Shown: positions 1 to 64,000 of the stretch, piece after piece | How the letters are laid out: every line of letters starts with the position of its first letter | How positions within the stretch are numbered: position 1 is the first letter of the stretch | IMG/VR virus record: IMGVR_UViG_3300023174_000046 | Coordinates: 124,001 to 188,000 of that record | DNA length: 64,000 nt | Strand: one strand, 5' to 3' | Made by a program: the position numbers and the translations under genes | Notes under the pieces: model-generated | Seen by the model: the letters and a program-made list of their open reading frames with translations, nothing else | Database searches by the model: none | What the model was told of the DNA's origin: nothing

Positions 1-3
1 GGG

Positions 4-2259
4 TTGTTTAAAGAAATTAACCCTGTAGGTGTTGGCCCCGATGGTAGCAATCAAGGTGATTTTATTTCTCAAGATGAATTAAACTTTTTTAATTTTACTG
101 GTGGTCGTGGTGGACTAAACGGTACTGGTCGCAAAGGACTCTCTTATAATCAATTTAACGAACTAAGATCAACACAGAAAAAACCGTGTATGATACTTGA
201 TGGGTATGTATTTTACGATATAACGGACGGTTATAATTTTAATTACTCAGTACCTAATCCTGACAAAAGAGTGTCTGGTGTCTTTACAAGAACTGTAACT
301 CAAATACCACCAGGCAGCGGTTACTACACATCTGGACCCAGTATTCTCTCTGCAGCACCCGATCCATATATTAATTATAAAATTTCGTTTCCTTATTCTG
401 CACCACCTAGCTTTAAGCCACTACCAACACCTTTGCTTCTTGTAGCGTACGGCAAAGGTCATTTTGTGCCTGATGATTTTTGCGATGTTAATACTGTAAG
501 TTATTGTTTAGTGTTAGATTGTGTTACCTTTCTCGATTCACTGAGCAATGCAAGATTAGACGTATCATCTGATTTACCTTCATGGTCAACCGCTATACCT
601 GTATATTACAGTGAATTACTCGAAGGCAGCTTAACAACTTCACTAACTAAGCCAAACAATATAGATAGAGCTACCTTCTCTTACACATACCCCGCTTCCG
701 CGCAAGTAATACAGGAGTTAAATGGTTACAGGTTTAATCTTCAAGGACAAACACCTTGCGCAGTGAATAATACTGCAATTACACCAGGATTGGATTACAA
801 TATTGATAATTCAAGCTTTGTAAACTTGCCTGTTCTGCCTGCTTTTGAAACCAAGGTTCAAGACTTATCTACTTCTCTTATTGGCAACAAAACCATTTAT
901 GCAGGCCGTAACGAAGTAGTTGGTACTATGTATTACAAAAACGCTAATACCTCACGGGTAGATCTCATTCAAGATGCACTATCTTCTGTTTTTGCAAAAT
1001 ATCCAATAGATGTTCAAAATAATATATCACAAGGTGTAATCAACTTTGATCTCATTTTCAATGTTATTTTCATTGAAACAGTTAATTATTTTATAATTGA
1101 TAAATTAGACTATGATTACGAACAAAATAATGTTGAACCGTACAATAGCGATAAAAATTTCTTACCTACATACATAGTAGATAAAAATATTGAAAAAATA
1201 AGCAATATTTTCTATAATGAAAAATTAAACGAAGTTGTCTTTACCCGCATGGTATTGCTACCAACAATGAGTGCCAGCAATTTAAAGATTATCTACCCTG
1301 AAATTTATAAAATTGATATAACAACCCCGGTAATTAAAAAACTTTATCCAAATTTTGAATTAACTTATAATAACTTATCGAGCTTTATTCATATTGACGC
1401 AGATACAAATGTTGAGCGAATTGATAAGCCTATTATTTCATATAATGAAGATTCAAAAACATATCTAATAAATTATCTTGCTAAAGATAGCAATAACGTA
1501 TTTTTTAATGTTTTTGAAGAATTTCAAATAAAGAATAGTGATATTATTTTCTTACAAAACGTATTCTATAAGCCTGAATACTTTATTAAAGATTATAATT
1601 TTACAGTTATCAATTCAATAACTGCACTCCAAGGCAATTTACTAGCCGGTACACTTTCATCTTTTCAAAATATCAATACACACACATATTGGTTCTGTAT
1701 TTCCTCTGAGCCTATAGTTATTGTTCCTGAATACATTGTTTGTTCTTATGGTATAGCGTTTGAACCAATAACTACTCCTGTGCCTACACCTTCTGTGACA
1801 CCAACAGTCACACCAACACCAACACCTACACCACCACCAACACCTACACTTCCTCCGTGGACCAATACATGTTCCACTTACAGCATCCAAGTTAGCGGGG
1901 CAGGTCTACTTGCAGCAAATGGCATGTATATTTTCTCTGCTGGTGACACTCTATTTTTCAGTGATTCATCACAATTTACTGTATTTTATCAATCAACAAG
2001 TGACTCGCGTTTCTTCGTAATCTTTGACAATGCATATCCTACAGCCAACAACGTAATTAAAGCTGTAGTACTTTCTGCAGATAATACTTACAGCAATCAA
2101 GCTTTCTTCTATGCAAGCACAGGGTTGATTCTTGATTATGCCTGTGTACCTTACGGTCAATATGGTGTTAGATCTGCCTTGGATCCAGTTTATCTTGAAA
2201 CATTGAATCTCTCCGGTATTGCACCATATCCAACAGTTTCATTCTTTAGTATGACGTAA
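4..2259 (+). CDS. Large probable virion/baseplate-associated protein, likely 5'-truncated, with a Pro/Thr linker and a C-terminal beta module
   Basis: ORF open from the window edge; Asn/Tyr/Ser/Thr-rich; [26 protein letters not shown] linker followed by a VSGAG..ANGMY module. Confidence 0.6.
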   Translation: MFKEINPVGVGPDGSNQGDFISQDELNFFNFTGGRGGLNGTGRKGLSYNQFNELRSTQKKPCMILDGYVFYDITDGYNFNYSVPNPDKRVSGVFTRTVTQIPPGSGYYTSGPSILSAAPDPYINYKISFPYSAPPSFKPLPTPLLLVAYGKGHFVPDDFCDVNTVSYCLVLDCVTFLDSLSNARLDVSSDLPSWSTAIPVYYSELLEGSLTTSLTKPNNIDRATFSYTYPASAQVIQELNGYRFNLQGQTPCAVNNTAITPGLDYNIDNSSFVNLPVLPAFETKVQDLSTSLIGNKTIYAGRNEVVGTMYYKNANTSRVDLIQDALSSVFAKYPIDVQNNISQGVINFDLIFNVIFIETVNYFIIDKLDYDYEQNNVEPYNSDKNFLPTYIVDKNIEKISNIFYNEKLNEVVFTRMVLLPTMSASNLKIIYPEIYKIDITTPVIKKLYPNFELTYNNLSSFIHIDADTNVERIDKPIISYNEDSKTYLINYLAKDSNNVFFNVFEEFQIKNSDIIFLQNVFYKPEYFIKDYNFTVINSITALQGNLLAGTLSSFQNINTHTYWFCISSEPIVIVPEYIVCSYGIAFEPITTPVPTPSVTPTVTPTPTPTPPPTPTLPPWTNTCSTYSIQVSGAGLLAANGMYIFSAGDTLFFSDSSQFTVFYQSTSDSRFFVIFDNAYPTANNVIKAVVLSADNTYSNQAFFYASTGLILDYACVPYGQYGVRSALDPVYLETLNLSGIAPYPTVSFFSMT

Positions 2260-2270
2260 TAAATAACTAG

Positions 2271-2741
2271 ATGGCAACGCTACCATACATATATGCCGAT
2301 TCATTATCAGGTTCTATCAAATATCTCGGAGAATGTTATGTTACAACAGGTAATAGCGGCATTATTAATGCTAAAAAAGAAGAATTTGTTGATTCACAAG
2401 ATTGTAATATCTGCTTAGGCCAATCGCCTTTCCCTTTACTTACACCAACACCTACAATTTCCCTTACACCAGATCCTACAAGAACTGTCACACCAACACC
2501 TACTGTAACTCCAACCGTGACCCCTACAGTAACACCCACTGTTACTCCTACGGTAACACCAACTGTTACACGCACACCAACACCTACAGTAACACCCACT
2601 GTTACTCCTACGGTAACACCAACTGTTACACGCACACCAACACCCACGGTAACACCGACAATTACCATCACACCTACAATTTCTCTTACACCTACTGTTA
2701 CACGAACACCAACACCTACAGTAACACCTACTAAACCATAA
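2271..2741 (+). CDS. Small protein with a Cys-containing head and a mucin-like (TPTV)n tail
   Basis: N-terminal CY...DCNIC, then about 100 aa of PT/TV repeats; TAAATA 5 nt upstream of the ATG. Confidence 0.75.
2523..2644 (+). repeat. Perfect 60-bp tandem duplication within the PT-repeat coding region
   Basis: Sequence lines starting at 2521 and 2581 are identical except for one base. Confidence 0.9.
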
Positions 2742-2744
2742 TAT

Positions 2745-4187
2745 ATGAACCTTTCAGCATCCAGATCCTTTTCTCTATTACCTACAGATCAATTATCGCC
2801 CGAAAATGACATTCTTGTTTCATTTGATTACGTAACAAATGTTTATGATAACTATCAAAATGTTTATGATAATGAAACACCGTCTGAGGGGTTTTGTTTG
2901 TTTTTTTACGAGGGCAATGCACCTCTTGGTGGTGGTGCGCCTGGTTCTGGCTTAGGGTATCTCCCCGACTCTTTTGCTGTAACAAATAATAATAATATTC
3001 TTTTTAGCGAATTTAACAATACTTTTATATCTTATAATCTCACAGCATATGGTACAGTCAATAACATGCCCGCATATAGAGGTGACTCATCTAGATTGAG
3101 CGGTGCTAAAATCGATTTTTATACTTCAGGTTACAATGGTCTCTTTCCTAGTACTTCCGGTTGGCGCATCTGGGATGGTACAAACAAATATTTTTACTAT
3201 AGTGACAGTAATGTATTGTATCCAATGTGGGCTGTTAACTGGAATAATGGGCCTGATATTCAATCGGGCTGGGGATACCCTTTAATTACCAGAAAAGATA
3301 TTGGATACAGTTATGCAGGTAAAGCTGGAAGCTTATTGGGAATTGGTTTTGATTTTACTGGTAATTTCAGAACCGCATACAACTCACCTGTGACAGGAAG
3401 CCCTGTTATTAATAATGTTACTATTAGAAACGGTGATTATACCTACCTCACAAATTCAACCAATCTTACTTCCACAAATTTTTTATACCCAACTATTCTT
3501 TGGAATAGTTTGACAAATAGCGGTCTACCCAATATTGGTAACCGCGTAAAAGTTAGATTAACGGATCTCGGCAGAACTATTAATGTAAAAATGCGCCCCT
3601 ACGGCATTGAGGAATACGTGGATGTATTAACTTATAGTTCTTTAAATTTAGGCCCAGGAAATACAACAGATAGTATTAAAGTAGGTTTAAATTTTTCTTC
3701 ACTTAATAATACAGATTTCGGTATTCGTAATTTCAATATTGCAGGGGTAGCTGCAACACCTACTGCAACACCAACACCAACATCAACAGTTACACCAACT
3801 GTTACACCTACACAAACAGTTACACCAACTGTAACACCTACACGAACTGTGACACCAACACCTACACGAACAGCTACACCAACAGTTACACCAACAATTA
3901 CTATCACGCGCACCCCAGGTATTACACCGACTGCAACTCCAACAGTTACACCTACAGCTACTGTCACACCAACAGCAGGCGCTACATCCACGCCTACACC
4001 TACTGTGACACCAACTGCAACACCGCCACCTTCACAGACACCTACTACAACACCAACACCTACAGTTACAGTAACTGCAACACCAACACCTACTGTGACA
4101 CCTACACCAACTGCGCCACCATCACCGTTCCCTGACGGCACTGTTCTGGCCAACGGTGTTATTGTTGGATTTGGAAGAACCCCATAA
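2745..4187 (+). CDS. L-type (legume) lectin-like domain with an inserted module, plus a long Pro/Thr stalk
   Basis: [18 protein letters not shown] and LLGIGFD..GNF match lectin-fold motifs and are separated by about 110 aa; PT repeats at about 3751-4125. Confidence 0.65.
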
Positions 4188-4199
4188 ATATCTTAATAT

Positions 4200-5642
4200 A
4201 TGGCAACAAATATATACAATCCAATTAATTTAGTTTACAGTACTAATACCTGGACAGGTGTTGATAATTCTTTAAGTGGTGGTGATACTTACAGAACACT
4301 CATTCACGATATTGTATATTCAGGGAGCAATCTTTTCTTTGGTGGTGCGTTTATATATGACTACACAAATGCAAACAACCTGCCCAGCTATCAACTGCCC
4401 ACTGATAAGAAAATACAAGTTATTAACATAGGATATTTTGATACTACAAGCAACCGCATACGCTCCATAGGCGGTATAGGGACACGCGTACAGGTTTCAA
4501 GCGCACAAACAGTAAACCAAAATACAGCCATATATAGCATGGCAATGAGCGGTAGCAATCTTGTTGCAGCAGGTAACTTTAATTTAATTAATACACAAAT
4601 TACAAGTTTTGAATGCACATCTGCAATAAATAGGACTCAATTTTACACACTTTCAGATACCATACCGTTTAATGCAAATGTAACTGTGGGGCAAGTTATC
4701 CATTTGTCTGCTTATAATTTACTATTCACATCTCTTTTTACAAACTCGTTACCTGGAATATGCTTCACTCCAAGGTTTTCCGGAGATTATGCAGATAGCA
4801 TTGCATACTACAGCTCTTCGAATCAAAAATGGAACGCGTTCCCTAACAGTACAAACGTTTCTTTTGGTCAATCAGCATATGCAGTAGAATTTTACAACAA
4901 CAGAATATACACTGCAGGTGCATATCTAAGCGGCACTATTTTCTATAATGATGGTACTACTTGGCAACAAGTAACGCCCAACATGGCAGCTAATAGAAAT
5001 TCGGATGCAACATGTTTGAAGCTATACAACGATCAACGTGGCAATCTTATATACTGCGGAACATTTTCTGGATTTAATGGTGATTTGAAAAAAACTGGCA
5101 TAATGGGGTATGACGGTAGCACATTCTTTGCTCTTGGTTCAGGCTTATCCGGTACTGCACCATATGCAGGTAATGTTGTTTTGTCGGGCGATAACTACAT
5201 TGCTGCTGGTCTTTTTGATGATCGTATTGCATATTGCAACCGATCAACTAATTCCAATTTTAAAAGTTTTTATAATGGTACAAATAATTTTGCATCTGAT
5301 GCATATGTTCTTTCAATTGCTCTTTCTGGCAGTACACTCATATTTGGTGGTTATTTTTACAACCTCAATTCTGTTGCAACTACTGTTGGTGCCGTTGATA
5401 CTGCCGGTAACATCACAAATCTTGGTGGGTTGATTGATGATAACGTGTACAATTTCGGCCCCGTGCCAAGAATAATGTTAGCAAATGTGCCAGTTAACTA
5501 CACCCTTGCTTCTTCAATATCAGGCGACTTCACTACTATAGATCTTCAAACATCACGCGATATTCTGGGTACAATTTCAGGTCTCTCCGCGTATGGTAGC
5601 TCACCTTATCAAGGTGTTAGCGGTATTGATGTAACTCTATAA
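4200..5642 (+). CDS. Beta-propeller probable virion protein
   Basis: Repeated blade motifs (SGSNLFFGGAF, SGSNLVAAGNF, SGDNYIAAGLF, SGSTLIFGGYF, YNDGTTW). Confidence 0.6.
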   Translation: MATNIYNPINLVYSTNTWTGVDNSLSGGDTYRTLIHDIVYSGSNLFFGGAFIYDYTNANNLPSYQLPTDKKIQVINIGYFDTTSNRIRSIGGIGTRVQVSSAQTVNQNTAIYSMAMSGSNLVAAGNFNLINTQITSFECTSAINRTQFYTLSDTIPFNANVTVGQVIHLSAYNLLFTSLFTNSLPGICFTPRFSGDYADSIAYYSSSNQKWNAFPNSTNVSFGQSAYAVEFYNNRIYTAGAYLSGTIFYNDGTTWQQVTPNMAANRNSDATCLKLYNDQRGNLIYCGTFSGFNGDLKKTGIMGYDGSTFFALGSGLSGTAPYAGNVVLSGDNYIAAGLFDDRIAYCNRSTNSNFKSFYNGTNNFASDAYVLSIALSGSTLIFGGYFYNLNSVATTVGAVDTAGNITNLGGLIDDNVYNFGPVPRIMLANVPVNYTLASSISGDFTTIDLQTSRDILGTISGLSAYGSSPYQGVSGIDVTL

Positions 5643-5675
5643 TAGCATTTTACACTTATTGTAGTAAAATAAAGT

Positions 5676-6932
5676 GTGGAAAATATTTTTATACAGATTG
5701 CTGCCTATCGCGACCCACAACTAGTACCAACTTTACGTGACTGCATTAAGAATGCAAAGTTTCCTGACAGGCTAAGATTTTGCATATGCTGGCAACATGA
5801 TGAGAAAGATAGCTTGGAAGAATTTGCTACTGATAAACGGTTTACTATTCTAGATGTACCATATCAAAAAAGCCAAGGTGTTTGTTGGGCAAGAAGTACC
5901 ATTCAGAATTATTATCGTGATGAAAAATATACACTCCAATTGGATAGCCATCATCGGTTTACCGAAAACTGGGATGATACGTTAATAAAAATGGTCAAAC
6001 AATTGCAAAAGAAAGGACACAGAAAGCCTCTCCTTACCGGGTATATTCCTAGTTTTGATCCAGATAACGATCCCGGTGCACGTATTCATGTGCCTTGGAA
6101 AATGAATTTTGATAGATTTATTCCTGAAGGAGCCGTTTTTTTCTTACCTGCATCAATTGACAATTTTAAAGAATTAAAAGAACCTATTCCTGCTAGATTT
6201 TATTCAGCACATTTCTGCTTTACATTAGGTCAATTCTGTAAAGAAGTACCACATGATCCTAATTATTACTTTCACGGTGAGGAGATTAGCATTGCAGTGA
6301 GAGCGTTCACACATGGATACGATTTATTTCATCCACACAAAGTAATTATTTGGCATGAATATACTAGAAAAGGCAGAACCAAACAATGGGACGATGATAA
6401 AGATTGGGGCAAACGAAATGAACAATGTCATCTACGCAATCGTAAACTATTTGAAATGGATGGTGAGAAAAAAGATATTGATTTCGGACCATACGGCTTT
6501 GGTGATAAAAGAACTCTTAAAGACTACGAAAAATATGCTGGTCTTAATTTTAAGAAAAGAGCTGTGCAGCAGTATACAGTAGACCATCACTTAGCACCAA
6601 ACCCATATACATTCAAAAATGAAAAAGAATGGGAAGCGTCTTTCCTTCAAATCTTTAAACATTGTATTGATATACGATACGATCAAGTGCCTGAAAAAGA
6701 TTATGATTTCTGGTGTGTAGCTTTTAAGGATAAGGAAGGCAAAGATGTATTCCGAAAAGATGCGGACAAAGACGAGATTCAGCGCATGTTTAATGATCCA
6801 GACAAGTACTGTAAAGTTTGGCGAGAATTTAATTGTGAAACAATGCCTGTGAGTTGGTTGGTGTGGCCACATAGCATAGGCAAAGGTTGGGCTGATCCTA
6901 TTACAGGTAGGATAGGTGACAGGGCTAGCTAA
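5676..6932 (+). CDS. GT60-family (PF11397 GlcNAc) polypeptide/hydroxyproline alpha-N-acetylglucosaminyltransferase-like enzyme
   Basis: IFIQIAAYRD, GVCWAR, LQLDSHHRF..WD, FHGEEISIAVRAFTHGYDLFHP, WHEY motifs. Confidence 0.85.
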   Translation: MENIFIQIAAYRDPQLVPTLRDCIKNAKFPDRLRFCICWQHDEKDSLEEFATDKRFTILDVPYQKSQGVCWARSTIQNYYRDEKYTLQLDSHHRFTENWDDTLIKMVKQLQKKGHRKPLLTGYIPSFDPDNDPGARIHVPWKMNFDRFIPEGAVFFLPASIDNFKELKEPIPARFYSAHFCFTLGQFCKEVPHDPNYYFHGEEISIAVRAFTHGYDLFHPHKVIIWHEYTRKGRTKQWDDDKDWGKRNEQCHLRNRKLFEMDGEKKDIDFGPYGFGDKRTLKDYEKYAGLNFKKRAVQQYTVDHHLAPNPYTFKNEKEWEASFLQIFKHCIDIRYDQVPEKDYDFWCVAFKDKEGKDVFRKDADKDEIQRMFNDPDKYCKVWREFNCETMPVSWLVWPHSIGKGWADPITGRIGDRAS

Positions 6933-6935
6933 CAT

Positions 6936-7514
6936 ATGATAGCGGTACAAATCGGTGCCAATAGAGGCAATGATGAATTTACATCATTAATAAAAAACGT
7001 ACATGTTGATACTCTTGTTTTAGTTGAACCATTAAGTGTTCACAATTCAAGCCTGAACGATTGTTACTCGAATATTCAAAATAAATTTATAGAAAATATT
7101 ATCATTACAGATAAAGAAAATAGCGAGGAGGTTATTTATTTTCATAAGCTTGACGGGCTAGAATACGGTAATAATTATGAATTAGCAAGCCTCAACAAAC
7201 AACATTCTTTAAATATAAGAAATTCTTACGAGGAAAAAGAGGTAATCGCATTAAAGCTGCCCAATTTGACAATCAATAATCTATTGGACAAATATAAATT
7301 ACAAAATATTGATTTGCTATTTATAGACACTGAAGGATATGATAGCAAAATAATTATGAGTATAGATTTCACTAAATTTAATATTAAAGAAATTTACTAT
7401 GAAAATCTTCATATTAACGCTTATGAATTAAGAACATTCTTAAAAGAGAAAAATTATTCTGTAAATGAAGGTGTTTTAACATATGGATGGAATGACAGGG
7501 CAATCAAATGCTAA
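6936..7514 (+). CDS. FkbM-family SAM-dependent methyltransferase
   Basis: QIGANRG, VEP, DLLFIDTEGYD. Confidence 0.85.
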   Translation: MIAVQIGANRGNDEFTSLIKNVHVDTLVLVEPLSVHNSSLNDCYSNIQNKFIENIIITDKENSEEVIYFHKLDGLEYGNNYELASLNKQHSLNIRNSYEEKEVIALKLPNLTINNLLDKYKLQNIDLLFIDTEGYDSKIIMSIDFTKFNIKEIYYENLHINAYELRTFLKEKNYSVNEGVLTYGWNDRAIKC

Positions 7515-8395
7515 CCTTAATAGATAACGGTGATTTTTATGACTGGTCCTGCTGGGGAGGCACGCATAGATATTATAAGAACGAAAAAAAATATTACTGT
7601 GATCGCGATTCAGGCATTTTTTCAAATCTTACCAATATGATGTTTTGTATTGCTTTTTTAGAATTGGATAATAAACCGGTAATTGAACTCGAAACAATAT
7701 TTGGTGAGTATATTTCTTCTGAGAATATATACAGTAAAATCTTTAAAAAAAATTCTGATTTGTTGTTAGATTTAAATTTAATTCAAAATAAGGAAGCTTT
7801 TCTACAAGCACATCCTTCTTACTGGGGAATAGGACAAAATCTAAAAGAAGTAAATTTTAAATTTTATAATAATATTATAAGAAAATTTTTTATGCCTAGT
7901 GATGAAACGCTTGAAATAAAAAATAATTTATTAACAAACAATAGTATAAATTTAGAAAAGAGTGTTTTTTTATGGTGCCGACTAACCGATAAGCGTAGAG
8001 AAACTGTAGTACCGCCAGTATCTAAGTATATAGAGATTATTGAAAAAAATTTCAAAGATTACGAAATTATAGTGCAGACAGATGATATTAGTGTTTTAAA
8101 TGAAATTAAAACATATAATTATAATTTTAAATTTTTAAAAGAAATACCCATTGACAACTCTAACACTTTTGATGGCTGTTTCCACAGTAAAATGTGTAAC
8201 GTTGATGAGGTAGATTTTTACAATAAATACAAAATGTCTAAGGTAGATTACATAAGGCATATGTATGCGGCAGCATTAATCGCTTCAGAAAGCAAATATT
8301 TCATATGTTACCCAGGTAATCCTGTAACTTATGTTCCAATGTTAAAAGGTGATACAGATAATACTTTTTTATTTAAAAATCAGGAGCTTTTCTAA
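7508..8395 (+). CDS. NodZ/GT23-like (fucosyltransferase-fold) glycosyltransferase
   Basis: SGIFSN, WCRLTDK, IVQTDD, YFIC..GN motifs; paralogue of 62284-63126. Confidence 0.6.
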   Translation: MLTLIDNGDFYDWSCWGGTHRYYKNEKKYYCDRDSGIFSNLTNMMFCIAFLELDNKPVIELETIFGEYISSENIYSKIFKKNSDLLLDLNLIQNKEAFLQAHPSYWGIGQNLKEVNFKFYNNIIRKFFMPSDETLEIKNNLLTNNSINLEKSVFLWCRLTDKRRETVVPPVSKYIEIIEKNFKDYEIIVQTDDISVLNEIKTYNYNFKFLKEIPIDNSNTFDGCFHSKMCNVDEVDFYNKYKMSKVDYIRHMYAAALIASESKYFICYPGNPVTYVPMLKGDTDNTFLFKNQELF

Positions 8396-9261
8396 TGGAT
8401 ATACTTGTACAGCATAATTTTAATACCGGTCTTGGTGATGGGTTATTTGCTATGACAGAATATCTCACAAACATTAAGGCTTTAAAAGAATATGGGTTTA
8501 GCGCTAAATTGCATTTTAATCTAAGTAGAAATTTATATTTTAAAGAAAAAACACCTCTAGATTACTTGAATAATAACGAATTTAAAGTTTTTGATACTAT
8601 AAGTACCGAGCATTGTGGTATTAATGAAGATACAATTAAAGACTATACATGTGTCTTTACACACGCAAATGCTAATCATAGTCAACACTACTGGGATTTA
8701 TTTGTACATAATTCAGTTTTAGACAAATACCACTCATTCAATTATAAAATTAAACAATTTAATATTAAAGAAATGCTGGCTGGTGTGTTGCCTGATTTTT
8801 ACCCAAAACTTTCTGAACATATTCTCAGTAAATTTAATGAATTCAAAATAAAAAATAATTTAGATGACTATGATGCGATATATTTTAGAACACAAGATTT
8901 ACAAGAAGAATTAGACTTCTTAGAAAACAATAAAAGTAAATTAAAAGAAATACTTTTCGAAAATACCGACAAAAAAATATTTTATTGTTCTAACAGTAAA
9001 GAATTTAAAAAATATATTAAAACATTATCAAGACCTAACCTTTACAACTGGGAAATGCCTTTAGAAGAAGAATGGGGCGGTAACCACTTATTACACCAAA
9101 CAATTGACTCTGAAAATCTACATCAACGAACCATATACACATTATTAGACATGTGGACTTTATGCTCAGCTAAAAAAATAAATTTTTTTACTACGTGGGG
9201 CAGGTATTCAAATTTCTTTATTTACGCCCCTATTAACCACAGTTCAGTAGTATGGTATTAG
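8395..9261 (+). CDS. GT-B fucosyltransferase-like glycosyltransferase
   Basis: GLGD, IYFRTQD, FYCSNS, LDMWTLC..K, SNF motif order typical of GT11/GT23/O-FucT folds. Confidence 0.55.
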   Translation: MDILVQHNFNTGLGDGLFAMTEYLTNIKALKEYGFSAKLHFNLSRNLYFKEKTPLDYLNNNEFKVFDTISTEHCGINEDTIKDYTCVFTHANANHSQHYWDLFVHNSVLDKYHSFNYKIKQFNIKEMLAGVLPDFYPKLSEHILSKFNEFKIKNNLDDYDAIYFRTQDLQEELDFLENNKSKLKEILFENTDKKIFYCSNSKEFKKYIKTLSRPNLYNWEMPLEEEWGGNHLLHQTIDSENLHQRTIYTLLDMWTLCSAKKINFFTTWGRYSNFFIYAPINHSSVVWY

Positions 9262-10184
9262 AAATATCCTCTATCTGTGTAGCTAATGATTGGTATGTTG
9301 GTGAAATATACCAATATATCATTCAACAGTTTATTGAAAAATATCCTAATATAAAATTTAATGTTACAGACAACAAATCTTTTGCCTCAAAATATGATAT
9401 TAACAATGATACCCACAAAAATTCAATAGCTAATATATATAATTTGCTGATATATAATCCTAAAAATAATAAACTATTTGTTAATAGCCTTAATGACTAT
9501 GCACCGTATTGTTTGATGAACGGCACAGGTGTTGAAAAATTTGATTTGGTAGGGTTTGGCTGTGTTTCAAATCATAATCAGTACACTATTGATAGTTTCA
9601 AACCCTACAATATCATACCTTCTTTTTATATTTTAGAAAATATGAGCGATTTCGAACGCATACAAAAGTATAAGAATAAGCCTAGAAAGTTCAACAGTGC
9701 GTATTTCTTAGGTTTACTATATAACAGAAGAAAAGAATACTTTGATACATTTAAAGATAGTGATTTAGTAAAAATTTATAATAAAGATGAATTCTGGAAA
9801 AATAGGGATGATTATTTTTGTGAACTGTCCGATTACAAGATGTCTTTTAGTATGGATGGTGCTGCATTAATTTGTCACCGTGATATTGAATCAATAGGTT
9901 TGGGTAATATTTTAGTTAGAGAGTATCTGGACGTGAGAATGCATGATCCTTTATTACCCAATATACATTATATTGAAGCCGTTACAAAAAAAGAAAAAGA
10001 AACTATGCGAATACAAGACTGTAAAGAGTTAATAATAAATAGAATAAACGATTTTATTAGTAATGAAAAATTAGTCACAGATTATTTAAATGAATGCAGC
10101 AGTTGGTTTCAACGCAATTGCATTCCTGAAAACCAATTTAAAATCGTTGAAGATATAACCAACAGTCTAGAACTCCTTCGTTGA
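9252..10184 (+). CDS. GT-B glycosyltransferase (Glyco_trans_1_2-like)
   Basis: YFLG..RR, LSDYKMSFSMDG..CHRDIE..GLG, LLPNIHYI. Confidence 0.6.
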   Translation: MVLEISSICVANDWYVGEIYQYIIQQFIEKYPNIKFNVTDNKSFASKYDINNDTHKNSIANIYNLLIYNPKNNKLFVNSLNDYAPYCLMNGTGVEKFDLVGFGCVSNHNQYTIDSFKPYNIIPSFYILENMSDFERIQKYKNKPRKFNSAYFLGLLYNRRKEYFDTFKDSDLVKIYNKDEFWKNRDDYFCELSDYKMSFSMDGAALICHRDIESIGLGNILVREYLDVRMHDPLLPNIHYIEAVTKKEKETMRIQDCKELIINRINDFISNEKLVTDYLNECSSWFQRNCIPENQFKIVEDITNSLELLR

Positions 10185-10213
10185 TATATAGAAAAAGCAA
10201 ATAATATATTATT

Positions 10214-10909
10214 ATGTCGTACGATCATATAAAGAAATGGGACGACATTTTTTGTGCACAACATGTTATAAATCTAGTTAACCACATTTCGAGTTTGCTC
10301 TTAAAAAATAATATCAACCAAATAAACTATCTGGATATTGGTGCAAACGTGGGTAAAGTCTACGATTTATTATCAGAAAGAATACCAATTAACAAAGCAT
10401 ATCTTGTTGAAGCCAGTCCCCTACTTTTTAACTATATCAAACAAAAATATACAAATAATTCAAAAGTACAATTGTTTAATTTTGCCGCTTATAACGAAGA
10501 AACAAAAATTCAATTTGATCAATCTTCAATGCTTCATCAATTTGAAACAGATGGATCAAATTTAAATTTAGGTCTTTCTAAAATTCAACACACACCCCAA
10601 TCTGTTAGTATTGATGCAAAGCGTGTCTCAACATTTTTAAATGAGCGTCAGCTTTTTAGTGAATTATCTTTTATAAAAATAGACACTGAAACAGTAGATT
10701 TCATGATACTTGAAGATTTGCTAAAAGTCATATCGTTATTTGACGTTAAACCACTTATTGAATTTGAAAAAAATCATTTCATACAAGGCTTGAGCGATGA
10801 ACAAGCTCAGCATATACTTGATAAATTTGTAAACTATGGTTATAAACCATTGAATTTAGGTCAATGTTACGGCGACGGGCTGTTAATACCGGAAGGGTTT
10901 GTAGAGTAA
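10214..10909 (+). CDS. FkbM-family methyltransferase
   Basis: LDIGANVG, VEA, FIKIDTE. Confidence 0.85.
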   Translation: MSYDHIKKWDDIFCAQHVINLVNHISSLLLKNNINQINYLDIGANVGKVYDLLSERIPINKAYLVEASPLLFNYIKQKYTNNSKVQLFNFAAYNEETKIQFDQSSMLHQFETDGSNLNLGLSKIQHTPQSVSIDAKRVSTFLNERQLFSELSFIKIDTETVDFMILEDLLKVISLFDVKPLIEFEKNHFIQGLSDEQAQHILDKFVNYGYKPLNLGQCYGDGLLIPEGFVE

Positions 10910-10910
10910 T

Positions 10911-12575
10911 ATGAATAATTTAACGTTAGTTACAGGTATTTGGGATTTAAGGCGCGACCAAGCGGGTGAAGGTTTTAAGCGACCTTTTACCCATTATATT
11001 GTAAAGTTTACCGAACTCCTAAGAGCCGCTAAAGAATACAATATGGTTGTTTATATTGAAGAAAAGTATAAAGATTTGGTATTGAGTATAAGAGATCCAC
11101 AAAATACACAAATTCGTATAAAAGAAGTTGATGAGTTCAAAACAAGCTTTCCTTTTTACGATAAAATTACAGAAATAAGAAATAAAGACAGTTGGCTGAA
11201 TCAAGCTGGTTGGTTACGCGAAAGCACGCAAGCAACTATGGAACTTTATAACCCCATGGTTATGTCAAAGTTGTTCATGCTTCACGACGAAAAAATTAGA
11301 AATTCTTTTAATACAGATTATTTTTATTGGATTGATGGTGGGTTAACTAGCACTGTGCATCACGGTTATTTTTCAAAAGAAAAAATATTAGACAAAATAC
11401 CAAAAATTACAGATAAATTTCTTTTTATAGCATTCCCTTATGCAGAAGGAGATGAGATACATGGGTTTACTAGAACAAAAATGAATGAGTTGGCACAAAC
11501 AAAGAATGTAGAGTATGTTTGCCGTGGAGGTTTTTTTGGTGGTCATAAGAATAATATATCGGACATTAACGGTATATATTACTCTCTTTTAAGCAGTACC
11601 CTTAATGACGGATACATGGGCACAGAAGAAAGCATCTTTACCCTCATGACATATACTCACCCGCACTTGTTTGCAAAACATATGATAGATGGCAATGGCC
11701 TTGTTGGTAAATTTTTTGAAGATATTAAAAACACACCATTTACTGAAAATAAAATTACACTAAATAATTATTCTGGTGTCAACTTATATGTTCTATCATT
11801 TAACTCACCAGAGCAGTTTGAGAGATTAATTGAAAGCTATTTAAAGCAACCTGGGTTTGTGCGTGAAACAAAAAATATTTTAATAGATAATAGTACAGAC
11901 CCTGCAGTTAATGACAAATATGTGGAGCTTTGCGCAAAATTTAATTTTGAACACATTAAAAAAGATAATATAGGTATTTGTGGTGGAAGACAATTTGTTG
12001 CAGAGCATTTCAATACTACTGACGCAAAATATTATATGTTTCTTGAAGATGATATGAATTTATGTGATGAAAATTTTAAATTTTGTAAAAACGGATTTTC
12101 AAGAAATATCGAAAATCTTTACTATAAGATTCAAAAAATTATGGATAAAGAAGATTATGATTTTCTTAAGCTCTCATTTACAGAGTTTTTTGGTGATAAT
12201 ATGACCCAGTGGTCGTGGTATAATGTACCGCAGTCTATAAGAGAGCTGTACTGGCCAGGTAAAGTTAAACTACCTGTAATAGGATTAGACCCTAACGCAC
12301 CGAAGACAGTTTTTAAGAATATAGGCAGTGTAGATGGTTTAAGTTATATTGATGGTGAGATATACTATTGTAACTGGCCTCAAATTGTATCGCGAGCTGG
12401 CAATAAAAGAATGTTTCTTAGCACTAAATGGGATCATCCCTTTGAGCAGACATGGATGTCTTATATGTATCAGCTAACTAAGAGAGACATGTTAAAAAGC
12501 GCAGTTTTGTTAGCGTCACCTATAAATCATGAGAGATTTGCCTTTTATAAAAGCGAAGAGAGAAGAGAGAACTAA
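10911..12575 (+). CDS. HtrL/YibB (WlaTC)-like glycosyltransferase fused to a GT-A domain
   Basis: N half: TLVTGIWD, FNTDYFYWIDGG, GGFFGG, GTEE. C half: IDNS, NIGICGGRQ, FLEDD. Confidence 0.7.
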   Translation: MNNLTLVTGIWDLRRDQAGEGFKRPFTHYIVKFTELLRAAKEYNMVVYIEEKYKDLVLSIRDPQNTQIRIKEVDEFKTSFPFYDKITEIRNKDSWLNQAGWLRESTQATMELYNPMVMSKLFMLHDEKIRNSFNTDYFYWIDGGLTSTVHHGYFSKEKILDKIPKITDKFLFIAFPYAEGDEIHGFTRTKMNELAQTKNVEYVCRGGFFGGHKNNISDINGIYYSLLSSTLNDGYMGTEESIFTLMTYTHPHLFAKHMIDGNGLVGKFFEDIKNTPFTENKITLNNYSGVNLYVLSFNSPEQFERLIESYLKQPGFVRETKNILIDNSTDPAVNDKYVELCAKFNFEHIKKDNIGICGGRQFVAEHFNTTDAKYYMFLEDDMNLCDENFKFCKNGFSRNIENLYYKIQKIMDKEDYDFLKLSFTEFFGDNMTQWSWYNVPQSIRELYWPGKVKLPVIGLDPNAPKTVFKNIGSVDGLSYIDGEIYYCNWPQIVSRAGNKRMFLSTKWDHPFEQTWMSYMYQLTKRDMLKSAVLLASPINHERFAFYKSEERREN

Positions 12576-12587
12576 TTAAATAATAGT

Positions 12588-13277
12588 GTGAATACAGTTG
12601 TAGTAAACCTATCTTCTAAGCAAGATCCTGGCGATATTGTAATGTACAACCATTACTGGTTTTCAGATCCTCTATCCGGCACAAATATTGCATACCCAGT
12701 TACTGCAAATGGTGATTTCTTTACATACAGTACTACTCCTACAGTAACAGCAGATGATGGTAACTTTTTTCCATGGGGATATATTTTCCAAGACACATCT
12801 GAAACTATATATGCGGGCAAATACAAAGGCCTTACAACTTTGAATATCAATGCGTCGGGCCTATCAACTGATTATTTTCCCATCTTGCGTATATATTATG
12901 ATTTTGGTGATGGTGAAGTATACAATAACTCCAGAAATGTATTAATCGATTATTCCAAGCTTGCTATTGACTCTTTTATCAATGGCTATGGTTACGGCGA
13001 TCCCAAATTTGTGCCTGTAAACCATACCTACCAACCAAGTGATACTACTTTCACTGTTACCTATACAGCGCATGTACAAGTGTTTAATGGTAGTTTGGTT
13101 ACCAACAACTTCTTCATTATAATAGACTTAGTACAAGATTCTATATTTGATTTTGATGATATAAATCTGTTAGATACAAAGTTCATATCATTATCTGATA
13201 AAACCATCATAAACGTGTTAGAAGCCTCTAAACCTGAATATATTCTAAATAATCTTTTAAAATATAGTAATACCTAG
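12588..13277 (+). CDS. PKD-like probable structural protein
   Basis: YDFGDG...VNHTY PKD signature; TAAATA 5 nt upstream of the GTG. Confidence 0.55.
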   Translation: MNTVVVNLSSKQDPGDIVMYNHYWFSDPLSGTNIAYPVTANGDFFTYSTTPTVTADDGNFFPWGYIFQDTSETIYAGKYKGLTTLNINASGLSTDYFPILRIYYDFGDGEVYNNSRNVLIDYSKLAIDSFINGYGYGDPKFVPVNHTYQPSDTTFTVTYTAHVQVFNGSLVTNNFFIIIDLVQDSIFDFDDINLLDTKFISLSDKTIINVLEASKPEYILNNLLKYSNT

Positions 13278-13305
13278 AAAGTATTGAAATTCATAAATAT
13301 TTTAG

Positions 13306-16300
13306 ATGGAAATCAGACCTTTAAATAAAACTACATTCCCGTCATTGAGATTGCAGTATAGTCTTGATTCAACGGTAAATGTAAACAGTGATAATTTCGA
13401 AAACGAGCAAAATCTTGATGTTCTTCTTAATAATTTCTTAAGCGATGCACGTGATGCATCTTCTAATAAATACAGCAATTTTTATTTAACAAATAGGGTC
13501 AATTTAAGTCAAAATATTGAGTTCAAAGAACTAGCAAACCCTGAAGTAGAAGTATTCACAACATGGTTAGCATCTGATGCTGACAGACAATTAAACACAA
13601 AAACAGATTTTTGGACCATTGGAACTGATATTGAAGGGGCAACGACACTGCAGGATGTCGCAGCCTCAGGTATTTTTGTTTCAATTGACAATACATATAT
13701 TTTTGATGTAGAGTTATTAAATGAAAAAGTTTGTAGGGTAGGCCACACCTATAATAACTATACAAGATATCTGACCATAAATTATCTCAACGCAACAGGT
13801 AATAGCTTTTTTTGTCTCAATAACGGGCAAGATCCTTATGATTTAAATTCTACACAAACGTTTTGCTATTTGTATGATAGGAAAAATGATTTTATTGTTC
13901 TTTATAAACTTATAAATGATATTGCTTATATTGTCTATACATTTGAAACTACAAAAGATATTTCCCTTGCAATACCCCTTACATCAGATGATTTTGGGTT
14001 TACGAACGATCAAATTTATAGATGCAGGGCACGTTTTGAATCTGCAAACAAACCAATTGTCAATAGCATATGGGCACAATATGAAAAAGGATTCAAGGAT
14101 AATAATTTAACAATCGACGATAGACCTGCACCATACAATATCTACTGCCCATCATACGCAAGCATTGATACAAACTTTCTTGTTAACACAGAATACTACA
14201 ACCTTTCTAATAATACATTACCGATTAACATATTAACTCTTAAAAATACAACCACACCCGAAAATTATGAATCGAAAAATAACCCTTTTGCGGTAAGAGA
14301 ACCTGAAATACAGCAACGTCAATACAGAAAACTCTTTACCGGTACAAATCAAATCGGTGGTTATGATAACATCAGACTTAGTTACGAAACATTTACAAGT
14401 CAGCGCAAATTTGAACCTGATAAACTAACATATTTTCATGCACCACAAGATTTGTTTCCATACTTGCAGCTTAATATTAAAGATACAGGTTTGATTGAAA
14501 GCGGGTCTATAGCAGGTGACCATCCTCTAAAATCAGATAAAATTTTTAAAAAGAAAGCCGGGTACAAGTATACCTCTCCGTTTGGTAATGCGAGTAATGA
14601 ACAAAATGGTTCTTTTCTTTGCTCTTGGCTATCGGGAGCTGACAGCATAACAACTAGACCCATATGGTTAGACCGGTATTATTTTCCTGACCAAACAACT
14701 TATCTTGCTGCTATGACAGCTGCGGTTAACCCCTTTATTAATTATATTTCAGAAGTGCAGGGTGTAAGAAATGAGCTTCCGTTTTTAAAGCAAGTTGTGG
14801 TTGATATACCTAGCCGGTTAGCATTTGAGCCTGGCGTGCAATATGCATATCATCATATTGGTAAAAATACAACAAATCAACTAATAGAAACTCTTGATAA
14901 TGTATTGTTTGAAAAAAATTTACCTGTCTACACAAATACAACATATGATGTTCTTACTGGTGAGCTAATAGATCAAGAACAACAAGAGTATGTTTTTGAT
15001 GGTTTTCGTTACGGAAAAACAGATCGCATATCAAGTCCTGGAAACTTCAACCAATTCACATTAAACTTTTACATGTATGTGAATGATTGGCAGTCTAATT
15101 TCGGTAATCAAATTATTGGCAATTATGTTAATGATGGATTTGGTGTATACAATACAAACTACGTTACACCGTTTATTACTTTACTTTCACCATCCGCAAT
15201 TAATATTTTTAATACAGATGGTATACTAGCAGATAGAAAGTCTTTTGATTCTAAAGTCACCAATATTTTTAAGTATGATCAATGTGAAGATTATTTTGCT
15301 GTAAAAGCAGATAATATTGTTATTAGAGTTGATACAGATAATGTCTCGTTAAACAAGTATGCTTTTGGGAATATAGGCAGCTCACGATCTATATACACAT
15401 TTAACGATAATTTAGCTTTTGTATTAACAGGCAGTCAATCCAATGCTTTTTATTGCATTAACACTGATACAGGTGGCTTGTCCGGTTACAACCAAACACC
15501 TTACCTTTACGATGCTGCAAATATAATTGATTTTACAAATACCGGGTTTTTAAATATTCTTACACACAAAAAACAAATTTATGTAATACAAGGATATTCA
15601 CCACAAATACTAAACAACGACATTTACTTTAGTTGGGGCAACTTCTTGTGGCAATTCAATACAATCACTAAAGAGAGATATTCTGCATACAAATTTAACA
15701 CACTAATTGACTTTAATGTTGATTTAGATGGTAATTTATGGGCTTTGCATGATAGTAATAAAATTTCGAAACTTGACACATCAGTAGATAAAAATGTTTT
15801 ATTTACAAAAACATTAGATCTTTCAGGCACCTTTTCGAATATAGATTTACTTTCCTATTTCCAGGGCAATGCCTACAAAAAAGAAATGTTAGTCTATTCA
15901 CGTTTAAGTGGGGCTGATCCTAAATTAAGAATGGATAAGATTGATTATGATGGCAATGTCGTTATGACAACATTGCTCCCTAGCTACCTCTCTGCTTCTG
16001 TTACTGATAATAACGGAATTACTTCAAAAACAGATACAACAGGTGGTGATTATGCAAGATACTATGTAAAAGAACAGTACCCCAAGAATAACTTGTCTGC
16101 AAAAATTAGATTAAGAAATGTTTATGATTTCGGTAAAACAAGAAAAATTGATTTGAAGTTTAATCTCTCTGCTGTGGACATTGGTTATCACCATGTGAGT
16201 GTCAGAGCTGATACATATAAAGGTATCATGTCGCTATATTTTGATGGTGAGCTCGTAGGGAATCAATATTTTGAAGAAAATAACTTTATCTTTAACAATC

Positions 16301-16728
16301 TTCTCAAAGAACCTTTTTATGCTGGCGCAACACCTTCATTTAATAATAAACTACTTGCGACTAGATTGAGACAAAAAGATACATTCCTTACAAATAATTT
16401 AAAACTAAAAAATATATACCTTTACAACAGACCACTTGATTACCATGAAATCGGATTACATGTAAAGCAAGGATTAGATTTCTATCCTGTTAGCTTTGAT
16501 ATCCCATCTGGTCGTCGTAATATATTAGATGAAATTGAGTACATCTTTAAAAATAAGATTCCAGGGTTTAAGACAGGCATCTTTGATCTTGAAATTAAAA
16601 ATACTGGGATCACAGACCCAGCACTAAGAATTACATTGGAAAAGCAAATCAAACAAACTCTTGCTAGCTGTATACCTTCGTATACAAAATTAAGAGATAT
16701 TATATGGAGTGACCCAAATGCAAGCTAA
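13306..16728 (+). CDS. Large probable structural protein with a split LamG/ConA-like domain and a beta-propeller region
   Basis: FTLNFYM...YHHVSV...LYFDGELVG...IYLYNRPL flanking DxDGNLW propeller repeats. Confidence 0.55.
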   Translation: MEIRPLNKTTFPSLRLQYSLDSTVNVNSDNFENEQNLDVLLNNFLSDARDASSNKYSNFYLTNRVNLSQNIEFKELANPEVEVFTTWLASDADRQLNTKTDFWTIGTDIEGATTLQDVAASGIFVSIDNTYIFDVELLNEKVCRVGHTYNNYTRYLTINYLNATGNSFFCLNNGQDPYDLNSTQTFCYLYDRKNDFIVLYKLINDIAYIVYTFETTKDISLAIPLTSDDFGFTNDQIYRCRARFESANKPIVNSIWAQYEKGFKDNNLTIDDRPAPYNIYCPSYASIDTNFLVNTEYYNLSNNTLPINILTLKNTTTPENYESKNNPFAVREPEIQQRQYRKLFTGTNQIGGYDNIRLSYETFTSQRKFEPDKLTYFHAPQDLFPYLQLNIKDTGLIESGSIAGDHPLKSDKIFKKKAGYKYTSPFGNASNEQNGSFLCSWLSGADSITTRPIWLDRYYFPDQTTYLAAMTAAVNPFINYISEVQGVRNELPFLKQVVVDIPSRLAFEPGVQYAYHHIGKNTTNQLIETLDNVLFEKNLPVYTNTTYDVLTGELIDQEQQEYVFDGFRYGKTDRISSPGNFNQFTLNFYMYVNDWQSNFGNQIIGNYVNDGFGVYNTNYVTPFITLLSPSAINIFNTDGILADRKSFDSKVTNIFKYDQCEDYFAVKADNIVIRVDTDNVSLNKYAFGNIGSSRSIYTFNDNLAFVLTGSQSNAFYCINTDTGGLSGYNQTPYLYDAANIIDFTNTGFLNILTHKKQIYVIQGYSPQILNNDIYFSWGNFLWQFNTITKERYSAYKFNTLIDFNVDLDGNLWALHDSNKISKLDTSVDKNVLFTKTLDLSGTFSNIDLLSYFQGNAYKKEMLVYSRLSGADPKLRMDKIDYDGNVVMTTLLPSYLSASVTDNNGITSKTDTTGGDYARYYVKEQYPKNNLSAKIRLRNVYDFGKTRKIDLKFNLSAVDIGYHHVSVRADTYKGIMSLYFDGELVGNQYFEENNFIFNNLLKEPFYAGATPSFNNKLLATRLRQKDTFLTNNLKLKNIYLYNRPLDYHEIGLHVKQGLDFYPVSFDIPSGRRNILDEIEYIFKNKIPGFKTGIFDLEIKNTGITDPALRITLEKQIKQTLASCIPSYTKLRDIIWSDPNAS

Positions 16729-18448
16729 AGACATAGTTAAACTCTACAACTACAATTACGATAGATCGCTCGGGATACCGCATAGCTTGCCCTACAGTCT
16801 TGATTCTATTCTTTTGCCTAACAATGAAATTGCATACCACACAACCATTAATGAGGTTTACGCCAAGTTACAGGCAAATTTAATTTATTTGTATTCCCTC
16901 ACTAAATTATCTGATAACAATATACCAGTAGATTATGCGAAAATAGCGTCAGGTACACCCACTGCTTTCTATCCTGCCTCAGGCGCTTTTAGATGGATAT
17001 CTACTGATATAATTACATCAAATCAAAGCAAACCACTCTCATCCTACGGTTTGCCTCAACTAGATAAATTAAACGATGGTAAATTTTATGAAAACAATGT
17101 TCTGGGTGGTGGTTCCAATCTTGGTTTTTTTGTTTCAAATAATTACATTTATGCATTAACATCCAACTACACCCAAAACACTATTGGTGTTCTTATTTCT
17201 GCTAATAGAGTTACAGAAAGTTCACAGTTTACTTTTTCAAATCTTAATTCTATAGCTTTTGATGGTAATATTTTTATATATGTAGCGGATAGTGGTCTCG
17301 ATTCAATATACAAATATGATATTTCTAATTTAATTTTTGAAGATAATTTAATCGGTAGAAAAATTCTCTATGTTGATAGCATGGGCGGTACCGGCACATA
17401 CCAAGATAGAGATAAGTTTAACAACCCTTCACATATTAATATATACGGAAGTGATTTATATGTTGTAGATAAAAATAATTATTGTGTGAAAGTTTTTGAT
17501 AGCAATCTGAACTGGAAGACAACATATAGAAGAAAAGCACTATTTCAGCAAAATAATGTCACAGCTTTCAGAGTTAATCCTTATAATAATTTATTTTATT
17601 TTGGATTTGAAGATAGGTTTACTATTTTAACTTCACAATTAACAGTGCCTCTACCACCTGCGACACCTAAAATTTTAGAAGGCAACATACCGTACGATGC
17701 GCAAAGGGCATCTATACCTACTAATGTTGATATTAACGATACTGTATTGTATAGCTTATCATCATTTTTGCTCTCTGGTGAAAATATTGTTGATTTTAGC
17801 TTTTCAAAAGTAGATAAAAATATTTTTTATATTATTACAAATAAAAACATATACAAGAGATTTATAAGCAAGCCAGATGCATATATCGGTCAGTTCCAGC
17901 TTTCACGAGATAATCTCTATATTGATAATTTCAAATTTAGTTATCTTGAAACATATGACGATAATACTGATAATCTCATTGTTTACGGCAATAGAAATAA
18001 CGCAGGCATATTTTATTCTTTCTTAGAAGACTCCAATTACATAACAATTTTAACAAATAATGATCTAGATTTTTATACTATACAAGAAATTGATATAGAT
18101 CCTGAAGAGTATTCACAAGATTGGGTATTTTCCAAAGCTAATCATAAGATCTTACTCAATATTCTCGCAATGAGAGATAGAATAGTAAAGAGATTTGCTG
18201 GTAAATATGATGAAGACGGCAATCTATTGTTTTTTGGTACTCTATATTTACTTGATAATGAAATACAAAAAGAACAGTTTGATTTATCGTTGAATTATTT
18301 TGTCGGGGTCAATGAAATGTTTAGTAATTCTGTAATAAACAGAAGTATTAAGAAATTCTACAGTCTTCAAACACAAATGCTAAGTGTTTTAAGAGATACA
18401 GCTGTAAACGTATACCCCCCACTAACATCTATAAGGGTGGTAACATAA
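16709..18448 (+). CDS. NHL-repeat beta-propeller probable structural protein
   Basis: IYVADSG, FNNPSHI, LYVVDKNNYCVKVFD. Confidence 0.65.
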   Translation: MTQMQAKDIVKLYNYNYDRSLGIPHSLPYSLDSILLPNNEIAYHTTINEVYAKLQANLIYLYSLTKLSDNNIPVDYAKIASGTPTAFYPASGAFRWISTDIITSNQSKPLSSYGLPQLDKLNDGKFYENNVLGGGSNLGFFVSNNYIYALTSNYTQNTIGVLISANRVTESSQFTFSNLNSIAFDGNIFIYVADSGLDSIYKYDISNLIFEDNLIGRKILYVDSMGGTGTYQDRDKFNNPSHINIYGSDLYVVDKNNYCVKVFDSNLNWKTTYRRKALFQQNNVTAFRVNPYNNLFYFGFEDRFTILTSQLTVPLPPATPKILEGNIPYDAQRASIPTNVDINDTVLYSLSSFLLSGENIVDFSFSKVDKNIFYIITNKNIYKRFISKPDAYIGQFQLSRDNLYIDNFKFSYLETYDDNTDNLIVYGNRNNAGIFYSFLEDSNYITILTNNDLDFYTIQEIDIDPEEYSQDWVFSKANHKILLNILAMRDRIVKRFAGKYDEDGNLLFFGTLYLLDNEIQKEQFDLSLNYFVGVNEMFSNSVINRSIKKFYSLQTQMLSVLRDTAVNVYPPLTSIRVVT

Positions 18449-18476
18449 ATTTTTACGTTTAAAACGTAAAATTACT

Positions 18477-18484
18477 TATAAATA
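18477..18484 (+). promoter_or_regulatory. T4-type late promoter TATAAATA (representative of about 18 TAAATA sites)
   Basis: Exact T4 gp55 consensus 5 nt before the ATG; same geometry at 2260, 12577, 13294, 19454, 37127, 38094, 40074, 41609, 44008, 50507. Confidence 0.8.
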
Positions 18485-18489
18485 CATAT

Positions 18490-18747
18490 ATGGCTGGAAA
18501 TGCACGATTTCATAACAAGTATCATAGAGCTAATCATCATACAACACCTTCTGGCACAATACCTGATAGTGGTTCAGATCCTATAGCATCACCACAATAT
18601 CCATTTCAAGGCGATTTTGTTATCAACGGTACACTTTCAGCTAGTGGTGGGTTAAAAATGCAAGGTCTATCTGGTATAAATTATTCTGCCACTATTAACG
18701 CTTTAACCTGGACATGGAAAAACGGAATATTGGTAAGCGTGGTATAA
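18490..18747 (+). CDS. Small late protein with a His-rich N-terminus
   Basis: NARFHNKYHRANHHT..DSGSDPIAS..PFQGDF; perfect TATAAATA upstream. Confidence 0.6.
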   Translation: MAGNARFHNKYHRANHHTTPSGTIPDSGSDPIASPQYPFQGDFVINGTLSASGGLKMQGLSGINYSATINALTWTWKNGILVSVV

Positions 18748-18751
18748 TAAA

Positions 18752-19450
18752 ATGGCAGATATAAGCATAGTCAAAATTAAGGTTCGTAGAGGCACAGACT
18801 CTGATAGAACGCGTGTAATTCTTGATGAAGGAGAGTTAGGATTTACAACGGACACACAGCGCCTTTATGTAGGTGATGGCAATACTCTTGGCGGTGTTAG
18901 TGTTGCAAATAAATTTCAAGGCAGAGGGTTGAGAGGATCATATGGTTCTGCTGTTGTTGGTGATACAGCTTATGATGTTTTACAGAATAATCTTTTCGCT
19001 TTAACAGCTGCTCCTGCTTCTCTTTCTGCAAATTGGACCAATTTAGGACCATTAGTTGATAATACTACACTTGAGTACAACACAACTTGTAAACTTGGCA
19101 TTATTGATCACGCTATTACACGCCAGCAGTTTAATGCAGCGGATATTGTTTATACAGGGTTGTCTGCAACAGGTGATAGCCAGATTACTCTGGATCTCGA
19201 TCAAAATACTTTAAAATTTAATGCTAATAAAGTTTATGTTGATACAACAGTTATTTCAGTTTCTTCTCTTAAGTCTACAGCGTTCGGGTTAAATGTAGGT
19301 AATCTAAGATTTGATGGTCTTTATGTTGTACAGGGTGCTTCTACACTTGCAACTGATCCCACATACATAACATTACCGGTCAAGTCATTGTTCATTCTCA
19401 ATGAACCATACCCATCAAACTTCTATTATCTAATGGTCAAGGCACCTTAA
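18752..19450 (+). CDS. Short tail-fibre protein with an Mtd-N (major tropism determinant N-terminal)-like anchor
   Basis: IKVRRGT...LDEGELGFTTDTQRLYVGDG. Confidence 0.75.
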   Translation: MADISIVKIKVRRGTDSDRTRVILDEGELGFTTDTQRLYVGDGNTLGGVSVANKFQGRGLRGSYGSAVVGDTAYDVLQNNLFALTAAPASLSANWTNLGPLVDNTTLEYNTTCKLGIIDHAITRQQFNAADIVYTGLSATGDSQITLDLDQNTLKFNANKVYVDTTVISVSSLKSTAFGLNVGNLRFDGLYVVQGASTLATDPTYITLPVKSLFILNEPYPSNFYYLMVKAP

Positions 19451-19464
19451 CATTAAATATTTTT

Positions 19465-21399
19465 ATGGCAGTATTTGAAGTAACAGATAAGACAATTCTC
19501 AAGATCCTTGTAAGACGAGGATTAGAAGAAGAGCGTCAAAACGTTCGCCTTGATGAAGGAGAGCTGGGATACACCATTGATTCTAAACGTGTATTTGTTG
19601 GTGATGGGCTAGGTGGCGGAGGCAACGTTGTTGGTAATTTATATCAAGGTGCATTCCCTGATGTAGATACTGTAATAGGTACAGTTGCAGGCTTACAGCC
19701 AGGCGATACTTTTTACGATACAACTGAATCAACACTGTATGCACTCGGTGAAGATGCTGTAACAAAATTTGATATTCACCCACGCTATGAAGATTTTGTT
19801 CTTGAAAAAACAACATCACCTACAGGAAGAGTAAGAATATCTGAAAGTGTTTACGGTAAAAGTGTTGTGGGTGTTACCAATTATCGCAAAGCATTTTTCT
19901 TTGATTATGCTTTGTATGAACCTTTTTACGGTACAAACAGAGTAGTAGAGTTAAACACAAACTATTGGGCTATAACTTCAAAATCTAATTTTGATCCTGC
20001 AAATAATGATGGTGTTTTTTACTTTGGTAATATTGGTAGCATTGTACCAGGTACTAAAAAATCTGATCTAGATTATAGAATCAATATCAATACTGCTGGT
20101 CTCAATAAGGGCGCGCTCATTGTTTACGGAACCGGCACCGATGTGTTTACAATTGGTAGCGGTGGTGAAATTGGCAACGCTCTTGGTGTTACTAGTATAA
20201 TTGGTGCTAGTGGTATTCAGTTTTTCCCTGGAGCAGACAATAAAAACGACCCCACAAAAAGTGCACTCTTTTTAAGTTCTTCTGGTACTGCATATTTTCA
20301 AAAGACAGGCGGTTCAGCATCGCAACCAGCTCTCTTAGTTGATGGGTTTAGCAGATTTACAAACAGTGTAATGATTGATACTAACTTATTGGTAGTAGGC
20401 AATCTAACAGCGCTGGGCGATTTCTCTGTTCTTGATACATTTGTTACAACATCATCTGCTTTGTCTGTTATTAATTCATCACCTAACACTGCCTTTACTG
20501 TAAAACAAGAAGCTAATAATGCTAATTACAATACTGCGCAGTTTATTAATAGCAATTTACCTGCAAATCGAGTATTGATCGACCGCTATTCAAATGCTGT
20601 TTTTGGTCAAGGCTATGGCACACAAAGTAGAGGTAGTCCCATTACAAATACCGCTGCAATGTCAACTGTACTTGTAGCAGGTGGCGTCTTTATTAGAGAC
20701 ATTTCAACTACTAATAATGGTGGTCTTGATGTTAGTGTGCGTGGCAATTCACAACTGCAATCTGGGTTCAATTTTATTGACGGCTCTAATAACGGTACTT
20801 TAATTTCAAAAAATAACGCTACAACAAATTATTACCCGACTGACATGGCATTGTTTGTGGATAGCGTAGCTCCTAACCAAGCTGGAGCCAAGATACTAAG
20901 TAACCCTGCCTATGGTGCAGCCTATCCAACTCTTGTTCTTGCGTCAAATCAAGCAGCTGGGAACGCTAGCCATTATTTGTTTAGTGGCAGGTATAATGGT
21001 TCTGGCGCTGCACCAAACAATGGCACCCAAACATCATTCATTGCTTCAGATGGCAGTTTTCAATTTAACGGAAACGGCACAGTGCTAGGCTATTTGAATG
21101 TAGGTGGCGACGTCACCGCGTTCTATAGCTCGGATGAGAGATTAAAGGATAACGTTCAAGTACTTGAATCACCTCTAGAAAAAATTGACAAGATTCGTGG
21201 TGTAAGTTTTGATTGGTCTAAAGAAGCTCAACATGAAGGTCATGATGTGGGTGTTATTGCACAAGAGATTGAAAAAGTTTTACCGGAGGTTGTAGTAACT
21301 CGTGAAAACGGCATGAAAGCTGTCAAGTATGAAAAGTTAGTACCCCTACTCATTGAAGGTATTAAAGAGTTACACAAATTAATTAAATGCCAGCAATAA
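19465..21399 (+). CDS. Tail fibre with an Mtd-N anchor and a C-terminal peptidase S74 intramolecular chaperone
   Basis: VRRG..LDEGELGYTIDSKRVFVGDG; SDERLKDN...GVIAQEIEKVLPEVV...VKYEKLVPLLIEGIKEL. Confidence 0.9.
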   Translation: MAVFEVTDKTILKILVRRGLEEERQNVRLDEGELGYTIDSKRVFVGDGLGGGGNVVGNLYQGAFPDVDTVIGTVAGLQPGDTFYDTTESTLYALGEDAVTKFDIHPRYEDFVLEKTTSPTGRVRISESVYGKSVVGVTNYRKAFFFDYALYEPFYGTNRVVELNTNYWAITSKSNFDPANNDGVFYFGNIGSIVPGTKKSDLDYRININTAGLNKGALIVYGTGTDVFTIGSGGEIGNALGVTSIIGASGIQFFPGADNKNDPTKSALFLSSSGTAYFQKTGGSASQPALLVDGFSRFTNSVMIDTNLLVVGNLTALGDFSVLDTFVTTSSALSVINSSPNTAFTVKQEANNANYNTAQFINSNLPANRVLIDRYSNAVFGQGYGTQSRGSPITNTAAMSTVLVAGGVFIRDISTTNNGGLDVSVRGNSQLQSGFNFIDGSNNGTLISKNNATTNYYPTDMALFVDSVAPNQAGAKILSNPAYGAAYPTLVLASNQAAGNASHYLFSGRYNGSGAAPNNGTQTSFIASDGSFQFNGNGTVLGYLNVGGDVTAFYSSDERLKDNVQVLESPLEKIDKIRGVSFDWSKEAQHEGHDVGVIAQEIEKVLPEVVVTRENGMKAVKYEKLVPLLIEGIKELHKLIKCQQ

Positions 21400-22058
21400 C
21401 CACGTCACCTTCAGCGCAACTAGCGATGTCTACTATTAGACAGTTCTTACAAAATGCAGGCAACGGGTCTGTTCCTTCTACTACAAACCTATCTTTATCT
21501 AATTTAGAATTCAGATACATGGGCAACAATACCACTGGAACAGGTGCTATTGTAACAACTGCAAAAGTTTGCATGTGGCGTCAACAAGAAACTTTTAACC
21601 TTGGCCCGATTCCACCAGGCCCAGGGCTTAATCCTGATCCAACGGCATATACACCCGGCAGTACAAATAAACCATGGGATTACTATGGTGGTACAGGTGT
21701 GCCGTGGAGACCTTCAAGGTTCTCAGAGTTTCAACAAGCATATTACAATCCACCTTCAGGTGTTGGTTATGGTGTTGCAACTGGAGCTACAAATTCTACA
21801 GGTATTATACGATTTGATTTTGCTGGTGGTTCGCGAGCTGCTCTAGGAACTGGTTCGTATTACTTGTATATATACAATGGAGGCGGACTCGGTGTTACTG
21901 TACCTGGTTGGTATTCAACAGCCGGTACAAGAATTGATTTTGGTACTGGCACAAGTGCTTTTGCACAAGCATATGTAGTTGACGATAAGTTCTGCGGCGG
22001 ACAGATGGTACTTGCATCTTCCGAAATTACAACTACTGGCTCTGCATCATACCCATAA
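21387..22058 (+). CDS. Gly/Thr-rich tail-fibre-associated protein
   Basis: Overlaps the S74 fibre end; LAMSTIRQ..LSLS..RFSEF motif typical of small fibre-tip proteins. Confidence 0.5.
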   Translation: MPAITTSPSAQLAMSTIRQFLQNAGNGSVPSTTNLSLSNLEFRYMGNNTTGTGAIVTTAKVCMWRQQETFNLGPIPPGPGLNPDPTAYTPGSTNKPWDYYGGTGVPWRPSRFSEFQQAYYNPPSGVGYGVATGATNSTGIIRFDFAGGSRAALGTGSYYLYIYNGGGLGVTVPGWYSTAGTRIDFGTGTSAFAQAYVVDDKFCGGQMVLASSEITTTGSASYP

Positions 22059-22094
22059 TATTGATTTTTTTGTTTGCATTTGTAAATTATAATA

Positions 22095-23399
22095 ATGATT
22101 ACTGAATTAGATAAGCATTTAAATGCTTCACTGTTGCTAATTAAAGACGAATCATCATGCTCGCCCTTTATTCTCGCTACCCGCAATAAAACAATTGCCG
22201 AATTTTTAAATACCCCGTACAATGAAAAGAAATTAAATTCATTTGATGAGCATCAAAAAACAAATTATAGTCAGTTTTATAATGTTATAACAAATAAAAT
22301 CGAAAATGTAGATCCAAATTCAATCACATTTCGTCATCATATTGGCATACCCATGTCATTTTCACCATCCTTTTTAGTTTCAGAGTTTTTAGATACAGAT
22401 GACAGAAATACCGCTTTTACAGTATATTTTGAAAATATGAAACCGCTTTTTCAAAAAATTAAAGAATTTAAAGAGTTAGGTATTGATGATTTCGGGCAAG
22501 TACCATCTTTAAATAACACTGTTTTCAATTTAAACAAAAAACTCCACGATCTTAATATCATTATTCCAGAAAATAACATTTACGGGTTCATGTCGTTTAT
22601 TGCTGCAAGCAATACATTAACACAAACGTTCATACGTAACTACGAAACACTTGACTACTTGCCTAGTGTAGAGTATGTATTTAAAGATCAAAATTTTTCT
22701 CTTGAGGTGACTACTTTTTCTGAATTCTGTGATAAAATTAATGACTCTGCTTTTATTGAAAAAATTAAAGACGTGTATATTTCATTTATTAACAAATATC
22801 GTAGCGAATACATTCTTAAAATTGAAAACGACTTGAACAATATACAACAAATTGTTGATAATACTGATCTGAATAACACAATTAATATTACTGATCTTAA
22901 GTCACAGCTTTTATTACAATTGCAACAGCTTAAAGAGCTCAATATAGAGGAAGATCTAAAAGATATTGACTCACCTTACATTGTTTACAAATATTGGCCT
23001 TTCAATACATTGCCACCTGAAGAACTTGGATTGAGTCTCCCTGCATTTGATAAAAAAGATATCACTCTTGTTAGAACACTACTCAAATTTACAGATATTG
23101 ATCATATAACTAACATTCTTATCAACCCTTCTTTCTACCTCGATGAACTCAAAACAATAAGAGAAAAGCAAATCTTAACATATAGAGACAATTTTACAGA
23201 AGAAATTAAAAAAGATATTGACAACACAACAGATGAGGATGAAGCAACAGATTTAAGAGATATCATTGCGCTGCTCAAGGACGATAACAAGCTTTACAAG
23301 GAAGAACTCGAGAAAAAGAATAATATTTACGAACTTTTAGAATACTGGCCGACTATGCTTTATCCTGCACCAGATTTTGTTTACAATTATGACAAATAA
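22095..23399 (+). CDS. Hypothetical helical protein with two YWP-ending repeats (tail-fibre chaperone-like)
   Basis: YR..helical..YKYWPFNTLPP and YR..helical..LEYWPTMLYPAP. Confidence 0.45.
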   Translation: MITELDKHLNASLLLIKDESSCSPFILATRNKTIAEFLNTPYNEKKLNSFDEHQKTNYSQFYNVITNKIENVDPNSITFRHHIGIPMSFSPSFLVSEFLDTDDRNTAFTVYFENMKPLFQKIKEFKELGIDDFGQVPSLNNTVFNLNKKLHDLNIIIPENNIYGFMSFIAASNTLTQTFIRNYETLDYLPSVEYVFKDQNFSLEVTTFSEFCDKINDSAFIEKIKDVYISFINKYRSEYILKIENDLNNIQQIVDNTDLNNTINITDLKSQLLLQLQQLKELNIEEDLKDIDSPYIVYKYWPFNTLPPEELGLSLPAFDKKDITLVRTLLKFTDIDHITNILINPSFYLDELKTIREKQILTYRDNFTEEIKKDIDNTTDEDEATDLRDIIALLKDDNKLYKEELEKKNNIYELLEYWPTMLYPAPDFVYNYDK

Positions 23400-23401
23400 G
23401 C

Positions 23402-24160
23402 ATGTATACAGACATTCAATTAGTATCTACGCTTAATAAAAAATATCTACCTGGCGCGCGAGCCTTTTTACGAAGTCTAGTCAAGCATAATAAAATTAAT
23501 TATCTTTATAATTTTTTTATTTTTGAAGAAATTAGCAGTTCAGACAAAGAGTCTCTCCAATGCATTTATCCTTCCGTAAATTTTATTGAAATAGATACAG
23601 AAGACTACTCTTACTATAATACTAATGATGTTTTTCGAAATTGGGGGTTCAATTGTTTTAATAGATTTGAGATTTTTACTTTAAAGTGTAAAAAATTGAT
23701 TTTTTTTGATTTAGATATGATTGTATTAGATTCATTAGAAGATATATTTACTAGTGATGTACGCTTTGGTTCTGTCGAAATAGAACCTTTCGGTAGACTA
23801 GATCACCCAACAAAAAGAATGTTTGATGGTGGTTTAATGGTAATCTCAGAAGAGTTTTTAACTCATAAGACAAAAAATAAGTTAATTGAAATATCTAAAC
23901 TGAAAAAATGGTCTAGTGATGAGCCAGTTTTAAATTTATTTTTTGAAAATGATGTTACTTTTTTACCTAAAAAATACAATATATTAAGCTACGAATATAA
24001 CAAACACAAGAATAATTGTAGCGTTTTGCAATATGTCGGTACTAAAAAACCATGGGCAGGTAAAACTATCGAAAGCAATTTTGATAATTATGTAATTAAA
24101 AGAAATAAAATTACAGATCTTATGAAGATACAACACATTTTTAATCAATATGCAAATTAA
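23402..24160 (+). CDS. GT8 glycosyltransferase
   Basis: YLPGA..SL, IFFDLDMIV, FDGGLMV, DEPVLN, YN, YVGTKKPW. Confidence 0.85.
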   Translation: MYTDIQLVSTLNKKYLPGARAFLRSLVKHNKINYLYNFFIFEEISSSDKESLQCIYPSVNFIEIDTEDYSYYNTNDVFRNWGFNCFNRFEIFTLKCKKLIFFDLDMIVLDSLEDIFTSDVRFGSVEIEPFGRLDHPTKRMFDGGLMVISEEFLTHKTKNKLIEISKLKKWSSDEPVLNLFFENDVTFLPKKYNILSYEYNKHKNNCSVLQYVGTKKPWAGKTIESNFDNYVIKRNKITDLMKIQHIFNQYAN

Positions 24161-24893
24161 TTCATTCTATTTTGGTAAAAAATTAAATCTTATGGAACAA
24201 CTCACTATAGTGAGCTTTCTTAATCAGGGGCATAGCTTTAAGCTATATACATATGATAATAATATTTGTGATATCAAACATAATAGTTTTAATATCATTG
24301 ATGCAAATGAAATTTTAGATAAAAAGTACTTCTTTACATATGACGGCAAGGGTGATTGTCCCGCTAATAGCGTTGGTGGTTTTTCAGATATTTTTAGATT
24401 TTCTATTTTAGAAAAAAATCAAGGCTGGTATGTAGATATGGATGTGACTTGTTTGAAAGACTTCAATCATTTAGATCAATTACCATGTGTATTTCGGCCA
24501 AATAAAAATTATGGAGCTGTCGCAAACATTATTAAATGCGAGAACAAGCAGTTAATTAGTGAAATACTAGCCCAGTATAAAGAATGTATAACTCCAATGA
24601 ATAACGAATGGGTTAAACCTCTTAATATTTTTTATGAACTAATTAAAAACCATAATCTAGAAAATTATATAATTGATAAAAAAATATTTGGTGATGATAA
24701 TGCATCGGACCTACTCAACTTTATTAATAAAAATATTTACGAACTTAATAATGTACCTGAATACGCTATACACTGGTGCAATACTGCATGCACAACTGCA
24801 TCTTGGAATAAGCGGCTAAAAATAGACTGGAATAATCCAAGACCTGCGTCCCTGTACTATTGTTTACTTAAAAAGAACGGCTTAATTAATTAG
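24150..24893 (+). CDS. GT32-like DxD glycosyltransferase
   Basis: SFL..GH..LYTY, DANEIL, FSDIFRF..L, GWYVDMDV, HW. Confidence 0.8.
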   Translation: MQINSFYFGKKLNLMEQLTIVSFLNQGHSFKLYTYDNNICDIKHNSFNIIDANEILDKKYFFTYDGKGDCPANSVGGFSDIFRFSILEKNQGWYVDMDVTCLKDFNHLDQLPCVFRPNKNYGAVANIIKCENKQLISEILAQYKECITPMNNEWVKPLNIFYELIKNHNLENYIIDKKIFGDDNASDLLNFINKNIYELNNVPEYAIHWCNTACTTASWNKRLKIDWNNPRPASLYYCLLKKNGLIN

Positions 24894-24895
24894 TT

Positions 24896-25639
24896 ATGAT
24901 ATCGATAGCTTGTGTTTCTGATTCTGGTTATTTACGCTACGCAAAAGCTATGTTTAAATCTTTTAATTACAAACATCAAAAATTACAGAAACATATGCTA
25001 TATGTAGGTAATAAACAAGAGTATGTAAACGAAGCAATTAATATGCATTACGATGGTACACAGCTTTCTGATGTGAAAGATATAATTAAAGATACGAATA
25101 CCGAAGATAATGAGTACAAGCAGTACTTTACAAATAGTACTTTTTTATCAGAAAAAAACTGCTACTGTAATAATCAGAGATTCAAATTCATAAGCAATTT
25201 ATTAGAAGCAAATACAAGAAATTTAATTTTTACAGATGCAGATATGCTATGCAACCGCAATGTAGATTTTTTAAAAGCCATTTCATACAAAAGAGATATT
25301 TGCTTACAACCATATTTTGAAGATAAAAAATATTACAGGACAAATTTTTGCTATATTAATAATACACCTGCGACGAGAGACTTTTTTAAGATGGTTTCTG
25401 TAGGTATAGAGAAAGATTTTGGTCTATTAAAATGGGGTCATACAAAATATTTTACTGAATTAATAAAGCAATCAAATTTAAAGGTATTAGACCTGCCAGA
25501 AAATTTTATTGATACTAATTATAGTGCTGATAGTTATATCTGGTCAGGAGAAAGTTTTAGAAAAGATAAAAATATGGTAAACCTATCAACTAAAAATTTT
25601 AATTATATTAACAAATATGAAAGTTATTATGAATCATGA
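24896..25639 (+). CDS. GT-A nucleotide-diphospho-sugar transferase
   Basis: RF..., FTDADM DxD motif; position within the GT cluster. Confidence 0.6.
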   Translation: MISIACVSDSGYLRYAKAMFKSFNYKHQKLQKHMLYVGNKQEYVNEAINMHYDGTQLSDVKDIIKDTNTEDNEYKQYFTNSTFLSEKNCYCNNQRFKFISNLLEANTRNLIFTDADMLCNRNVDFLKAISYKRDICLQPYFEDKKYYRTNFCYINNTPATRDFFKMVSVGIEKDFGLLKWGHTKYFTELIKQSNLKVLDLPENFIDTNYSADSYIWSGESFRKDKNMVNLSTKNFNYINKYESYYES

Positions 25640-26453
25640 ATTAATAATGGAGGTGAGCTTATATGTAGGGTGTAGTGTTAATTGCAGTTATTGTCCACAG
25701 TTTAGCTTGTTTAAACTATCAAAAAAGCGTAAAATGGGTATTGATGATTATAAAATTCTTTTAGATAAAATTCCTTGCACAACACATATAGGGTTTATTG
25801 GTATGAGTGAACCACTACTCTACAAAGAGTTTGATAAAATTATACAGTATACGCTCCACAAAAAACATAAAATGATATGCTTTACAACCTTACCCGAGAA
25901 GATACAAGCCAATGCTGATATATTTCTCAATAAAAATCTTTGGTATAGAAGATCGGTGCATATTAAAGATGAGAACATGTTGGATAAGACTATTACACAT
26001 CAGTATCTTAATAATTTAGAAAAATACTTTGATCAAATTGATATTAACGATATGAGCAAACAAAACTCCATCACAATATTATCAGATAATATAGATTCAC
26101 AAATTGAAAATTTAATATCAAAATACAACTTACAAGAATACGTCTTTAGAACACAACCTTTTAAACGCATAAGAGCTCCTATCACCTATAAAACACCTGT
26201 AATACCGTCAAAATTATCAGGCAAAATTTATTGTTCTCAGGGTCACGATAAAATACAACACTTATTGCCCGACGGTGATGTTGTGCTGTGTTGTATGGAT
26301 GTTGAAAAGATGCATGTTCTTGGCAACCTCTTTAAAAACTCCTACCAAGACCTATATAATTCAAAGGAATATAAGGAAATACAGCAAGGCTATGAAGATG
26401 ATAGAGTTAAAACTATATGCAGATCATGTATTTTTGCAAAAAACGTAATATGA
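25617..26453 (+). CDS. Radical SAM enzyme with a SPASM/twitch domain
   Basis: CSVNCSYC (CxxxCxxC), GMSEP, C...PDGDVVLCCMD...LGN...CRSC. Confidence 0.9.
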   Translation: MKVIMNHELIMEVSLYVGCSVNCSYCPQFSLFKLSKKRKMGIDDYKILLDKIPCTTHIGFIGMSEPLLYKEFDKIIQYTLHKKHKMICFTTLPEKIQANADIFLNKNLWYRRSVHIKDENMLDKTITHQYLNNLEKYFDQIDINDMSKQNSITILSDNIDSQIENLISKYNLQEYVFRTQPFKRIRAPITYKTPVIPSKLSGKIYCSQGHDKIQHLLPDGDVVLCCMDVEKMHVLGNLFKNSYQDLYNSKEYKEIQQGYEDDRVKTICRSCIFAKNVI

Positions 26454-27241
26454 AGATTTGTTTTTCATACAGTGTTGATGAGAACTACTATTCATACGTT
26501 AAAAATAGTATTAATTCGCTTACCAAAAATGCTCCAAACGTATATGCAAATATTGATCTTGTTGATTTCTACCAAACATATATTAATTTTGTCGACAGCA
26601 ATAAGATAAAATTCAATTACATTTTTCCTAAAGTACCGGCTAACAAAATTACTATTAAAAATAAAGGTTGTGAAGCATTAACAGAGAGAATAGTCAGTCT
26701 CACAGGTGCATATGCAAATCTACGCAAAGTTTACAACATTTATAGCCTACTATTAACTAATGAGTATGATTACGTGGTTAATATGGATGCAGATAATTTA
26801 ATTCTCAAGAATGTAGAGGACTATATCTCCAGATTACCACAAGGTTTCGATATTCACATCAAATATAATGAAGGTAAACTAGAAGGTGATGAGCTAGTAA
26901 GAAGAAAGGATAATTTTAAACATTTTAACGCAGTAGGGGTTGAATTAATCGACAAGCATTTCCGGGAAGGATGCATGGTAGTTAGCAATACTGAGAACTC
27001 ACGTAAATTTTTTAAGCTAGTGGCAGAGAATATCTTATCAAAAATTGTATGGTACGGTGATTCATACTGGATAACATATGCTTATTCTTTAATGAAAGAC
27101 GAAATTAAAATAAATCGTCTCCCTGAGGATTTTGTAATTTATGATCTCAATGAAACCAACATTGATACTGCATATGTTTGTAGTGGTTATGGCATGAATA
27201 AACATAGTAATTTATATAAACAGTTAATAGTTGATGAATAA
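26450..27241 (+). CDS. GT-A glycosyltransferase (start probably MKICF at 26450)
   Basis: SVDENY, NMDADNLI DxD motif, WYGD; ATGA overlap with the upstream stop. Confidence 0.55.
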   Translation: MKICFSYSVDENYYSYVKNSINSLTKNAPNVYANIDLVDFYQTYINFVDSNKIKFNYIFPKVPANKITIKNKGCEALTERIVSLTGAYANLRKVYNIYSLLLTNEYDYVVNMDADNLILKNVEDYISRLPQGFDIHIKYNEGKLEGDELVRRKDNFKHFNAVGVELIDKHFREGCMVVSNTENSRKFFKLVAENILSKIVWYGDSYWITYAYSLMKDEIKINRLPEDFVIYDLNETNIDTAYVCSGYGMNKHSNLYKQLIVDE

Positions 27242-27992
27242 ATTTTTAAATTTATACAATAGCTATATTAAGCTATCTAACACACATCAGTTTGAAAAAA
27301 ATAATACTAAGTTTATAGGTATGTTCGGTAAAACATATGAAAACGGCAAAATAATCACAACAAAATTATACTTTAATATAGAAAAGTCTATTAACTGTGA
27401 CTCCTTTCCGTATCAAAATAAAATTAACCTATATAAAAAATACGAACCCTTTGTAGATTATACACGCACTTTCAGCAACTGTATTGCAGTTAAAAAAGAT
27501 TTAACAAAAAATAATTTTACCGAATACTTTCATCTTAAATTTAACAACCAGTTCAAGTTTGAAGAGCTTGATACTTTTCATGGTATTAATTTAAATGATT
27601 ACAAAAAAGGTATATCTGTAGAATTCAATAAAACAAAAGAAGACATAAAACGATATTATTATATAAGTGACATTTTCGATATACAGACAATTTTCAATCA
27701 ATTTAATATTAAAGAGAATGCATCTGCATTAAAATATATCGAGTTTACATACAATCCAACTAAGAGCATTTTTATATATAACGATACAGAAAAGCTTTTA
27801 ACGGGCATAACACATAACTGCCCTGGTGATATTGTACTTGATGTGCATGCCATGACTGACAGCTACGGGCTTAAGCCATGTTTATTCGGAAAATACTATG
27901 GTACACCAAAATATACAGTATATTGGGATCTAAATTTTAACAATTTTAATTTGGGTAGCGACTTATTTAAATATATTACTGAGCAAAGTTGA
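27231..27992 (+). CDS. Hypothetical protein, possibly an ABBA/PatF-like prenyltransferase fold
   Basis: Recurring K-x-Y strands (TKLYF, KRYYY, YTVYW) and GISVEF; weak resemblance only. Confidence 0.25.
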   Translation: MMNKFLNLYNSYIKLSNTHQFEKNNTKFIGMFGKTYENGKIITTKLYFNIEKSINCDSFPYQNKINLYKKYEPFVDYTRTFSNCIAVKKDLTKNNFTEYFHLKFNNQFKFEELDTFHGINLNDYKKGISVEFNKTKEDIKRYYYISDIFDIQTIFNQFNIKENASALKYIEFTYNPTKSIFIYNDTEKLLTGITHNCPGDIVLDVHAMTDSYGLKPCLFGKYYGTPKYTVYWDLNFNNFNLGSDLFKYITEQS

Positions 27993-28016
27993 TATTATAA
28001 GTAGTTATTGTAGTAT
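27989..28016 (+). promoter_or_regulatory. sigma70-like promoter opening the amidinotransferase operon
   Basis: TTGATA-N16-TAGTAT, 6 nt before the ATG. Confidence 0.6.
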
Positions 28017-28022
28017 AAACTT

Positions 28023-29120
28023 ATGGAGTGTCCTGTCAATAGTCATAATGAATGGGATGTTTTGGAGGAAGTTATTGTGGGTAATGGATTTCCAGAAAAA
28101 ATACCTATTGATGATATGTCTTTCCGTTTATTTTTTCACGATAATATATACGGCAAACCTACAACTTACTTTTCCGAACGCTGGGGCATGTGTTCTAAGA
28201 TAATAGATGAGCATAATGAAGATTTAGAAAATTTTGTTAGTCTACTGCAACAGAATAACGTAACAGTAAGGAGACCGAAGAAACCTACCAGTATAAAGAA
28301 GATAAAAACCTTGGGCTGGAATAGTATAAATTACCCCGCACTCAATGTAAGAGACCTAACCATGATAGTTGGTAGTACGATTATTGAAACACCTGTTTCT
28401 GCGCGCTGGAGACAGTTTGAAAATGATTATATGAAACATTTATTTTTAGAATACTTTAATAAAGGTGCAAGATGGTTGAATGCACCGCGTCCTATCGCTA
28501 CAGACAACTCATACGATTTGAATGAAGTGTATAAAACAGAAGGTGCAGAAGCATTTTATTTTGATATTAAAGATAAGTTTAGTCACGAATTAGATTGTGG
28601 ATATGAAATAATGTTTGACGCAGCAAACTGTCAACGTCTAGGTGATAAAATTCTTTTTAATGCACCTACTAAAAATGAGATGCTTGGAGTAAAGTGGTTA
28701 CAAGACATGTTAGGGGAAGCATATACAATCTGGCCATGCAATGTAACAGATCATCATATAGACTCAGTATTTTTACCTTTACGCCCTGGATTGGCATTAA
28801 TTACACTTGATATTGTTGATAAGTTGCCGTGTGAATTACAAAAATGGGATTTTATACGCATACCTGCAGAGCTTGATTCCGATAAAAACATAAACTACAC
28901 ACCGCTAGCATCTGAAAAAATTTATTGTAACGTACTTTCTTTAAATCCAAATAAAATTATTTGTTTGCCTGAGTATTACTCTTTACTATCATCAAAGCTC
29001 AAGCCTTACAACATTGAAGTTATACCTTCACAAATACGTTATAGTCGGTTATTTGGTGGTGGTCATCACTGTCTCTCGTTAGATATACGAAGACAAAGTA
29101 AGTTAGAAAGCTATTTTTAA
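28023..29120 (+). CDS. L-arginine-dependent amidinotransferase (glycine/inosamine-phosphate amidinotransferase family)
   Basis: PVNSHNEWDVLEEVIVG, RD, FDAAN, HIDS..PLRPG, GGGHHC.SLD.RR with the catalytic Asp/His/Cys. Confidence 0.92.
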   Translation: MECPVNSHNEWDVLEEVIVGNGFPEKIPIDDMSFRLFFHDNIYGKPTTYFSERWGMCSKIIDEHNEDLENFVSLLQQNNVTVRRPKKPTSIKKIKTLGWNSINYPALNVRDLTMIVGSTIIETPVSARWRQFENDYMKHLFLEYFNKGARWLNAPRPIATDNSYDLNEVYKTEGAEAFYFDIKDKFSHELDCGYEIMFDAANCQRLGDKILFNAPTKNEMLGVKWLQDMLGEAYTIWPCNVTDHHIDSVFLPLRPGLALITLDIVDKLPCELQKWDFIRIPAELDSDKNINYTPLASEKIYCNVLSLNPNKIICLPEYYSLLSSKLKPYNIEVIPSQIRYSRLFGGGHHCLSLDIRRQSKLESYF

Positions 29121-29884
29121 TGAAATTATTAGTTTTAATATTTTCTTGCAAGAAAAATATAGACCGTTGCCTGGCAATACAACAGTCATGGCTGCAAGAT
29201 CTCAAGCAAAACCATATTGAGTATTTTTTTGTTTCTGCAGATGATCTAGAATTACAAGAACCGTCAATTAAACTAGAAAATTTTACTGAATGTTACGAAC
29301 AATTACCGCTTAAAACATTTCTTACTCTCAAACAAATTTACAATTATAAGTTTACACATCTTGTTAAAACAGATGATGATGTTTTCTTGAATATTAAAAA
29401 GTTAATTGCAACACTTCCGAAAAATGTTGATTATTCAGGCAAATTTAACCTCAAAGGTGTTGATGCGTCCATGATACACTATTATAAATGTAGTGGAGAA
29501 TTTAGAACACCAAAAAAGAAAGCAAGCCACGACTACGCAGAAGGGGGCATGTACATACTCAGTAAGAAAGCTGTTAAATATATTGTAAGTTGTGATCAGG
29601 AAACTTTCATTAATTCACCTAAAACTTATAAAGGTGAAGATGTTGCAGTTGGTGAACTACTTAATAATGAAAAATTTACTAAATTAGATCTTACAGATAG
29701 CTTATCTGACAAACTTAATATGGATATCACAAGAAATGGTGTCTCGTATCACCCGGTGCATAAATCGTTGATGCACAAATTATATAAAGCTAAGACAACG
29801 AACGACAGAATAGATATATTAGTTGCAAATACAGCAAAGAATGACTATAATAAACGGGATATATTTATTAGAAAATATGAGTAA
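29120..29884 (+). CDS. GT31 galactosyltransferase/Fringe-like glycosyltransferase
   Basis: YEQLPLKT, KTDDDVF, YAEGGMYILS, EDVAVG. Confidence 0.85.
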   Translation: MKLLVLIFSCKKNIDRCLAIQQSWLQDLKQNHIEYFFVSADDLELQEPSIKLENFTECYEQLPLKTFLTLKQIYNYKFTHLVKTDDDVFLNIKKLIATLPKNVDYSGKFNLKGVDASMIHYYKCSGEFRTPKKKASHDYAEGGMYILSKKAVKYIVSCDQETFINSPKTYKGEDVAVGELLNNEKFTKLDLTDSLSDKLNMDITRNGVSYHPVHKSLMHKLYKAKTTNDRIDILVANTAKNDYNKRDIFIRKYE

Positions 29885-30527
29885 TAATGTTTTAGTGCTA
29901 GCACCTCACGGTGATGACGAAGTTTTAGGCTGTGGTGGCAGCATTGCCAAGCATATTGAATTGGGTGATCAAGTTACAGTTGCTTTTATTAAAGCTGCGT
30001 ACGATGAGAGATCCACAGTACAGCTTCAAAACACGATAAGTGCGCAAAAAGTATTAGATTATGAGAGAATGATTATTATGAATTTAGATGAGAATACTAT
30101 TCATAACAAACTTGAGTTTATAAAAGAGCTTGAAGTAATCGTGAATACGGTAAAACCTGATACAATTTATTCAACTTTTTATGGCGATTTGCATCAAGAT
30201 CATCGCGCATTATTTGAAGCGCTCAATACAGCAGCGCGTGTATGGGCAGACCATCTTGTTAAAAAAATTCTACTTTGTGAGACAATATCTTCAACTGATC
30301 AAGGTATTATTCGTAATATTCATCCGTTTGTACCCAATTATTATGTAACATTAAGTGAACACCATATAGACAAAAAGATGAATGCATTATCATGCTATGA
30401 AAGGGAAATTAAAAAAGAATGTCACCCAAGATCAATAGAGCATGTTTTGAATGTAGCAAAATCTCGAGGTCGTGAGATAAGAAACTCTTATGCAGAAGCA
30501 TTTATGCTTATGAGATTTATAGATTAA
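29877..30527 (+). CDS. PIG-L/LmbE-family N-acetylglucosaminyl deacetylase (start probably MSNNV)
   Basis: APHGDDEVLGCGG, DLHQDH, AEAF. Confidence 0.9.
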   Translation: MSNNVLVLAPHGDDEVLGCGGSIAKHIELGDQVTVAFIKAAYDERSTVQLQNTISAQKVLDYERMIIMNLDENTIHNKLEFIKELEVIVNTVKPDTIYSTFYGDLHQDHRALFEALNTAARVWADHLVKKILLCETISSTDQGIIRNIHPFVPNYYVTLSEHHIDKKMNALSCYEREIKKECHPRSIEHVLNVAKSRGREIRNSYAEAFMLMRFID

Positions 30528-30528
30528 C

Positions 30529-31308
30529 ATGAATACTTGCAGACATAATAATAAAAATTATAATCTCAACGTAGCTAGTTATACAGAAGAAGAAAATTTT
30601 TTAAAAGAATTTATAGCTAAAGGTTACGTTTTCTTAGAGAATGTTGTTAACCTCAATTACAACTATAAAGAGAGATCTGAATATTCTAGAATAAAGCAAA
30701 TGGATGTTATTGATAATTTCTTTCCTGATAACCCCGAATATTTTCAAATTTATAATAGTTTTAAAAAATCAAAAATATTTGATATACTTTCCAATAATTT
30801 AACAAGCTTAAGACTGTATAATTTTATGTGTTTTCGTCTATACAAAGGGAACGAATGCTCATCATTGCACCGTGATGATGATTTTGCTATAACGTATACC
30901 CTCAAAACACCATTTGTAATTTGCTGGATGCCTTTGACAGACGTCTCTCTTGCGGCTGGTCCTCTTGCAATTGCAGAAAGAACCAAGACTGTGTATACAC
31001 AGCATGATATCAAAGAGGGTGAAAAATATATTCAAAAATATTTAAAAAGTAACAACGTTATGGAGAATATTGATGGTATACGCAATGCCATGCTAGAGGA
31101 AGAAGATTATAAAATTTCTGTACATAGAGATTTCGATACATTAATCTCACGTGATCTCAAAAAAGGTGATGTTGTTGTAATGAATCACGATATTGTTCAT
31201 GGATCATTAGATAATAATAATTTGATTCGGTCTTCTATTGATTTGAGATTGTTTTATAACTGTGACACAAATAATAATCTGCTCAAAAGAGTATCTCTAG
31301 ATACATGA
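30529..31308 (+). CDS. PhyH-family 2OG-Fe(II) dioxygenase
   Basis: LHRD, WMPLTDV..GPL, GDVVV..HGS..N..RSSIDLR. Confidence 0.85.
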   Translation: MNTCRHNNKNYNLNVASYTEEENFLKEFIAKGYVFLENVVNLNYNYKERSEYSRIKQMDVIDNFFPDNPEYFQIYNSFKKSKIFDILSNNLTSLRLYNFMCFRLYKGNECSSLHRDDDFAITYTLKTPFVICWMPLTDVSLAAGPLAIAERTKTVYTQHDIKEGEKYIQKYLKSNNVMENIDGIRNAMLEEEDYKISVHRDFDTLISRDLKKGDVVVMNHDIVHGSLDNNNLIRSSIDLRLFYNCDTNNNLLKRVSLDT

Positions 31309-32723
31309 ATAAAAGCATAGTTATTTTGGGTGGCGGTACTGCTGGTTGGATGAGCGCGCTTTTCTTTAAGAAAGCATACCCCCAATCAAAAGTTACTGTA
31401 GTTGAGTCCGAAGAGATAGGTATTATAGGCGTGGGCGAAAGCACCACACCGTATTTTATAGAAATGTTAGATTTTCTTGATATAAATGTTTTAGATATTT
31501 TAAAAGCAAGTGATATCGCTTTTAAAACAGGTGTAAAATTTGATGGATGGGGTAAAAGTATTTTCTACCACCCTTTTAATCTGAACGATGAACACTATAA
31601 TCATGATACTGCTCTTATTCAATACTATTTGAAAAATAAAGATACAAATGTGTTTAAAACATTAAACCCGTTAGTAACAATTACTGAACAAGGTAAGATT
31701 CAAAAAATTAAAAAAAACCTTCCACATAACGATTTTGCGGTTCATATTGATGCTTGCAAAACAAGCATTGCTTTAAAAAGTATTGCTCTCTCACGAGGCA
31801 TTCAGCTTGTACAGGGTGTAGTTGGTAGTGTAGAGGTAAAAGATAATAACGTTGCTTCTTTAATCTTAAATAGTGGGCATAGAGTTTGTGGTGATTTCTT
31901 TGTAGATTGTTCAGGATTTAATAGGGTTCTTGCAAATAAGTTCAATATTAAATTTTTAAAATTTAACGATTTATTGACAAATACAGCTATACCTTGCCCT
32001 ATTAAGAAGACTTTTTTTGAACCATATACAACCGCAAAAACCTTGAATTATGGCTGGACATGGAAGATACCTACACACTCTAGAACAGGTACCGGTTATG
32101 TTTTTTCAAGAGATTACACTGATATAGATAGTGCAAAAAAAGAATTTTATACATATTTGAAAACTGTTACAGATGAAGAAATTAACCTAAATAAAATTAT
32201 CTTTTTTGAAACTGGGACTCTTGAAAAAATTCATTTTAATAATGTATTAGCTGTTGGGTTAGCGTCACATTTTCTTGAACCACTAGAAGGCACATCTCTC
32301 GCTATATCTGCGATTATATTATTTGAGTTTATCAAACAAAAAGAAGGCTTTAATAGTAAAATACTACAAAAAATTTTACAGATAAAAGACTTTATTGTAT
32401 TACATTATTTAACTAAAAAAACACAGAGTAATTTTTGGTTGGACGCAAGCAAAAAAGCAAAAGAAAATAATTTAATTCAAAAACTCCTGTCTAGCAAAAC
32501 ATTAAATTTTGATTTATTTAAAGACAATGATTATTATTTTAGCTTTTTAAATCATCTCAACTTTTTACAGAATCTCGATGCGGTTGATACCAACACAAGT
32601 GTATCAACAGAACGCTATAAGACTGATTTTAGCTATATTAAGCTTTTAAAGTCTAAGGCATGGCATTACAGTCATGTTAAAAACGCTGTAGATTATAAAA
32701 CATATTACGAGCAGTTTCTATGA
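31305..32723 (+). CDS. Flavin-dependent tryptophan halogenase-family protein
   Basis: GGGTAGW, IGVGEST, DCSGF, WTWKIP (WxWxIP), FLEPLE. Confidence 0.9.
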   Translation: MNKSIVILGGGTAGWMSALFFKKAYPQSKVTVVESEEIGIIGVGESTTPYFIEMLDFLDINVLDILKASDIAFKTGVKFDGWGKSIFYHPFNLNDEHYNHDTALIQYYLKNKDTNVFKTLNPLVTITEQGKIQKIKKNLPHNDFAVHIDACKTSIALKSIALSRGIQLVQGVVGSVEVKDNNVASLILNSGHRVCGDFFVDCSGFNRVLANKFNIKFLKFNDLLTNTAIPCPIKKTFFEPYTTAKTLNYGWTWKIPTHSRTGTGYVFSRDYTDIDSAKKEFYTYLKTVTDEEINLNKIIFFETGTLEKIHFNNVLAVGLASHFLEPLEGTSLAISAIILFEFIKQKEGFNSKILQKILQIKDFIVLHYLTKKTQSNFWLDASKKAKENNLIQKLLSSKTLNFDLFKDNDYYFSFLNHLNFLQNLDAVDTNTSVSTERYKTDFSYIKLLKSKAWHYSHVKNAVDYKTYYEQFL

Positions 32724-33397
32724 AGATATTAGAAGAAATAGACCGCAAATATAGTTTTGATAAACTTAAAAAAGTTATTGACGAGTTTGGTCTCTGCCCT
32801 AACTGGCGAGCAATTTTGGATAACAATAAGTCTATTAATTTAGAGTATAAAGTATTACTTTTTTACAAAAAAATCTTTCTTAAATATAAAATTGATAAAA
32901 CTAAAAATATTTTAGATGTAGGGTCAGGGCTCTGCCACAATTACATGATCAGCAATATAATTGGAGCAAAATGTACCTGTCTTGAAAAAATACCATGCTC
33001 CACAGGCACAGATGAAAGCAATCTGTACGCATTATTTCATAAAATTTTAAATATAGAGTCAACACTTTATTATAACATTAATTCACCCAACGTTTCTCTC
33101 CCAGGAAAATTTGATTATATACTATTACTCAACCAGACTTTCGATGAAAAACAAAACGCTAATGGTGATATAACTGTGTGGAGCATTGAGGATTGGGAAA
33201 CGTTTATTAAAAACCTGAACATCAACTTAAACCCTGGTGGCAAGATACTTATCAATTGGACGTTGCAACAGTTAAATGATGTGCATGAAAATGACCCGCT
33301 TTATACTAGCAAAAATGGAAAGATTGTTAAGTATCAGCACAATAAAAACTTTAAATTTTTTAAAAAACACCCAGAATTTAATGTGAGGTTTATATAA
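32720..33397 (+). CDS. Class I SAM-dependent methyltransferase
   Basis: ILDVGSG, FDYI, LNPGG. Confidence 0.8.
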   Translation: MKILEEIDRKYSFDKLKKVIDEFGLCPNWRAILDNNKSINLEYKVLLFYKKIFLKYKIDKTKNILDVGSGLCHNYMISNIIGAKCTCLEKIPCSTGTDESNLYALFHKILNIESTLYYNINSPNVSLPGKFDYILLLNQTFDEKQNANGDITVWSIEDWETFIKNLNINLNPGGKILINWTLQQLNDVHENDPLYTSKNGKIVKYQHNKNFKFFKKHPEFNVRFI

Positions 33398-33400
33398 TAC

Positions 33401-33634
33401 ATGGATATTGAATTGTTTGGATGGTTTTCTACATTCTTTCTTTGGGGTGCTGCTCTACCCAAGCAAAGGCATGTATTGCATCTCTGTACAGCCATAGCAG
33501 CTTTGTCTCGTGCGGTCTATATTATAACCTTGTACCTGGGGCCTACAGGTAATCTCGCTAGGCCATTGATAATAAATTGGATAGCGCTATTTGTTATTCA
33601 CCTATATCAGTACTTTGTATATAAAAATAAATAA
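33401..33634 (+). CDS. Small membrane protein with about 3 TM segments
   Basis: Hydrophobic segments; ELFGW start; within the operon. Confidence 0.55.
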   Translation: MDIELFGWFSTFFLWGAALPKQRHVLHLCTAIAALSRAVYIITLYLGPTGNLARPLIINWIALFVIHLYQYFVYKNK

Positions 33635-33637
33635 TAA

Positions 33638-33826
33638 ATGGTAAGTTTGAGTGCAATTAACGATTTTTTTGATCTGTCTAAACCATGCCCCTCAGAAATA
33701 AAAAGATGTCGACAACTTAGAAACGATTACCGACTTGAACTTCGAAATATGAAGCAATGCACAAGCTGTGCAACACGAGTAGTAAAAAACGTTTATATTA
33801 ATAAAATAAATCAATGCTCGAATTAA
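33638..33826 (+). CDS. Small Cys-rich protein, paralogue 1
   Basis: FFD..PCP..I..C..LR.DY..EL...C..C pattern shared with the next ORF. Confidence 0.7.
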   Translation: MVSLSAINDFFDLSKPCPSEIKRCRQLRNDYRLELRNMKQCTSCATRVVKNVYINKINQCSN

Positions 33827-34017
33827 CTAAAATAGAAAGGTTTTTTGATATGAATCAGCCTTGCCCGTCAGATATACCTGATTGTGAACAACATAGAAAA
33901 GACTATTTAAATAAATTAGAAGAATTGAAAAAACAAAACGGTTGCAGTCCTTGCAAGATGCGAGGGATCAGAAACCATTATCTTCAAATTATTACAGGAG
34001 CGTATGGAGCTAAGTAA
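33814..34017 (+). CDS. Small Cys-rich protein, paralogue 2
   Basis: FFDMNQPCPSDIPDCEQHRKDY...GCSPC. Confidence 0.7.
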   Translation: MLELTKIERFFDMNQPCPSDIPDCEQHRKDYLNKLEELKKQNGCSPCKMRGIRNHYLQIITGAYGAK

Positions 34018-34333
34018 TTTTATAATAGGGTTTTTATCGACAAGTAGTTTACTGCTACTTTGGTTTTATTCTTCTTTAAAGATTACTTTAGCAGAAATCT
34101 TTTTTAATGAGAAAATTACAAATAATGATCAATTTGAAGACTTAATTATGATTCGTCTAAAAAATGAAAAACTATCACATTTATCAAGTTGTTATATTTG
34201 CATGAGTTTTTGGACATCATTTCTTGTAGGATGTCTTTTAACGTTTTTGGGTAGCCCCAACTATACCCCTGTCATTACATTCTTGACTTACCCCTGCTTG
34301 TGTTATATAATGAAGAAATATGTCTTTGATTGA
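34004..34333 (+). CDS. DUF1360-like membrane protein
   Basis: TM segments with SCYICMSFW (CxxCxSxW). Confidence 0.6.
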   Translation: MELSNFIIGFLSTSSLLLLWFYSSLKITLAEIFFNEKITNNDQFEDLIMIRLKNEKLSHLSSCYICMSFWTSFLVGCLLTFLGSPNYTPVITFLTYPCLCYIMKKYVFD

Positions 34334-35096
34334 TAGCAAAGTGTGTATCCTGGGGGATGGGTTCGTTGGCCAATCTCTAAAGAAAGCACTACAAAAATGT
34401 CATGATGTGGTTCTTCTTGGACCTCAAGAAGTGCCTGTACAGAAGGCTTTTGATGTCTGTTTTATTTGTGTGCCTACAAATAACACAAACAGTGTTACTG
34501 ATTTATCAAATATAGAAGACGCTTTTCACAAGATAAAGAGCAATCTATATATTATTAAGTCTACTGTGCCAGTTGGTACTTGTAAAGAATTGACTGATCG
34601 CTTTAAAGTAGATATAGTTTATTGTCCAGAATTTTTAAGTGAATCAACATACCACAATCCAACTAATTGTGCAGGCAATTTACTTGAATGGCCTTTTTTC
34701 GTTCTCGGTGGAAACAACGGGCCTGTTGATAATGCATATAATTTTTTATTAGAAATTTTTGGTCCCTGCAAGTCTTACTCTTTTGCTACTTTTGAAACTG
34801 CAGAGCTTTTTAAGTACACAATAAATTTATTCTGGACGTTTAAATTATCTTTTTTTAATAGCATATTTGATGTCTGTGCTGATTTTAATGTAGATTACAA
34901 AAAATTAAGAGAATTGGTACTTTTAGATAAACGTATACACCCGCTTCATACCGCTATTTTTAAAAATAAGAGAGGTTTTAGGGGAAAATGCTTGCCCAAA
35001 GATCTTGAATCCTTTGTATCACAAATAAAAAACAAACAAAGCAAAGATTTATTTGCTATGATTCAGCAATATAATAACCTTTTTATTAAAAAATAA
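34320..35096 (+). CDS. UDP-glucose/GDP-mannose dehydrogenase-family protein (short form)
   Basis: GDGFVG, FICVPT, IKSTVPVG, PEFL, AELFKY..N, GFRGKCLPKD. Confidence 0.9.
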   Translation: MSLIDSKVCILGDGFVGQSLKKALQKCHDVVLLGPQEVPVQKAFDVCFICVPTNNTNSVTDLSNIEDAFHKIKSNLYIIKSTVPVGTCKELTDRFKVDIVYCPEFLSESTYHNPTNCAGNLLEWPFFVLGGNNGPVDNAYNFLLEIFGPCKSYSFATFETAELFKYTINLFWTFKLSFFNSIFDVCADFNVDYKKLRELVLLDKRIHPLHTAIFKNKRGFRGKCLPKDLESFVSQIKNKQSKDLFAMIQQYNNLFIKK

Positions 35097-35132
35097 TATT
35101 GCATTTCTATCTTTCCAATTTAATATAACATT

Positions 35133-35333
35133 ATGTTTAAGTACAAAGCGGTGATCAAGGATAACTATTTAACTAAAACAAGAAATAAGTATGTACATGC
35201 AGCCAACAGCCTTGATGCACATAAATTTGCGCTTTATACAGTTAACCTTGCAAAAGAAGACATCATCAAAATTCTAGATGAAGATGGTGGCACGGTTTAT
35301 TCTGTTGCAAAAGGTTTCATACATAAGCATTAA
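35133..35333 (+). CDS. Hypothetical protein
   Basis: ORF directly behind a sigma70-like promoter. Confidence 0.55.
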   Translation: MFKYKAVIKDNYLTKTRNKYVHAANSLDAHKFALYTVNLAKEDIIKILDEDGGTVYSVAKGFIHKH

Positions 35334-35336
35334 TAT

Positions 35337-35537
35337 ATGAGCGATGTTGAAATAAATCTTGCTGATCTCAAAGCTGTGGTTGATATCATTAATTTGATGG
35401 CATCCCGAGGAGCCATTAGAGGTCAAGAGCTGGCAGTAATTGGTGGTGTCTATAATAAATATTCATACGTCATTGAAAAAATCAAAGAAAAGCAAGACAG
35501 TCCTAGGCCTGGAGTTGAATCAGATTCAGCGAATTGA
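35337..35537 (+). CDS. Hypothetical phage protein
   Basis: LADL..V..II..SRGAIRG.EL..IG.VY motif seen in T4-like phage hypotheticals. Confidence 0.6.
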   Translation: MSDVEINLADLKAVVDIINLMASRGAIRGQELAVIGGVYNKYSYVIEKIKEKQDSPRPGVESDSAN

Positions 35538-35709
35538 TGATAAAAGCGTTGAAGTCAATTTCTCTATTACCCATGATGTTGAAGAGCTTTTTAAAAACGT
35601 ATACAAGCTCCATAAACTTACTGATAAGCAGTTTTGCAAAAAGATCGGTTCTATAATTGTTGAATATGTTGAAGAAAAATTGAATGAAAAGTATAGAGAT
35701 AGAAGTTAA
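35515..35709 (+). CDS. Hypothetical protein (start uncertain, TTG at 35515 likely)
   Basis: Fills the gap between neighbours; the longer 35440 start overlaps the upstream gene heavily. Confidence 0.4.
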   Translation: MNQIQRIDDKSVEVNFSITHDVEELFKNVYKLHKLTDKQFCKKIGSIIVEYVEEKLNEKYRDRS

Positions 35710-35896
35710 AGATTCTTACAACGACAAACAAAATCTTATTGTCAAAATTGACGGTAAAGAGGTTGGTATCTTATACATTGACGAAGATCAGAAGTTTGAT
35801 TTACTTAAGATTCTACGCAGAGGCAAAGATGAAGACACTGAATTAATTGAGCCTCAAGAGCTGGACGACCTTGATGAAGACGGTGAAGAGTATTAA
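35684..35896 (+). CDS. Small acidic hypothetical protein
   Basis: ORF with an acidic C-terminus, tightly packed. Confidence 0.55.
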   Translation: MKSIEIEVKDSYNDKQNLIVKIDGKEVGILYIDEDQKFDLLKILRRGKDEDTELIEPQELDDLDEDGEEY

Positions 35897-35903
35897 ATAA
35901 TAA

Positions 35904-36716
35904 GTGTTTAAGTATATAGTAGGTTTTTCATCGTTTCTCATAGCATCTATTGCCGCATATTTTTCAATAAAAGGCATATCTTTACTGTTCGCAGGTAGTT
36001 TTTGGCCTGTTGTTTTGATGGCCGGTTCTCTTGAAATTGGCAAGCTTGTTGCAACCAGTAGCTTATATCGGTATTACCATGAATTGAATGGTTTTATTAA
36101 AACATACCTATTTACTGCTATAGCTGTTTTAATGATTATTACTAGCTTGGGCATATTTGGGTTTTTATCCGATGCATTTTATAGAAGTAAAATCAAGTCA
36201 GAAACCATGTCAGCTAAAGTTACTTTTGCTGAAGAAAAGAAAATTACATTGCAGCAGAAATTTGACTACAATAAAGAAAGAGTCAAAACATTATCAAATA
36301 TTAGAACATCGCAAGAGGAGAGACTCTCTTCAACAACCAAACAAAATACAAGTACGCAAAAAAGCGGTCTTTTTGGCACAGACCAATCAATAGATGCAAA
36401 TGCTCTTAAGAGTAAAACTAAAATTCTCGAAAACGTAAGTGAAGAAATAAAAACTGCAAACTTACAGATTGATGAGCTTAATAAAGAAAACGGTGGCATA
36501 ATGAATGAGCTAGAATCACTCAATTCGCAACTATTAGCGCTTAAACAGAATGAAAGCAAGGAATCAGATATTGGCACTTTCAAGTTTATTGCAAAATCAT
36601 TTAATCTTGAGTTGGATGTAGCTGTAAAATACTTCATCATATCACTAGTGTTTGTATTTGACCCATTAGCAGTAATCTTGTTGATAGTTTTTAACTCTCT
36701 AATAAAAAAAAAGTAA
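35904..36716 (+). CDS. Membrane protein (3 N-terminal TMs, coiled coil, C-terminal TM) ending in a slippery A9 run
   Basis: AAYFSI.G, SLEIGKLV, TSLGIFGFLS, VFVFDPLAV; ends ATA AAA AAA AAG TAA. Confidence 0.85.
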   Translation: MFKYIVGFSSFLIASIAAYFSIKGISLLFAGSFWPVVLMAGSLEIGKLVATSSLYRYYHELNGFIKTYLFTAIAVLMIITSLGIFGFLSDAFYRSKIKSETMSAKVTFAEEKKITLQQKFDYNKERVKTLSNIRTSQEERLSSTTKQNTSTQKSGLFGTDQSIDANALKSKTKILENVSEEIKTANLQIDELNKENGGIMNELESLNSQLLALKQNESKESDIGTFKFIAKSFNLELDVAVKYFIISLVFVFDPLAVILLIVFNSLIKKK

Positions 36717-36742
36717 TATTTGACGAAGAAATAATTGTACTG

Positions 36743-37129
36743 GTGCCTTCACCAACACCGACTGTCACTCCGACGCCCACAGTAACGCCAACTTTAACTG
36801 TAACTGCTACGCCTGCTCCCACTATGACTTCAACCCCTACGGCCACATATACTCCACCACCCACACAAACGCCAACCGCTACCAGTTTTTCTACACCCCT
36901 TCAAGTAGATGAAATGAAAACTACATCAAATAGCAGACTAGAAGGCACCATATATTGGAGTAAAATGAAATGGGATCTGCCTACATTGACGCCTACACCA
37001 CAGGCACAAGAAAGTGAAAAAATAGAACAAAAAGAAATAAATAGTGAAAATTTTATTCGTATAACCGACAACACCCCATCAGTATTTGATAGTAAAAACA
37101 AGCTGTCATATTTTAAAAAGATTGATTAA
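36743..37129 (+). CDS. Pro/Thr mucin-like ORF, probably the -1 frameshift extension of the upstream membrane protein
   Basis: -1 frame open from 36710 (AAA GTA ATA TTT GAC GAA...) through the PT repeats. Confidence 0.6.
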   Translation: MPSPTPTVTPTPTVTPTLTVTATPAPTMTSTPTATYTPPPTQTPTATSFSTPLQVDEMKTTSNSRLEGTIYWSKMKWDLPTLTPTPQAQESEKIEQKEINSENFIRITDNTPSVFDSKNKLSYFKKID

Positions 37130-37137
37130 ATATTATT

Positions 37138-37368
37138 ATGATTGGAAGCGATGCATTTACAAATGGCATTGCCATTTGCGAAGAGTTTTCTCGCCATACA
37201 TATGGCGACAAAGAGAATCAATCTATGCTTGTCAATGTTTCACATGATTGGGTTGATAGCTTAATAAACAGAATGTCAAGAATTGGTTTCAAATTAATTA
37301 CAAAGATAGAGATGGACATGACAACCACGGTCGTCTTTAGTTTGGTCAAGCTTAAAAAATCTGCTTGA
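37138..37368 (+). CDS. Hypothetical late protein
   Basis: TAAATA 5 nt upstream of the ATG. Confidence 0.55.
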   Translation: MIGSDAFTNGIAICEEFSRHTYGDKENQSMLVNVSHDWVDSLINRMSRIGFKLITKIEMDMTTTVVFSLVKLKKSA

Positions 37369-37397
37369 ATTATAGAATCTTATATTATCATTAGTAG

Positions 37398-38096
37398 GTG
37401 ATAGAATTTAATAAAGCACTTCATGCCTATACAAATGTCCATACAGGCGCAAATTACTTCTCTGTAACAACTGTAATTAATTCTTTTAAAGAGCCTTTTG
37501 ATGTTGATAAATTTTCCAAGCTTGTAGCTGCAAAAGAAGGTGTAACACAAGATGAGATCAAGAAGAGATGGAATACTGTAAAAACAACTGCGTGTGACTT
37601 TGGCACTGATTCACATTCAAAGATTGAAGAGCATATAAAATCTGGTGGTGAAAAATTTAAGGATGATGAAATGGTTATTAAGTTTCTGGAGATATCGGAT
37701 CTGAATATTGATAAAGTTAAGAGTGAAACACTTGTACATAATAACGAATACAGAATTGCTGGTACAGCAGATTTTATTGTTGATCAGGGCAAAACGTTTG
37801 ATGTGTATGATCTCAAGACCAATAAGAATTTCAGACAATCCTCAAAATATAACAAAACTTTACTGGCGCCTCTGACTCATTTTAGTGATTGTGAATACAA
37901 TGCATACTCACTTCAAATTTCTACCTATGCTTATCTCTACAGTACCATGACAGGCAAGAACGTTAATAGCTTACGTTTATTTTGGTATGATAAACAGAAA
38001 AACGTGTTTTCTCGTTACGATACACCTTATCTGTATACTGACGTGAAAAACATGTTAGAAGCATTTAAAGCCAAAGGTTTTACATTAAAGAAATAA
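37398..38096 (+). CDS. Cas4-like/PD-(D/E)XK exonuclease
   Basis: SVTTVI, GT..H..IE, E...IAGTAD, DLKT, YSLQISTY. Confidence 0.85.
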   Translation: MIEFNKALHAYTNVHTGANYFSVTTVINSFKEPFDVDKFSKLVAAKEGVTQDEIKKRWNTVKTTACDFGTDSHSKIEEHIKSGGEKFKDDEMVIKFLEISDLNIDKVKSETLVHNNEYRIAGTADFIVDQGKTFDVYDLKTNKNFRQSSKYNKTLLAPLTHFSDCEYNAYSLQISTYAYLYSTMTGKNVNSLRLFWYDKQKNVFSRYDTPYLYTDVKNMLEAFKAKGFTLKK

Positions 38097-38104
38097 ATAT
38101 TAAT

Positions 38105-38287
38105 ATGCCAAGCAGTAAACCAACACCCAAACCTACACACAAGGTTATTGATTCAAGTAACAACAATAAAGAATTGGCTAAAAAAGCCATATATAACGGT
38201 GATATGAGTCATATCATTCATTACTGCAAGCTCCGTGGTATTAAACTAGAAGATTACCTAGGAACATCTGAAGTAGATGATAAGTAA
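38105..38287 (+). CDS. Small hypothetical late protein
   Basis: TAAATA upstream; directly precedes the portal gene. Confidence 0.5.
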   Translation: MPSSKPTPKPTHKVIDSSNNNKELAKKAIYNGDMSHIIHYCKLRGIKLEDYLGTSEVDDK

Positions 38288-38300
38288 TTTAACTTAATTT

Positions 38301-40076
38301 ATGGCAACAGAAGGCTCAGGTGGATTCGGAAGACAACTATATAAGTTTATTAGCAATAAACTGCCTTATACTTCTTATAATATTCTCGATAAATTTGATG
38401 AGTTGAACCCAAAGTTTAAATTGTTCCACGATCAAGGAACATCCAGGCAGGAAGCTTTGCAAAGACAGAGCATTTCTTCTTCTACAAGTTACGGTGATGA
38501 TCAAGTTGCGAATGTGATGCGCGAATCGCAATTCTATCAATACATGTACGCAAACGTACAAACTGATAAACCTAAGCGCATGATGGATTACAGAATCATG
38601 GCAGCATTTTCAGAAGTTGCAGATGCATTGGATGAGATTTGTGATGAGTGTGTTAATAAGAATGATAAAGGTGAAATTGTTAAACTTACTTTTAATGTTT
38701 CAGAAGATTTTGAAGCAACAGTAAAGGAAAGTCTTTCACGTGAATTTGACCGCTACATCAATTACTTTAACCTTGAAGCTAATGGTTGGGAATATTTTAG
38801 AAGAATGCTTGTTGAAGCTGAGTTATATTTTGAGCATGTTATTCATAAAAGATTTCCACAAGAAGGTGTTCTGGGTGTTGTATCTGTTCCAAGTGAATTA
38901 ATTGATCCTATCTTTTCTAATGTACAGAACATGCTTGTAAAGGGCTTCTTGCTTAGAAAGCCAATCATGGATCCACAAAATCCTCTTAAGATTAAAGACT
39001 ACAAGATGATCCCGATGGACAAGAATCAGATAACATATATCAATTCTGGTATATGGAACGAAAATAAGACGCTCCGTCTTCCATTCATTGAGAATGCTCG
39101 TCGTGCTTATCGTCAGTTATCTTTGATTGAAGATTCAATCGTAATTTATAGATTAGTTAGAGCACCAGAACGTTTGATCTTTAATGTGGATGTGGGTAAC
39201 ATGTCGCCACCAAAAGCTGAGGCTTATCTGCGCAAGCTCATGAGCAATTATTGGTCCAAGAGAACATTTGATATTGACCAGAGTGCAACTGTGCAGAAGT
39301 TTAACCCACAATCAATGTTGGATAGCTTCTGGTTTGCCAAGCGTGCTGGCAGCGATGGTACCAATGTTACCTCGTTACCTGGTGGTCAGAATCTCGGTGA
39401 GTTGACTGACTTGATGTACTTTGTTAAGAAACTCTATAAAGCTCTTAAAGTACCAACTACAAGATTGAATCCAGAAGATCAATACCAAGGTGGTGAAAAT
39501 ATTCTTCGTGAAGAGTTAAAGTTTGCAAAATTTGTTGTACGGTTGCAACAGAGATTTGCTTTAGGTTTGAAGAACGGTTTTATTACACATCTAAAGCTTA
39601 AAGAGTTGTGGGACAAGCATAAACTCAAAGAACATCACCTCGATCTCACTTTTAACCCACCATCTAACTTTTATGAACTCAGAGAACAACAGAAACTCGA
39701 ACTCAAAGCTAAGACATTTAATGATTTCTCTCAAAACGATAGTGTCTCAAAGACTTACGCACAAAAGCGTTATCTTGGATGGACTGAGAAAGAAATTATG
39801 GCTAACCGTGAATTCTTACGTAAAGATAAAGAATTCTCATGGGAACTTGCACAAATTGAAGCAGCAGGTCCAGCATGGCAAAAAGCTATTGCAGCAGGTG
39901 GCGAGCCAGCGGCTGCAGAAGGTGGTGCTGAAGCCGGTGGTGGTGCGCCTCCCGCGTTTGGACCAGGTACTGCAGCTGTCAGTGGCGGGGCAGAAGCAGG
40001 CGCGGCTCCTGAGGCTCCAGCAGCTGGTGCAGAAGCAGGTGCGGCCGCAGCAACTCCTGAAGCACCTGCAGCATAA
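38301..40076 (+). CDS. gp20: T4-like portal vertex protein gp20
   Basis: YR.MA..EV.DALDEI, QLSLIEDSIVIYRLVRAPERLIFNVDVGNMSPPKAEAYL, LPGGQNL, KKLYKALKVP, REELKF. Confidence 0.97.
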   Translation: MATEGSGGFGRQLYKFISNKLPYTSYNILDKFDELNPKFKLFHDQGTSRQEALQRQSISSSTSYGDDQVANVMRESQFYQYMYANVQTDKPKRMMDYRIMAAFSEVADALDEICDECVNKNDKGEIVKLTFNVSEDFEATVKESLSREFDRYINYFNLEANGWEYFRRMLVEAELYFEHVIHKRFPQEGVLGVVSVPSELIDPIFSNVQNMLVKGFLLRKPIMDPQNPLKIKDYKMIPMDKNQITYINSGIWNENKTLRLPFIENARRAYRQLSLIEDSIVIYRLVRAPERLIFNVDVGNMSPPKAEAYLRKLMSNYWSKRTFDIDQSATVQKFNPQSMLDSFWFAKRAGSDGTNVTSLPGGQNLGELTDLMYFVKKLYKALKVPTTRLNPEDQYQGGENILREELKFAKFVVRLQQRFALGLKNGFITHLKLKELWDKHKLKEHHLDLTFNPPSNFYELREQQKLELKAKTFNDFSQNDSVSKTYAQKRYLGWTEKEIMANREFLRKDKEFSWELAQIEAAGPAWQKAIAAGGEPAAAEGGAEAGGGAPPAFGPGTAAVSGGAEAGAAPEAPAAGAEAGAAAATPEAPAA

Positions 40077-40084
40077 ATAATTAG

Positions 40085-41161
40085 ATGGAATGCACAGCAG
40101 TCACGCCAGTAACAGCGTTCGTTAGTACCAATCTTAATAGTAAAATCACTAATTATAATAGATTAGGTGAACGAATTTCACGTGCGCTTGGCGCCCCATT
40201 AATCAATCTTGAAGTACATCAAGATCAACTGTATGAGAACATATCTATTTCTGCAGAAATGTTTACTAAATTTGCTGGTTATACAGAAGAGCTTCTTGTA
40301 TTTGATTCTGATTTGTATGTTGATAATGTTGGGTTGAGATTAGATCAATTATATTCTATAACACCATTCTTTAACCGTGTAAATGTTAACGCTAGTGTGG
40401 TGTTTATTGCAAACACTGCTGTACCGAGCAGTGTATTTTCTGCTTCTTCATCTTTGAGTGCCACTTATGCAAGCGGGTTGTTTACAAATCAAATTCTCAA
40501 TCAAACATTATATGGTGCTATTACTGCGTATAATCTTGCTTTAAGTTCTTACTTTACACCATCTCAACCAAGCACAACACAATACGTTAATAGTTTTGAT
40601 TATGACATAATGGACTACCGCAAGGTAATAGATATTACAGATTTCGAAGAAGGATCAACAACCGGTGTCAATACATTGTTCACTATTGAACAAACTTTAG
40701 CTCAACAAACTTATTTTAGTTATGCAATGGGCAATTATGGTTTTGATCTTATCAGTTGGGTTGTTCTTAAGAACTGGTTAGATACCCGTGAAAAAGTTTT
40801 AGCACAAAGAAGATATATTCAATTTGACGATCGTACACAAATGATGACCATGTTCCCACCTCCTCGCACACCTGGAAGTGGTCATCGTTTCTATGGTGTA
40901 ATTTCTTGCTACGTGGAAAGACCTCTGCGTGATATTATTAAGGAACCTTGGGTCTATCAATACGCTCTCGCATTGACCAAGATTAACATTGGTCAAGTCC
41001 GTGGCAAATATAATAACATGAATTTACTTGGTGGTGGTGTGTTGAATTACAACGACATGCTACAGCAAGGTTTAGCCGAAAAGAAAGAATTGGAAGAAAG
41101 GCTTTATACAGGTGCGCCTGGGCTTGGAGATGTTGCTCCACCACAATTCTTCTTGGGCTAA
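40085..41161 (+). CDS. gp13: T4-like neck protein gp13
   Basis: RALGAPLINLEV..DQ, WVYQYALALTK..IGQVRGKY..LLGGGVLN...QG..E..ELE. Confidence 0.9.
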   Translation: MECTAVTPVTAFVSTNLNSKITNYNRLGERISRALGAPLINLEVHQDQLYENISISAEMFTKFAGYTEELLVFDSDLYVDNVGLRLDQLYSITPFFNRVNVNASVVFIANTAVPSSVFSASSSLSATYASGLFTNQILNQTLYGAITAYNLALSSYFTPSQPSTTQYVNSFDYDIMDYRKVIDITDFEEGSTTGVNTLFTIEQTLAQQTYFSYAMGNYGFDLISWVVLKNWLDTREKVLAQRRYIQFDDRTQMMTMFPPPRTPGSGHRFYGVISCYVERPLRDIIKEPWVYQYALALTKINIGQVRGKYNNMNLLGGGVLNYNDMLQQGLAEKKELEERLYTGAPGLGDVAPPQFFLG

Positions 41162-41162
41162 C

Positions 41163-41615
41163 ATGTTCGTTAAAAACGACAGATACAATCAAGGCATTTA
41201 CAAGCCGATCAATCCACAAAAATACAGAGGCAAAGGATATGCCATATATCGCTCTGGATACGAATTAAAATTCTTCAAATGGTGTGATATGAATTCCAGA
41301 GTGCTTGAGTGGGGTAGCGAGAATTTTGTAATACCATATCTCAATCCTCTGGATAGTAAGTATCATCGATATTTTGTTGATAACTATGTAAAGATCAAAT
41401 TAGATAACAATATAATAGAAAAGTATCTAATAGAGATAAAGCCTTTTAAACAAACGCTTAAACCTGTTAAAGGTAATAAGAAAAATACAACGTTTATCTA
41501 TGAAGCTAAAACATATGTTCAGAACCGTGCTAAATGGGATGCTGCAAAAGCCTTCTGTGATCAAAAGGGTTTTAAGTTTTTAATCATTACAGAGAACGAG
41601 CTAAACATTAAATAA
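41163..41615 (+). CDS. gp4: T4-like head completion nuclease gp4 (TnsA-like)
   Basis: QGIYKPINPQKYRG, YRSGYE, WGSE..IPY, HRYFVD, EIKP, AKWDAA, ITE. Confidence 0.92.
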   Translation: MFVKNDRYNQGIYKPINPQKYRGKGYAIYRSGYELKFFKWCDMNSRVLEWGSENFVIPYLNPLDSKYHRYFVDNYVKIKLDNNIIEKYLIEIKPFKQTLKPVKGNKKNTTFIYEAKTYVQNRAKWDAAKAFCDQKGFKFLIITENELNIK

Positions 41616-41619
41616 TTTA

Positions 41620-42327
41620 GTGAAAGATCGGGCATTTAGCTTTGAAATCAAAGACTTAATGATTCAATTTGTCGCTGCATTCGACAATGTAATTATTAAG
41701 AGGTATAATTCTATACGTGAAGAGCAAGATCAGATTCAGGTAAGATATGTTTACAGTCCAAAGCAACGTGTTCTATTTGATATTGTAAATAGATCTCAAA
41801 ATTTAACACTACCTGTTATTGCTGTATCTATTAATAGTGTGTCACGCGATAACGAAAGAGTCTTCAATAAGATAGCTGGCTTTTATACTAACAAGACACA
41901 AACTGAATCAAACCGAGGTGCAACATCTGCATACATGCGCACACCGGTGCCTGTTAACATATCTGTTAATATGTCTATTCTTGCAAAATATCAAAGTGAT
42001 ATGGATCAAATTATTTCTAATTTTGTACCTTATAATGACCCGTACATCATTATAAGTTGGAAGATACCTGAAGCAGCCGGTCTCTCTATTCCTCAAGAAA
42101 TAAGAAGCGAAGTATTATGGGATGGTAATTTGAACATGACATACCCAACAGACATTAACGCATCTGACAAGTATCGTATTTCTGCAGATACTTCATTCAC
42201 AATTAAAGGTTGGTTGTTCAAGGATCTATCTAAAAATGCTGTATCAAATATATTCTTTATTGATAATAATTTTAATTTAGATACTAGCTTTAGTTCACTC
42301 ACATCATTCGATGCAGATACCAGATAA
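41620..42327 (+). CDS. gp15: T4-like tail sheath stabiliser/completion protein gp15
   Basis: F...FDNVII.R, V..Y.PKQR, LP, PVP.NI..., D.DQII..F.PY, FTIKGWLF. Confidence 0.85.
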   Translation: MKDRAFSFEIKDLMIQFVAAFDNVIIKRYNSIREEQDQIQVRYVYSPKQRVLFDIVNRSQNLTLPVIAVSINSVSRDNERVFNKIAGFYTNKTQTESNRGATSAYMRTPVPVNISVNMSILAKYQSDMDQIISNFVPYNDPYIIISWKIPEAAGLSIPQEIRSEVLWDGNLNMTYPTDINASDKYRISADTSFTIKGWLFKDLSKNAVSNIFFIDNNFNLDTSFSSLTSFDADTR

Positions 42328-42332
42328 AGAAA

Positions 42333-43946
42333 ATGATCCTCGAGGCTATAGATGGCAGTATATTAATTGCGCTTGATGATGCAATCTTACTAGATGTAGG
42401 AAGTACACCGCCCGCTCCAGACACAAATTATACAGAACTCCCACAAGGTGAACCTCTTACACTTTCACTTCAAAGTTACAACTTGTTAAGAACCAACGGT
42501 GTGTATTTGTGTGGAGCTGATTATTCATCAGTAACTGATTATTTGAGTACAGGGTTTTTCGATGGTTACGTAAATGTTGAAGATTTTAAAAACACAAAAA
42601 GTTTATCTGGGTATTTTCCTTCGTTCTCTGCATATAAAATTTCAACAAATGCATACAGAGTAGCAAATAATAATATTATTGATGTAAAGTTACCGCCAGT
42701 AGCAATTTCATACGATACAGATGCATCGTTTAATATTATTGTAAAAAATACAGGTGGGTATAGTAAGAGCAGGTTATATTACCCAGCTAGCATCGAACCT
42801 TCACCAACGCCCACACTAACTGTCACACCAACTGTCACACCAACTGTCACACCTACAGTAACGCCATCTGCAACACTCCCACCCCCTTTACCAAAGAAAT
42901 TGCTTAGCACAGGAAACAATTTATATGGTCAATTGGGATTGGGCAACAGTGGTGCTAGTACAAGCAGAAACACTCTCACTCCATTGACTGGCAATTGGTT
43001 ACAGGTCACATGTGGGTATTGGCACACCATGGCGCTGTCTGCTGGTGCTACAAAATGGTTTAGCGCAGGAAGCAATTTCAGTGGTCAATTAGGATTAGGA
43101 TTGGAATTTGGTAACACCAGAAGCACATTCACTCCATTGACTGGCAATTGGAGTCAGATGGCATGTGGTCACAGCTACACCATGGCACTGTCTGCTGGTA
43201 CTACTCGGTTGTTTGGCACAGGACTCAATTCCTTTGGTGGTTTTGGATTGGGTGATACAGTTCGGAGAAACACCTTCACTGCACTGACTGGCAACTGGTC
43301 CCAGATGGCATGTGGTGTGGGTCACACCATAGCATTAAGTGCAGATACAGACAGGTGGTTTATCACAGGAGACAATTTCAGCGGTCAATTAGGCTTAGGT
43401 GACAGTGGCAGCGCTACTGATAGACTCACTTTTATAGCATTGACTGGCAATTGGTCACAAGTCAGATGTGGTGGGTATCACACCATGGCACTGTCTGCTG
43501 GTACTACTCGGTTGTTTGGCACAGGAAACAATAGCAGCGGTCAATTGGGATTGAGCGACACAACTAATAGAAACACTTTCACTGCATTGACTGGCAATTG
43601 GTCACAAGTCATATGTGGAAGCGAACTTACCATAGCATTAAGTGCAGATACAGACAGGTGGTTTATCACCGGGCGGAATGACAATGGTCAATTGGGATTG
43701 GGTGATACAGTTCAGAGAAACACCTTCACTGCATTGACTGGCAATTGGTCACAGTTTGCATGTGGTAGGTTTCACACCATGGCACTGTCTGCTGGTACCG
43801 ATGCATGGTTTGGCACAGGAAACAATAGCAGCGGTCAATTGGGATTGGGTGATACAGTTCAGAGAAACACCTTCACTGCATTGACTGGCAATTGGTTACA
43901 ATTCATATGTGGAAGCGAACACACCATGGCATTGAGCGCTACATAA
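42333..43946 (+). CDS. Ig-like domain, PT stalk and 7-bladed RCC1/BLIP-II beta-propeller
   Basis: Seven G.N..GQLGLG....R.TF..LTGNW.Q..CG..HT.ALS repeats after a TPTV linker. Confidence 0.9.
   Translation: MILEAIDGSILIALDDAILLDVGSTPPAPDTNYTELPQGEPLTLSLQSYNLLRTNGVYLCGADYSSVTDYLSTGFFDGYVNVEDFKNTKSLSGYFPSFSAYKISTNAYRVANNNIIDVKLPPVAISYDTDASFNIIVKNTGGYSKSRLYYPASIEPSPTPTLTVTPTVTPTVTPTVTPSATLPPPLPKKLLSTGNNLYGQLGLGNSGASTSRNTLTPLTGNWLQVTCGYWHTMALSAGATKWFSAGSNFSGQLGLGLEFGNTRSTFTPLTGNWSQMACGHSYTMALSAGTTRLFGTGLNSFGGFGLGDTVRRNTFTALTGNWSQMACGVGHTIALSADTDRWFITGDNFSGQLGLGDSGSATDRLTFIALTGNWSQVRCGGYHTMALSAGTTRLFGTGNNSSGQLGLSDTTNRNTFTALTGNWSQVICGSELTIALSADTDRWFITGRNDNGQLGLGDTVQRNTFTALTGNWSQFACGRFHTMALSAGTDAWFGTGNNSSGQLGLGDTVQRNTFTALTGNWLQFICGSEHTMALSAT
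42900..43943 (+). repeat. Seven near-identical ~150-bp RCC1 repeat units
   Basis: Recurring DNA such as ggtcaattgggattgggtgatacagttcagagaaacaccttcactgcattgactggcaattgg. Confidence 0.9.
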
Positions 43947-44019
43947 TAATTGTATAGTTTCTTAAATGGTCTTTAATTTTAGACAAGTTATTCGTAAGGA
44001 ATTTTAATAAATATATACA

Positions 44020-47000
44020 ATGCCAACGTATAAGAAATTTACAGATTTTAGTCTTGTAACTGCACCTGCAGACGCAGATTTCATAGTGGGCTACAAGGCA
44101 GATGCATCTGCGGAGCAACGCACCACAGTGAATGATTTGCTCAGTACAAGTCTTGCCTCCAAAGGTGTATTTTTACAGGGTGACCTAAGTGTTGCAATTG
44201 GTGGTGATGGTAACACGGTCAATTCACAATGCATGGCCATTGGTGACGCAAATGTTGCTCAGGGGCTCAATTCTTTGGCTCAGGGTTATTCCAATGTTAC
44301 AGCTTTACTGTACAGCACTGCTATGGGCTATAACAACAAAGCAACAGGTGATGTGGCATTTGCACAAGGTGATTCCAATCAGGCCACAGGTGAAGCCAGC
44401 TTTGCACAAGGCACTCTCAACATTGCAGAAGGTACAGACAGTCAAGCACAAGGCTTCCGCAACATTGCTTCAGGTCCTTATTCACATGCACAAGGCTACA
44501 ACAATTGCACTGGAGGCTATGTGACCGGTAACATTTCATATGGTGCTGCACATGCACAAGGTGGTTACAATGTGGTGGCCATTCCACTTGCACATGCACA
44601 AGGTTTTGCAAACAAAATTGGTTATTATGAATATGCAGATTGGTATGCAACCAACCCACCTCGCCTGGGATTTGGTTACAGTGACCGAACTTTATCCGGT
44701 TTGAATGTGTATGGTTTGAACAATCCTGCATTGAGTTCTTCTGTGCGATTGTTTTTCATTGGTGACAATGGTATCAATACATATTCTGCCTGTGTTTCCT
44801 GCACACAGGCCAATTACTATGATCCATTTAGTCAAACAACTGGATTTACAATTTTCTTAAAAAATGATGCATCTGCTGTATTGCCTGCAGACGACTACTA
44901 TAGTCCTTCAATCATATGTGTGCCTATCACAGCATATGATGGATCCACCAGTTTCAGTAACTTTGGTGTTGCAGCTTATGCACAAGGCCTTCAAAATGTT
45001 GTAGCTGGTAATTACGCATATGCGCAAGGAATTAGCAATACAGCTCAAGGATATGCCAGCCATGCAGCAGGTTATGCCAGTAGCACAGGACCAAATGCAG
45101 TATATGCTTTTGCACATGGTTACAATTGCATAGCTTATGGTCGTTATAGCCATGCCATAGGCATAAAAGCATATGCACAGCATGATAACAGTTATGTGTG
45201 GAATTCTGATCCAAATCCTACAGGAAATTATTTTACTTCATCTCTGAGTGCACAATACAGTGTGAATGCACCCGGTGGCATTGTGCTCAGTGGAGGCAAC
45301 ACATCAGTGCAAGGGTTGGTAGTTAAGAATGGAAATAATATAGTTGCAGAACTTACTGATGGGACCAAAAACTGGATCTATGGTGGTTTAAGCGCCAGCA
45401 CATTGTTTGGTTATGGCAACAGTGCAGGCTTTTTCTATAGAGGCATAGGTCTTGCCACTGGCAATGTAGCTGTTAGTATCAATGGTGTTGCAAATTATGC
45501 TAATAGTGGGATCACAGATATTAATGGGGCATATAATTTTGTTTATAGTGATCTAGGCAGAGTTTCTGGTATTTCAAATGTGTTGGGTATGGAGAGTGGA
45601 TCTGTGGAAGGAGCCCTCAACACAGTTGGTTCACCTTTTACCATATCAAGAATAGTTTCAGCTTCAAATACCATATTTGTTCATTCTACTTTCATAAACA
45701 ACAATACCAATAGTTTTTATTTTAGACCTAATCAAGTCATACAGATAGATGGCATAGTGGGCAATACTTATAATAACTCAGCTGCCAGCAGAGTAAACAC
45801 CCGCTTCACAGTTGTATCATCTGACACAACAGCCAGATCAATTACTGTTGTTGAATCTGTAACAGCAATGCAAGATTACCGAGACAATCAGCCATTTACC
45901 GATCAAAGATATGTTGTGGCAGTACAAGGCCGTAATACAAGCAATACTTTAAATGTAGCGGGTGCTCATGCTGAGGGTATGGGTAATACGGTTTTTAGTC
46001 GAGCAGGGCATGTTGAGGGAGAAGCTAATGTAGTTACCGGTTCAGATGGACATGCAGAAAATTTTGGTAATTTTGCTGCCACTGGTGCACATGCAGAAGG
46101 TAATGAGAACCGGGCCGGTTTTGGTGTTCTGTATTTTGATTCCTATAATGCCAGTACAAAGACTTTTCAGTTGTTTACAAACTTTCTCAGCGCACATAAC
46201 ACCATTGATCTTCCTCTCACACCAAACTCTACTCTGTATTTTATTAATGTAGCTGCTGGCGCTTCAAACAAAAGAAAATTTACTAGATTTTTGGTGCTTT
46301 CATCAGATCCAGCGCTCAACACAGTAACAGCTTTATCAGCTGTGTATCCTGATGACATACCTAGTTCAGGAGTTTCTACATTGACCCGTGCAAAACAATT
46401 GCTTCAATCACTCAATAGTTATACACATGCAGAAGGATCATTCAATAATGCAAAAGGTCCATCAAGCCATGCAGAAGGTGCATTTACTATAGCTCAAGGA
46501 TCTTATTCACATGCTGCAGGTGTCAATGCAACTGCCAAGCAAGATTATACATATGCATGGAGTAGCAATGATGGTGCTGGTCCTCAAAGCAATCGTAAGA
46601 ACACAGAAACAACTCGCACTGGCCAATACATGGTGTCAGCACATGGCGGCATATTCTTCCCTGGCAAAGTGGGCATTGGCACTGATAGCATAGAAAATGC
46701 ATTAACTGTAGCTGGTACCATATCTGCTACTACCATAACAGCAGATAGCATTTCATACAATGGTGCAGGGTTCAATACATTACCCACATACAAAACTTAC
46801 CAAGTCAATTTAGCTGCTAAAAATTCTGCATGGCCTGTCATTTCAGCTGCACAGCTAGCTGAAACTGGTTACTATGATAGTGGTGCTGCATATGCCATGC
46901 CTGGCGGTCTTGTCATCAAAGGTCATTCACCTGCTTACAACACCAGCATTCAAAACTTACCTGGTTATGGCACATACGGCATGTGGCTTCAAGGTGTAGA

Positions 47001-48717
47001 TCAAATGGATCCAGGTACCACTTTTGTGAGTGATGGGCGTGCTGCAGTAACTCATGCCATGACATTCCGAGCAGGTATCAATAACTTTACCGGGGGATCA
47101 GATCATAATCACGTGCAATGGCAAGGCGCCCCTTCCAATCCTACCCAAGCATGGCAAATGACCAATGGTGGATCAACAAGTGTTTATGGTTATGGTGCCA
47201 ATACATATTCACAAAGATTTCTTGTACATACACTGCCACAATATCAAATCAGTACCACCATTGCAGCTGTTAGCGGTTTCCTTGACACTCAATCAGCTAC
47301 CCTTGGTGCAGATTCAGATACACTGTCAGGAGTTAAACTTATTCTTGATACTACTGCTGGAGTAGGCAATTATGGGTTAATTAATGTGGGAGAGGTGGTT
47401 GGGTTTGTAGTTAATCCGGGATTGGTAGGCTTGGTTGCTGCAGCTTACGAAACACAATGCACATTAATTTCATCCAATAACACTGGTACATTATCGACAT
47501 TTCAATTTAATTTCTTTATTGGTAACGGTGACAACTGGAGCTCTGCAAACAGAGGTATTCAACCAGTTAATTTAAAATCTAGAGCTGAAGGAGGCAATCC
47601 AGGCGTAAATCAAGTTACAAGTCAAATTGGTACCCCCAGCACACAGTACATAGGTCTCACCGGCAGTTACAGAGGCATGAACAAGCATTGCTTAGCCCGC
47701 TTCACTACAGGTGATATTTTAACTGGCTTCAAGCCAGGCTCTCCTCTCACATTGTGGGTACCTAAGAGCATGCCATCATCTTCTCCAATTGGCTCTGGTT
47801 TCATCACATCTGATAAAATTTCAACCTTTGCACAAGGCACATTCCCCACTGGTGTGCGCACAGGTTATTTTGATGCTTATGTAGTGAATGTGAGTGGTGG
47901 AGACATGGAATTTGCTTTGTGTAACTTGATGGATTCATATGGATTTGAAAACAGGTCTTGGCCCATATCTGCTGCTGGAAATGCGGGGTGGTTGTTGTAC
48001 GGTGGCACACAAGACACAGTGCATAGACCCACATTTGGTACTGCTGGTTTTTATTTTGAAAGAGAACCTTGGTACTTTTCTGGCCCGGATTATAACTACC
48101 TAAGCGGTGGCATGGTCAAGTGTGTTGGCTTAGGTAACTCAGAGGTGTATGGTGATTACTCTTATGGCTTGGGTTACCGTGGTGCTGTGTTAGGTAAGAA
48201 GTCCGGTACATTTGCAGGTGATTACAATGCAGTATTTGGTGATAATTCAGTAGCCATCGGTGGCAGTAATTTAATCTCTACAAGTGGCAATCAGGTAGTC
48301 ATTGGCACGTATAACAACCCCAACACCAATTCATTGTTTGTAGTTGGCAGCGGCGCATCAGATAAAAATAGAAAGAATGTATTTGAAGTAAAAGGAAATG
48401 GAGACACTACACAGTCTGGATTTAATATTAGAAGTTTCTCTCTTATTGCTGCTGCTGGTAGCAATCAAGCAACTGCTACAGAAATAACAACAGAAATTGT
48501 TACTGTTACCGGAGGTACCGGTGGTGTTAGATTGCCTGTTACAAATGGAGGTCATTACATAACATTAAATAATAGAAACATAGCTTTCTCACTTTACCCT
48601 CCCGTAGGTGGTATAATCATAGATCAGAGTATTGGTGTTAATCAACCATATGTTAGCCAGTGGTTCGGTAGCTTGATTATGTATTCGATTAGCGCTAATA
48701 CCTGGGCACTTTACTAA
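44020..48717 (+). CDS. Long fibre/adhesin with YadA-head-like (AHAQG/SHAEG) repeat clusters
   Basis: Several clusters of ~14-aa AQG/AEG repeats interleaved with globular inserts; VIGTYN..LFVVGSG..RKNVFEV neck motif; late promoter. Confidence 0.8.
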   Translation: MPTYKKFTDFSLVTAPADADFIVGYKADASAEQRTTVNDLLSTSLASKGVFLQGDLSVAIGGDGNTVNSQCMAIGDANVAQGLNSLAQGYSNVTALLYSTAMGYNNKATGDVAFAQGDSNQATGEASFAQGTLNIAEGTDSQAQGFRNIASGPYSHAQGYNNCTGGYVTGNISYGAAHAQGGYNVVAIPLAHAQGFANKIGYYEYADWYATNPPRLGFGYSDRTLSGLNVYGLNNPALSSSVRLFFIGDNGINTYSACVSCTQANYYDPFSQTTGFTIFLKNDASAVLPADDYYSPSIICVPITAYDGSTSFSNFGVAAYAQGLQNVVAGNYAYAQGISNTAQGYASHAAGYASSTGPNAVYAFAHGYNCIAYGRYSHAIGIKAYAQHDNSYVWNSDPNPTGNYFTSSLSAQYSVNAPGGIVLSGGNTSVQGLVVKNGNNIVAELTDGTKNWIYGGLSASTLFGYGNSAGFFYRGIGLATGNVAVSINGVANYANSGITDINGAYNFVYSDLGRVSGISNVLGMESGSVEGALNTVGSPFTISRIVSASNTIFVHSTFINNNTNSFYFRPNQVIQIDGIVGNTYNNSAASRVNTRFTVVSSDTTARSITVVESVTAMQDYRDNQPFTDQRYVVAVQGRNTSNTLNVAGAHAEGMGNTVFSRAGHVEGEANVVTGSDGHAENFGNFAATGAHAEGNENRAGFGVLYFDSYNASTKTFQLFTNFLSAHNTIDLPLTPNSTLYFINVAAGASNKRKFTRFLVLSSDPALNTVTALSAVYPDDIPSSGVSTLTRAKQLLQSLNSYTHAEGSFNNAKGPSSHAEGAFTIAQGSYSHAAGVNATAKQDYTYAWSSNDGAGPQSNRKNTETTRTGQYMVSAHGGIFFPGKVGIGTDSIENALTVAGTISATTITADSISYNGAGFNTLPTYKTYQVNLAAKNSAWPVISAAQLAETGYYDSGAAYAMPGGLVIKGHSPAYNTSIQNLPGYGTYGMWLQGVDQMDPGTTFVSDGRAAVTHAMTFRAGINNFTGGSDHNHVQWQGAPSNPTQAWQMTNGGSTSVYGYGANTYSQRFLVHTLPQYQISTTIAAVSGFLDTQSATLGADSDTLSGVKLILDTTAGVGNYGLINVGEVVGFVVNPGLVGLVAAAYETQCTLISSNNTGTLSTFQFNFFIGNGDNWSSANRGIQPVNLKSRAEGGNPGVNQVTSQIGTPSTQYIGLTGSYRGMNKHCLARFTTGDILTGFKPGSPLTLWVPKSMPSSSPIGSGFITSDKISTFAQGTFPTGVRTGYFDAYVVNVSGGDMEFALCNLMDSYGFENRSWPISAAGNAGWLLYGGTQDTVHRPTFGTAGFYFEREPWYFSGPDYNYLSGGMVKCVGLGNSEVYGDYSYGLGYRGAVLGKKSGTFAGDYNAVFGDNSVAIGGSNLISTSGNQVVIGTYNNPNTNSLFVVGSGASDKNRKNVFEVKGNGDTTQSGFNIRSFSLIAAAGSNQATATEITTEIVTVTGGTGGVRLPVTNGGHYITLNNRNIAFSLYPPVGGIIIDQSIGVNQPYVSQWFGSLIMYSISANTWALY

Positions 48718-48725
48718 ACAAAAGC

Positions 48726-48753
48726 TTGACTACATTGAACGTTCCTTTATAAT
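48726..48753 (+). promoter_or_regulatory. sigma70-like early promoter
   Basis: TTGACT-N16-TATAAT in the gap after the fibre gene. Confidence 0.75.
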
Positions 48754-48760
48754 GGGAACA

Positions 48761-49261
48761 ATGAAATCAAAAGTACTTACTTGTATTGTGTCTGGTATTG
48801 AGAAGCGGGTGTCTGGCAGTACCATGAACAAACAATCATTAAAGTTTGGCAATGAAGAACAGTTTGAAAGTCATTTTGTTTGTCGAGAAGCCAAGCAACT
48901 ACTCAAGAAACGCATTCAACCTGATCAAGTACAAGCACAATTGCTTCCCAAAGGCAAAAGACCATTCAGTATTGATCTAGTAGCATTGGCTCGTCTCAAG
49001 CTTCTCAAGAAACCCAAGTCAGAAAAAAGCAAAGCCAGTACTAATATTGTTTTTGAGCCAACAGGGCCCAGAGAATTTGATAGCTTTCGCGCTTATGTGG
49101 AAGAAATGACTGGTGGCAAGAATCGCTGTCAAGTGGTGCAAGGCGGCACATGCATTCGACCAGACATTTATTATGATAATGAATTCAGTAAGCAGGGCAA
49201 TTGTTACACCTGCACATACAAAGAGTTTTGTTTGTGTGCCAATAAAAAAGTGTTGATGTAA
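48761..49261 (+). CDS. Cys-rich hypothetical early protein (start probably MKSKV)
   Basis: LTCIVSG, FVCREAK, C-terminal CIRPD..C..C..C.C; the ATG at 48752 lies inside the -10 box. Confidence 0.6.
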   Translation: MKSKVLTCIVSGIEKRVSGSTMNKQSLKFGNEEQFESHFVCREAKQLLKKRIQPDQVQAQLLPKGKRPFSIDLVALARLKLLKKPKSEKSKASTNIVFEPTGPREFDSFRAYVEEMTGGKNRCQVVQGGTCIRPDIYYDNEFSKQGNCYTCTYKEFCLCANKKVLM

Positions 49262-49287
49262 AGCACTTTTACCGGTATAATACTTGT

Positions 49288-49575
49288 ATGCTAAAAAAGA
49301 AAGACGCATACGCAACAACAAGTAAACTTTGCCGGGTTCTGTCTGCCAGAGAAAGGGGGGAGCGGTTTCCAGTTATTGAGTTAAATTTTCTAGCAGATAA
49401 AACTGTTAGCACTGGCCACAAGGTGTATGTCAATTTAGATTGTGCTAAACGTCTGTTAAGCAATTTACAGAATAACATTGATGTGATTGAATCTACTTAT
49501 GATGCAGCTAATTATTATGAGAGACGCAATTATGAAACTGCCAACGGAACTCGAAGAGATTCAGAACACAATTGA
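49288..49575 (+). CDS. Hypothetical protein
   Basis: ORF 6 nt after a TATAAT. Confidence 0.6.
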   Translation: MLKKKDAYATTSKLCRVLSARERGERFPVIELNFLADKTVSTGHKVYVNLDCAKRLLSNLQNNIDVIESTYDAANYYERRNYETANGTRRDSEHN

Positions 49576-49837
49576 GACGCACAACAAAGACGTCTTCATT
49601 GATACACACAGTTTATCTAATTTAGGCATATACCCTATATTGGGTGAAAATAGTTTCGTAGGGTTTGTTTACATCTACGAAAATAAAATTAAAGAGTTTG
49701 GCATACTCAACAACAATATAGTTGAATATGCACTAACAGAAGGTTTTAAAATAAACGATATTTACAAATCTTTTGATCGAAAATTGTTTTCATTTTACAG
49801 CAAAGAAGAGTTTTTACAAAAGCTTTTGCACAGTTAA
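49532..49837 (+). CDS. Hypothetical protein (start probably MKLPT)
   Basis: ORF in a packed run of small genes. Confidence 0.5.
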   Translation: MKLPTELEEIQNTIETHNKDVFIDTHSLSNLGIYPILGENSFVGFVYIYENKIKEFGILNNNIVEYALTEGFKINDIYKSFDRKLFSFYSKEEFLQKLLHS

Positions 49838-49840
49838 TAT

Positions 49841-50146
49841 ATGTTTAAAAAAGAATTAAATATTGATATGGAGTTGCCAGAGAAACTTAAAGATCAAGAG
49901 GCTTTGGTCAAGTGGTATGTCAAAGGAATTAACCGTAAAATTTTTACAGCTAAATTCATTGATCCGGTTTCTGCATCAGAAGCTGCCACAAGAATTTTAG
50001 AGACTGAAATGAGAGCCAACGATAAGATTACACTGGCGAAAAAGATTGATGTATATGGCACTCACAAAAACTCAAAAGTGCATACTTTTGACCCAGATAT
50101 TATTGCCGCAAATGCAGGCTACTATTCTCTTAAAAAAAATAATTGA
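49841..50146 (+). CDS. Hypothetical protein, likely paralogous to 53431-53721
   Basis: Shares W.(V/I), AAT...E and (I/V)ANAG with 53431-53721. Confidence 0.55.
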   Translation: MFKKELNIDMELPEKLKDQEALVKWYVKGINRKIFTAKFIDPVSASEAATRILETEMRANDKITLAKKIDVYGTHKNSKVHTFDPDIIAANAGYYSLKKNN

Positions 50147-50170
50147 TTATTATTTTGAATATATTATAAT
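50143..50170 (+). promoter_or_regulatory. sigma70-like promoter
   Basis: TTGATT-N16-TATAAT. Confidence 0.7.
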
Positions 50171-50176
50171 AGGGGT

Positions 50177-50416
50177 ATGTTAAGCAATAAACGTAAACAT
50201 ACAAGGAAAGGAGGTAGCAAAGTGATCGACTATAATAACCGTAATCTTCGCGCGAAGACGTTCTACGCAAAGTTCACCCGGAACCGCAATGGTTCTTTTG
50301 AACTTGCTCGCGTTAACGTTCTTGACGTTAAGAATCAGTACGCACAGCGTATTCGTCGCGCCGACAAGCGTGACTTTACCCGTGCCCTACGCAACAACAA
50401 CATCGTTGTAGCCTAA
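50177..50416 (+). CDS. Small, very basic protein in its own transcription unit (alternative start GTG 50222 after AGGAGGT)
   Basis: Arg/Asn-rich; CGC/CGT/AAC/TTC codon bias; own promoter and terminator. Confidence 0.75.
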   Translation: MLSNKRKHTRKGGSKVIDYNNRNLRAKTFYAKFTRNRNGSFELARVNVLDVKNQYAQRIRRADKRDFTRALRNNNIVVA

Positions 50417-50466
50417 GTGCTGGTTCAAGTTGCCCGTGCTACCTTGGAACGTACACGATTTTCGCC

Positions 50467-50503
50467 GATCCCCGTATATGGCAACTATACGGGGATCTTT
50501 TTT
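50467..50503 (+). terminator. Rho-independent terminator
   Basis: GATCCCCGTATA-tggcaac-TATACGGGGATC followed by T6. Confidence 0.9.
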
Positions 50504-50517
50504 GTATAAATAACAAC

Positions 50518-50799
50518 ATGGACAAGTTCGAAGATCTTCCAGACTCTGAAGAAACATATCCAGAAGATGAAGAATACATATACTCTGCAAACACCATAAA
50601 AGAGATATTAGAAAAGTTTCGAAACAAATATAATGAACGGTTGGATCCTAATTTTAATCCTGATCTATGGCTGGAAGATTTTACTATATACGATTATGTT
50701 ATAGAAGTGCAAAAGCGTAACATGAACAAGTTTGATAAACTTACTGATCAAGGTTACAAGCTAGACTACATGACTGGTGAGTTTAAACTATCTGCTTGA
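50518..50799 (+). CDS. Acidic hypothetical late protein
   Basis: Perfect TATAAATA 5 nt upstream. Confidence 0.6.
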   Translation: MDKFEDLPDSEETYPEDEEYIYSANTIKEILEKFRNKYNERLDPNFNPDLWLEDFTIYDYVIEVQKRNMNKFDKLTDQGYKLDYMTGEFKLSA

Positions 50800-50829
50800 A
50801 AGTTTTGAGATTTCCTTCATAATTCTTGC

Positions 50830-51072
50830 ATGATTAGAAAAGACCCACCATTCCCCATTAAAGAACGTAAAGTTGTGCAAATTTATTCAGATCCTGAAAA
50901 AAATAAAAATCGATTTGGCCGAATGGTATATCTGCATAAAACTGGTGCTGTGGTCGACGTTATGACCAAGGAACAGTTCAATAATTTTAAGTCTTATGAA
51001 CCCGGTAGAATGGGCATAAGTTCAATCAAAACAAGAAGTAAATCTAGCTCCGGCCAAGCGGGAACTATTTAG
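50830..51072 (+). CDS. Hypothetical protein
   Basis: TTGAAA-N16-CATAAT upstream. Confidence 0.55.
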   Translation: MIRKDPPFPIKERKVVQIYSDPEKNKNRFGRMVYLHKTGAVVDVMTKEQFNNFKSYEPGRMGISSIKTRSKSSSGQAGTI

Positions 51073-51256
51073 ACTTCTTACGACCTTTTTTCTTTTTCTT
51101 TGGAACTACTTCTTCTTCAAAGGATTCAACATCATAATATTCATTCTTTGCAAATGAATCTTTTACAATATAGCCAATTTGTTCGAAGTAGACAACAAAT
51201 GCTGAGCCAAGCTCAGTCACAAGGTCTTTGGTTGCATACAATATAGATGATAGCAT
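51065..51256 (-). CDS. Small protein with a Lys-rich C-terminus
   Basis: TAAATA 5 nt upstream on the minus strand. Confidence 0.55.
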   Translation of the reverse strand: MLSSILYATKDLVTELGSAFVVYFEQIGYIVKDSFAKNEYYDVESFEEEVVPKKKKKGRKKSK

Positions 51257-51312
51257 AATTATATTTATGAAGAAAAGCTGTTATATCTCAAGAAAACACA
51301 TATAATATTCAT

Positions 51313-51480
51313 ATGAGCAAGAGTACAAACAATGCCGGGAAAGGCGACAAAGCGCGTAATTGCTTTAGTAGGCAGTTCAAAGACAATTTTGATATTATTG
51401 CCGGTTGGGCATCCAAAGAGAACAAAGAGATACGAAACTACACATCAAAAAAAGGTAAAAAGATCTACAAATATCCATGA
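51313..51480 (+). CDS. Small phage protein (GKGDK.R type), not in the ORF track
   Basis: MSKSTNNAGKGDKARNCFSRQFKDNFDII...; TATAAT 6 nt upstream; ATGA overlap with the next gene. Confidence 0.65.
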   Translation: MSKSTNNAGKGDKARNCFSRQFKDNFDIIAGWASKENKEIRNYTSKKGKKIYKYP

Positions 51481-51842
51481 GTTGGGACCGCAAGCGAATG
51501 AACAAAGGTAAACCGTATACCTTTCATGTGTTTGTTTTCTTCTCTCCTAAGCAATTTGCTAGTAAGAAGAAATACGAAGATAAAGATTTTCTATTTAAAA
51601 TTAAAGTTTGTACTAATTCAAACCGAGCTTATTCAGGTCCTTTCATTGATGAAGTTGTGGGTGAGTATGAACTAACCAATAAAGAGCTCAAGAAAATGCT
51701 TGAGATAGTGAATGAAACACCAGACTTGATCATGTGTGGTGAAGAGTATACCATTTATGATGATTACAACGGGCTGTGGAAGCACTACGGCCGAGAAGAA
51801 GAGACGCCTTTAGCTCATATTGTTGCGGAAGAGCTTATTTAA
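51477..51842 (+). CDS. Hypothetical protein
   Basis: ORF ending just before the tRNA. Confidence 0.55.
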   Translation: MSWDRKRMNKGKPYTFHVFVFFSPKQFASKKKYEDKDFLFKIKVCTNSNRAYSGPFIDEVVGEYELTNKELKKMLEIVNETPDLIMCGEEYTIYDDYNGLWKHYGREEETPLAHIVAEELI

Positions 51843-51843
51843 C

Positions 51844-51935
51844 GCGCGGGTGGTGAAACGGCGAAACACATCTGGCTTAAGATCAGATACGGATTAATGA
51901 TCACACTGTGGGTTCAAATCCCACCCCGCGTACCA
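51844..51935 (+). tRNA. trnL: tRNA-Leu(UAA) with encoded CCA
   Basis: Acceptor GCGCGGG/CCCGCGT-A-CCA; anticodon arm TCTGG-CTTAAGA-TCAGA; long variable arm; T arm GTGGG-TTCAAAT-CCCAC. Confidence 0.95.
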
Positions 51936-52372
51936 TTTAAAAGCTGCAAAGCTCTAGAATAATTAGCGCCCCTAGGACTTAATTTAACCGCTATTAACGC
52001 CTGTCTAATATTAGAAGTATTTTTAAGTGCTTTCAAAAGCCTATCATTTGATACTTTTTTCTTTCCACTGTTTTTATTTTTTCCTTTGTATGTTTTGGTT
52101 TGACTGTGACAGTTGGGGCATAAAAATCTTAGATTATCTAAAGTATTATTAAACGTATCACCATCAATGTGATCTAAATCTAGATTTATTGGTTTACCTC
52201 TCCATTCGGTCATATTGCAATGATTGCATTTATACTTTCTGCCTGATGTTAATAAAATTTTCTTTAAAGCATGATTAGATAAAAAAGGCTGATTTGCTTG
52301 CTTAGCCCTTTGTAGAGCTTTAGCCCTTTTGGCTTCTATAGATTTTTGCCTTTGCTCATTATTCCAACTCAT
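51914..52372 (-). mobile_element. Free-standing HNH homing endonuclease gene overlapping the tRNA 3' end antisense
   Basis: CNHC..W.GKPI.LDLDHIDGD..NN.LDNLRFLCPNCHSQT. Confidence 0.9.
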
Positions 52373-52461
52373 ACCAATATTTATGAGACATATATTATAA
52401 ATTTTGTGTGTTGCACTATTTTAATTTTCATGCATAATAAGCATGAACAATAAGGAGATAT

Positions 52462-52758
52462 ATGGATAACATAGATGCATTGTGTGATCAAATAGAATTG
52501 TACAACAAGAACTATGAATGGATTATCAGAGAATCAGAACGTATTCTTGTGGAGATGAACAAACTTGATAAAATGGAAACATTTCAAGCAGACAAGTATG
52601 AAGCGCTTTCACGAAAACATCTGGAGCTACAACAACGTTATAGTAGAGATAAAGATAATTACAATCAAATGATTAAAGCGGTGCGATCCTATTTCAATGA
52701 AAATCATGGCATTGATATAATAGGGTTGCTGGAAGGTGATATTGATGAGGTTAAATAA
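52462..52758 (+). CDS. Coiled-coil hypothetical protein
   Basis: AAGGAG Shine-Dalgarno upstream; helical. Confidence 0.6.
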   Translation: MDNIDALCDQIELYNKNYEWIIRESERILVEMNKLDKMETFQADKYEALSRKHLELQQRYSRDKDNYNQMIKAVRSYFNENHGIDIIGLLEGDIDEVK

Positions 52759-53026
52759 TAGCATGATTGATCATATTACCAAGCATAGCTTGCTCTGGAG
52801 TTTAGATATCAGTATCAGAGAACTCAAAGCATCATACGATAAATACACAACATTTGGAAGATGCACAATATTTCCATTGGAGTTTCTTTTTGCGGGGTGT
52901 TGTGTATTGGTGGGTACTGTAGCTATTCTTGCATCCATAGTTTTAGATAAGCTTCTTTTGATTCATATCTCCAGAGCTTTAAGATTTGTTACGAAAGGGT
53001 TGCATGGATTATTCTTTAAATACTAA
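52736..53026 (+). CDS. Small membrane protein
   Basis: Hydrophobic central segment. Confidence 0.45.
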   Translation: MILMRLNNSMIDHITKHSLLWSLDISIRELKASYDKYTTFGRCTIFPLEFLFAGCCVLVGTVAILASIVLDKLLLIHISRALRFVTKGLHGLFFKY

Positions 53027-53186
53027 ACAACAAGAAATAATGTCCAAGCTCCGAACTATAGCTGGCAGTGACAGAGAACTAGATCTTTGGTTGTCAACTC
53101 CAAACAAAGAGTTTCGCGGCAAAGCTCCAATTGATATGCTTCGTCAAGAAGAATACCAATACTTTGCCAAGGTGGTAGCAAAATGA
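53004..53186 (+). CDS. Stand-alone Xre/MbcA/ParS antitoxin C-terminal toxin-binding domain (DUF2384-like)
   Basis: WLSTPNKEFRGKAPIDML matches WL..PN..L.G..P.DLL. Confidence 0.7.
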   Translation: MDYSLNTKQQEIMSKLRTIAGSDRELDLWLSTPNKEFRGKAPIDMLRQEEYQYFAKVVAK

Positions 53187-53434
53187 AACATCAACACTTT
53201 ATTCCTTGTAGCTGTGAAACAGAAGGTCTTTATATTACAAAATATGAAGATGAACCAGAGACATATGTAGCCATCTTCAAGCATGGGTACAATCCTAAAT
53301 GCAAATCATTGTGGAACAAAGTTCGTTACATCTGGCAAATTATTAAAACAGGTCAGCCTTTTGGAGATGATATTGTGCTAAGCAAATCAGATGCTTTGAG
53401 ACTTTCCAGTTTGCTCAATTCTTTGTACAAATGA
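53183..53434 (+). CDS. Hypothetical phage protein
   Basis: CSC..E, LW.KVRY.W.II..G, DIVL. Confidence 0.6.
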   Translation: MKHQHFIPCSCETEGLYITKYEDEPETYVAIFKHGYNPKCKSLWNKVRYIWQIIKTGQPFGDDIVLSKSDALRLSSLLNSLYK

Positions 53435-53721
53435 ACACATGGCATATTCGGTTGAGCGATCAGATGGCATACATGAAAGCTTCTGGTGACTGTGTAGTAA
53501 ATGCTGCAACTGAAGTGTATGAGAAAATGTGCAATAGCAACGAAAACTTTAAAGTGTCTCTGGTGGGTGAAGCATATGAAGATGGTTATACACCTGAAGA
53601 TCCAGATCATACTTTTTTCTTTTTAAATGCTTTGGTAGTGGCCAATGCAGGTGATCATGCCATGGCCAAAGCCTTGAAACAATTGGAAAAGAAGATAATT
53701 AAACAAAATGGTCATTCTTAA
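53431..53721 (+). CDS. Hypothetical protein
   Basis: AATE...ANAG shared with 49841-50146. Confidence 0.55.
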   Translation: MNTWHIRLSDQMAYMKASGDCVVNAATEVYEKMCNSNENFKVSLVGEAYEDGYTPEDPDHTFFFLNALVVANAGDHAMAKALKQLEKKIIKQNGHS

Positions 53722-53911
53722 CAAAGACAAGTTGTTAATTCGATTAACACATCCTAAACTTTTGCTTCACCGCAAAAGCGATTTAGGGGACGTTGAATGT
53801 GGACCGTATCTTACAGATACAGAAACTGGAATTTACTTCAGTCATTATGATTATGGGTGTGTTTTTAAACTGCAGCTTCTTGGTTTTGGCATAGATATTT
53901 GGTGGTTATGA
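53708..53911 (+). CDS. Hypothetical protein
   Basis: Packed overlapping ORF. Confidence 0.45.
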   Translation: MVILNKDKLLIRLTHPKLLLHRKSDLGDVECGPYLTDTETGIYFSHYDYGCVFKLQLLGFGIDIWWL

Positions 53912-54198
53912 AAATTCCAACTACATTTAAATTAGCAGGTCAAACATGGAATGTGGTGTTTGATAAAGATCTCTTGGCCAATGAAGATGAGTATGGTAGT
54001 TGTCATGAAGTCACAAATACCATTAGATTGCAGGCAGAAGGTGTTGTGCCTAGATCCAGAGTAGAAGCCACATTCTTGCATGAACTTCTGCATGCAATAT
54101 TTCATGAATTAGGACAAAGCTCTTTAACCAGTGATGAAAAGTTAGTTGACAGTGTTTCTGCGCTGCTACACCAAGCGCTAGCTGAATGTGAAGAGTAA
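53908..54198 (+). CDS. Small HExxH zinc metallopeptidase-like protein
   Basis: IP..FKLAG..W.V, YG.C, TFLHELLHAIF, DEKLVD. Confidence 0.75.
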   Translation: MKIPTTFKLAGQTWNVVFDKDLLANEDEYGSCHEVTNTIRLQAEGVVPRSRVEATFLHELLHAIFHELGQSSLTSDEKLVDSVSALLHQALAECEE

Positions 54199-54460
54199 AT
54201 ATTTTTTCTTAATTGTAATTCTTTTAACTGCAAACATAAGAGCAGAAGAAGAAGAGCAAGACCTGGTTAAAGACACTGCACTTGGTGCTGTAGCAGGGGC
54301 TGCAATTGGGTATGTGTGTGGTGGGTGGTTATGCTCCATTCCTAGTGCAGCAGGTCAAGCATTCCTTGTATATGACTCAGAGTCCAATACAACACCACGT
54401 GATGTGTACAAACACCCTACTATTGATTTGGATGAATTTAACAAGAGATATAGCAAATAA
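54188..54460 (+). CDS. Secreted/membrane glycine-zipper protein
   Basis: Signal-like N-terminus, then ALGAVAGAAIG. Confidence 0.5.
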   Translation: MKSKYFFLIVILLTANIRAEEEEQDLVKDTALGAVAGAAIGYVCGGWLCSIPSAAGQAFLVYDSESNTTPRDVYKHPTIDLDEFNKRYSK

Positions 54461-54472
54461 TAGATACAAGTT

Positions 54473-55216
54473 TTATACGTATTCTAACAACCTCAACCTA
54501 AGCCAATTTTGCAGACCGCCCCAAGGAGCATAGGGGTCAGGAGTATTATTAAAGGTTAACACAGGCATCCCTGTGGGTACTTGAGTCTGGGATACCCATG
54601 CTACATCTGTCGGATAATAAGATAGATCGCCTTCCTCAGAGCGAAACAAAAAACCATTGCCAACATATTCATTATAGATATACCAAAAGTCATCATCCCA
54701 TCTTATAATGTATGACCAACGATCATAATCTTCCGAACTATATCCATTAGTTTTTACATAAAAAGGTCTCTGGAAATTAGTACCAAATTCTTCCCCGTTA
54801 GGATCTTGCCACCAATTTCCAAACCCCCTGTAACCTAGAATATAACTTCCATTTATATCAATACCCTCTACACCAGAATTTCCAAGTCCAGAAACAACAA
54901 TATTAGATTTGTTAAAAGATACAAGAGCAAACACAGGAGTGCCATCAAGTTCACCATCTTGAAGTGCCCAGCTTGTTACATTCCATGGCCAGTCTATATT
55001 TTGCTGATTTGAAACCAGATTAAAATCATTATTAAGAGCTTTAAAAATCCAATTGTTGTTCTCATAATAAATGGTAAAAGCATCATCTAGAGAATTCCAA
55101 AAAGGCTTCCCTTCATTAAAACCTGCATAGCCATAAAATGTATTGGCACTTGGATTGCTTAGACCAGAGATACTGAAGTTATAATCCGGGTAATTCTGAA
55201 AAACACCTTCAGCCAT
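54473..55216 (-). CDS. Late protein with two tandem beta modules
   Basis: Two (I/V)SGL.N...P.(W/Y)...W.(F/I)...P...W...G.PV repeats; TAAATA 6 nt upstream. Confidence 0.65.
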   Translation of the reverse strand: MAEGVFQNYPDYNFSISGLSNPSANTFYGYAGFNEGKPFWNSLDDAFTIYYENNNWIFKALNNDFNLVSNQQNIDWPWNVTSWALQDGELDGTPVFALVSFNKSNIVVSGLGNSGVEGIDINGSYILGYRGFGNWWQDPNGEEFGTNFQRPFYVKTNGYSSEDYDRWSYIIRWDDDFWYIYNEYVGNGFLFRSEEGDLSYYPTDVAWVSQTQVPTGMPVLTFNNTPDPYAPWGGLQNWLRLRLLEYV

Positions 55217-55355
55217 ATAATATATTTATTAATAAACTGCATTGTATTCTAGGATTAGAAGGCCTAATAACATCCATTAGCAGCTTGCTTTAATAATAAT
55301 ATCTGTTATAAGTATAGGTATAAGAACAAATTAAAAAATATGAAAAATATTTCTA

Positions 55356-55568
55356 ATGTTTTCCAGTCTCACCTGTCTAATATGGTATATGAAAGGTAAC
55401 ACTTTAACTTTCCATGATAAGAAAAGTCTCGCTGCAATAGGCGATACAATAGGACAAGCCGCATTTAGTGCGGCTTTTTTTATGGCCTATGGTGTTTTCT
55501 GGTTAATACTTTTACCTTTTGAATTGTTTTTGAAACTAGATGATTTTTTTAAAAAAATAAATTTATGA
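55356..55568 (+). CDS. Small hydrophobic ORF containing an internal terminator-like hairpin
   Basis: Hydrophobic C-half; ATGA overlap with the PEP-CTERM gene. Confidence 0.4.
   Translation: MFSSLTCLIWYMKGNTLTFHDKKSLAAIGDTIGQAAFSAAFFMAYGVFWLILLPFELFLKLDDFFKKINL
55456..55482 (+). terminator. Terminator/attenuator-like hairpin upstream of the surface island
   Basis: AAGCCGCA-tttag-TGCGGCTT followed by a T run. Confidence 0.6.
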
Positions 55569-57997
55569 AAACAACAAACATAATAAAGAAGGCATTGAGC
55601 TTAATTGCCGCTGCTTTCATGACAACCGCAGCCAACAATGCCCAAGCAGTAGTGTTTCTATGGAACAACACTGGATCCAACTGGACATCCCCCACCAGCT
55701 GGACCAATGGCATTCAACCTTCTGCAACCAGCTCCAGCACCACCACAGATGAAATACAGTTTGGTAATTATGGAGCCAACAATAACACTGTCATCTTGAC
55801 ATCCACCAGAGCTGCAAAAAATATCACATTCTTAGCCAATGCAAATCCATATTTGATCAACAGTTTCAATGGTGCTCAAACACTGTCATCTAGTGCAGGC
55901 ATTACCAACAATTCTACTGCTACCCAAACATTCAACATATTGGTAGAGAATGCTAACAACAGTAACACCTGGTTTCAAACTGCAGGAGGAGCATTAGTAT
56001 TCAATAATGTAGCTTCACTCACCACTGCATCTTCTAGCACATCCAGACTATTAACTCTGGCAGGAGATGGTGCATTCACATTCAACAATGAATTGAGGCA
56101 AGGTGGTTCAGCTACAGCTGGCAGAGTCCTGTACACAGGCAATGGCACAGTCACATTCAATGGCACCAACACTCTGGGTGGAGGGTTTGAAATCAAAGGA
56201 GGAGGCACTGTGAATGTGAATGGAGGCACTGGAGTCGGTCAAGGGTTGGTAACAATGGGAGCGGCAACTGGCACAACCAATACACCCAAATTGGTAATCA
56301 ACACCACCAATGGCTTGTCTGTGGCCAACAGCTTCAAGGGTTCCAGCAGCTTAGCTACCATGGCCACATTGGATTTGCTAGCAGGCAATGATGCAAATGC
56401 AGTCACGACTTTTGTTGTGAATCAATATCAAGGCAACAACATGAGCTTCACCAACCATGGTGCAGGCAAAACACTGCTACAATTCACCAATGCTGCCAAC
56501 ATACTCACACTATCCACAGACACCAGTGGTGGCAGGAGATTGATTAATAACAGCGCCAATTTAACTATACAGTTTGATGGCACCATGGACATTGGATCCA
56601 CAACTGCAGATGTTAGTACTTTAGGTGGAGCAGGTGATCTTCTCTTCAAAGGATCTCTGTTCAACAACACAGCGTCAGTGCTCAGAGGATTGAACAAAAC
56701 AGGCACTGGAACAGTCACTTTGCAAGCAGTCAATGCTTACAATGGAGACACTACCATTCAAGACGGTACACTGTTGGTGGACACTGCAGGTTCCATTGCT
56801 TCCAGTGCTGCTGTAGTATCAGGGGGTACTTTAAGAGTCAAAGGTACAGCTGGCAGTGCAGCACTTAATAGTGGAACCTTGCTAGTAGAAGGCACAGCTG
56901 GTGTAATAACACAAGGTGGGGGTACTTTTGATCTGAGAGGCACAGCTGGTGCCTTTACTATCTCCTCAGGAACTGCCACAGTGTATAGTGGTGGGTTTCT
57001 TGGCAACTCAACTCTCACTGGAGGCAGCTTGCTTAACAGTGGTACAGTAGGTGAAACAACCATTGCCACTGGCAGTACATTTGATGTGAAGACGGGCGGT
57101 ACATCTTCCAAAGCTACTGTGAATGGTGGTACTTTGTTGGTATCAGGATCAGTGGCACAGACTGTTGTTAATTCTGGCACAGCCACAGTAAATTCTGGTG
57201 GTAATTCTGGCATTACAACTGTGAATGGCAGTGCATTGAATGTGTATGGAAGAACTGGTGTATCCACAGTTAATACAGGTGGCACACTCAATGTAAAGAC
57301 AGGTGGCAGTCTGTTGGGCACTAGCACTGTAGGTGGTGGCACATTGCTAGTGGATGGAACTGCTGGTACAGTAACAGTCAACTCTGGAACTGCTACAGTT
57401 AATACTGGAGGCACAATTAACAGCACCACTGTGAATGGCGGTCTATTATCTGTGAATGGATCTGCAGGAGATGCATTGGTTAATACAGGAGGTACTTTGG
57501 GTGGTTCTGGTAGCGTGCAAGGCCTGACACTCAATGGTGGTATTGTGGCCCCAGGCAACAGCCCGGGTCTGCTCACTGCCTATGAGTTGAATGGAAGCAA
57601 TGGAACATTCCAATTCCAGTTGGGTGCACCTACTACCAGAGGGGTAACATATGATGCTATCAATGTGACAAGCTTGTTAACATTGGGTGCCAATACAGCA
57701 TGGACATTTGAAACCTTAGACAATTATGCATATGCTGATGGCAACACATATGACTTGTTTGATTGGGGTACAGCTGACATGAGCACATTTGATAGTGCAG
57801 TGCTGTTGGCTGCTCTGCCTGATCTTAACACTGCTAGTACAGATCTGAAATGGAATGTGAGCAACTTTACCATGGACGGTACAATTGGTGTTATTCCTGA
57901 ACCTTCTACAGGTTCACTCATGGTGTTTGGTATTGCTAGCTTGATAACACTCAAAGCTATAAGGAGAAGAAAATGCCAACACCAAATACATTCCTAA
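55565..57997 (+). CDS. Secreted beta-helix protein with autotransporter-associated beta-strand repeats and a PEP-CTERM sorting signal
   Basis: Signal peptide (..AQA); LNKTGTGTVTL..NAYNGDTTI..GTL; GGTLGGSG; VAPGNSPG; IPEPSTGSL-TM-RRRK. Confidence 0.92.
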   Translation: MKTTNIIKKALSLIAAAFMTTAANNAQAVVFLWNNTGSNWTSPTSWTNGIQPSATSSSTTTDEIQFGNYGANNNTVILTSTRAAKNITFLANANPYLINSFNGAQTLSSSAGITNNSTATQTFNILVENANNSNTWFQTAGGALVFNNVASLTTASSSTSRLLTLAGDGAFTFNNELRQGGSATAGRVLYTGNGTVTFNGTNTLGGGFEIKGGGTVNVNGGTGVGQGLVTMGAATGTTNTPKLVINTTNGLSVANSFKGSSSLATMATLDLLAGNDANAVTTFVVNQYQGNNMSFTNHGAGKTLLQFTNAANILTLSTDTSGGRRLINNSANLTIQFDGTMDIGSTTADVSTLGGAGDLLFKGSLFNNTASVLRGLNKTGTGTVTLQAVNAYNGDTTIQDGTLLVDTAGSIASSAAVVSGGTLRVKGTAGSAALNSGTLLVEGTAGVITQGGGTFDLRGTAGAFTISSGTATVYSGGFLGNSTLTGGSLLNSGTVGETTIATGSTFDVKTGGTSSKATVNGGTLLVSGSVAQTVVNSGTATVNSGGNSGITTVNGSALNVYGRTGVSTVNTGGTLNVKTGGSLLGTSTVGGGTLLVDGTAGTVTVNSGTATVNTGGTINSTTVNGGLLSVNGSAGDALVNTGGTLGGSGSVQGLTLNGGIVAPGNSPGLLTAYELNGSNGTFQFQLGAPTTRGVTYDAINVTSLLTLGANTAWTFETLDNYAYADGNTYDLFDWGTADMSTFDSAVLLAALPDLNTASTDLKWNVSNFTMDGTIGVIPEPSTGSLMVFGIASLITLKAIRRRKCQHQIHS

Positions 57998-58641
57998 GAC
58001 ATTTAAGACTATTAAGACGTACATATTTTGGCTTTACATTAGTTGAAATGGCAGTGGTCATAGTTATAATGGCATTTGTAATGAGTCTTTCATTCCCTTC
58101 ATATGCAGCTGTTAAACGCAAGTCATCTCAAGCTGCTTGTGCATCCAACATGAAACAAGTGGGTACAAGCATTGTGTTGTTTGCCACAGAAAATGATGGA
58201 TGGCTTCCACCAGGTCCTTCTGGTCAAACAATTAATTCGTTTATTAGCGATTCTAGGTTTGGTAGTGATACATCAAATGTTGTAGATACATCCAATCTTG
58301 AATATTATCTTACTAATTATATATCAACCAAATCTTTGGGTAAAAAAAAGAGAAAAGGCAATCCTGTGTTTTCATGCCCAGCTCATGATGAAAAGCGACC
58401 TTTGATTTGGAAGAGAGGATCTTGTTTTGGTGGAGCAGGAGGGCAATATGGTACGCAAAATTCAGAAAAATTAATTGCAGTAGATACAAATGATTATTTT
58501 TTAGTTGACTTTACAAAAGCTTTCACCAATCATTCTGGTGCATCTTTAGATCGAACAATGAAAAATCCGCATGGCGCAACCAGAAATCTGCTAAGAACAG
58601 ATGGCAGTGTGACTACAGAACTGGATAACAAGGCTAGGTAA
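57973..58641 (+). CDS. Prepilin-type N-terminal cleavage/methylation protein with a C-terminal H-X9-DG motif (DUF1559-like)
   Basis: G|FTLVEMAVVIVI..., C.SNMKQVG, FSCPA, HGATRNLLRTDG. Confidence 0.9.
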   Translation: MPTPNTFLRHLRLLRRTYFGFTLVEMAVVIVIMAFVMSLSFPSYAAVKRKSSQAACASNMKQVGTSIVLFATENDGWLPPGPSGQTINSFISDSRFGSDTSNVVDTSNLEYYLTNYISTKSLGKKKRKGNPVFSCPAHDEKRPLIWKRGSCFGGAGGQYGTQNSEKLIAVDTNDYFLVDFTKAFTNHSGASLDRTMKNPHGATRNLLRTDGSVTTELDNKAR

Positions 58642-59105
58642 TGGAGTATGTGTCTGTATCACAAGCTATTAAGGCTGCTGCAGATCTTAATACGCCTTCC
58701 ACAGAGTATCTTAATAATTTCTTGCCTGCTTATAGAAAGTACCATAAGAGGCAAAATTTCAGAAGAGCAGTTTGCAAAATTGGTTCGGGTATTGCAGTCT
58801 TTATAGTTGCATGTCTCTGCTATTCATCTATAAATAATGATAGCAAGCTGGACATTGATACAGCTTCAGGAGGTGAAATGGCACAACACAATACACATGG
58901 CAAGCACGTGGTGTTTGAAGGTGATGTAAAAGAAGTTACTAATTTTATCAAAGAGCATGTCAAAGAAAAAACACAAACGTTAAATTTAAGAGATCATTTT
59001 CAAGCTGATGTATGGGGTGTGTATGTTGAGGGAGAACAGACATTTAGATATTATTACCAATGCTTAGGGCATGGCAGATATTCTGTCTTTATTATCAATG
59101 AATAA
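58641..59105 (+). CDS. Single-pass membrane protein with a DIDTASGGE motif
   Basis: TM at about aa 47-62, followed by DIDTASGGE. Confidence 0.6.
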   Translation: MEYVSVSQAIKAAADLNTPSTEYLNNFLPAYRKYHKRQNFRRAVCKIGSGIAVFIVACLCYSSINNDSKLDIDTASGGEMAQHNTHGKHVVFEGDVKEVTNFIKEHVKEKTQTLNLRDHFQADVWGVYVEGEQTFRYYYQCLGHGRYSVFIINE

Positions 59106-59436
59106 TGCGCAACGCATAGAAAATTTTGTTCCTTATATAGTTGGGTTGTGCCTGGCAGGTAGTATTTTTTACACTGTGTACAGCCCACATGCATCCATGG
59201 TGAAGCAACACATGGACACATATGGCATGGATTTTGAATATGTAACTCCTGAAGGTTCTTGTTTTACGCAAAATATTGAACCCATTGGTCATGAGAGCCA
59301 TAAATATGTTTTAAGCCTGAGCAAACCTGCTAAACCTACAAATGCAGAAGAGCCTTTGTATGTGATGGTTGGATACACCATGAAACAAGTGAGAGTTAGA
59401 TACAGATCTAATGCATTAACATCTAATAATCTATAA
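59098..59436 (+). CDS. Single-pass membrane protein (start probably MNNAQ)
   Basis: N-terminal TM. Confidence 0.5.
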   Translation: MNNAQRIENFVPYIVGLCLAGSIFYTVYSPHASMVKQHMDTYGMDFEYVTPEGSCFTQNIEPIGHESHKYVLSLSKPAKPTNAEEPLYVMVGYTMKQVRVRYRSNALTSNNL

Positions 59437-59437
59437 T

Positions 59438-59620
59438 ATGCCATTTAATTTTTTAGACAAAGACAAGTGCAAAAGAAGCTACTATTATCAGGTGACTGAT
59501 ATTTGGCATAGATTGAGTAGTGATCACCCCATAAAGCAGATTTTGACATCTGTAATATTCATTGGCACCATAGGCTTAATAATTCATTTTATTTTTAAAC
59601 TCTTTTCTAATGATTATTAG
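59438..59620 (+). CDS. Small membrane protein
   Basis: C-terminal TM. Confidence 0.45.
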   Translation: MPFNFLDKDKCKRSYYYQVTDIWHRLSSDHPIKQILTSVIFIGTIGLIIHFIFKLFSNDY

Positions 59621-59640
59621 TTTCAACTGTCTAATACTAT

Positions 59641-60582
59641 ATGAAAACATTAATTTGCTTAGCCTTAATAGCAGTAGCAAGCCATAGTGCATGTGCTACC
59701 TCTGTATCTTTCTTAAAGAATAGTGTATATAAAATTGACAATACCAACAAAGTCACAGCTACTTTAAATGATAAAGTAGAATCCAACACACAAGTGGGCA
59801 CAGGTGCACAGAGCATGTGTGAATTGTCATTAGATGATAAGTCCATAACACGCATTGGAGCCAATGCTGTCTTCACATTTGTAGAACAAGAGCGTTTGGT
59901 TAAATGCGACAAAGGAACATTTCTGGTTTCCAAAGATCCTGCAACAGAAACTATGACAGTTACCACAGGCAGTGTTACTGCTGCAGTTAATGGCAGCACT
60001 GTGATGTTTGATGTGACAGGTGATGCAACACATGTTGCTGTTGCTGAAACAACTACTGGAGTTGTGGTGACAGATAAGAATGGCAAATCTATAACATTGC
60101 AATCTGGTGAAGGCATCTCTGCAACACCTAATGGCATGGCATCTGCAGCTCCTAAATCTGTGGACGTTAAAGATCTAGCATCATCATCGCCTCTGTTTAC
60201 TGAAGCGGGGTTGGCTCCTCTGGCCAATGATGCATTGATCAAGGGTGTTGCAAGCGCTCAAGAATCTGCAAAAGCTGCAGGCATGTCTTTTACAAGTGAA
60301 ATTAATGATGTGGTAGCTGGTAGAATTGATAGTGCTACTGCTTTGGCCAGAGCCAGTGGCATGGATGCGCCAGGTGCTGATGTGCCTGACATTGATACTG
60401 CTGCAGGGGGTGAAGCTGTAGGTAGTAATGCACCTGCAGGCAGTGGAGCAGGAGCCATCTCTGGTTCACAGCAGTTTAATCCTTTATTGAATCCCAATCT
60501 TGTGCCCCCTGTAACTTCTTCTCCCTTGCCTTCATTAGCTACGCCAATAGGAAGTGATATTACCCCTTATCCTGGTAGATAA
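59641..60582 (+). CDS. Secreted FecR-domain protein with a low-complexity tail
   Basis: Signal peptide; TGAQSMCELSLDDKSITRIGANAVF, TAAVNGS; DIDTAAGGE. Confidence 0.75.
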   Translation: MKTLICLALIAVASHSACATSVSFLKNSVYKIDNTNKVTATLNDKVESNTQVGTGAQSMCELSLDDKSITRIGANAVFTFVEQERLVKCDKGTFLVSKDPATETMTVTTGSVTAAVNGSTVMFDVTGDATHVAVAETTTGVVVTDKNGKSITLQSGEGISATPNGMASAAPKSVDVKDLASSSPLFTEAGLAPLANDALIKGVASAQESAKAAGMSFTSEINDVVAGRIDSATALARASGMDAPGADVPDIDTAAGGEAVGSNAPAGSGAGAISGSQQFNPLLNPNLVPPVTSSPLPSLATPIGSDITPYPGR

Positions 60583-60598
60583 GAGCAGACTAATTTAG

Positions 60599-60626
60599 TT
60601 GACTACTTCGTATTTTCCTGCATAAT
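60599..60626 (+). promoter_or_regulatory. sigma70-like promoter for uvsE-rnh
   Basis: TTGACT-N16-CATAAT. Confidence 0.6.
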
Positions 60627-60633
60627 ATAAGAA

Positions 60634-61530
60634 ATGAAGTTATCTTTGTGCTGTCAGAGTAATGTGCTTAATGACAAAGGCATTAAATTTCGCACCATGA
60701 CTGTGACACAATTCAAGAAGAAGCCTCTCAATGAATCTTTAAATGTGTTGTGTCATAGAATTGTAGAGAACTTTCAAACACTCAAAGCTACAGTAGAATT
60801 ATGCAAAAGCATGAACCTGGCTGGCATGCGCATTGGCAGCGACTTGATACCTGTTATCAATCACCCAGATCTTAATTTAGACTTTTACAAATTACCCATG
60901 CAAGATGAAATGATGCATGCTATTGGTGAAGCTAAACAAGCCATGAAATGTTCTGGCTTACGCTTTTCTGCTCATCCTTCTGAGTTTATTAGCTTAACAT
61001 CCGATAACCCTAAAGTTGTTGCCAATAGCATTCGCGATCTGATTGCTCATGCATTAGTGTTTGAATTGCTTGCATTGCCTGAATCATATGAAGCACCATT
61101 GAACATTCATATTCGCAAAGATGGTGATCCTGAAACGATCTATGCCAATGTGGTGCGTAGTTTGAAGCAATGTCCTGTCAATGTGACCAAGCGATTGGTT
61201 TTTGAGAATAATGACAACAAGAAAGGTGTGTGGAGCATCAGCAATTTGGTAAAATATTTTCATGCTCGTGATGGCATACCCATCACTTTTGATAATTTGC
61301 ATCACAAAATGTTGCCTGGAGATCTATCAGAGTCTGAAGCATTTCACTTGGCACATGGCACATGGCCTGTGATGCCCATATTTCATTATTCAGAAGGCAT
61401 AGGTGACACACGCAAGCATGCAGATTACGCACAATATGCTCCTCCAGATTATGGCAAACCTGTGGTATGGGAAGTGGAGCTCAAAGCTAAGGATAGAGCT
61501 ATTAACAAGATCATGGGCATGATTTCATGA
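60634..61530 (+). CDS. uvsE: UV-damage endonuclease UvsE/UvdE
   Basis: RIGSDLIP, RFSAHP, LNIH, RLVFENND, FDNLHH, HYSE, HADY, VELKAKD. Confidence 0.93.
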   Translation: MKLSLCCQSNVLNDKGIKFRTMTVTQFKKKPLNESLNVLCHRIVENFQTLKATVELCKSMNLAGMRIGSDLIPVINHPDLNLDFYKLPMQDEMMHAIGEAKQAMKCSGLRFSAHPSEFISLTSDNPKVVANSIRDLIAHALVFELLALPESYEAPLNIHIRKDGDPETIYANVVRSLKQCPVNVTKRLVFENNDNKKGVWSISNLVKYFHARDGIPITFDNLHHKMLPGDLSESEAFHLAHGTWPVMPIFHYSEGIGDTRKHADYAQYAPPDYGKPVVWEVELKAKDRAINKIMGMIS

Positions 61531-62279
61531 ACATTCTCATCATTGATGCTACCAATTTGTTGTACCGCATTTATCATGTGTTGCGTGTCACTGGAGGGCA
61601 GGACATGGTGCCTGCATACATGCGCAGCATCAACAAGTATGTGCGTGATTTTGCACCTGATGCAACATATGCAGTGTCAGATAAGCGCTTGATCAAAGGG
61701 CAGAAGAATTACAGACGTCAACAAGCTGATTACAAGCAAAACAGAGACTGTAGCATGTGGGAAACTGTGCATGCTGCTGAAGATGAATTGGAGCAGGTCA
61801 TGCAAACACAAGGCATTCACATGATGTATCCAGGCATACTGGAAGCAGATGATGTAATTGCATTCTTGTGCAAACATTTGACTGGGCGCAAGACCATAGT
61901 ATCCACAGACAATGACATGGTGCAATTGATTGATGAACATACACAATTGTATTCACCCATCAAGAAGGTGATCATTGATGTGCACAATTGCGAACAGCAT
62001 TTGCCAGTGCATGTGAACAAGTATCTGCTATACAAGAGCATACTAGGTGATGCATCAGATTGCATCAAAGGGTTATCAGGTTATGGCAAAGTGAAAGCCA
62101 AGAGATTAACAGAAAATTATGATGCGGAGTTTGCAAAATTATCTGTTGAACTGCAACAGCAACAGCTCAATAACATGAGGCTCATGAACTTGAATCAAGG
62201 TCTTATAGAACATCCAGAAGAACGCAATTGTTACATGCAGCAATTGCAACAATTAACAACCCAGAGTGCTTGCAATTGA
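61527..62279 (+). CDS. rnh: T4 RNase H-like 5'-3' exonuclease
   Basis: IIDATNL, YKQNR, LEADDVIA, VSTDND, LGDASD.I.G..GYG.VKA. Confidence 0.88.
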   Translation: MNILIIDATNLLYRIYHVLRVTGGQDMVPAYMRSINKYVRDFAPDATYAVSDKRLIKGQKNYRRQQADYKQNRDCSMWETVHAAEDELEQVMQTQGIHMMYPGILEADDVIAFLCKHLTGRKTIVSTDNDMVQLIDEHTQLYSPIKKVIIDVHNCEQHLPVHVNKYLLYKSILGDASDCIKGLSGYGKVKAKRLTENYDAEFAKLSVELQQQQLNNMRLMNLNQGLIEHPEERNCYMQQLQQLTTQSACN

Positions 62280-62283
62280 GTTT

Positions 62284-63126
62284 CTATAGAAACTCACCAT
62301 TATGATTGTATTTAAAAGTATTCTCCATATTACCTCTAAACAAATCTACAAACGCGCCACAATTTCCTGTATGGTTTACAACATACTTGCATTCAGCTAC
62401 TAATCTTAATACTGCATCAAATATTTGTGCTTTAGCAATAGGGTCGTCATTGGTTTCTTCATGTATTATAAGCCAAGTAACTTTACTGGTATCTGTAACA
62501 ACTGCTTCATCAAAGTAAAAACATTTCTCACCAAACTCTTGTTTAAAAAAGTCTCGAACTTGCAGCTGATCTGTTTGAATTAAAACCCTACACTCCGGGT
62601 GAATATTGGTAAGTTTTTTGGTTTGCTCCAAGACATATTCTTTAGAAGGGAGACGACATTCAGTGTGTTTATCTGTGCCCCTATAAAATACAGATATGGT
62701 TCTTTCAAAATTAATATTATACTTAGAAATTAATTGCTGTTTAATTGTATTAATTTGATCGGAAGGTGAGAAAAAACAATTTAAAATTTTTGTATAATCT
62801 TCAAAATTATATAATTTTATTGTATCCAAGTTATATGTATTTGCACCATTAAATGAGTCGGGTAAGAATAAATTTTTATTAACAGGTAGCTCGTTAATAT
62901 TATAATTTGTTTTATAAAATAGAGGGTAAATGTCAAGATTCTTGTCTCTTTTAAAATACCAAAAACCTTGCGCATAATTTATTTTATCTGGTATTATACC
63001 ACTGTTAAGACACATAATAAGAGATAAAAATGTTTGGTAGGAATTAGAATAAAATCCGCTGTTCCATCTATTATAAATAATTTTTTGGCCGTTTTCTTCT
63101 TCTAGAGTGCAATTGCAAAGCTGCAT
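62284..63126 (-). CDS. NodZ/GT23-like glycosyltransferase, paralogue of 7508-8395
   Basis: SGFYSN, FFSPSD, YRGTDK..E, IQTD, HTGN. Confidence 0.65.
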   Translation of the reverse strand: MQLCNCTLEEENGQKIIYNRWNSGFYSNSYQTFLSLIMCLNSGIIPDKINYAQGFWYFKRDKNLDIYPLFYKTNYNINELPVNKNLFLPDSFNGANTYNLDTIKLYNFEDYTKILNCFFSPSDQINTIKQQLISKYNINFERTISVFYRGTDKHTECRLPSKEYVLEQTKKLTNIHPECRVLIQTDQLQVRDFFKQEFGEKCFYFDEAVVTDTSKVTWLIIHEETNDDPIAKAQIFDAVLRLVAECKYVVNHTGNCGAFVDLFRGNMENTFKYNHNGEFL

Positions 63127-63199
63127 TTAATTATTTATTCGGAAGTATATTTATTTGGAAGTATATTGCAATCATATCAAAATCCTATAATATATTCAT

Positions 63200-63880
63200 A
63201 TGGGCATGTTTGACACAGTTATTACAGAAGGATTAAAGCTCAAGGCTCCCAAGGAGATTGCTAACTTTCTCAGGATTAATAATGCAGAGTTTCCTGCTGA
63301 ATTTCAAACTAAAGATCTAGATAATGTTTTGGGTACTTATAAGATAAATGCAAAAGGTGATATCTTTAGAGAAGAAAGAAAGCCTACAGGTAAAAAAATA
63401 TCTTATGAATTGCCTTTTTTAAGCTGGAAAGATAATAGATCATGGTTAGAGAGAGTATACTGGAAGATCAAGTATAAAGAAAATAAAAAAGAGAAAATTA
63501 AGTTAATTGACGAAACAAAGCCAGTATTTGTAAGAGTAAAATTAACAAATACTTTCACAATGTTAGCTGTAGAACAGATTAGTGGTAGGAATTTAGTTTT
63601 AGATTACGAGGTTAAAGCAATAGATGGCAAGGTTAAATCAACAAAACTCTTGGAATGGTCTTTAGAGTCTGAAAAAGATGCACAAAAGCGTCATCTGGAT
63701 GATAAAGAGTTTACATTACAAACAGATAGAGCCATGGCTAAGCATAGAGAATTAAGATCCAAATGGTATTATCCTGTATTAAAAGAAACTTATAATCCTT
63801 TTATATTCTTTTCTCGCATAACGGTTCAAGCTGCTTGCAACACTATAGTGCGCTGGAGCTACAGCTGGACGGGTATATAA
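63200..63880 (+). CDS. Hypothetical phage protein
   Basis: MGMFD...FQTKDLD..L..Y.I...G motif common in phage hypotheticals. Confidence 0.65.
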   Translation: MGMFDTVITEGLKLKAPKEIANFLRINNAEFPAEFQTKDLDNVLGTYKINAKGDIFREERKPTGKKISYELPFLSWKDNRSWLERVYWKIKYKENKKEKIKLIDETKPVFVRVKLTNTFTMLAVEQISGRNLVLDYEVKAIDGKVKSTKLLEWSLESEKDAQKRHLDDKEFTLQTDRAMAKHRELRSKWYYPVLKETYNPFIFFSRITVQAACNTIVRWSYSWTGI

Positions 63881-63887
63881 TAAGAAT

Positions 63888-64000
63888 ATGACATATACGC
63901 TCAAAGTGGAGCAAAACGAAATTACAGGTGAATATTTTATTATATTGCCAGAAAAACTTTTAAAAAGAATGAAGTGGAAGACTGGTGATAATATTAAATG
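63888..64000 (+). CDS. AbrB/MazE-like DNA-binding protein, 3'-truncated
   Basis: MTYTLKVEQNEITGEYFIILPEKLLKRMKWKTGDNIK. Confidence 0.6.
   Translation, partial: MTYTLKVEQNEITGEYFIILPEKLLKRMKWKTGDNIK

Follow-up and report, generated by a model that had tools for sequence, protein, structure and literature searches.

The window, i.e. the whole 64,000-nucleotide stretch of viral DNA analysed here, combines genes for proteins with long proline/threonine (PT) repeats with a block of putative sugar-transferring enzymes, which raises the question of whether the phage glycosylates its own PT proteins. A phage-encoded soluble cytoplasmic protein O-glycosylation module using the PT tracts as acceptors appears to be the best explanation, to which we assign a somewhat better than even chance.

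PT tracts and the proteins carrying them

A six-frame scan revealed exactly five PT tracts in the window, each of them on the + strand and in the reading frame of an ORF, and thereby recovered the stalks in three consecutive genes and two further ones where the preliminary description had placed them:

1756-1887, + strand: PT tract 1, 44 aa
2427-2738, + strand: PT tract 2, 104 aa
3741-4148, + strand: PT tract 3, 136 aa
36731-36904, + strand: PT tract 4, 58 aa
42783-42899, + strand: PT tract 5, 39 aa

The tracts (39-136 aa) sum up to 381 residues including 150 Thr and 100 Pro, and their DNA consists of imperfect tandem repeats with a period of 12-60. The ORFs containing them are regarded as candidate acceptors:

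4-2259, + strand: PT ORF, C-terminal 751 aa of a 1273-aa protein begun upstream of the window
2271-2741, + strand: PT ORF, 156 aa, (TPTV)-type stalk at 2427-2738
2745-4187, + strand: PT ORF, 480 aa, PT tract at 3741-4148
36695-37129, + strand: PT tract and ~70-aa tail in the -1 frame of the membrane-protein gene 35904-36716
42333-43946, + strand: PT protein beside gp15, 537 aa

In ORF 4-2259, which yielded no family match, the tract (1756-1887) is followed by a ~120-aa domain. ORF 2271-2741 consists of an N-terminal part of ~50 aa and a stalk reaching the stop codon, and a single TAA separates it from ORF 2745-4187 in the same frame. The latter comprises a ~330-aa globular head without match in PDB, Pfam or PHROG, the 136-aa PT tract and a short C-terminus; its family is the commonest PT-protein family near GT60 genes. 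Judging from the sequence, the PT ORF at 36743-37129 most likely extends, through a frameshift, the integral membrane protein encoded at 35904-36716. ORF 42333-43946 encodes an N-terminal domain, the PT tract (42783-42899) and an RCC1 beta-propeller, in this order. None of the window's PT proteins matched a known virion protein in PHROGs, Pfam or the PDB, and the earlier labelling of the first three genes as structural-type could thus not be substantiated.

Upstream of the enzyme block large proteins are encoded, among them one with a PKD domain, tail-fibre genes are located on its other flank (18752-21399), and gp13, portal and gp15 were detected at 38-42 kb of the window. Fibre-like proteins commonly contain PT linkers, glycosylated or not.

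The GT60 enzyme and its tandem GT-A partner

The block and its immediate neighbours comprise the following genes:

4200-5642, + strand: 480-aa protein, in only 5/80 GT60 loci
5676-6932, + strand: GT60/PF11397 GT-A glycosyltransferase, predicted initiator (Pfam, PHROG, motif, predicted fold)
6936-7514, + strand: FkbM-family methyltransferase, lineage-variable accessory, in 12/80 loci
7508-8395, + strand: probable GT-B fucosyltransferase-like enzyme (NodZ/FUT8/O-FucT-like), Atlas lead only
8395-9261, + strand: probable GT-B fucosyltransferase-like enzyme (NodZ/FUT8/O-FucT-like), Atlas lead only
9252-10184, + strand: probable GT-B enzyme (Glyco_trans_1_2/GT90/RXYLT1_C-like), Atlas lead only, in 22/80 loci
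10214-10909, + strand: FkbM-family methyltransferase, lineage-variable accessory (Pfam, PHROG and NCBIfam searches)
10911-12575, + strand: GT60 partner, tandem double GT-A, predicted extender, 554 aa (Pfam and AlphaFold model)
12588-13277, + strand: 229-aa protein, after the partner gene in 16/80 loci

The proposed assignment of ORF 5676-6932 to GT60 was confirmed by its match to PF11397 (E 8.6e-72; 242.9 bits at a cut-off of 21 bits), together with a match to phrog_24687 (E 7e-178), the invariant DxH motif (D90-S91-H92) and the predicted fold, for which the PDB ranks 1-21 were all polypeptide GalNAc-transferases of the GT27 type (E ~1e-9). An extra conserved beta-rich domain forms the C-terminus (residues ~324-412). 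The DxH variant of the metal motif is specific to GT27 and GT60 (PMC7185993), the latter comprising polypeptide alpha-GlcNAc-transferases by which mucin-type glycans are initiated (PMC8724618).

Among the four additional glycosyltransferases that had been suggested for the block, the one at 10911-12575 was recovered by Pfam, its N-terminal half matching HtrL_YibB, and by an AlphaFold model with two tandem GT-A domains, the C-terminal one of which carries the invariant residues E379-D380-D381. According to fold comparison its architecture is best matched by LH3, ColGalT1, K4CP and LARGE1. The other three (7508-8395, 8395-9261 and 9252-10184) are exclusively language-model leads (Atlas) without match in Pfam, PHROG or NCBIfam. 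The domains of the two predicted FkbM proteins were found by profile search; ORF 4200-5642, initially described as a propeller, gave no family or PDB match and contains only four GG-x-F-type motifs.

The view of the seven genes as one glycosylation block holds for a part of it. The partner was detected in 74 of 80 viral GT60 loci and in 32 of 80 bacterial ones, in four of them within the same ORF as GT60, and the pair is also present in Xanthomonas and Stenotrophomonas jumbo phages (full-length partner: XacN1, E 4e-140; RAS14, E 8e-125). The seven genes, however, are not retained as a whole: relatives differ in the genes for FkbM and the three GT-B-like proteins (3-22 of 80 loci), and in other loci a carbamoyltransferase, UDP-galactopyranose mutase, RmlD and DegT are among the accessory enzymes. 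What is conserved as a functional unit is the GT60 enzyme with the 554-aa tandem GT-A protein.

Linkage between GT60 and PT-repeat proteins

The anticipated co-occurrence of GT60 and PT genes was observed as an enrichment in viral contigs and as adjacency in bacterial ones, but about half of the loci are devoid of PT tracts. A PT tract lies within 10 kb in 36/80 viral GT60 loci and in 11/80 portal-seeded controls, leaving 44 of the 80 viral loci without one at this distance. Strict criteria gave 31/76 viral GT60 loci versus 4/35 controls (Fisher p = 0.002), and in the reverse seeding GT60 was found in 12/120 (TPTV)3-seeded loci versus 0/80 controls (p = 0.002), locus-level p-values which overstate independence because the loci are kin. 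After clustering the seeds at 80% identity the viral enrichment was not significant in what is an underpowered comparison (11/21 versus 2/5 clusters). With the tracts masked, the PT proteins near viral GT60 fall into ~35 unrelated families. The physical linkage of GT60 to PT-repeat proteins is supported in several phage lineages.

It is clearest, and likewise supported, in contigs from bacterial assemblies of many phyla. On these a PT protein is encoded within 10 kb in 23 of 55 long loci, more than half of the bacterial GT60 loci having no PT tract at this distance. Within the positive loci the PT gene is adjacent (<=500 bp) in 14/27 (binomial p = 2e-11) and, counted by phylum-level group, in seven of nine (p = 5e-8). 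A high-GC case checked by eye revealed a same-strand operon of a PT-tailed protein, GT60 and the partner. In a crAss-like phage GT60 has on one side a PT protein of 673 aa and on the other a structural protein of the muzzle type that carries a PT tract. The PT neighbour found in Burkholderiaceae, ~3.7 kb off, is VgrG, which contains a (PT)n linker; this proximity may indicate a spike-cargo rather than an enzyme-substrate relationship.

Alternative targets of the enzymes

The enzymes might glycosylate proteins but not the PT tracts, their targets being host proteins or, like those in mycobacteriophages, capsid or tail proteins, with the adjacency resulting from shared variable fibre regions or, in Burkholderiaceae, from T6SS islands. 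The polypeptide-glycosyltransferase-like fold would suit such targets equally, as would the VgrG context, the many GT60 loci without PT tracts and the glycoprotein bands of unnamed proteins in XacN1 (PMC5852040). This scenario nevertheless seems unlikely taking into account that unrelated PT proteins are immediately adjacent in seven phylum-level groups, that simple three-gene operons consist of PT protein, GT60 and partner, that ~35 unrelated PT families occur beside viral GT60 and that the documented acceptors of protist GT60 are mucin-like Thr-rich domains (PMC8724618).

A remodelling of host envelope polysaccharide (LPS O-antigen, capsule or EPS), for example against superinfection, would render the PT proteins unrelated neighbours, in line with the absence of nearby PT tracts from about half of the GT60 loci. 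HtrL_YibB owes its name to a gene located in the LPS-core region of E. coli, NDP-sugar enzymes (GLF, RmlD, DegT, epimerases) are among the recurrent GT60 neighbours, and glycosyltransferase clusters of large phages have been read as modifiers of outer polysaccharides (PMC7824862). However, no protein of either sugar block of the window, enzymes included, contains a TM-like segment, and neither block gave a match to a flippase, polymerase, ABC transporter or initiating phosphoglycosyltransferase. Since furthermore the fold of the initiator is closest to the polypeptide-modifying GT27, the substrates of the characterised members of GT60 are proteins (PMC8724618, PMC7185993) and the immediate PT adjacency across many phyla would be left unexplained, we consider an envelope target quite improbable.

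The same module and acceptors could also operate via hydroxyproline instead of Thr, a phage 2OG-Fe(II) oxygenase hydroxylating Pro and GT60 adding GlcNAc in the way Gnt1 modifies Skp1. The Skp1 hydroxyproline GlcNAc-transferase is a member of GT60 according to the Pfam PF11397 description and the references listed in PMC8724618, the tracts are rich in Pro, and 2OG-FeII_Oxy_3 accounts for two recurrent GT60 neighbour families. Yet the PhyH-family dioxygenase gene of the window (30529-31308) is located 24 kb off in another block, a prolyl 4-hydroxylase is not consistently found beside GT60 and many bacterial operons are so minimal that they encode nothing but PT protein, GT60 and partner, which makes this linkage very unlikely.

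Sugar hypermodification of phage DNA against restriction, as by the T4 alpha-/beta-glucosyltransferases and recent phage GT-A/GT-B DNA glycosyltransferases, is hardly probable at all. In its favour, the partner shows a weak match of its C-terminal domain to phrog_842 (beta-glucosyl-HMC-alpha-glucosyltransferase, E 6e-4), the invariant R360, E379-D380-D381 and E425-F426 of this domain bear a superficial likeness to the R...DDD...EDY/F motifs by which DNA-modifying phage GT-A enzymes are characterised (bioRxiv 10.1101/2023.12.21.572611) and the XacN1 cluster lies near DNA polymerase and RNase H genes. However, thymidylate-synthase-like hydroxymethylase, TET/5mYOX and C5-methyltransferase are absent from the 25 best-scoring or most frequent of the 56 Pfam families matched by 58 recurrent GT60 neighbour families, as well as from that part of the window which is annotated. 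In fold, GT60 comes nearest to the peptide-binding GT27, and the PT adjacency would remain unexplained.

Proposed module and comparison with known systems

In the favoured O-glycosylation of PT tracts, the retaining GT-A enzyme encoded at 5676-6932 would use its DxH metal site to transfer the first HexNAc to Thr hydroxyls of the PT tracts of phage proteins, by analogy with protist GT60 and animal GT27. This sugar would most likely be alpha-GlcNAc drawn from the host UDP-GlcNAc pool. The tandem double GT-A protein (10911-12575) is predicted to add the next sugars, and lineage-specific accessory enzymes, here the three GT-B-like and the two FkbM proteins, may then diversify or cap the glycan. 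Both the lack of TM-like segments in the enzymes of either sugar block and the Schiff-positive glycoproteins of XacN1 virions (PMC5852040) speak for this reading. The PT tracts presumably act as extended linkers joining globular modules, which dense O-glycans would stiffen and protect from proteases; both effects, like methyl capping, are conjectural. Likewise, the sugar donor, the residue that accepts it, the structure of the glycan, the timing and the presence of the acceptors in virions are predictions.

The GT60 enzymes of Dictyostelium and T. cruzi, including Skp1 Gnt1, share with the phage enzyme the Pfam family PF11397, the DxH motif and a GT-A fold near GT27. Pro/Thr-rich mucin-like acceptors, candidates in the phage, are common to both (PMC8724618, PMC7185993), and T. 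cruzi gp72 contains a PTVTPT-type domain very similar to the window tracts (PMC3630849). In contrast to its protist counterparts the phage enzyme, whose activity is predicted, is soluble, lacks a membrane anchor and possesses the extra C-terminal beta-rich domain; the tandem GT-A partner is absent from the protist pathways. Animal GT27 enzymes, the nearest solved structures, also have the DxH motif and glycosylate Thr/Ser in Pro-rich tandem repeats (PMC7185993), but share only 10-14% identity with the phage GT60. They are Golgi-resident and use UDP-GalNAc, whereas the phage enzyme is cytoplasmic, probably uses UDP-GlcNAc and has no demonstrated ricin-type lectin domain.

In XacN1, ORF334 (50% identity) and ORF330 represent GT60 and partner and adjoin a 3313-aa PT-containing protein, itself encoded after baseplate wedge genes. 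The virions of XacN1 exhibit Schiff-positive glycoprotein bands; the authors identified neither these glycoproteins nor the partner gene or the PT link (PMC5852040). XacN1 belongs to a different phage lineage, and its accessory enzymes are a carbamoyltransferase and a GT9.

Mycobacteriophage glycosyltransferases reportedly O-glycosylate phage proteins in the host cytoplasm (Freeman et al. 2023, Cell Host Microbe, cited in PMC12619734). They resemble the module in that their genes adjoin structural genes, but there the sugars are reportedly attached to the C-terminal ends of capsid and tail-tube subunits instead of PT stalks, and hosts and lineages differ. In Gram-positive serine-rich-repeat adhesins a long low-complexity Ser/Thr repeat is primed with GlcNAc in the cytoplasm by GtfA/GtfB and extended stepwise by neighbouring glycosyltransferases including a two-domain one, a mode of working similar to that proposed for the phage module. 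However, GtfA/B are GT-B enzymes (GT4) acting on Ser-rich acceptors instead of the Pro/Thr repeats that are the candidates here, and the accessory Sec export coupled to adhesin glycosylation is absent from the phage module.

The tandem GT-A architecture of the partner resembles the two-domain enzymes LH3 and ColGalT1, which glycosylate collagen hydroxylysine, K4CP, LARGE1 and heparosan synthase, although identity amounts to ~10% and the global TM-scores of ~0.26 are low because the domain arrangement differs. The partner may either add two sugars or polymerise a disaccharide.

The recurrence of GT60, partner and PT tracts in phages and bacteria points to a candidate for an undescribed prokaryotic and viral protein-glycosylation system.

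The predicted initiating glycosyltransferase and its genomic setting

The window belongs to a 217 kb IMG/VR viral contig (IMGVR_UViG_3300023174_000046; window position equals contig position minus 124000) of a T4-like myophage, as indicated by the portal protein (PF07230, E 4e-100), gp15 and gp13. The glycosyltransferase block is located between a PKD-domain protein and other large proteins and the tail fibre genes, i.e. among the virion structural genes, and the gene surroundings of GT60 in crAss-like phages and in the Xanthomonas jumbo phage XacN1 resemble those in the window. This location agrees with virus-encoded virion protein glycosylation of the mycobacteriophage and chlorovirus type, for which glycans on the virion proteins are a further criterion. 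The region 1-13500 gave no match to cultured phages in a megablast search, and the cultured-phage search detected a GT60 homolog in only four isolates. The T4-type late promoter TATAAATA was rarer than expected (5 matches versus 10.5), and thus gave no sign of late co-expression.

Furthermore, a TnsA-like endonuclease gene is inserted in the neck module between gp13 and gp15 (41112-41615), and an HNH-like ORF is located on the minus strand (51914-52372). Two products of the region 55565-58641 are unusual for a phage, namely an 810-aa protein carrying a PATR repeat of the autotransporter type and, after it, a 222-aa protein whose N-terminus has a methylation motif like that of type IV pilins.

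ORF 5676-6932 (+) is predicted to encode a GT60 polypeptide glycosyltransferase, the donor and acceptor being presumed by likeness to the protist enzymes. The assignment to GT60/PF11397 in the preliminary description was borne out by an HMM match spanning nearly the whole profile (242.9 bits, cut-off 21, E 8.6e-72), by the DxH motif and by a GT27-like fold. The ORF also matched phrog_24687 (E 7e-178), PF11397 is present in the precomputed annotation of its homologs, and D90-S91-H92 was invariant in an alignment of 30 diverse homologs. The AlphaFold model (pLDDT 89.6, pTM 0.85) had GT27 polypeptide GalNAc-transferases at PDB ranks 1-21, the alignments covering 440-470 columns, and matched “Glycosyltransferase, GlcNAc” proteins from uncultured phages and giant viruses in the viral structure library. 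GT60 is set apart from GT27 by the absence of the C-terminal ricin-like lectin domain. The phage enzyme carries a conserved C-terminal β-rich extension of ~100 aa (about residues 324-412) outside the Pfam domain.

Only GT27 and GT60 have DxH in place of DxD, and polypeptide Ser/Thr O-glycosylation is common to the two families; GT60 is found in prokaryotes and protists, and the prokaryotic sequences stand in the databases without assigned function (PMC7185993). In Dictyostelium and T. cruzi, glycans of the mucin type are initiated by GT60 enzymes, which are polypeptide α-GlcNAc-transferases (PMC8724618). The family is very large, with at least 7,701 proteins at E <= 0.001 among 8,000 candidates scored, and nearly all homologs are located on metagenome contigs. 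It is also well conserved, the best 80 viral loci being 66-100% identical.

Pro/Thr-rich proteins

A six-frame scan revealed five Pro/Thr (PT) tracts and no more, all on the plus strand and in the frame of the matching ORF, within a few bases of the positions originally reported:

4-2259 (+), PT protein, tract at 1756-1887
2271-2741 (+), PT protein, tract at 2427-2738
2745-4187 (+), PT protein, tract at 3741-4148
36695-37129 (+), PT protein, tract at 36731-36904
42333-43946 (+), PT protein, tract at 42783-42899

In total, the tracts hold 150 Thr and 100 Pro per 381 residues. The tract DNA consists of imperfect tandem repeats, and since a 60-nt unit is present in two copies that are 97% identical, tract length is evolving. 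O-GlcNAc probably modifies a (PTVT)n spacer in the Dictyostelium protein PsA, a case not counted as evidence here.

The PT proteins and ORF 4200-5642 had no match in Pfam, PHROGs, NCBIfam or PDB sequence searches. Hence, neither the label “propeller” for ORF 4200-5642 (family and PDB matches) nor the label “structural-type” for the PT genes (Pfam, PHROG and PDB) found support. The head domain of 2745-4187 retrieved itself alone in a single-sequence scan, and its family comprises four full-length relatives. ORF 2271-2741 is a PT stalk up to its stop codon, and 2745-4187 follows in the same frame with one TAA between them and the ATG directly after it (window 2739-2747). Since the counterparts of both ORFs sit in different frames in three relatives (L003-L005), readthrough between them is not required. 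The N-terminus of the RCC1 protein (42333-43946) was flagged by the hydrophobicity scan, but it is acidic and no signal peptide.

ORF 35904-36716 encodes an integral membrane protein of 270 aa whose middle part is a coiled coil, and its end reads ...A AAA AAA AAG TAA (A-run 36704-36712). Relative to this ORF, the -1 frame holds a PT ORF, open from 36695. The A9-A10 run and a -1-frame PT ORF of 135-141 aa are kept in relatives down to 66% identity (L085, L086, L088, L089) and are missing from relatives at 37% identity. The region 35904-37129 is a candidate for programmed -1 frameshifting or transcriptional slippage, by which the PT ORF would extend the membrane protein.

On the minus strand of the same contig, outside the window (L164:3066-7163), a 1365-aa protein is built like beads on a string, with four PT tracts between repeated modules; two of the modules end in the LamG/ConA-like C-terminal signature GEF[IV]AY.R.LTP.EL...YL.SKWG. 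Such an arrangement fits the picture of heads on stalks. The “virion glycocalyx” of the preliminary description is unproven, because the PT proteins of the window are candidate and not established virion components, and one of the PT ORFs seems to be an extension of a membrane protein.

Linkage of GT60 to PT proteins

The core of the original interpretation, a functional link between the GT60 initiator and PT-repeat proteins, is supported, and its strongest evidence is the adjacency of both genes in bacterial-genome contigs. One genome per species was scanned, and the best 80 (39-70% identity) of 171 GT60 relatives were analysed; these come from nine or more phylum-level groups and collapse to 53 clusters at 80% identity. 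Under strict criteria a PT protein was present in 23 of 55 bacterial loci of at least 15 kb. It was located within 500 bp of GT60 in 14 of 27 positive loci (binomial p = 2e-11 versus uniform placement) and, counting one event per phylum-level group, in 7 of 9 (p = 5e-8).

In a high-GC case from the Gemmatimonadaceae, which was read directly, a same-strand operon leads from a PqqD-like protein, which contains a hydrophobic segment and ends in a PT/Ser tail, via GT60 to the partner, the homolog of the tandem glycosyltransferase encoded by ORF 10911-12575 of the window. At this locus (L301:8458-9958) the PqqD-like (RiPP-recognition-like) N-terminal domain of the PT-tailed protein and an HPr-kinase-like P-loop protein encoded before it were recognised by eye from the sequence. 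Some of the “bacterial” GT60 contigs are in fact of phage origin, as with the crAss-like region from Saprospiraceae, where the neighbours of GT60 are a PT protein of 673 aa on one side and a muzzle-type protein, likewise with a PT tract, on the other. The module of a Jiulongibacter isolate comprises GT60, a carbamoyltransferase and an FkbM-partner fusion, a composition as in XacN1. In seven Burkholderiaceae loci (L310, L333, L337, L339, L347, L350, L361) a VgrG with Phage_GPD, gp5_C and OB domains and a long C-terminal (PT)n linker is encoded ~3.7 kb from a GT60 homolog matching in the catalytic domain only, in the context of a type VI secretion island. As this proximity could represent a spike-cargo relationship, these cases were left out of the adjacency count.

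Among viral contigs, in which the loci are related to one another and the statistics are per locus, a PT tract was located within 10 kb in 36/80 GT60-seeded and 11/80 portal-seeded control loci, with 4.3 versus 1.5 PT proteins per 100 kb. Restricting the comparison to loci of 12 kb or more and applying strict criteria gave 31/76 versus 4/35 (Fisher p = 0.002). Reciprocally, GT60 was detected in 12 of 120 loci seeded on (TPTV)3-encoding DNA and in none of 80 portal-seeded loci (p = 0.002). The proposed co-occurrence in viruses thus held per locus but not after collapsing the seeds at 80% identity (11/21 versus 2/5 clusters, not significant), a comparison without power because the portal-seeded loci reduce to five clusters. 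No PT or other Ser/Thr/Pro tract was present within 10 kb in 44 of the 80 viral GT60 loci, the compared loci spanning at most about 21 kb. With the tracts masked, the 88 PT proteins of GT60-bearing loci formed about 35 unrelated families; therefore the tract, and not one syntenic gene, is common to these loci.

In XacN1 and the Stenotrophomonas jumbo phage RAS14 a giant PT-containing protein adjoins the cluster, after the baseplate wedge genes (PMC5852040 supplement). XacN1 virions gave at least two Schiff-positive bands (PMC5852040, Suppl. Fig. S4); they are the sole experimental support, and an indirect one.

The conserved enzyme pair

The 554-aa partner (10911-12575, +) has an HtrL_YibB-like N-terminal half according to Pfam, and its model (pLDDT 87.6) consists of two tandem GT-A domains (1-275 and 290-554). 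Its profile had no match among PDB sequences. The best PDB structure matches were LH3, ColGalT1, the chondroitin polymerase K4CP, LARGE1 and heparosan synthase, all of them two-domain glycosyltransferases, and the partner would share with LH3, K4CP, LARGE1 and HS2 the presence of two GT-A domains in one polypeptide. In the C-terminal domain R360, E379-D380-D381 and E425-F426 are invariant; a weak match to phrog_842 was also obtained.

When the proteins of the window were compared with the 80 viral loci seeded on GT60, the partner emerged as the sole near-universal neighbour of GT60 (74/80 loci by phmmer, 78/82 by clustering), often directly upstream of it, in a gene order that differs from the window. 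The full-length pair was also detected in the distantly related jumbo phages XacN1 (E 4e-140) and RAS14 (E 8e-125), and the partner in 32 of the 80 bacterial-genome loci; partner variants of ~780 aa carry an added FkbM domain. In four loci from Vicinamibacterales and Myxococcota (L321, L322, L338, L360) GT60 and partner share one ORF of 999-1512 aa (stop to stop), which looks like a Rosetta-stone fusion and would support functional coupling. The FkbM genes and the three GT-B-like genes of the window were present in just 3-22 of the 80 viral loci. Hence, GT60 and its partner persist from the gene block as first described while these latter genes do not, and the conserved unit should be restated as two enzymes with variable tailoring genes. 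In one phage lineage (L026-L035 and about 30 other GT60 loci) the pair is located near genes for a subtilase (Peptidase_S8), a trypsin-like protease, an HNH endonuclease and a volactin (actin-like). No prior description of the GT60-partner module or of its PT association was found in the searchable literature.

Accessory enzymes and possible alternative functions

The remaining features considered here are:

7508-8395 and 8395-9261, placed consistently among NodZ/FUT8/O-FucT-like enzymes in the protein Atlas
9252-10184, placed consistently among Glyco_trans_1_2/GT90/RXYLT1-like GT-B enzymes in the protein Atlas
18752-21399, tail fibres with Mtd_N and S74 chaperone domains
22095-35096, second modification block: GT8, GT32-like (Gly_transf_sug), radical SAM/SPASM, GT31/Fringe-like, PIG-L family de-N-acetylase, PhyH dioxygenase (30529-31308), tryptophan halogenase (E 8.6e-84) and UDP-glucose dehydrogenase (34320-35096)

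Both FkbM methyltransferases proposed for the first block (5676-12575) were confirmed by profile searches. Of the four additional glycosyltransferases, the partner was corroborated by Pfam and its tandem GT-A model; the other three had no profile match, and their Atlas placements are leads, not proof.

Remodelling of host polysaccharide by these enzymes seems quite unlikely, since the roughly 25 proteins of both sugar blocks contain no TM-like segment, neither block encodes a Pfam family of flippases, polymerases, ABC transporters or initiating phosphoglycosyltransferases, and the initiator is nearest to peptide-modifying enzymes. A Skp1-like linkage to hydroxyproline instead of Thr would agree with the PhyH dioxygenase and with the 2OG oxygenases among the GT60 neighbours, and is considered distinctly improbable. 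Sugar hypermodification of the phage DNA is the least credible alternative and can hardly be expected, since no ThyS-like, TET/5mYOX or C5-methyltransferase protein occurs in the 25 best-scoring or most frequent of 56 matched families (58 recurrent GT60 neighbour families) or among the annotated ORFs of the window, which covers 64 kb of the 217 kb contig. The invariant partner residues, which were compared with the JGT-like R...DDD...EDY/F, and the weak phrog_842 match are generic GT-A features. The recurrent neighbour families listed are mostly NDP-sugar and glycan-tailoring enzymes.

Implications

The likeness of GT60-initiated modification of PT proteins to the SRRP system (GtfA/GtfB) is functional only, as the initiator there is a GT-B (GT4) pair and here a GT-A enzyme of GT60. 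It is conceivable, if unlikely, that GT60 and its partner constitute an ancient mucin- or proteoglycan-type O-glycosylation system widespread in prokaryotes and viruses, in which GT60 would prime the PT stalks and the partner would build a repeating disaccharide, resulting in phage and bacterial “proteoglycans”. The polymerase function is proposed because the modelled architecture of the partner matches that of chondroitin, heparosan and matriglycan polymerases. A uronic acid component may be indicated by UDP-glucose dehydrogenase genes near the module, of which the window has a truncated copy without the C-terminal domain and Jiulongibacter a full-length one. Mucin-type O-glycosylation initiated by GT27/GT60 is regarded as a eukaryotic trait; if the proteoglycan-type reading were true, this initiation would have originated in bacteria or their viruses.

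If the PT stalks are truly glycosylated, a new and large class of glycoproteins from bacteria and phages would be defined (>7,700 homologs scored), a low-complexity feature met very often in fibre-like proteins of phages would have an explanation, and the pair would provide a compact two-enzyme tool to make mucin-like glycopeptides in bacteria. XacN1, with its module, neighbouring PT protein and stained glycoprotein bands, is an existing cultivable test system. A glycan coat that the phage makes itself on exposed stalks could influence its stability and adsorption and the way in which grazers or immune systems recognise it.

What the first reader, a model, noticed from the sequence alone, without database searches (positions are those of the whole stretch)
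2260..63137. Late promoters sit 4-6 nt from start codons, implying leaderless late mRNAs
TAAATA lies 4-6 nt before the start codon at 2260, 12577, 13294, 18479, 19454, 33628, 35894, 37127, 38094, 40074, 41609, 44008 and 50507, and on the minus strand at 51262-67, 52378-83, 55223-28 and 63132-37. None has a Shine-Dalgarno. T4 gp55 promoters (TATAAATA) start transcription a few nt downstream, so +1 would fall on or next to the start codon. Leaderless translation could let phage mRNAs use 70S ribosomes and escape SD-dependent host shut-off. An alternative reading is that TAAATA acts as a translation-initiation element.
Basis: partly seen in the sequence, partly recalled or inferred. Interest (0 to 1): 0.62.

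Follow-up and report, generated by a model that had tools for sequence, protein, structure and literature searches.

The report
Promoters abutting start codons: leaderless phage genes
In this freshwater T4-like phage, both the late-promoter box and ordinary early promoters sit so close to start codons that transcription should begin on the ATG itself, so many of its messages probably have no leader and no ribosome-binding site; this layout is not seen in T4 and I found no published description of it in T4-like phages.

Summary
All 17 listed TAAATA boxes lie 4-6 nt before an ATG or GTG that opens a gene. Across the 217-kb phage genome, 46 of 275 gene starts carry TAAATA 5-6 nt upstream, against 13 of 8,043 other ATGs (odds ratio 124).

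The box has the features of a T4-type gp55 late promoter:
- The consensus is (A)A-TAAATA-AT, with no -35 element and an AT-rich stretch downstream.
- A gp55 homologue is encoded.
- The annotated genes behind it are mostly virion or lysis genes.

T4's TATAAATA spans -13 to -6, so a 5-nt spacer puts +1 on the A of ATG.

Genes for replication and nucleotide or sugar metabolism carry full TTGACA-N16-18-TATAAT promoters, most often followed by 6 nt and then ATG. That also predicts +1 on the start codon.

Shine-Dalgarno sequences are nearly absent (17 of 275 genes). Another 109 genes overlap or abut the gene upstream.

The spacing is conserved in 76 related lake-phage loci. It also occurs in 10 of 62 genes of Pelagibacter phage HTVC008M, but not in T4 or Syn9.

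No RNA data exist, so leaderless transcription is inferred and not shown. The idea that it lets the phage escape host shut-off is unsupported.

The parts
2260..2265 (+). Late-promoter core TAAATA, 5 nt before ATG 2271 (156-aa protein with a repeat domain shared with virion proteins)
4185..4190 (+). TAAATA 9 nt before ATG 4200 (480 aa).
12577..12582 (+). TAAATA 5 nt before GTG 12588 (229 aa)
13294..13299 (+). TAAATA 6 nt before ATG 13306 (1140 aa)
18479..18484 (+). TAAATA (full TATAAATA here) 5 nt before ATG 18490 (85 aa)
19454..19459 (+). TAAATA 5 nt before ATG 19465 (644-aa baseplate wedge / tail fibre protein)
33628..33633 (+). TAAATA 4 nt before ATG 33638 (62 aa)
35894..35899 (+). TAAATA 4 nt before GTG 35904 (270 aa). 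Its TAA is the stop codon of the upstream gene
37127..37132 (+). TAAATA 5 nt before ATG 37138 (76 aa). Its TAA is the upstream stop codon
38094..38099 (+). TAAATA 5 nt before ATG 38105 (60 aa, directly upstream of the portal gene 38301-40076)
40074..40079 (+). TAAATA 5 nt before ATG 40085 (358 aa, gp13-like head-tail adaptor). Its TAA is the portal stop codon. The junction is conserved in relatives
41609..41614 (+). TAAATA 5 nt before GTG 41620 (235 aa, gp15-like tail sheath stabiliser; its N-terminus matches the start of the family profile)
44008..44013 (+). TAAATA 6 nt before ATG 44020 (1565 aa; a paralogue elsewhere in the genome also has the box)
49857..49862 (+). TAAATA 5 nt before ATG 49868 (92 aa).
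50507..50512 (+). TAAATA (TATAAATA) 5 nt before ATG 50518 (93 aa), just after a hairpin followed by a T-run
52752..52757 (+). TAAATA 5 nt before ATG 52763 (87 aa).
51262..51267 (-). TAAATA 5 nt before ATG at 51256 (63 aa)
52378..52383 (-). TAAATA 5 nt before ATG at 52372 (152-aa HNH endonuclease)
55223..55228 (-). TAAATA 6 nt before ATG at 55216 (247 aa)
63132..63137 (-). TAAATA 5 nt before ATG at 63126 (280 aa)
34283..34311 (+). Sigma70-type promoter TTGACT-N17-TATAAT, 8 nt before ATG 34320
48726..48753 (+). Sigma70-type promoter TTGACT-N16-TATAAT, 7 nt before ATG 48761
49253..49281 (+). Sigma70-type promoter TTGATG-N17-TATAAT, 6 nt before ATG 49288 (95-aa ORF)
50143..50170 (+). Sigma70-type promoter TTGATT-N16-TATAAT, 6 nt before ATG 50177 (79-aa ORF)
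50796..50823 (+). Sigma70-type promoter TTGAAA-N16-CATAAT, 6 nt before ATG 50830
60599..60626 (+). Sigma70-type promoter TTGACT-N16-CATAAT, 7 nt before ATG 60634
51301..51306 (+). TATAAT with no clear -35, 6 nt before ATG 51313. Divergent from the late box at 51262-67
63186..63191 (+). TATAAT with no clear -35, 8 nt before ATG 63200. Divergent from the late box at 63132-37

Best explanation
The window is part of a complete 217-kb T4-like myovirus from lake metagenomes. TAAATA is the core of its gp55-dependent late promoter, with consensus (A)A-TAAATA-AT and no -35 element. In T4 the equivalent box, TATAAATA, occupies -13 to -6. The modal 5-nt gap therefore places the transcription start on the A or G of the start codon, and gaps of 6-9 nt give leaders of 1-4 nt.

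The early genes use host sigma70-type promoters (TTGACA-N16-18-TATAAT), most often followed by 6 nt and then ATG. That also puts +1 on the start codon.

The first gene of most transcription units would therefore be translated from a leaderless mRNA with no Shine-Dalgarno sequence, presumably by direct binding of a ribosome to the 5'-terminal AUG or GUG. Downstream genes mostly overlap or abut the preceding gene and would be reached by termination-reinitiation coupling.

Shown: the motifs, their spacing, their conservation, the gp55 gene and the split by gene class. Inferred: where transcription starts and how the messages are translated.
For: 1. Spacing. TAAATA lies 5 nt (32 genes) or 6 nt (14 genes) before gene starts, with an odds ratio of 124 against other ATGs.

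2. Promoter-like context. Start-associated boxes differ from the 189 other TAAATA copies:
- A at -2 and -1: 0.52 and 0.59, against 0.25 and 0.23.
- A then T immediately after the box: 0.59 and 0.74, against 0.32 and 0.39.
- Almost no G in the first two positions after the box, and nothing conserved around -35.
This matches the T4 description: an 8-bp TATA box, an AT-rich stretch downstream, no -35, and the first T at -13 (PMC2988020).

3. gp55. A homologue lies at genome 75107-75646 (phrog_234, E = 1e-24; 41% identical to Syn9 gp55). It sits beside gp47/gp46 homologues, as the Syn9 gene does.

4. Gene classes.
- Box-bearing genes with an annotation: baseplate/tail fibre (two), gp13-like, gp15-like, gp21 protease, gp19 tube, gp25, lysozyme, virion proteins (two), two homing-type endonucleases, PhoH.
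- Sigma70-class genes: DNA polymerase, gp41 helicase, another helicase, gp32, GTP cyclohydrolase, glycosyltransferase.

5. Independent geometry. An unbiased scan for TTGACA-N16-18-TATAAT (at most 2 mismatches) found 167 sites. 21 have ATG exactly 6 nt after the -10 box, against a background of about 3.5 per offset.

6. Start codons. The 60 box-bearing genes start with 49 ATG, 11 GTG and 0 TTG, so the predicted +1 is always a purine. In the other classes 12 of 181 starts are TTG (p = 0.04).

7. Family-profile matches begin within a few residues of the predicted N-termini, so the adjacent start codons look genuine (gp15-like, protease, DNA polymerase, GTP cyclohydrolase).

8. Conservation.
- In 76 loci of relatives (portal 61-85% identical), ATG follows TAAATA at offset 5 149 times and at offset 6 64 times, against about 20 at other offsets.
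- At the junction after the portal gene, the box-to-ATG distance mostly stays at 5-6 nt while the distance from the portal stop codon to the box varies from 0 to about 20 nt.

9. Controls. In T4 and cyanophage Syn9 the box lies 2-73 nt upstream (mostly 20-30 nt), usually with an SD sequence between it and the start, and none lies at 4-7 nt.

10. Genome-wide consistency. Of 161 genes not coupled to an upstream gene, 89 have an exact promoter at leaderless distance and 37 more have a relaxed version.
Against: - No transcript 5' ends are available. All 22 listed public runs, 20 of which hold part of the stretch, are DNA metagenomes.
- The host is unknown, so its ability to translate leaderless mRNA is assumed.
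- gp33 and gp45, the T4 late co-activators, were not identified. Only the clamp loader gp44 was found.
- The major capsid gene has no box, and the portal and large terminase genes lack an exact one. They must be translated from internal positions on longer mRNAs without an SD, so an SD-independent internal initiation route exists and could also serve box-bearing genes.
- 189 other TAAATA copies exist. The hexamer alone is not specific.
- 11 of 60 box-bearing genes start with GTG, which E. coli translates poorly on leaderless mRNA (my own knowledge, not checked here).
Confidence: 0.7

Rival explanations
1. TAAATA acts on the RNA as a non-SD translation-initiation element: an AU-rich enhancer or S1-binding standby site at -11 to -6. 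Transcripts would then start further upstream.
For: - The genome is almost SD-free, so some SD-independent internal initiation must exist. The major capsid gene is an example.
- Many boxes lie in 8-15-nt gaps inside runs of same-strand genes, where read-through mRNA would carry the box.
- A dual role is possible: promoter on the DNA, and unstructured AU-rich landing site on read-through RNA.
Against: - Only 5 of the 114 genes that overlap or abut the upstream gene carry the box, yet those genes must be translated.
- Early genes carry a complete -35/-10 promoter in the same place, which leaves no room for a leader. Leaderless translation is therefore needed in this system anyway.
- The box is tied to late-type genes and not to genes in general.
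- Its flanks match T4 late-promoter features.
- Start codons after the box are always purine-initial.
Confidence: 0.12
2. The pattern is a by-product of AT-rich intergenic composition plus TAA stop codons of tightly packed genes.
For: - In about 10 of 60 cases the TAA of the box is the stop codon of the upstream gene (8-nt gap). In a few more, a TAA overlaps or just precedes the box.
- Regions upstream of starts are about 80% A+T.
Against: - Other offsets in the same AT-rich regions carry 0-5 boxes, against 32 at 5 nt.
- 19 box-bearing genes have no same-strand gene immediately upstream.
- In relatives the box keeps its distance to the ATG while its distance to the stop codon varies from 0 to 20 nt.
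- T4 and Syn9, which are also compact and in T4's case AT-rich, show no such peak.
Confidence: 0.02
3. The box marks an RNA-processing site. An AU-specific endonuclease would cut polycistronic late RNA just upstream of each ATG and create leaderless or near-leaderless mRNAs after transcription.
For: - The sequence is AU-rich and single-strand-prone.
- It recurs between genes of long same-strand arrays.
- The T4 review cautions that primer-extension 5' ends cannot tell initiation from processing.
Against: - It does not explain the match to the gp55-type consensus, or the boxes in divergent intergenic regions that have no upstream same-strand gene (19 cases).
- It does not explain why sigma70 promoters show the same geometry.
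Confidence: 0.05
4. One reading: leaderless late mRNAs let the phage keep translating after it shuts off SD-dependent host translation.
For: - Only circumstantial. SD sequences are rare in the phage.
- The phage encodes a bS21-like ribosomal protein that could alter initiation.
Against: - Early genes, expressed before any shut-off, use the same layout.
- No shut-off factor was identified.
- Pelagibacter phage HTVC008M mixes the layout with many SD-led genes.
- The simpler reading is adaptation to a host that initiates well without SD.
Confidence: 0.1

Closest known systems
T4 late promoters (gp55/gp33/gp45-dependent, TATAAATA at -13 to -6)
   Same: - Same core sequence, no -35 element, and an AT-rich stretch just downstream.
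- About 50-70 copies per genome, on either strand.
- They precede virion and lysis genes.
- A gp55 homologue is encoded.
   Different: - In T4 the box lies 9-73 nt (mostly 20-30 nt) before the ATG, usually with a GGAG-type SD between them. 60% of T4 genes in the control region have an SD word.
- Here the gap is 5-6 nt and there is no SD.
- The two 5' positions of the octamer are looser here (A/T, then A).
- gp33 and gp45 were not identified.
Pelagibacter phage HTVC008M and the pelagimyophages (Kyanoviridae-like phages of SAR11, including freshwater 'fonsimyophages')
   Same: - 10 of 62 annotated genes in the first 50 kb of HTVC008M have TAAATA 4-7 nt before the ATG. Several read TATAAATA-N5-ATG and precede baseplate or tail genes.
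- That group is described as encoding ribosomal protein S21. This phage has a bS21-like ORF.
- Both are aquatic and low in GC.
   Different: - HTVC008M still has SD words before 40% of genes, against 6% here.
- This genome is about 70 kb larger.
- By portal sequence, the best-matching cultured phages are cyanophages at only about 35% identity.
- The pelagimyophage paper reports that late-promoter prediction failed in that group (PMC7029224), so the layout appears undescribed there.
Leaderless mRNAs: lambda cI from PRM, and the large leaderless gene sets of Actinobacteria, Deinococcus-Thermus and archaea
   Same: - The promoter -10 element lies about 6-7 nt before the start codon.
- There is no SD.
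- The predicted 5' end is an AUG or GUG.
   Different: - In those systems the start sites were mapped experimentally (for mycobacteria, PMC4633059, title and abstract listed; the lambda and other cases are from my own knowledge). Here the start is only predicted.
- The leaderless layout here is also driven by a phage sigma factor and covers about a third of a T4-like genome, which I did not find reported.
Cyanophage late promoters (for example Syn9, NATAAATA type)
   Same: Same core box, and a gp55 gene next to gp47/gp46.
   Different: In Syn9 the box lies 2-68 nt from annotated starts, with none at 4-7 nt.

Membership tests
T4-type gp55-dependent late promoter | TATAAATA-like box | tested here: met
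   The core TAAATA is preceded by A (0.59) and by A or T one position further up, giving (A/T)ATAAATA. In T4, A replaces T at -13 at 9 of 50 sites.
T4-type gp55-dependent late promoter | No conserved -35 element, and an AT-rich segment just downstream of the box | tested here: met
   Information content is about 0 from -40 to -4 relative to the box. The first two positions after the box hold 0-2% G, rising to 13% at the third.
T4-type gp55-dependent late promoter | The phage encodes the late sigma factor gp55 | tested here: met
   Genome 75107-75646: phrog_234 'late sigma transcription factor', E = 1e-24; a weak Sigma70_r2 match; 41% identical to Syn9 gp55.
T4-type gp55-dependent late promoter | Co-activator gp33 and sliding clamp gp45 are present | tested here: inconclusive
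   The Pfam gp45 models gave no hit, but they rang in none of the 14 control genomes either. Syn9 gp45 found nothing by tblastn. The clamp loader gp44 was found at genome 115002-115934. gp33 was not identified.
T4-type gp55-dependent late promoter | The box precedes late (virion, lysis) genes and not replication genes | tested here: met
   About 10 of the roughly 13 annotated box-bearing genes are virion or lysis genes, and none is a replication gene. Replication genes carry sigma70-type promoters.
T4-type gp55-dependent late promoter | Transcription starts about 6 nt after the box | not testable with these tools
   No RNA runs hold this phage.
T4-type gp55-dependent late promoter | Typical T4 layout: a 15-30-nt leader carrying an SD | tested here: not met
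   The gap here is 5-6 nt and 2 of 60 genes have an SD word. In the T4 control, no box lies 4-7 nt before a start and 34 of 57 genes have an SD word. This is how the layout differs from T4; it does not rule out promoter identity.
Leaderless mRNA | The 5' end of the transcript coincides with the start codon (5'UTR of 0 to about 5 nt) | not testable with these tools
   Predicted only, from promoter geometry: T4 box at -13 to -6 and the sigma70 -10 element at -12 to -7 (textbook).
Leaderless mRNA | No Shine-Dalgarno; AUG or GUG as the first codon | tested here: met
   SD words occur in 2 of 60 late-class and 0 of 34 early-class genes. Late-class starts are 49 ATG, 11 GTG and 0 TTG.
Sigma70-type promoter (early class) | TTGACA, a 16-18-bp spacer, then TATAAT | tested here: met
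   34 genes carry such a promoter, with at most 1 mismatch allowed in the -10 box and 2 in the -35 box. The modal gap to the ATG is 6 nt.
Non-SD ribosome-binding motif (fixed-distance RNA motif used by most genes) | Present before most genes, including operon-internal ones | tested here: not met
   Only 5 of the 114 genes that overlap or abut the upstream gene carry the box. The major capsid gene lacks it.

The most novel reading that the evidence does not exclude
A whole clade of aquatic T4-like phages (these lake phages, and to a lesser degree the SAR11 pelagimyophages) has largely given up leadered, SD-dependent translation. Nearly every transcription unit, early and late, would begin on its start codon. 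The phage-encoded bS21-like ribosomal protein would help retune host ribosomes toward leaderless or SD-independent initiation of phage messages.
Probability: 0.2. Interest if true: 0.8.

Novelty: new variant of a known kind. Interest (0 to 1): 0.62.

Why it matters
T4 is the textbook model for phage late transcription, and its messages are leadered and SD-driven. This clade of abundant lake phages, and a cultured SAR11 phage, place both late and early promoters directly against the start codons.
- It would show that gp55-type transcription can be coupled to leaderless translation on a genome-wide scale.
- It may explain why late-promoter searches failed in pelagimyophages: tools expect a leader.
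- It would improve start-codon and operon calling in metagenomic phage genomes.
- It points to the translation-initiation habits of streamlined, hard-to-culture freshwater and marine hosts.
- It is directly testable in the cultured HTVC008M / Pelagibacter system.

Tried and rejected
I therefore did not use read laying, because contigs cannot show transcript ends.
- gp45: Pfam PF09116 and PF02916 gave no hit, but their controls rang nowhere, so this is uninformative. tblastn with Syn9 gp45, gp62-like and RegA found nothing.
- RegA (PF01818): no hit, with the same caveat.
- gp33: the 95-aa ORF upstream of the bS21-like ORF and the gp59-like gene gave no PHROG hit.
- Host identification: an exact-match scan with the core of the phage tRNA-Thr in one genome per prokaryote species found nothing. 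I did not pursue the host further, and it remains unknown.
- The phage tRNA-Met(CAT) is not an initiator type by inspection: a 1:72 pair is present and the anticodon stem has no GGG/CCC.
- Literature: searches combining leaderless with gp55, T4-like, late promoter, SAR11 or HTVC008M found no description of this layout. I recall that Thermus phage P23-45 has many leaderless transcripts, but I could not verify it in the held library, so I do not rely on it.
- The run of ten genes of roughly 230-365 aa at window 23402-31308 is not a detectable paralogue family at E < 1e-8.

Full report
**What the window is.** The 64-kb window is bases 124001-188000 of a 217,413-bp virus record that CheckV rates complete. 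It has 35.7% GC. It is a distant T4-like myovirus. It encodes:
- a portal (phrog_213, E = 1e-104), gp13-like and gp15-like neck proteins, and baseplate and tail-fibre proteins;
- a major head protein, scaffold, sheath and large terminase;
- the gp21 protease and a lysozyme, and the gp19 tube and gp25;
- gp43 DNA polymerase, gp41 helicase and gp46/47;
- UvsX and UvsY, gp32 and a primase, and a gp44 clamp loader.

The best-matching cultured phages by portal sequence are cyanophages, at about 35% identity. The DNA is found in lake and freshwater metagenomes from several studies, and no listed holder is an RNA run.

**Checking the observation.** Each lies 4, 5 or 6 nt before an ATG or GTG that opens an ORF. 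I made my own gene calls for the whole genome, always taking the longest ORF so that start choice could not be biased by the motif; this gave 275 genes.
- The gap between TAAATA and the start codon is 5 nt in 32 genes, 6 nt in 14, 7-9 nt in 14, and 0-2 genes at any other offset.
- 16.7% of gene starts have the box at 5-6 nt, against 0.16% of the 8,043 other ATGs: odds ratio 124, p = 5e-58.
- Without using gene calls at all, 38 of the 258 TAAATA copies are followed by ATG at offset 5, where about 5 are expected.

Other offsets in the same AT-rich upstream regions act as a composition control. G is depleted at -13 to -5 of all genes. SD-like words occur before only 17 of 275 genes, against 3.2% of random positions.

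**What the box looks like.** Aligned on the box, start-associated copies read (A)A-TAAATA-A-T-(T). The first two positions after the box hold almost no G, and nothing is conserved around -35. The 189 copies not next to a start lack these flanks.

This matches the published description of T4 late promoters: an 8-bp TATA box about one helical turn before the start site, an AT-rich stretch downstream, no -35, about 50 sites on either strand, and the first T at -13 (PMC2988020). With the octamer at -13 to -6, five intervening bases put +1 on the first base of the start codon. That is the modal spacing here.

A gp55 homologue is encoded at genome 75107-75646, beside gp47/gp46 as in Syn9.

Many genes without TAAATA carry a complete sigma70-type promoter, TTGACA-N16-18-TATAAT, followed by 5-8 nt (most often 6) and then ATG.
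- An unbiased scan allowing at most 2 mismatches found 167 sites genome-wide. 21 have ATG exactly 6 nt after the -10 box, against about 3.5 per offset otherwise.
- The -10 hexamer conventionally occupies -12 to -7, so this also puts +1 on the A of ATG.
- These promoters leave no room for a leader. If they work at all, their messages are leaderless. This is the strongest argument that leaderless translation operates in this phage-host pair.

**Classes and functions.** By strict criteria there are 60 late-class genes, 34 sigma70-class genes, 109 genes that overlap or lie within 5 nt of the upstream same-strand gene, and 72 others. Among the 109, 34 overlap by 4 nt, the size of an ATGA overlap.

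With relaxed criteria 37 of those 72 also fit:
- the box at 7-15 nt;
- one mismatch in the box;
- a -10 element without a -35.

Of the 161 genes not coupled to an upstream gene, 89 have an exact promoter at leaderless distance.

Annotated late-class genes are virion or lysis genes, plus two homing-type endonucleases and PhoH. Annotated sigma70-class genes are DNA polymerase, two helicases, gp32, GTP cyclohydrolase and a glycosyltransferase.

Late-class starts are 49 ATG, 11 GTG and no TTG, so the predicted +1 is always a purine. PHROG profile matches begin within a few residues of several predicted N-termini, so these starts look genuine.

**Relatives and controls.**
- In 76 IMG/VR loci whose portal is 61-85% identical, ATG follows TAAATA at offset 5 149 times and at offset 6 64 times, against about 20 at other offsets.
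- At the junction after the portal gene, most relatives keep TAAATA 5-6 nt from the next ATG, while the distance from the portal stop codon to the box ranges from 0 (TAA shared) to about 20 nt. The box is therefore tied to the downstream start and not to the upstream stop.
- In T4's late region and in cyanophage Syn9, the box lies 2-73 nt before annotated starts, mostly 20-30 nt. It usually has an SD between it and the start, and it is never at 4-7 nt.
- In the first 50 kb of Pelagibacter phage HTVC008M, 10 of 62 annotated genes have the box at 4-7 nt, and several read TATAAATA-N5-ATG before tail or baseplate genes. That phage still has SD words before 40% of its genes.
- The pelagimyophage survey states that late-promoter prediction failed in that group and that S21 is characteristic of it (PMC7029224). 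This phage also has a bS21-like ORF.

**Interpretation.** The best-supported model has three parts:
- Early sigma70-type and late gp55-type promoters abut start codons.
- The first gene of each unit is translated leaderless.
- Later genes are translated by coupling.

I give this 0.70. The main caveats:
- There are no transcript ends.
- The host is unknown.
- gp33 and gp45 were not found.
- The major capsid, portal and terminase genes are clearly translated from internal, SD-less sites. An SD-independent internal route therefore exists, and the AU-rich box might also help on read-through RNA.

A pure RNA-level role for the box is disfavoured (0.12). Only 5 of the 114 genes that overlap or abut the upstream gene carry it, and it is class-specific. 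A composition or stop-codon artefact is excluded by the positional controls and by the comparison across relatives. The shut-off-escape idea is unsupported, because early genes share the layout.

**Novelty.** T4-type late promoters, sigma70 promoters and leaderless mRNAs are each well known. A T4-like genome in which about a third of genes, early and late, sit directly against their promoters, with SD nearly absent, was not found in any paper I could search. I class it as a new variant of a known kind.

Noticed in passing
outside the window: genome 89399-89602 (+) = L102:1456-1659: A 67-aa ORF resembling ribosomal protein bS21. PF01165 scores 23.2 bits, below the 27-bit cut-off, and the nearest Atlas clusters are viral Ribosomal_S21. 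It lies just upstream of the gp59-like and gp32 genes, and has AAGGA 5 nt before its GTG, one of the few SD-like sites in the genome. It could be relevant to SD-independent initiation.
   Followed up: partly
window 51844-51935 (+) and 51914-52372 (-): A tRNA-Leu(TAA) of unusual length (92 nt). It overlaps by 22 nt the 3' end of an HNH endonuclease gene on the opposite strand, and that gene has a late-promoter box. The genome holds 16 tRNAs in all, including a 95-nt tRNA-Ile(TAT) at genome 190587-190681.
   Followed up: no
outside the window: genome 44355-45851 (-): The major capsid gene has no TAAATA box, no sigma70 promoter and no well-placed SD. A 77-nt AU-rich gap with a small hairpin precedes it, so its high-level translation must use another SD-independent route.
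   Followed up: partly
L103 (Pelagibacter phage HTVC008M, NC_020484, 1-50000): 10 of 62 annotated genes have TAAATA 4-7 nt before the ATG (for example starts at 6280, 7562, 18943, 19456, 31132, 49760), alongside many SD-led genes. This is a cultured system in which the leaderless prediction can be tested.
   Followed up: partly
window 38270-38300, and relatives L023-L066: The portal gene lacks the box. In this phage and a subgroup of relatives it is preceded by a conserved TAAGTAAT 7-14 nt upstream, which in this phage includes the upstream gene's stop codon. In other relatives the portal has a normal TAAATA box 5-7 nt upstream.
   Followed up: no
window 42333-43946 (+), and genome 4343-8440, 210048-211118, 213503-214009: A family of four paralogous proteins scattered over the genome. 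The window member matches RCC1-like repeat families, and two of the others match a 'virion structural protein' family. Three of the four carry the late box.
   Followed up: no
window 2440-2731, and genome 5582-7852, 68460-68960, 127756-128111: A DNA-level repeat of about 300 bp (68-75% identity) shared among several large late genes. It probably encodes a repeated structural domain (phrog_15511).
   Followed up: no
window 50470-50506: A GC-rich hairpin followed by a T-run (terminator-like) ends immediately before the TATAAATA box at 50505-50512. This looks like a compact terminator-promoter-start-codon junction.
   Followed up: no

What the first reader, a model, noticed from the sequence alone, without database searches (positions are those of the whole stretch)
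27989..33397. Amidinotransferase-GT31-deacetylase-dioxygenase-halogenase-methyltransferase operon: possible guanidino-sugar or halogenated decoration pathway
Seen: six tightly coupled genes behind their own promoter, with catalytic motifs intact. Established: PIG-L enzymes remove N-acetyl from GlcNAc to free an amine, and StrB1-type amidinotransferases move an amidino group from Arg to an amino-cyclitol. Inference: de-N-acetylation then amidination would give a cationic guanidino sugar on the virion glycan or host surface, with further hydroxylation, halogenation and methylation. A small-molecule product is the alternative. This resembles a secondary-metabolite cluster inside a phage.
Basis: partly seen in the sequence, partly recalled or inferred. 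Interest (0 to 1): 0.78.

Follow-up and report, generated by a model that had tools for sequence, protein, structure and literature searches.

The report
Phage sugar-amidination island plus halogenase cassette
A freshwater T4-like phage carries, next to its tail-fibre genes, a sugar-building island whose conserved core (glycosyltransferase, sugar de-N-acetylase, arginine-dependent amidinotransferase) probably makes a positively charged guanidino sugar. The halogenase, dioxygenase and methyltransferase beside it are separate add-ons, not steps of the same pathway.

Summary
The six genes are real, tightly packed and have intact catalytic motifs. They are not an operon with its own promoter. They sit inside a co-directional run of at least 17 kb, from the tail-fibre genes to just before the portal gene.

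Comparison of 49 distinct gene neighbourhoods splits the six genes into three units:
- **Core: amidinotransferase, GT31 and PIG-L.** The amidinotransferase is nearest to StrB1. It travels with PIG-L in 38 of 49 neighbourhoods, with radical-SAM/SPASM genes in 41, and with NDP-sugar dehydratase and a short DegT aminotransferase in 35 each. Cellular relatives in Halobacteriovorax, DPANN archaea and Sulfurovum show parts of the same set. This supports amidination of an unmasked sugar amine, giving a guanidino sugar.
- **PhyH–halogenase pair.** It is mobile: absent from close relatives, inserted at a different position in others, and found alone elsewhere in a related phage.
- **Methyltransferase.** It is optional.

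The carrier of the glycan (host envelope, virion protein or a soluble product) is unresolved. The genome has no cyclitol synthase and no hydroxymethylase for DNA glycosylation. This is a new variant of the known phage glycan islands, with possibly new sugar chemistry.

The parts
18477..18484 (+). TATAAATA, a T4-late-promoter-like octamer ahead of the tail-fibre/glycan gene run. It is the only one within 18-38 kb.
   Evidence: There are 5 in the window against 10.5 expected, so it is not significant by itself. Function is inferred only.
18752..21399 (+). Tail-fibre genes (232 aa and 644 aa) that head the co-directional run.
   Evidence: PHROG tail-fibre hits. Orthologues in L011-L013 carry Mtd_N and Peptidase_S74.
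23402..25639 (+). Three GT-A type glycosyltransferase genes: GT8, GT32 (Gly_transf_sug) and a 247-aa GT8-like protein.
   Evidence: Pfam. Homologues of the 247-aa protein give weak GT8 hits.
25617..26453 (+). Radical SAM/SPASM enzyme (278 aa). It is the most constant partner of the amidinotransferase.
   Evidence: Pfam SPASM 7e-12 and Radical_SAM. CxxxCxxC and C-terminal Cys are invariant. rSAM is present in 41 of 49 neighbourhoods. The only informative PDB hit is BtrN, and it is marginal at E 0.0025.
26417..27241 (+). Probable GT-A nucleotide-sugar transferase (274 aa).
   Evidence: ESM-Atlas neighbours include GT8/Nucleotid_trans clusters of phages, score 0.97. There is no Pfam hit.
27231..27992 (+). 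ABBA (PT-barrel) prenyltransferase-fold protein (253 aa), directly upstream of the amidinotransferase.
   Evidence: AF2 model pLDDT 93.8. Foldseek top hit is DciF, an arginine bis-prenyltransferase, E 3.7e-7. VIA-align Z is 15.6 and all 50 best chains are ABBA prenyltransferases. It is adjacent to the amidinotransferase in L002, L011, L012 and L042.
28023..29120 (+). L-arginine-dependent amidinotransferase (365 aa), nearest to StrB1.
   Evidence: invariant D199, H245, D247, C350.
29120..29884 (+). GT31/Fringe-type glycosyltransferase (254 aa).
   Evidence: Pfam Galactosyl_T 2.9e-12 and Fringe 2.2e-6. DDD and EDV motifs.
29877..30527 (+). PIG-L/LmbE-family N-acetylglucosaminide deacetylase. The ATG at 29877 is preferred over the TTG at 29823.
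   Evidence: Pfam PIG-L 1.7e-16. BshB1 model 8e-14. PDB BcZBP 1.7e-13 and BshB1. Metal-binding motifs.
30529..31308 (+). PhyH-family 2OG/Fe(II) dioxygenase (259 aa), the first gene of the mobile pair.
   Evidence: Pfam PhyH 1.5e-7. HxD...H triad. It is the only PhyH in the genome.
31305..32723 (+). Flavin-dependent halogenase (472 aa), the second gene of the mobile pair.
   Evidence: Pfam 8.6e-84. PrnA 2.5e-49 and VirX1 1.7e-37. All four catalytic motifs are present. It aligns only to PrnA residues 6-448 of 538, so the C-terminal substrate module differs.
32720..33397 (+). Probable class I SAM-dependent methyltransferase (225 aa), an optional gene.
   Evidence: plus motif I. Its orthologue in L011 is 41% identical. 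It is absent from L012, L042 and L091.

Best explanation
The window belongs to an uncultured freshwater T4-like myovirus. Between its tail-fibre genes and its portal gene lies a glycan-building island that is probably transcribed with the late structural genes.

**Proposed mechanism of the core.** A glycosyltransferase, GT31 in this lineage, adds an N-acetylhexosamine to a growing glycoconjugate. The PIG-L enzyme removes the N-acetyl group. The StrB1-like amidinotransferase moves an amidino group from L-arginine onto the freed amine through its Cys350 thio-amidine intermediate. The result is a cationic 2-guanidino (N-amidino) hexosamine. The radical-SAM/SPASM enzyme and several GT-A transferases belong to the same ancient module. 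In most related phages the module also holds an NDP-hexose 4,6-dehydratase, a short DegT aminotransferase and an RmlD-like reductase, which supply a second sugar amine.

**Separate units.** The PhyH-halogenase pair is an autonomous two-gene cassette that has landed inside this island. The methyltransferase is a further optional gene. Their substrate is unknown and need not be the guanidino sugar.

**Shown and inferred.** Gene identities, intact motifs and the co-occurrence pattern are shown. The acceptor amine, the order of steps and the final carrier are inferred. The carrier is most likely a host-envelope glycan or a virion protein.
For: - **Amidinotransferase identity and triad:**. Both the single sequence and the family profile rank StrB1 above SxtG, HsvA and AGAT.
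- **PIG-L identity:** its nearest characterised relatives are GlcNAc-glycoside deacetylases, namely BshB1, BcZBP and diacetylchitobiose deacetylase.
- **Co-occurrence over 49 distinct viral neighbourhoods:** PIG-L 38, rSAM 41, SDR 35, short DegT 35, RmlD-like 20.
- **Co-divergence:** amidinotransferase and PIG-L pairwise identities give Spearman 0.85.
- **Contiguity:** amidinotransferase, GT31 and PIG-L are contiguous in the window, L002, L012, L042 and L013. In L011 and L091 only the PhyH-halogenase insertion separates them.
- **Neighbour identities:** LegB/RmlB-like dehydratase, LegC/PseC-like aminotransferase, RmlD-like reductase and PseF-like cytidylyltransferase.
- **Cellular relatives (at most 38% identity) repeat parts of the pattern:** Halobacteriovorax has the fullest set (rSAM, PIG-L and SDR). 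Most DPANN loci, Sulfurovum, Nitrospira and the Alphaproteobacteria loci have a DegT, some with rSAM or SDR. A few relatives show none of these partners.
- **The same theme occurs in cultured phages:** CP220 has the amidinotransferase flanked by rSAM genes and two GT-A genes (PMC2853527). S-SCSM2R has it among GTs, a short DegT and an rSAM (PMC12801897).
- **This genome has no DegT,** so PIG-L is the only phage-encoded way found here to expose a sugar amine.
- **Independence of PhyH-halogenase and the methyltransferase:**
- **Stability in nature:** a strain about 94% identical, from another lake study, keeps the full order.
Against: - No biochemical data exist for any member of this amidinotransferase clade, and the acceptor is inferred from neighbours only.
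- As far as I know and could find, guanidino sugars are not documented in glycans (searches found none).
- PIG-L lies a median of about 2.3 kb from the amidinotransferase in the wider family. It could serve another step.
- In most relatives a DegT-made amine is an equally good acceptor.
- The amidinotransferase could instead act on a non-sugar amine such as a polyamine (like HsvA) or lysine (like AmtA).
- The ABBA-fold and halogenase genes are more typical of small-molecule or peptide chemistry.
- Late co-transcription is inferred from gene packing alone.
Confidence: 0.5

Rival explanations
1. The island makes a soluble aminoglycoside-like or pseudo-oligosaccharide small molecule. This would be a guanidinylated amino sugar or cyclitol glycoside, possibly prenylated, halogenated and methylated, that acts on the host or on competitors.
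For: - The nearest characterised relatives come from aminoglycoside pathways: StrB1 and, marginally, BtrN for the rSAM. That the PIG-L family includes the aminoglycoside deacetylase BtrD is my own knowledge.
- ABBA prenyltransferase fold and a flavin halogenase are hallmarks of secondary metabolism.
- The S-SCSM2R authors and Iyer et al. proposed antibiotic or secondary-metabolite roles for similar phage genes (PMC12801897, PMC7824862).
Against: - The 217-kb genome has no DHQS/2-deoxy-scyllo-inosose synthase family and no inositol-1-phosphate synthase family.
- None of the genes examined around the island is an exporter or resistance gene.
- Five or six GT-A enzymes of LPS-core-like families (GT8, GT32, GT31; GT9 and KDO/Pse-type enzymes in relatives) fit a glycoconjugate better.
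- The island sits among late structural genes.
Confidence: 0.2
2. One reading: all six genes form one pathway, so the same product is amidinated, hydroxylated, halogenated and methylated.
For: - The genes are tightly overlapping in the window and in L002.
- The order is kept in a strain about 94% identical.
- The PhyH-halogenase pair has inserted inside the amidinotransferase module twice, at different positions (window; L011 and L091). This could reflect selection for co-expression.
Against: - L012 and L042 have amidinotransferase-GT31-PIG-L without the pair.
- L090 has an orthologous PhyH-halogenase pair (56% PhyH identity) with no amidinotransferase, PIG-L or GT in the 14 kb held.
- L091 lacks the methyltransferase.
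- Halogenases are common in cyanophages and a pelagiphage, where only one of the 70 records with a halogenase hit (S-SCSM2R) also holds a detectable amidinotransferase.
Confidence: 0.12
3. The enzymes modify virion proteins directly. Examples would be lysine to homoarginine by the amidinotransferase, prenylation of Tyr/Trp/Arg by the ABBA enzyme, Trp/Tyr halogenation, hydroxylation, rSAM/SPASM cross-links, and O-glycosylation by the GTs.
For: - The island lies beside tail-fibre genes. A tail-fibre homologue lies within 10 kb in 13 of 49 neighbourhoods, and a Peptidase_S74 gene sits inside the sugar cluster in L016.
- The best structural matches of the ABBA protein are peptide (cyanobactin) prenyltransferases.
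- rSAM/SPASM enzymes are typical peptide maturases.
- A second, more distant amidinotransferase of S-SCSM2R was detected in purified virions (PMC12801897).
- A Pro/Thr-rich ORF lies at 36743-37129.
Against: - The constant partners of the amidinotransferase are NDP-sugar enzymes, not peptide-processing enzymes.
- No precursor peptide co-varies with the modules. The small ORFs downstream are also present in relatives that lack the cassettes.
Confidence: 0.1
4. The island hypermodifies phage DNA with a cationic sugar, in the manner of glucosyl- or arabinosyl-hydroxymethylcytosine.
For: - T4-like phages are the classic case of glycosylated DNA (my own knowledge).
- A cationic modification would neutralise DNA charge.
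- One relative (L017) carries GTP cyclohydrolase I and PTPS near the cluster.
Against: - The genome has no thymidylate-synthase-family gene, hence no dCMP or dUMP hydroxymethylase.
- The GT families here (GT8, GT31, GT32) are glycan or LPS types.
- The island sits in the late structural region, not with the nucleotide-metabolism genes.
Confidence: 0.04

Closest known systems
Radical-SAM plus 'glycine amidinotransferase' module of Campylobacter phages CP220/CPt10 (Timms et al. 2010, PMC2853527)
   Same: It has a homologous amidinotransferase (34% identity) flanked by rSAM genes and two nucleotide-sugar transferase-fold genes. It was described as an interchangeable, non-essential module.
   Different: - By my profiles CP220 has no PIG-L, SDR or DegT within 10 kb (L071), and it has no halogenase.
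- It has many more rSAM genes.
- Its function was never assigned.
'Antibiotic synthesis genes' of Synechococcus phage S-SCSM2R (PMC12801897)
   Same: The amidinotransferase (30% identity) lies among GTs, a short DegT ('AHBA synthase'), an rSAM maturase and 2OG oxygenases. A halogenase lies about 7 kb away.
   Different: - No PIG-L or GT31 is annotated beside it.
- The authors interpreted the genes as antibiotic synthesis, without comparative or biochemical support.
Cyanophage LPS/capsule clusters and the halogenase-2OG-methylase-carbamoyltransferase cluster of S-SSM6a/S-SSM7/P-SSM2 (Iyer et al. 2021, PMC7824862)
   Same: These are phage islands of sugar-modifying enzymes with a flavin halogenase, 2OG dioxygenases and methyltransferases. 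The proposed role is to decorate surface polysaccharide or to make a secondary metabolite.
   Different: - Those clusters have no amidinotransferase, PIG-L or ABBA gene.
- The 2OG oxygenases beside the halogenases of HTVC008M and P-SSM2 show no detectable pairwise similarity to this PhyH.
- This phage has no psbA and comes from lakes.
Streptidine branch of streptomycin biosynthesis (StrB1), with butirosin enzymes BtrN and BtrD (pathway details are my own knowledge)
   Same: StrB1 is the best solved relative. The logic of oxidise, transaminate, then amidinate, and the pairing of a PIG-L deacetylase with GTs, are paralleled here.
   Different: - No cyclitol-forming enzyme was found.
- A kinase for an inosamine-phosphate-type acceptor was not looked for.
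- The BtrN similarity is marginal.
- The context is a phage structural region.
GlcNAc-transfer, PIG-L deacetylation, then N-functionalisation, as in bacillithiol, mycothiol and GPI anchors (my own knowledge)
   Same: A GT followed by a PIG-L enzyme exposes a glucosamine amine for a dedicated third enzyme. The PIG-L here is nearest to BshB1.
   Different: The third enzyme here is an amidinotransferase, not a cysteine ligase or acyltransferase.
VirX1, the cyanophage flavin-dependent halogenase (PDB 6qgm; cited in PMC10452541)
   Same: It belongs to the same family and carries the same catalytic motifs (E 1.7e-37).
   Different: This enzyme is about 60 residues shorter and is closer to PrnA by score. 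Its natural substrate, like that of VirX1, is unknown.

Membership tests
Arginine-dependent amidinotransferases (AGAT/StrB1/SxtG/HsvA) | Full-length sequence similarity to characterised members | tested here: met
   StrB1 E 7.7e-53 over residues 5-364. SxtG, HsvA and AGAT score 1e-36 to 2e-42. The family profile gives 243-286 bits.
Arginine-dependent amidinotransferases (AGAT/StrB1/SxtG/HsvA) | Cys-His-Asp catalytic triad | tested here: met
   C350, H245 and D199/D247 align with the StrB1 and SxtG motifs. They are invariant in 11 diverse homologues.
Arginine-dependent amidinotransferases (AGAT/StrB1/SxtG/HsvA) | Match to a curated family model (Pfam/NCBIfam) | tested here: not met
   There is no Pfam or NCBIfam hit at E 0.01-0.1. 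The direct PDB matches make this a model-coverage gap, not evidence against membership.
Arginine-dependent amidinotransferases (AGAT/StrB1/SxtG/HsvA) | Amidino transfer from L-arginine to an amine | not testable with these tools
   This needs an enzyme assay.
StrB1-type inosamine-phosphate specificity (aminocyclitol pathway) | A cyclitol-forming enzyme in the same genome | tested here: not met
   The 217-kb genome has no DHQ_synthase/DOIS family and no Inos-1-P_synth family.
StrB1-type inosamine-phosphate specificity (aminocyclitol pathway) | Phylogenetic placement with StrB1 rather than AGAT, CyrA or SxtG | tested here: inconclusive
   StrB1 is the top hit by 30-50 bits. No tree with reference sequences could be built because no reference sequences were available by id.
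PIG-L/LmbE N-acetylglucosaminide deacetylases | Family model above cut-off, plus the metal-binding motifs (H-x-D-D and H-x-x-H) | tested here: met
   Pfam 61.3 bits against a cut-off of 28.2. PHGDDE and HQDH are present. BcZBP and BshB1 are the best PDB matches.
GT31 glycosyltransferases | Family model above cut-off, plus the DxD motif | tested here: met
   Galactosyl_T 47.2 bits against a cut-off of 23. DDD85-87 and EDV173-175 are present.
PhyH-type 2OG/Fe(II) dioxygenases | Family model above cut-off, plus the HxD...H facial triad (not the HxA/G of the halogenase variants) | tested here: met
   PhyH 32.3 bits against a cut-off of 22. H114, D116 and H234 are present.
Flavin-dependent (tryptophan-type) halogenases | GxGxxG, catalytic Lys, WxWxIP and the conserved Glu | tested here: met
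   Pfam 282 bits. The alignment to PrnA shows K74 = K79, WTWKIP and EPLE.
Flavin-dependent (tryptophan-type) halogenases | C-terminal tryptophan-binding module of free-Trp halogenases | tested here: not met
   The protein is 472 aa against 511-550 aa. The alignment stops at PrnA residue 448 of 538. Free tryptophan is therefore not implied as substrate.
Class I SAM-dependent methyltransferases | Family model match or Rossmann-type fold with motif I | tested here: inconclusive
   There is no Pfam, NCBIfam or PDB sequence hit. Motif I (ILDVGSG) is present, and all ten best Atlas neighbours with a family are Methyltransf_11/23/25 at score 0.97.
ABBA (PT-barrel) prenyltransferases (gene 27231-27992) | Alpha-beta-beta-alpha barrel fold | tested here: met
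   pLDDT 93.8. Z is 15.6 to DciF, and all 50 best chains are ABBA prenyltransferases.
ABBA (PT-barrel) prenyltransferases (gene 27231-27992) | Prenyl-diphosphate-dependent alkylation | not testable with these tools
   Invariant Lys/Arg/Tyr residues fit a diphosphate-binding barrel, but their position in the barrel was not checked.
Operon with its own promoter | Promoter upstream of the first gene and a boundary after the last | tested here: not met
   The upstream gap is 30 nt, promoter-like sites are at chance level, and no + strand terminator-like site lies at either end. Genes continue with gaps of 3 nt or overlaps on both sides.

The most novel reading that the evidence does not exclude
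The amidinotransferase clade defines an unrecognised, widespread sugar N-amidination pathway that produces guanidino sugars. It would occur in aquatic T4-like phages, Campylobacter phages, DPANN archaea and predatory bacteria. In this phage lineage, the adjacent ABBA-fold enzyme, whose best structural match is an arginine-guanidine prenyltransferase, would go on to prenylate the new guanidine. The result would be a lipidated cationic glycan on the tail fibres or the host envelope.

I rate the first half alone (guanidino sugars as a new glycan modification) at about 0.35-0.4.
Probability: 0.07. Interest if true: 0.88.

Novelty: new variant of a known kind. Interest (0 to 1): 0.6.

Why it matters
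If the core really makes a guanidino sugar, this would be a new natural glycan modification. It would carry a permanent positive charge and would be encoded by many aquatic phages and some cellular lineages.

It would also give a function to the amidinotransferase and radical-SAM modules noticed in Campylobacter phages in 2010 and in a cyanophage in 2025, which were never explained.

A cationic sugar on a tail fibre or on the infected cell's envelope could change adsorption, superinfection or grazing.

The enzymes (amidinotransferase, PIG-L, a compact rSAM, an ABBA-fold protein and a short flavin halogenase) would be useful biocatalysts.

The analysis also shows that gene packing alone overstates pathway unity in phage hypervariable islands.

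Tried and rejected
- **Nucleotide search of the region against cultured phages** found no match. Single-protein scans for the halogenase and PhyH in viral contigs found only the near-identical contig.
- **Own promoter:** rejected.
- **Orthologous PhyH-halogenase cassette shared with HTVC008M and P-SSM2:** rejected. Those 2OG oxygenases show no significant similarity to this PhyH. The recurrence is at superfamily level only.
- **Cyanophage identity:** no psbA. The portal is only about 34% identical to cyanophage g20.
- **DNA-sugar modification:** no thymidylate-synthase-family gene.
- **Aminocyclitol pathway:** no DOIS/DHQS or inositol-phosphate synthase families.
- **Small ORFs downstream as precursor peptides for the cassettes:** rejected. 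They persist in relatives without the cassettes.
- **Read laying** gave no trustworthy deletion joints (sides of 21-28 letters). It gave only one 222-nt metatranscriptome contig on the amidinotransferase gene, too weak to show transcription.
- **Literature searches** for amidinotransferases in glycan pathways or for guanidino sugars found nothing relevant.
- **A tree with StrB1, AGAT, CyrA and SxtG** could not be built for lack of reference sequences by id.

Full report
**What is there.** The window is bases 124001-188000 of a 217,413-bp IMG/VR virus record that CheckV rates complete. It encodes a T4-type portal, gp13- and gp15-like proteins and tail fibres. The portal is about 34% identical to cyanophage g20 and the genome has no psbA. 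The sequence recurs in lake and freshwater metagenomes from several studies. It is therefore an uncultured freshwater T4-like myovirus with an unknown host.

**The six genes.** The six ORFs of the finding exist as described.
- The 365-aa protein has no Pfam hit. It matches StrB1 at E 7.7e-53, SxtG at 2e-42, HsvA at 1e-39 and AGAT at 1e-36 over its full length. The Asp, His and Cys catalytic residues are conserved, and they are invariant in 11 diverse homologues.
- GT31/Fringe, PIG-L, PhyH and Trp_halogenase all exceed Pfam cut-offs.
- All expected motifs are present. The PhyH has the hydroxylase-type HxD...H triad.
- The halogenase has GxGxxG, the catalytic Lys, WxWxIP and EPLE. It is about 60 residues shorter than free-tryptophan halogenases and aligns only to PrnA residues 6-448.
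- The last protein has no model hit. It carries motif I, and its best protein-atlas neighbours are uniformly class I methyltransferases.
- PIG-L most likely starts at ATG 29877, not at the TTG at 29823.

- There is no sign of a separate promoter. The upstream gap is 30 nt. Sigma-70-like sites are at chance level, 100 found against 99.7 expected. The only T4-late-type TATAAATA nearby is at 18477-18484, ahead of the tail-fibre genes.
- The six genes are a slice of a co-directional run from 18752 to 35537 in which every gap is at most 36 nt.
- Upstream in the same run are GT8, GT32, a GT8-like protein, a radical-SAM/SPASM enzyme and a probable GT-A protein.
Its AlphaFold model (pLDDT 93.8) is an ABBA prenyltransferase barrel. 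The Foldseek top hit is the arginine bis-prenyltransferase DciF, at E 3.7e-7. VIA-align gives Z 15.6, and all 50 best chains are ABBA prenyltransferases.
- The island (22-36 kb) has 29-33% G+C, against 36-43% in the head-gene region.

**Do the six genes belong together?** I collected amidinotransferase homologues from viral contigs and assemblies. I scored their neighbourhoods with profiles built from the loci themselves, cross-checked by Pfam and NCBIfam for representative loci.

Among 49 distinct architectures, the partners occur as follows:

| Partner near the amidinotransferase | Architectures (of 49) |
|---|---|
| Radical-SAM/SPASM (1 to 8 copies) | 41 |
| PIG-L | 38 |
| NDP-hexose dehydratase/epimerase (SDR) | 35 |
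| Short (~207-aa) DegT aminotransferase | 35 |
| RmlD-like reductase | 20 |
| GT31 | 7 |
| ABBA protein | 6 |
| PhyH, halogenase, methyltransferase | 2 each |

Amidinotransferase and PIG-L identities co-vary across loci (Spearman 0.85 over 703 pairs). The pairs are not independent, so this is descriptive only.

Within the window's own sub-lineage the arrangements are:

| Locus | Arrangement around the amidinotransferase (AmT) |
|---|---|
| Window and L002 (98% AmT identity) | AmT-GT31-PIG-L-PhyH-Hal-MT |
| L012 (72%) and L042 (69%) | AmT-GT31-PIG-L, then the conserved small ORFs |
| L013 (61%) | GT31-AmT-PIG-L |
| L011 (78%) | AmT-PhyH-Hal-(82 aa)-GT31-PIG-L-MT |
| L091 | AmT-PhyH-Hal-GT31-PIG-L, without MT |

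The L011 proteins are true orthologues of the window's: PhyH 60%, halogenase 65% and methyltransferase 41% identical. In L090 an orthologous, overlapping PhyH-halogenase pair (56% PhyH identity) sits at a different place in a related T4-like phage. It has no amidinotransferase, PIG-L or GT in the 14 kb held.

The six genes are therefore three units:
- a conserved amidinotransferase-GT31-PIG-L core, which is part of a much older amidinotransferase/PIG-L/rSAM/sugar module;
- a mobile PhyH-halogenase pair;
- an optional methyltransferase.

A strain about 94% identical, from another study, keeps the whole order on a 15.6-kb contig. The present arrangement is thus stable over short evolutionary distances.

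**What the core most likely does.** The constant company of the amidinotransferase is sugar chemistry. The neighbours are a LegB/RmlB/GalE-like dehydratase, a LegC/PseC-like aminotransferase and an RmlD-like reductase. Individual loci add a PseF-like cytidylyltransferase, a DAHP/KDO8P-synthase-like aldolase, an asparagine-synthase-like amidotransferase and a GT9.

Cellular relatives reach only 38% identity at most and repeat parts of the association:
- Halobacteriovorax has three or four rSAM genes directly upstream of the amidinotransferase. Downstream it has a PIG-L that matches the phage PIG-L profile at 1e-51 to 1e-54, another rSAM and an SDR.
- A Sulfurovum MAG has the short DegT directly after the amidinotransferase.
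- Most DPANN archaeal loci have a DegT within 1-3 kb, and two also have an rSAM.
- Nitrospira and Alphaproteobacteria MAGs have SDR-DegT upstream.
- A few relatives (Prochlorococcus, Pseudanabaena, Pirellulales, Xanthobacteraceae) show none of these partners.

Two cultured phages carry variants:
- Campylobacter phage CP220 has the amidinotransferase between rSAM genes and two GT-A genes. This was noted as an interchangeable module in 2010 (PMC2853527).
- Synechococcus phage S-SCSM2R has it among GTs, a short DegT and an rSAM. These were called 'antibiotic synthesis genes' in 2025 (PMC12801897).

The window's genome has no DegT at all. The only phage-encoded way found here to expose a sugar amine is PIG-L, whose nearest characterised relatives deacetylate GlcNAc glycosides.

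The simplest reading is the well-known logic of transfer HexNAc, deacetylate with a PIG-L enzyme, then functionalise the amine. That this logic operates in bacillithiol, mycothiol, GPI and aminoglycosides is my own knowledge. Here amidination from arginine would be the third step, giving a guanidino hexosamine. The gene identities and associations are shown. The acceptor and the product are inferred.

**Where the product goes.** This is unresolved.
- *For a glycoconjugate:* there are five or six GT-A genes of families typical of LPS cores and glycoproteins. The island lies inside the late structural run. It is close to tail-fibre genes: a homologue lies within 10 kb in 13 of 49 architectures, and a Peptidase_S74 gene sits inside the cluster in L016.
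- *For a soluble product:* the nearest characterised enzymes come from aminoglycoside-type pathways (StrB1, and marginally BtrN), and the ABBA and halogenase genes fit small-molecule chemistry. Against it, the genome lacks both cyclitol-synthase families.
- *Against DNA glycosylation:* the genome has no thymidylate-synthase-family hydroxymethylase.

**The PhyH-halogenase pair.** Flavin halogenases are common in marine T4-like phages (70 phage records). They often sit beside a 2OG oxygenase, but those oxygenases are not detectably similar to this PhyH. A cyanophage enzyme, VirX1, is a proven halogenase with an unknown natural substrate (cited in PMC10452541). Iyer et al. described a cyanophage cluster with a halogenase, 2OG oxygenases and methylases, and proposed capsule decoration or a secondary metabolite (PMC7824862). 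Nothing here ties the pair's substrate to the guanidino sugar beyond its having inserted into that island twice.

**The ABBA protein.** It is adjacent to the amidinotransferase in five architectures and within 5 kb in another. Cyanobactin-type ABBA enzymes prenylate Tyr, Trp, His and the guanidine of arginine (PMC12371840). Prenylation of a newly made guanidine is therefore an attractive idea, but it is purely speculative.

**Verdict.**
- This is a new variant of the known phage glycan and secondary-metabolism islands. Its core is widely conserved, uncharacterised, and may make a new kind of cationic sugar.

Noticed in passing
window 36743-37129 (+): A GTG-start ORF whose first ~55 residues are almost pure Pro/Thr repeats (TPTPTVTPT...), a mucin-like stretch of the kind that is often O-glycosylated. 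It is conserved at 77% over 79 aa in L002.
   Followed up: no
window 33638-33826 and 33814-34017 (+): Two overlapping paralogous small ORFs (62 and 67 aa) share a Cys-rich pattern (F-D-x-x-x-P-C-P-S ... C ... C-x-x-C). ORFs of similar size sit in the same position in L012 and L091, whether or not the halogenase cassette is present.
   Followed up: partly
window 34320-35096 (+): A 258-aa NDP-sugar dehydrogenase homologue matches only part of the N-terminal domain and the central domain, and lacks the C-terminal domain. L002 keeps it at the same length with 91% identity. It may be a truncated but maintained gene.
   Followed up: partly
L003 8890-9990 and 9998-11116: Two tandem amidinotransferase paralogues (49-55% identical to the window's) lie in one phage contig. 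This recalls the two amidination steps of streptidine.
   Followed up: no
L084 924-7800; L079; L036 4298-8001 (Halobacteriovorax): Large tandem arrays of radical-SAM/SPASM genes lie directly upstream of the amidinotransferase: up to 8 in a phage contig, and 4 in a predatory bacterium.
   Followed up: partly
G000:C1:194024-195999 (outside the window, - strand): Two adjacent genes match the LCIB/LCIC beta-carbonic-anhydrase family (E 4e-20 and 6e-31). This is an unusual auxiliary gene pair for a phage without psbA.
   Followed up: no
G000:C1:52190-55459 and 189521-190486 (outside the window): The genome has further sugar genes elsewhere. One is an SDR epimerase/dehydratase near a protein with an RXYLT1_C-like match. 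Another is a stand-alone GDP-mannose-4,6-dehydratase-like SDR.
   Followed up: partly
window 28054-28275: A 222-nt contig from a lake metatranscriptome library lies on the 5' part of the amidinotransferase gene with 12 differences. This is weak and may be DNA carry-over or a relative.
   Followed up: partly
window 42333-43946 (+); L012 20282-21092: The window ORF is an RCC1/WD40-type repeat protein (PHROG hits to 1e-59). In a relative, a 1,286-aa protein combines such repeats with a T4 gp15-like domain.
   Followed up: no
L012 19791-20240; L091 20762-20801: A Tn7 TnsA-like endonuclease N-domain gene follows the gp13-like gene in relatives. The window has a 167-aa ORF at the corresponding place (41112-41615), which I did not check.
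   Followed up: no
L013 15197-16459; L017 14972-16207: Asparagine-synthase-like amidotransferases lie in some related islands. From my own knowledge, this enzyme type makes acetamidino sugars in bacteria, so amidine-type sugar decoration may be a wider theme there.
   Followed up: no
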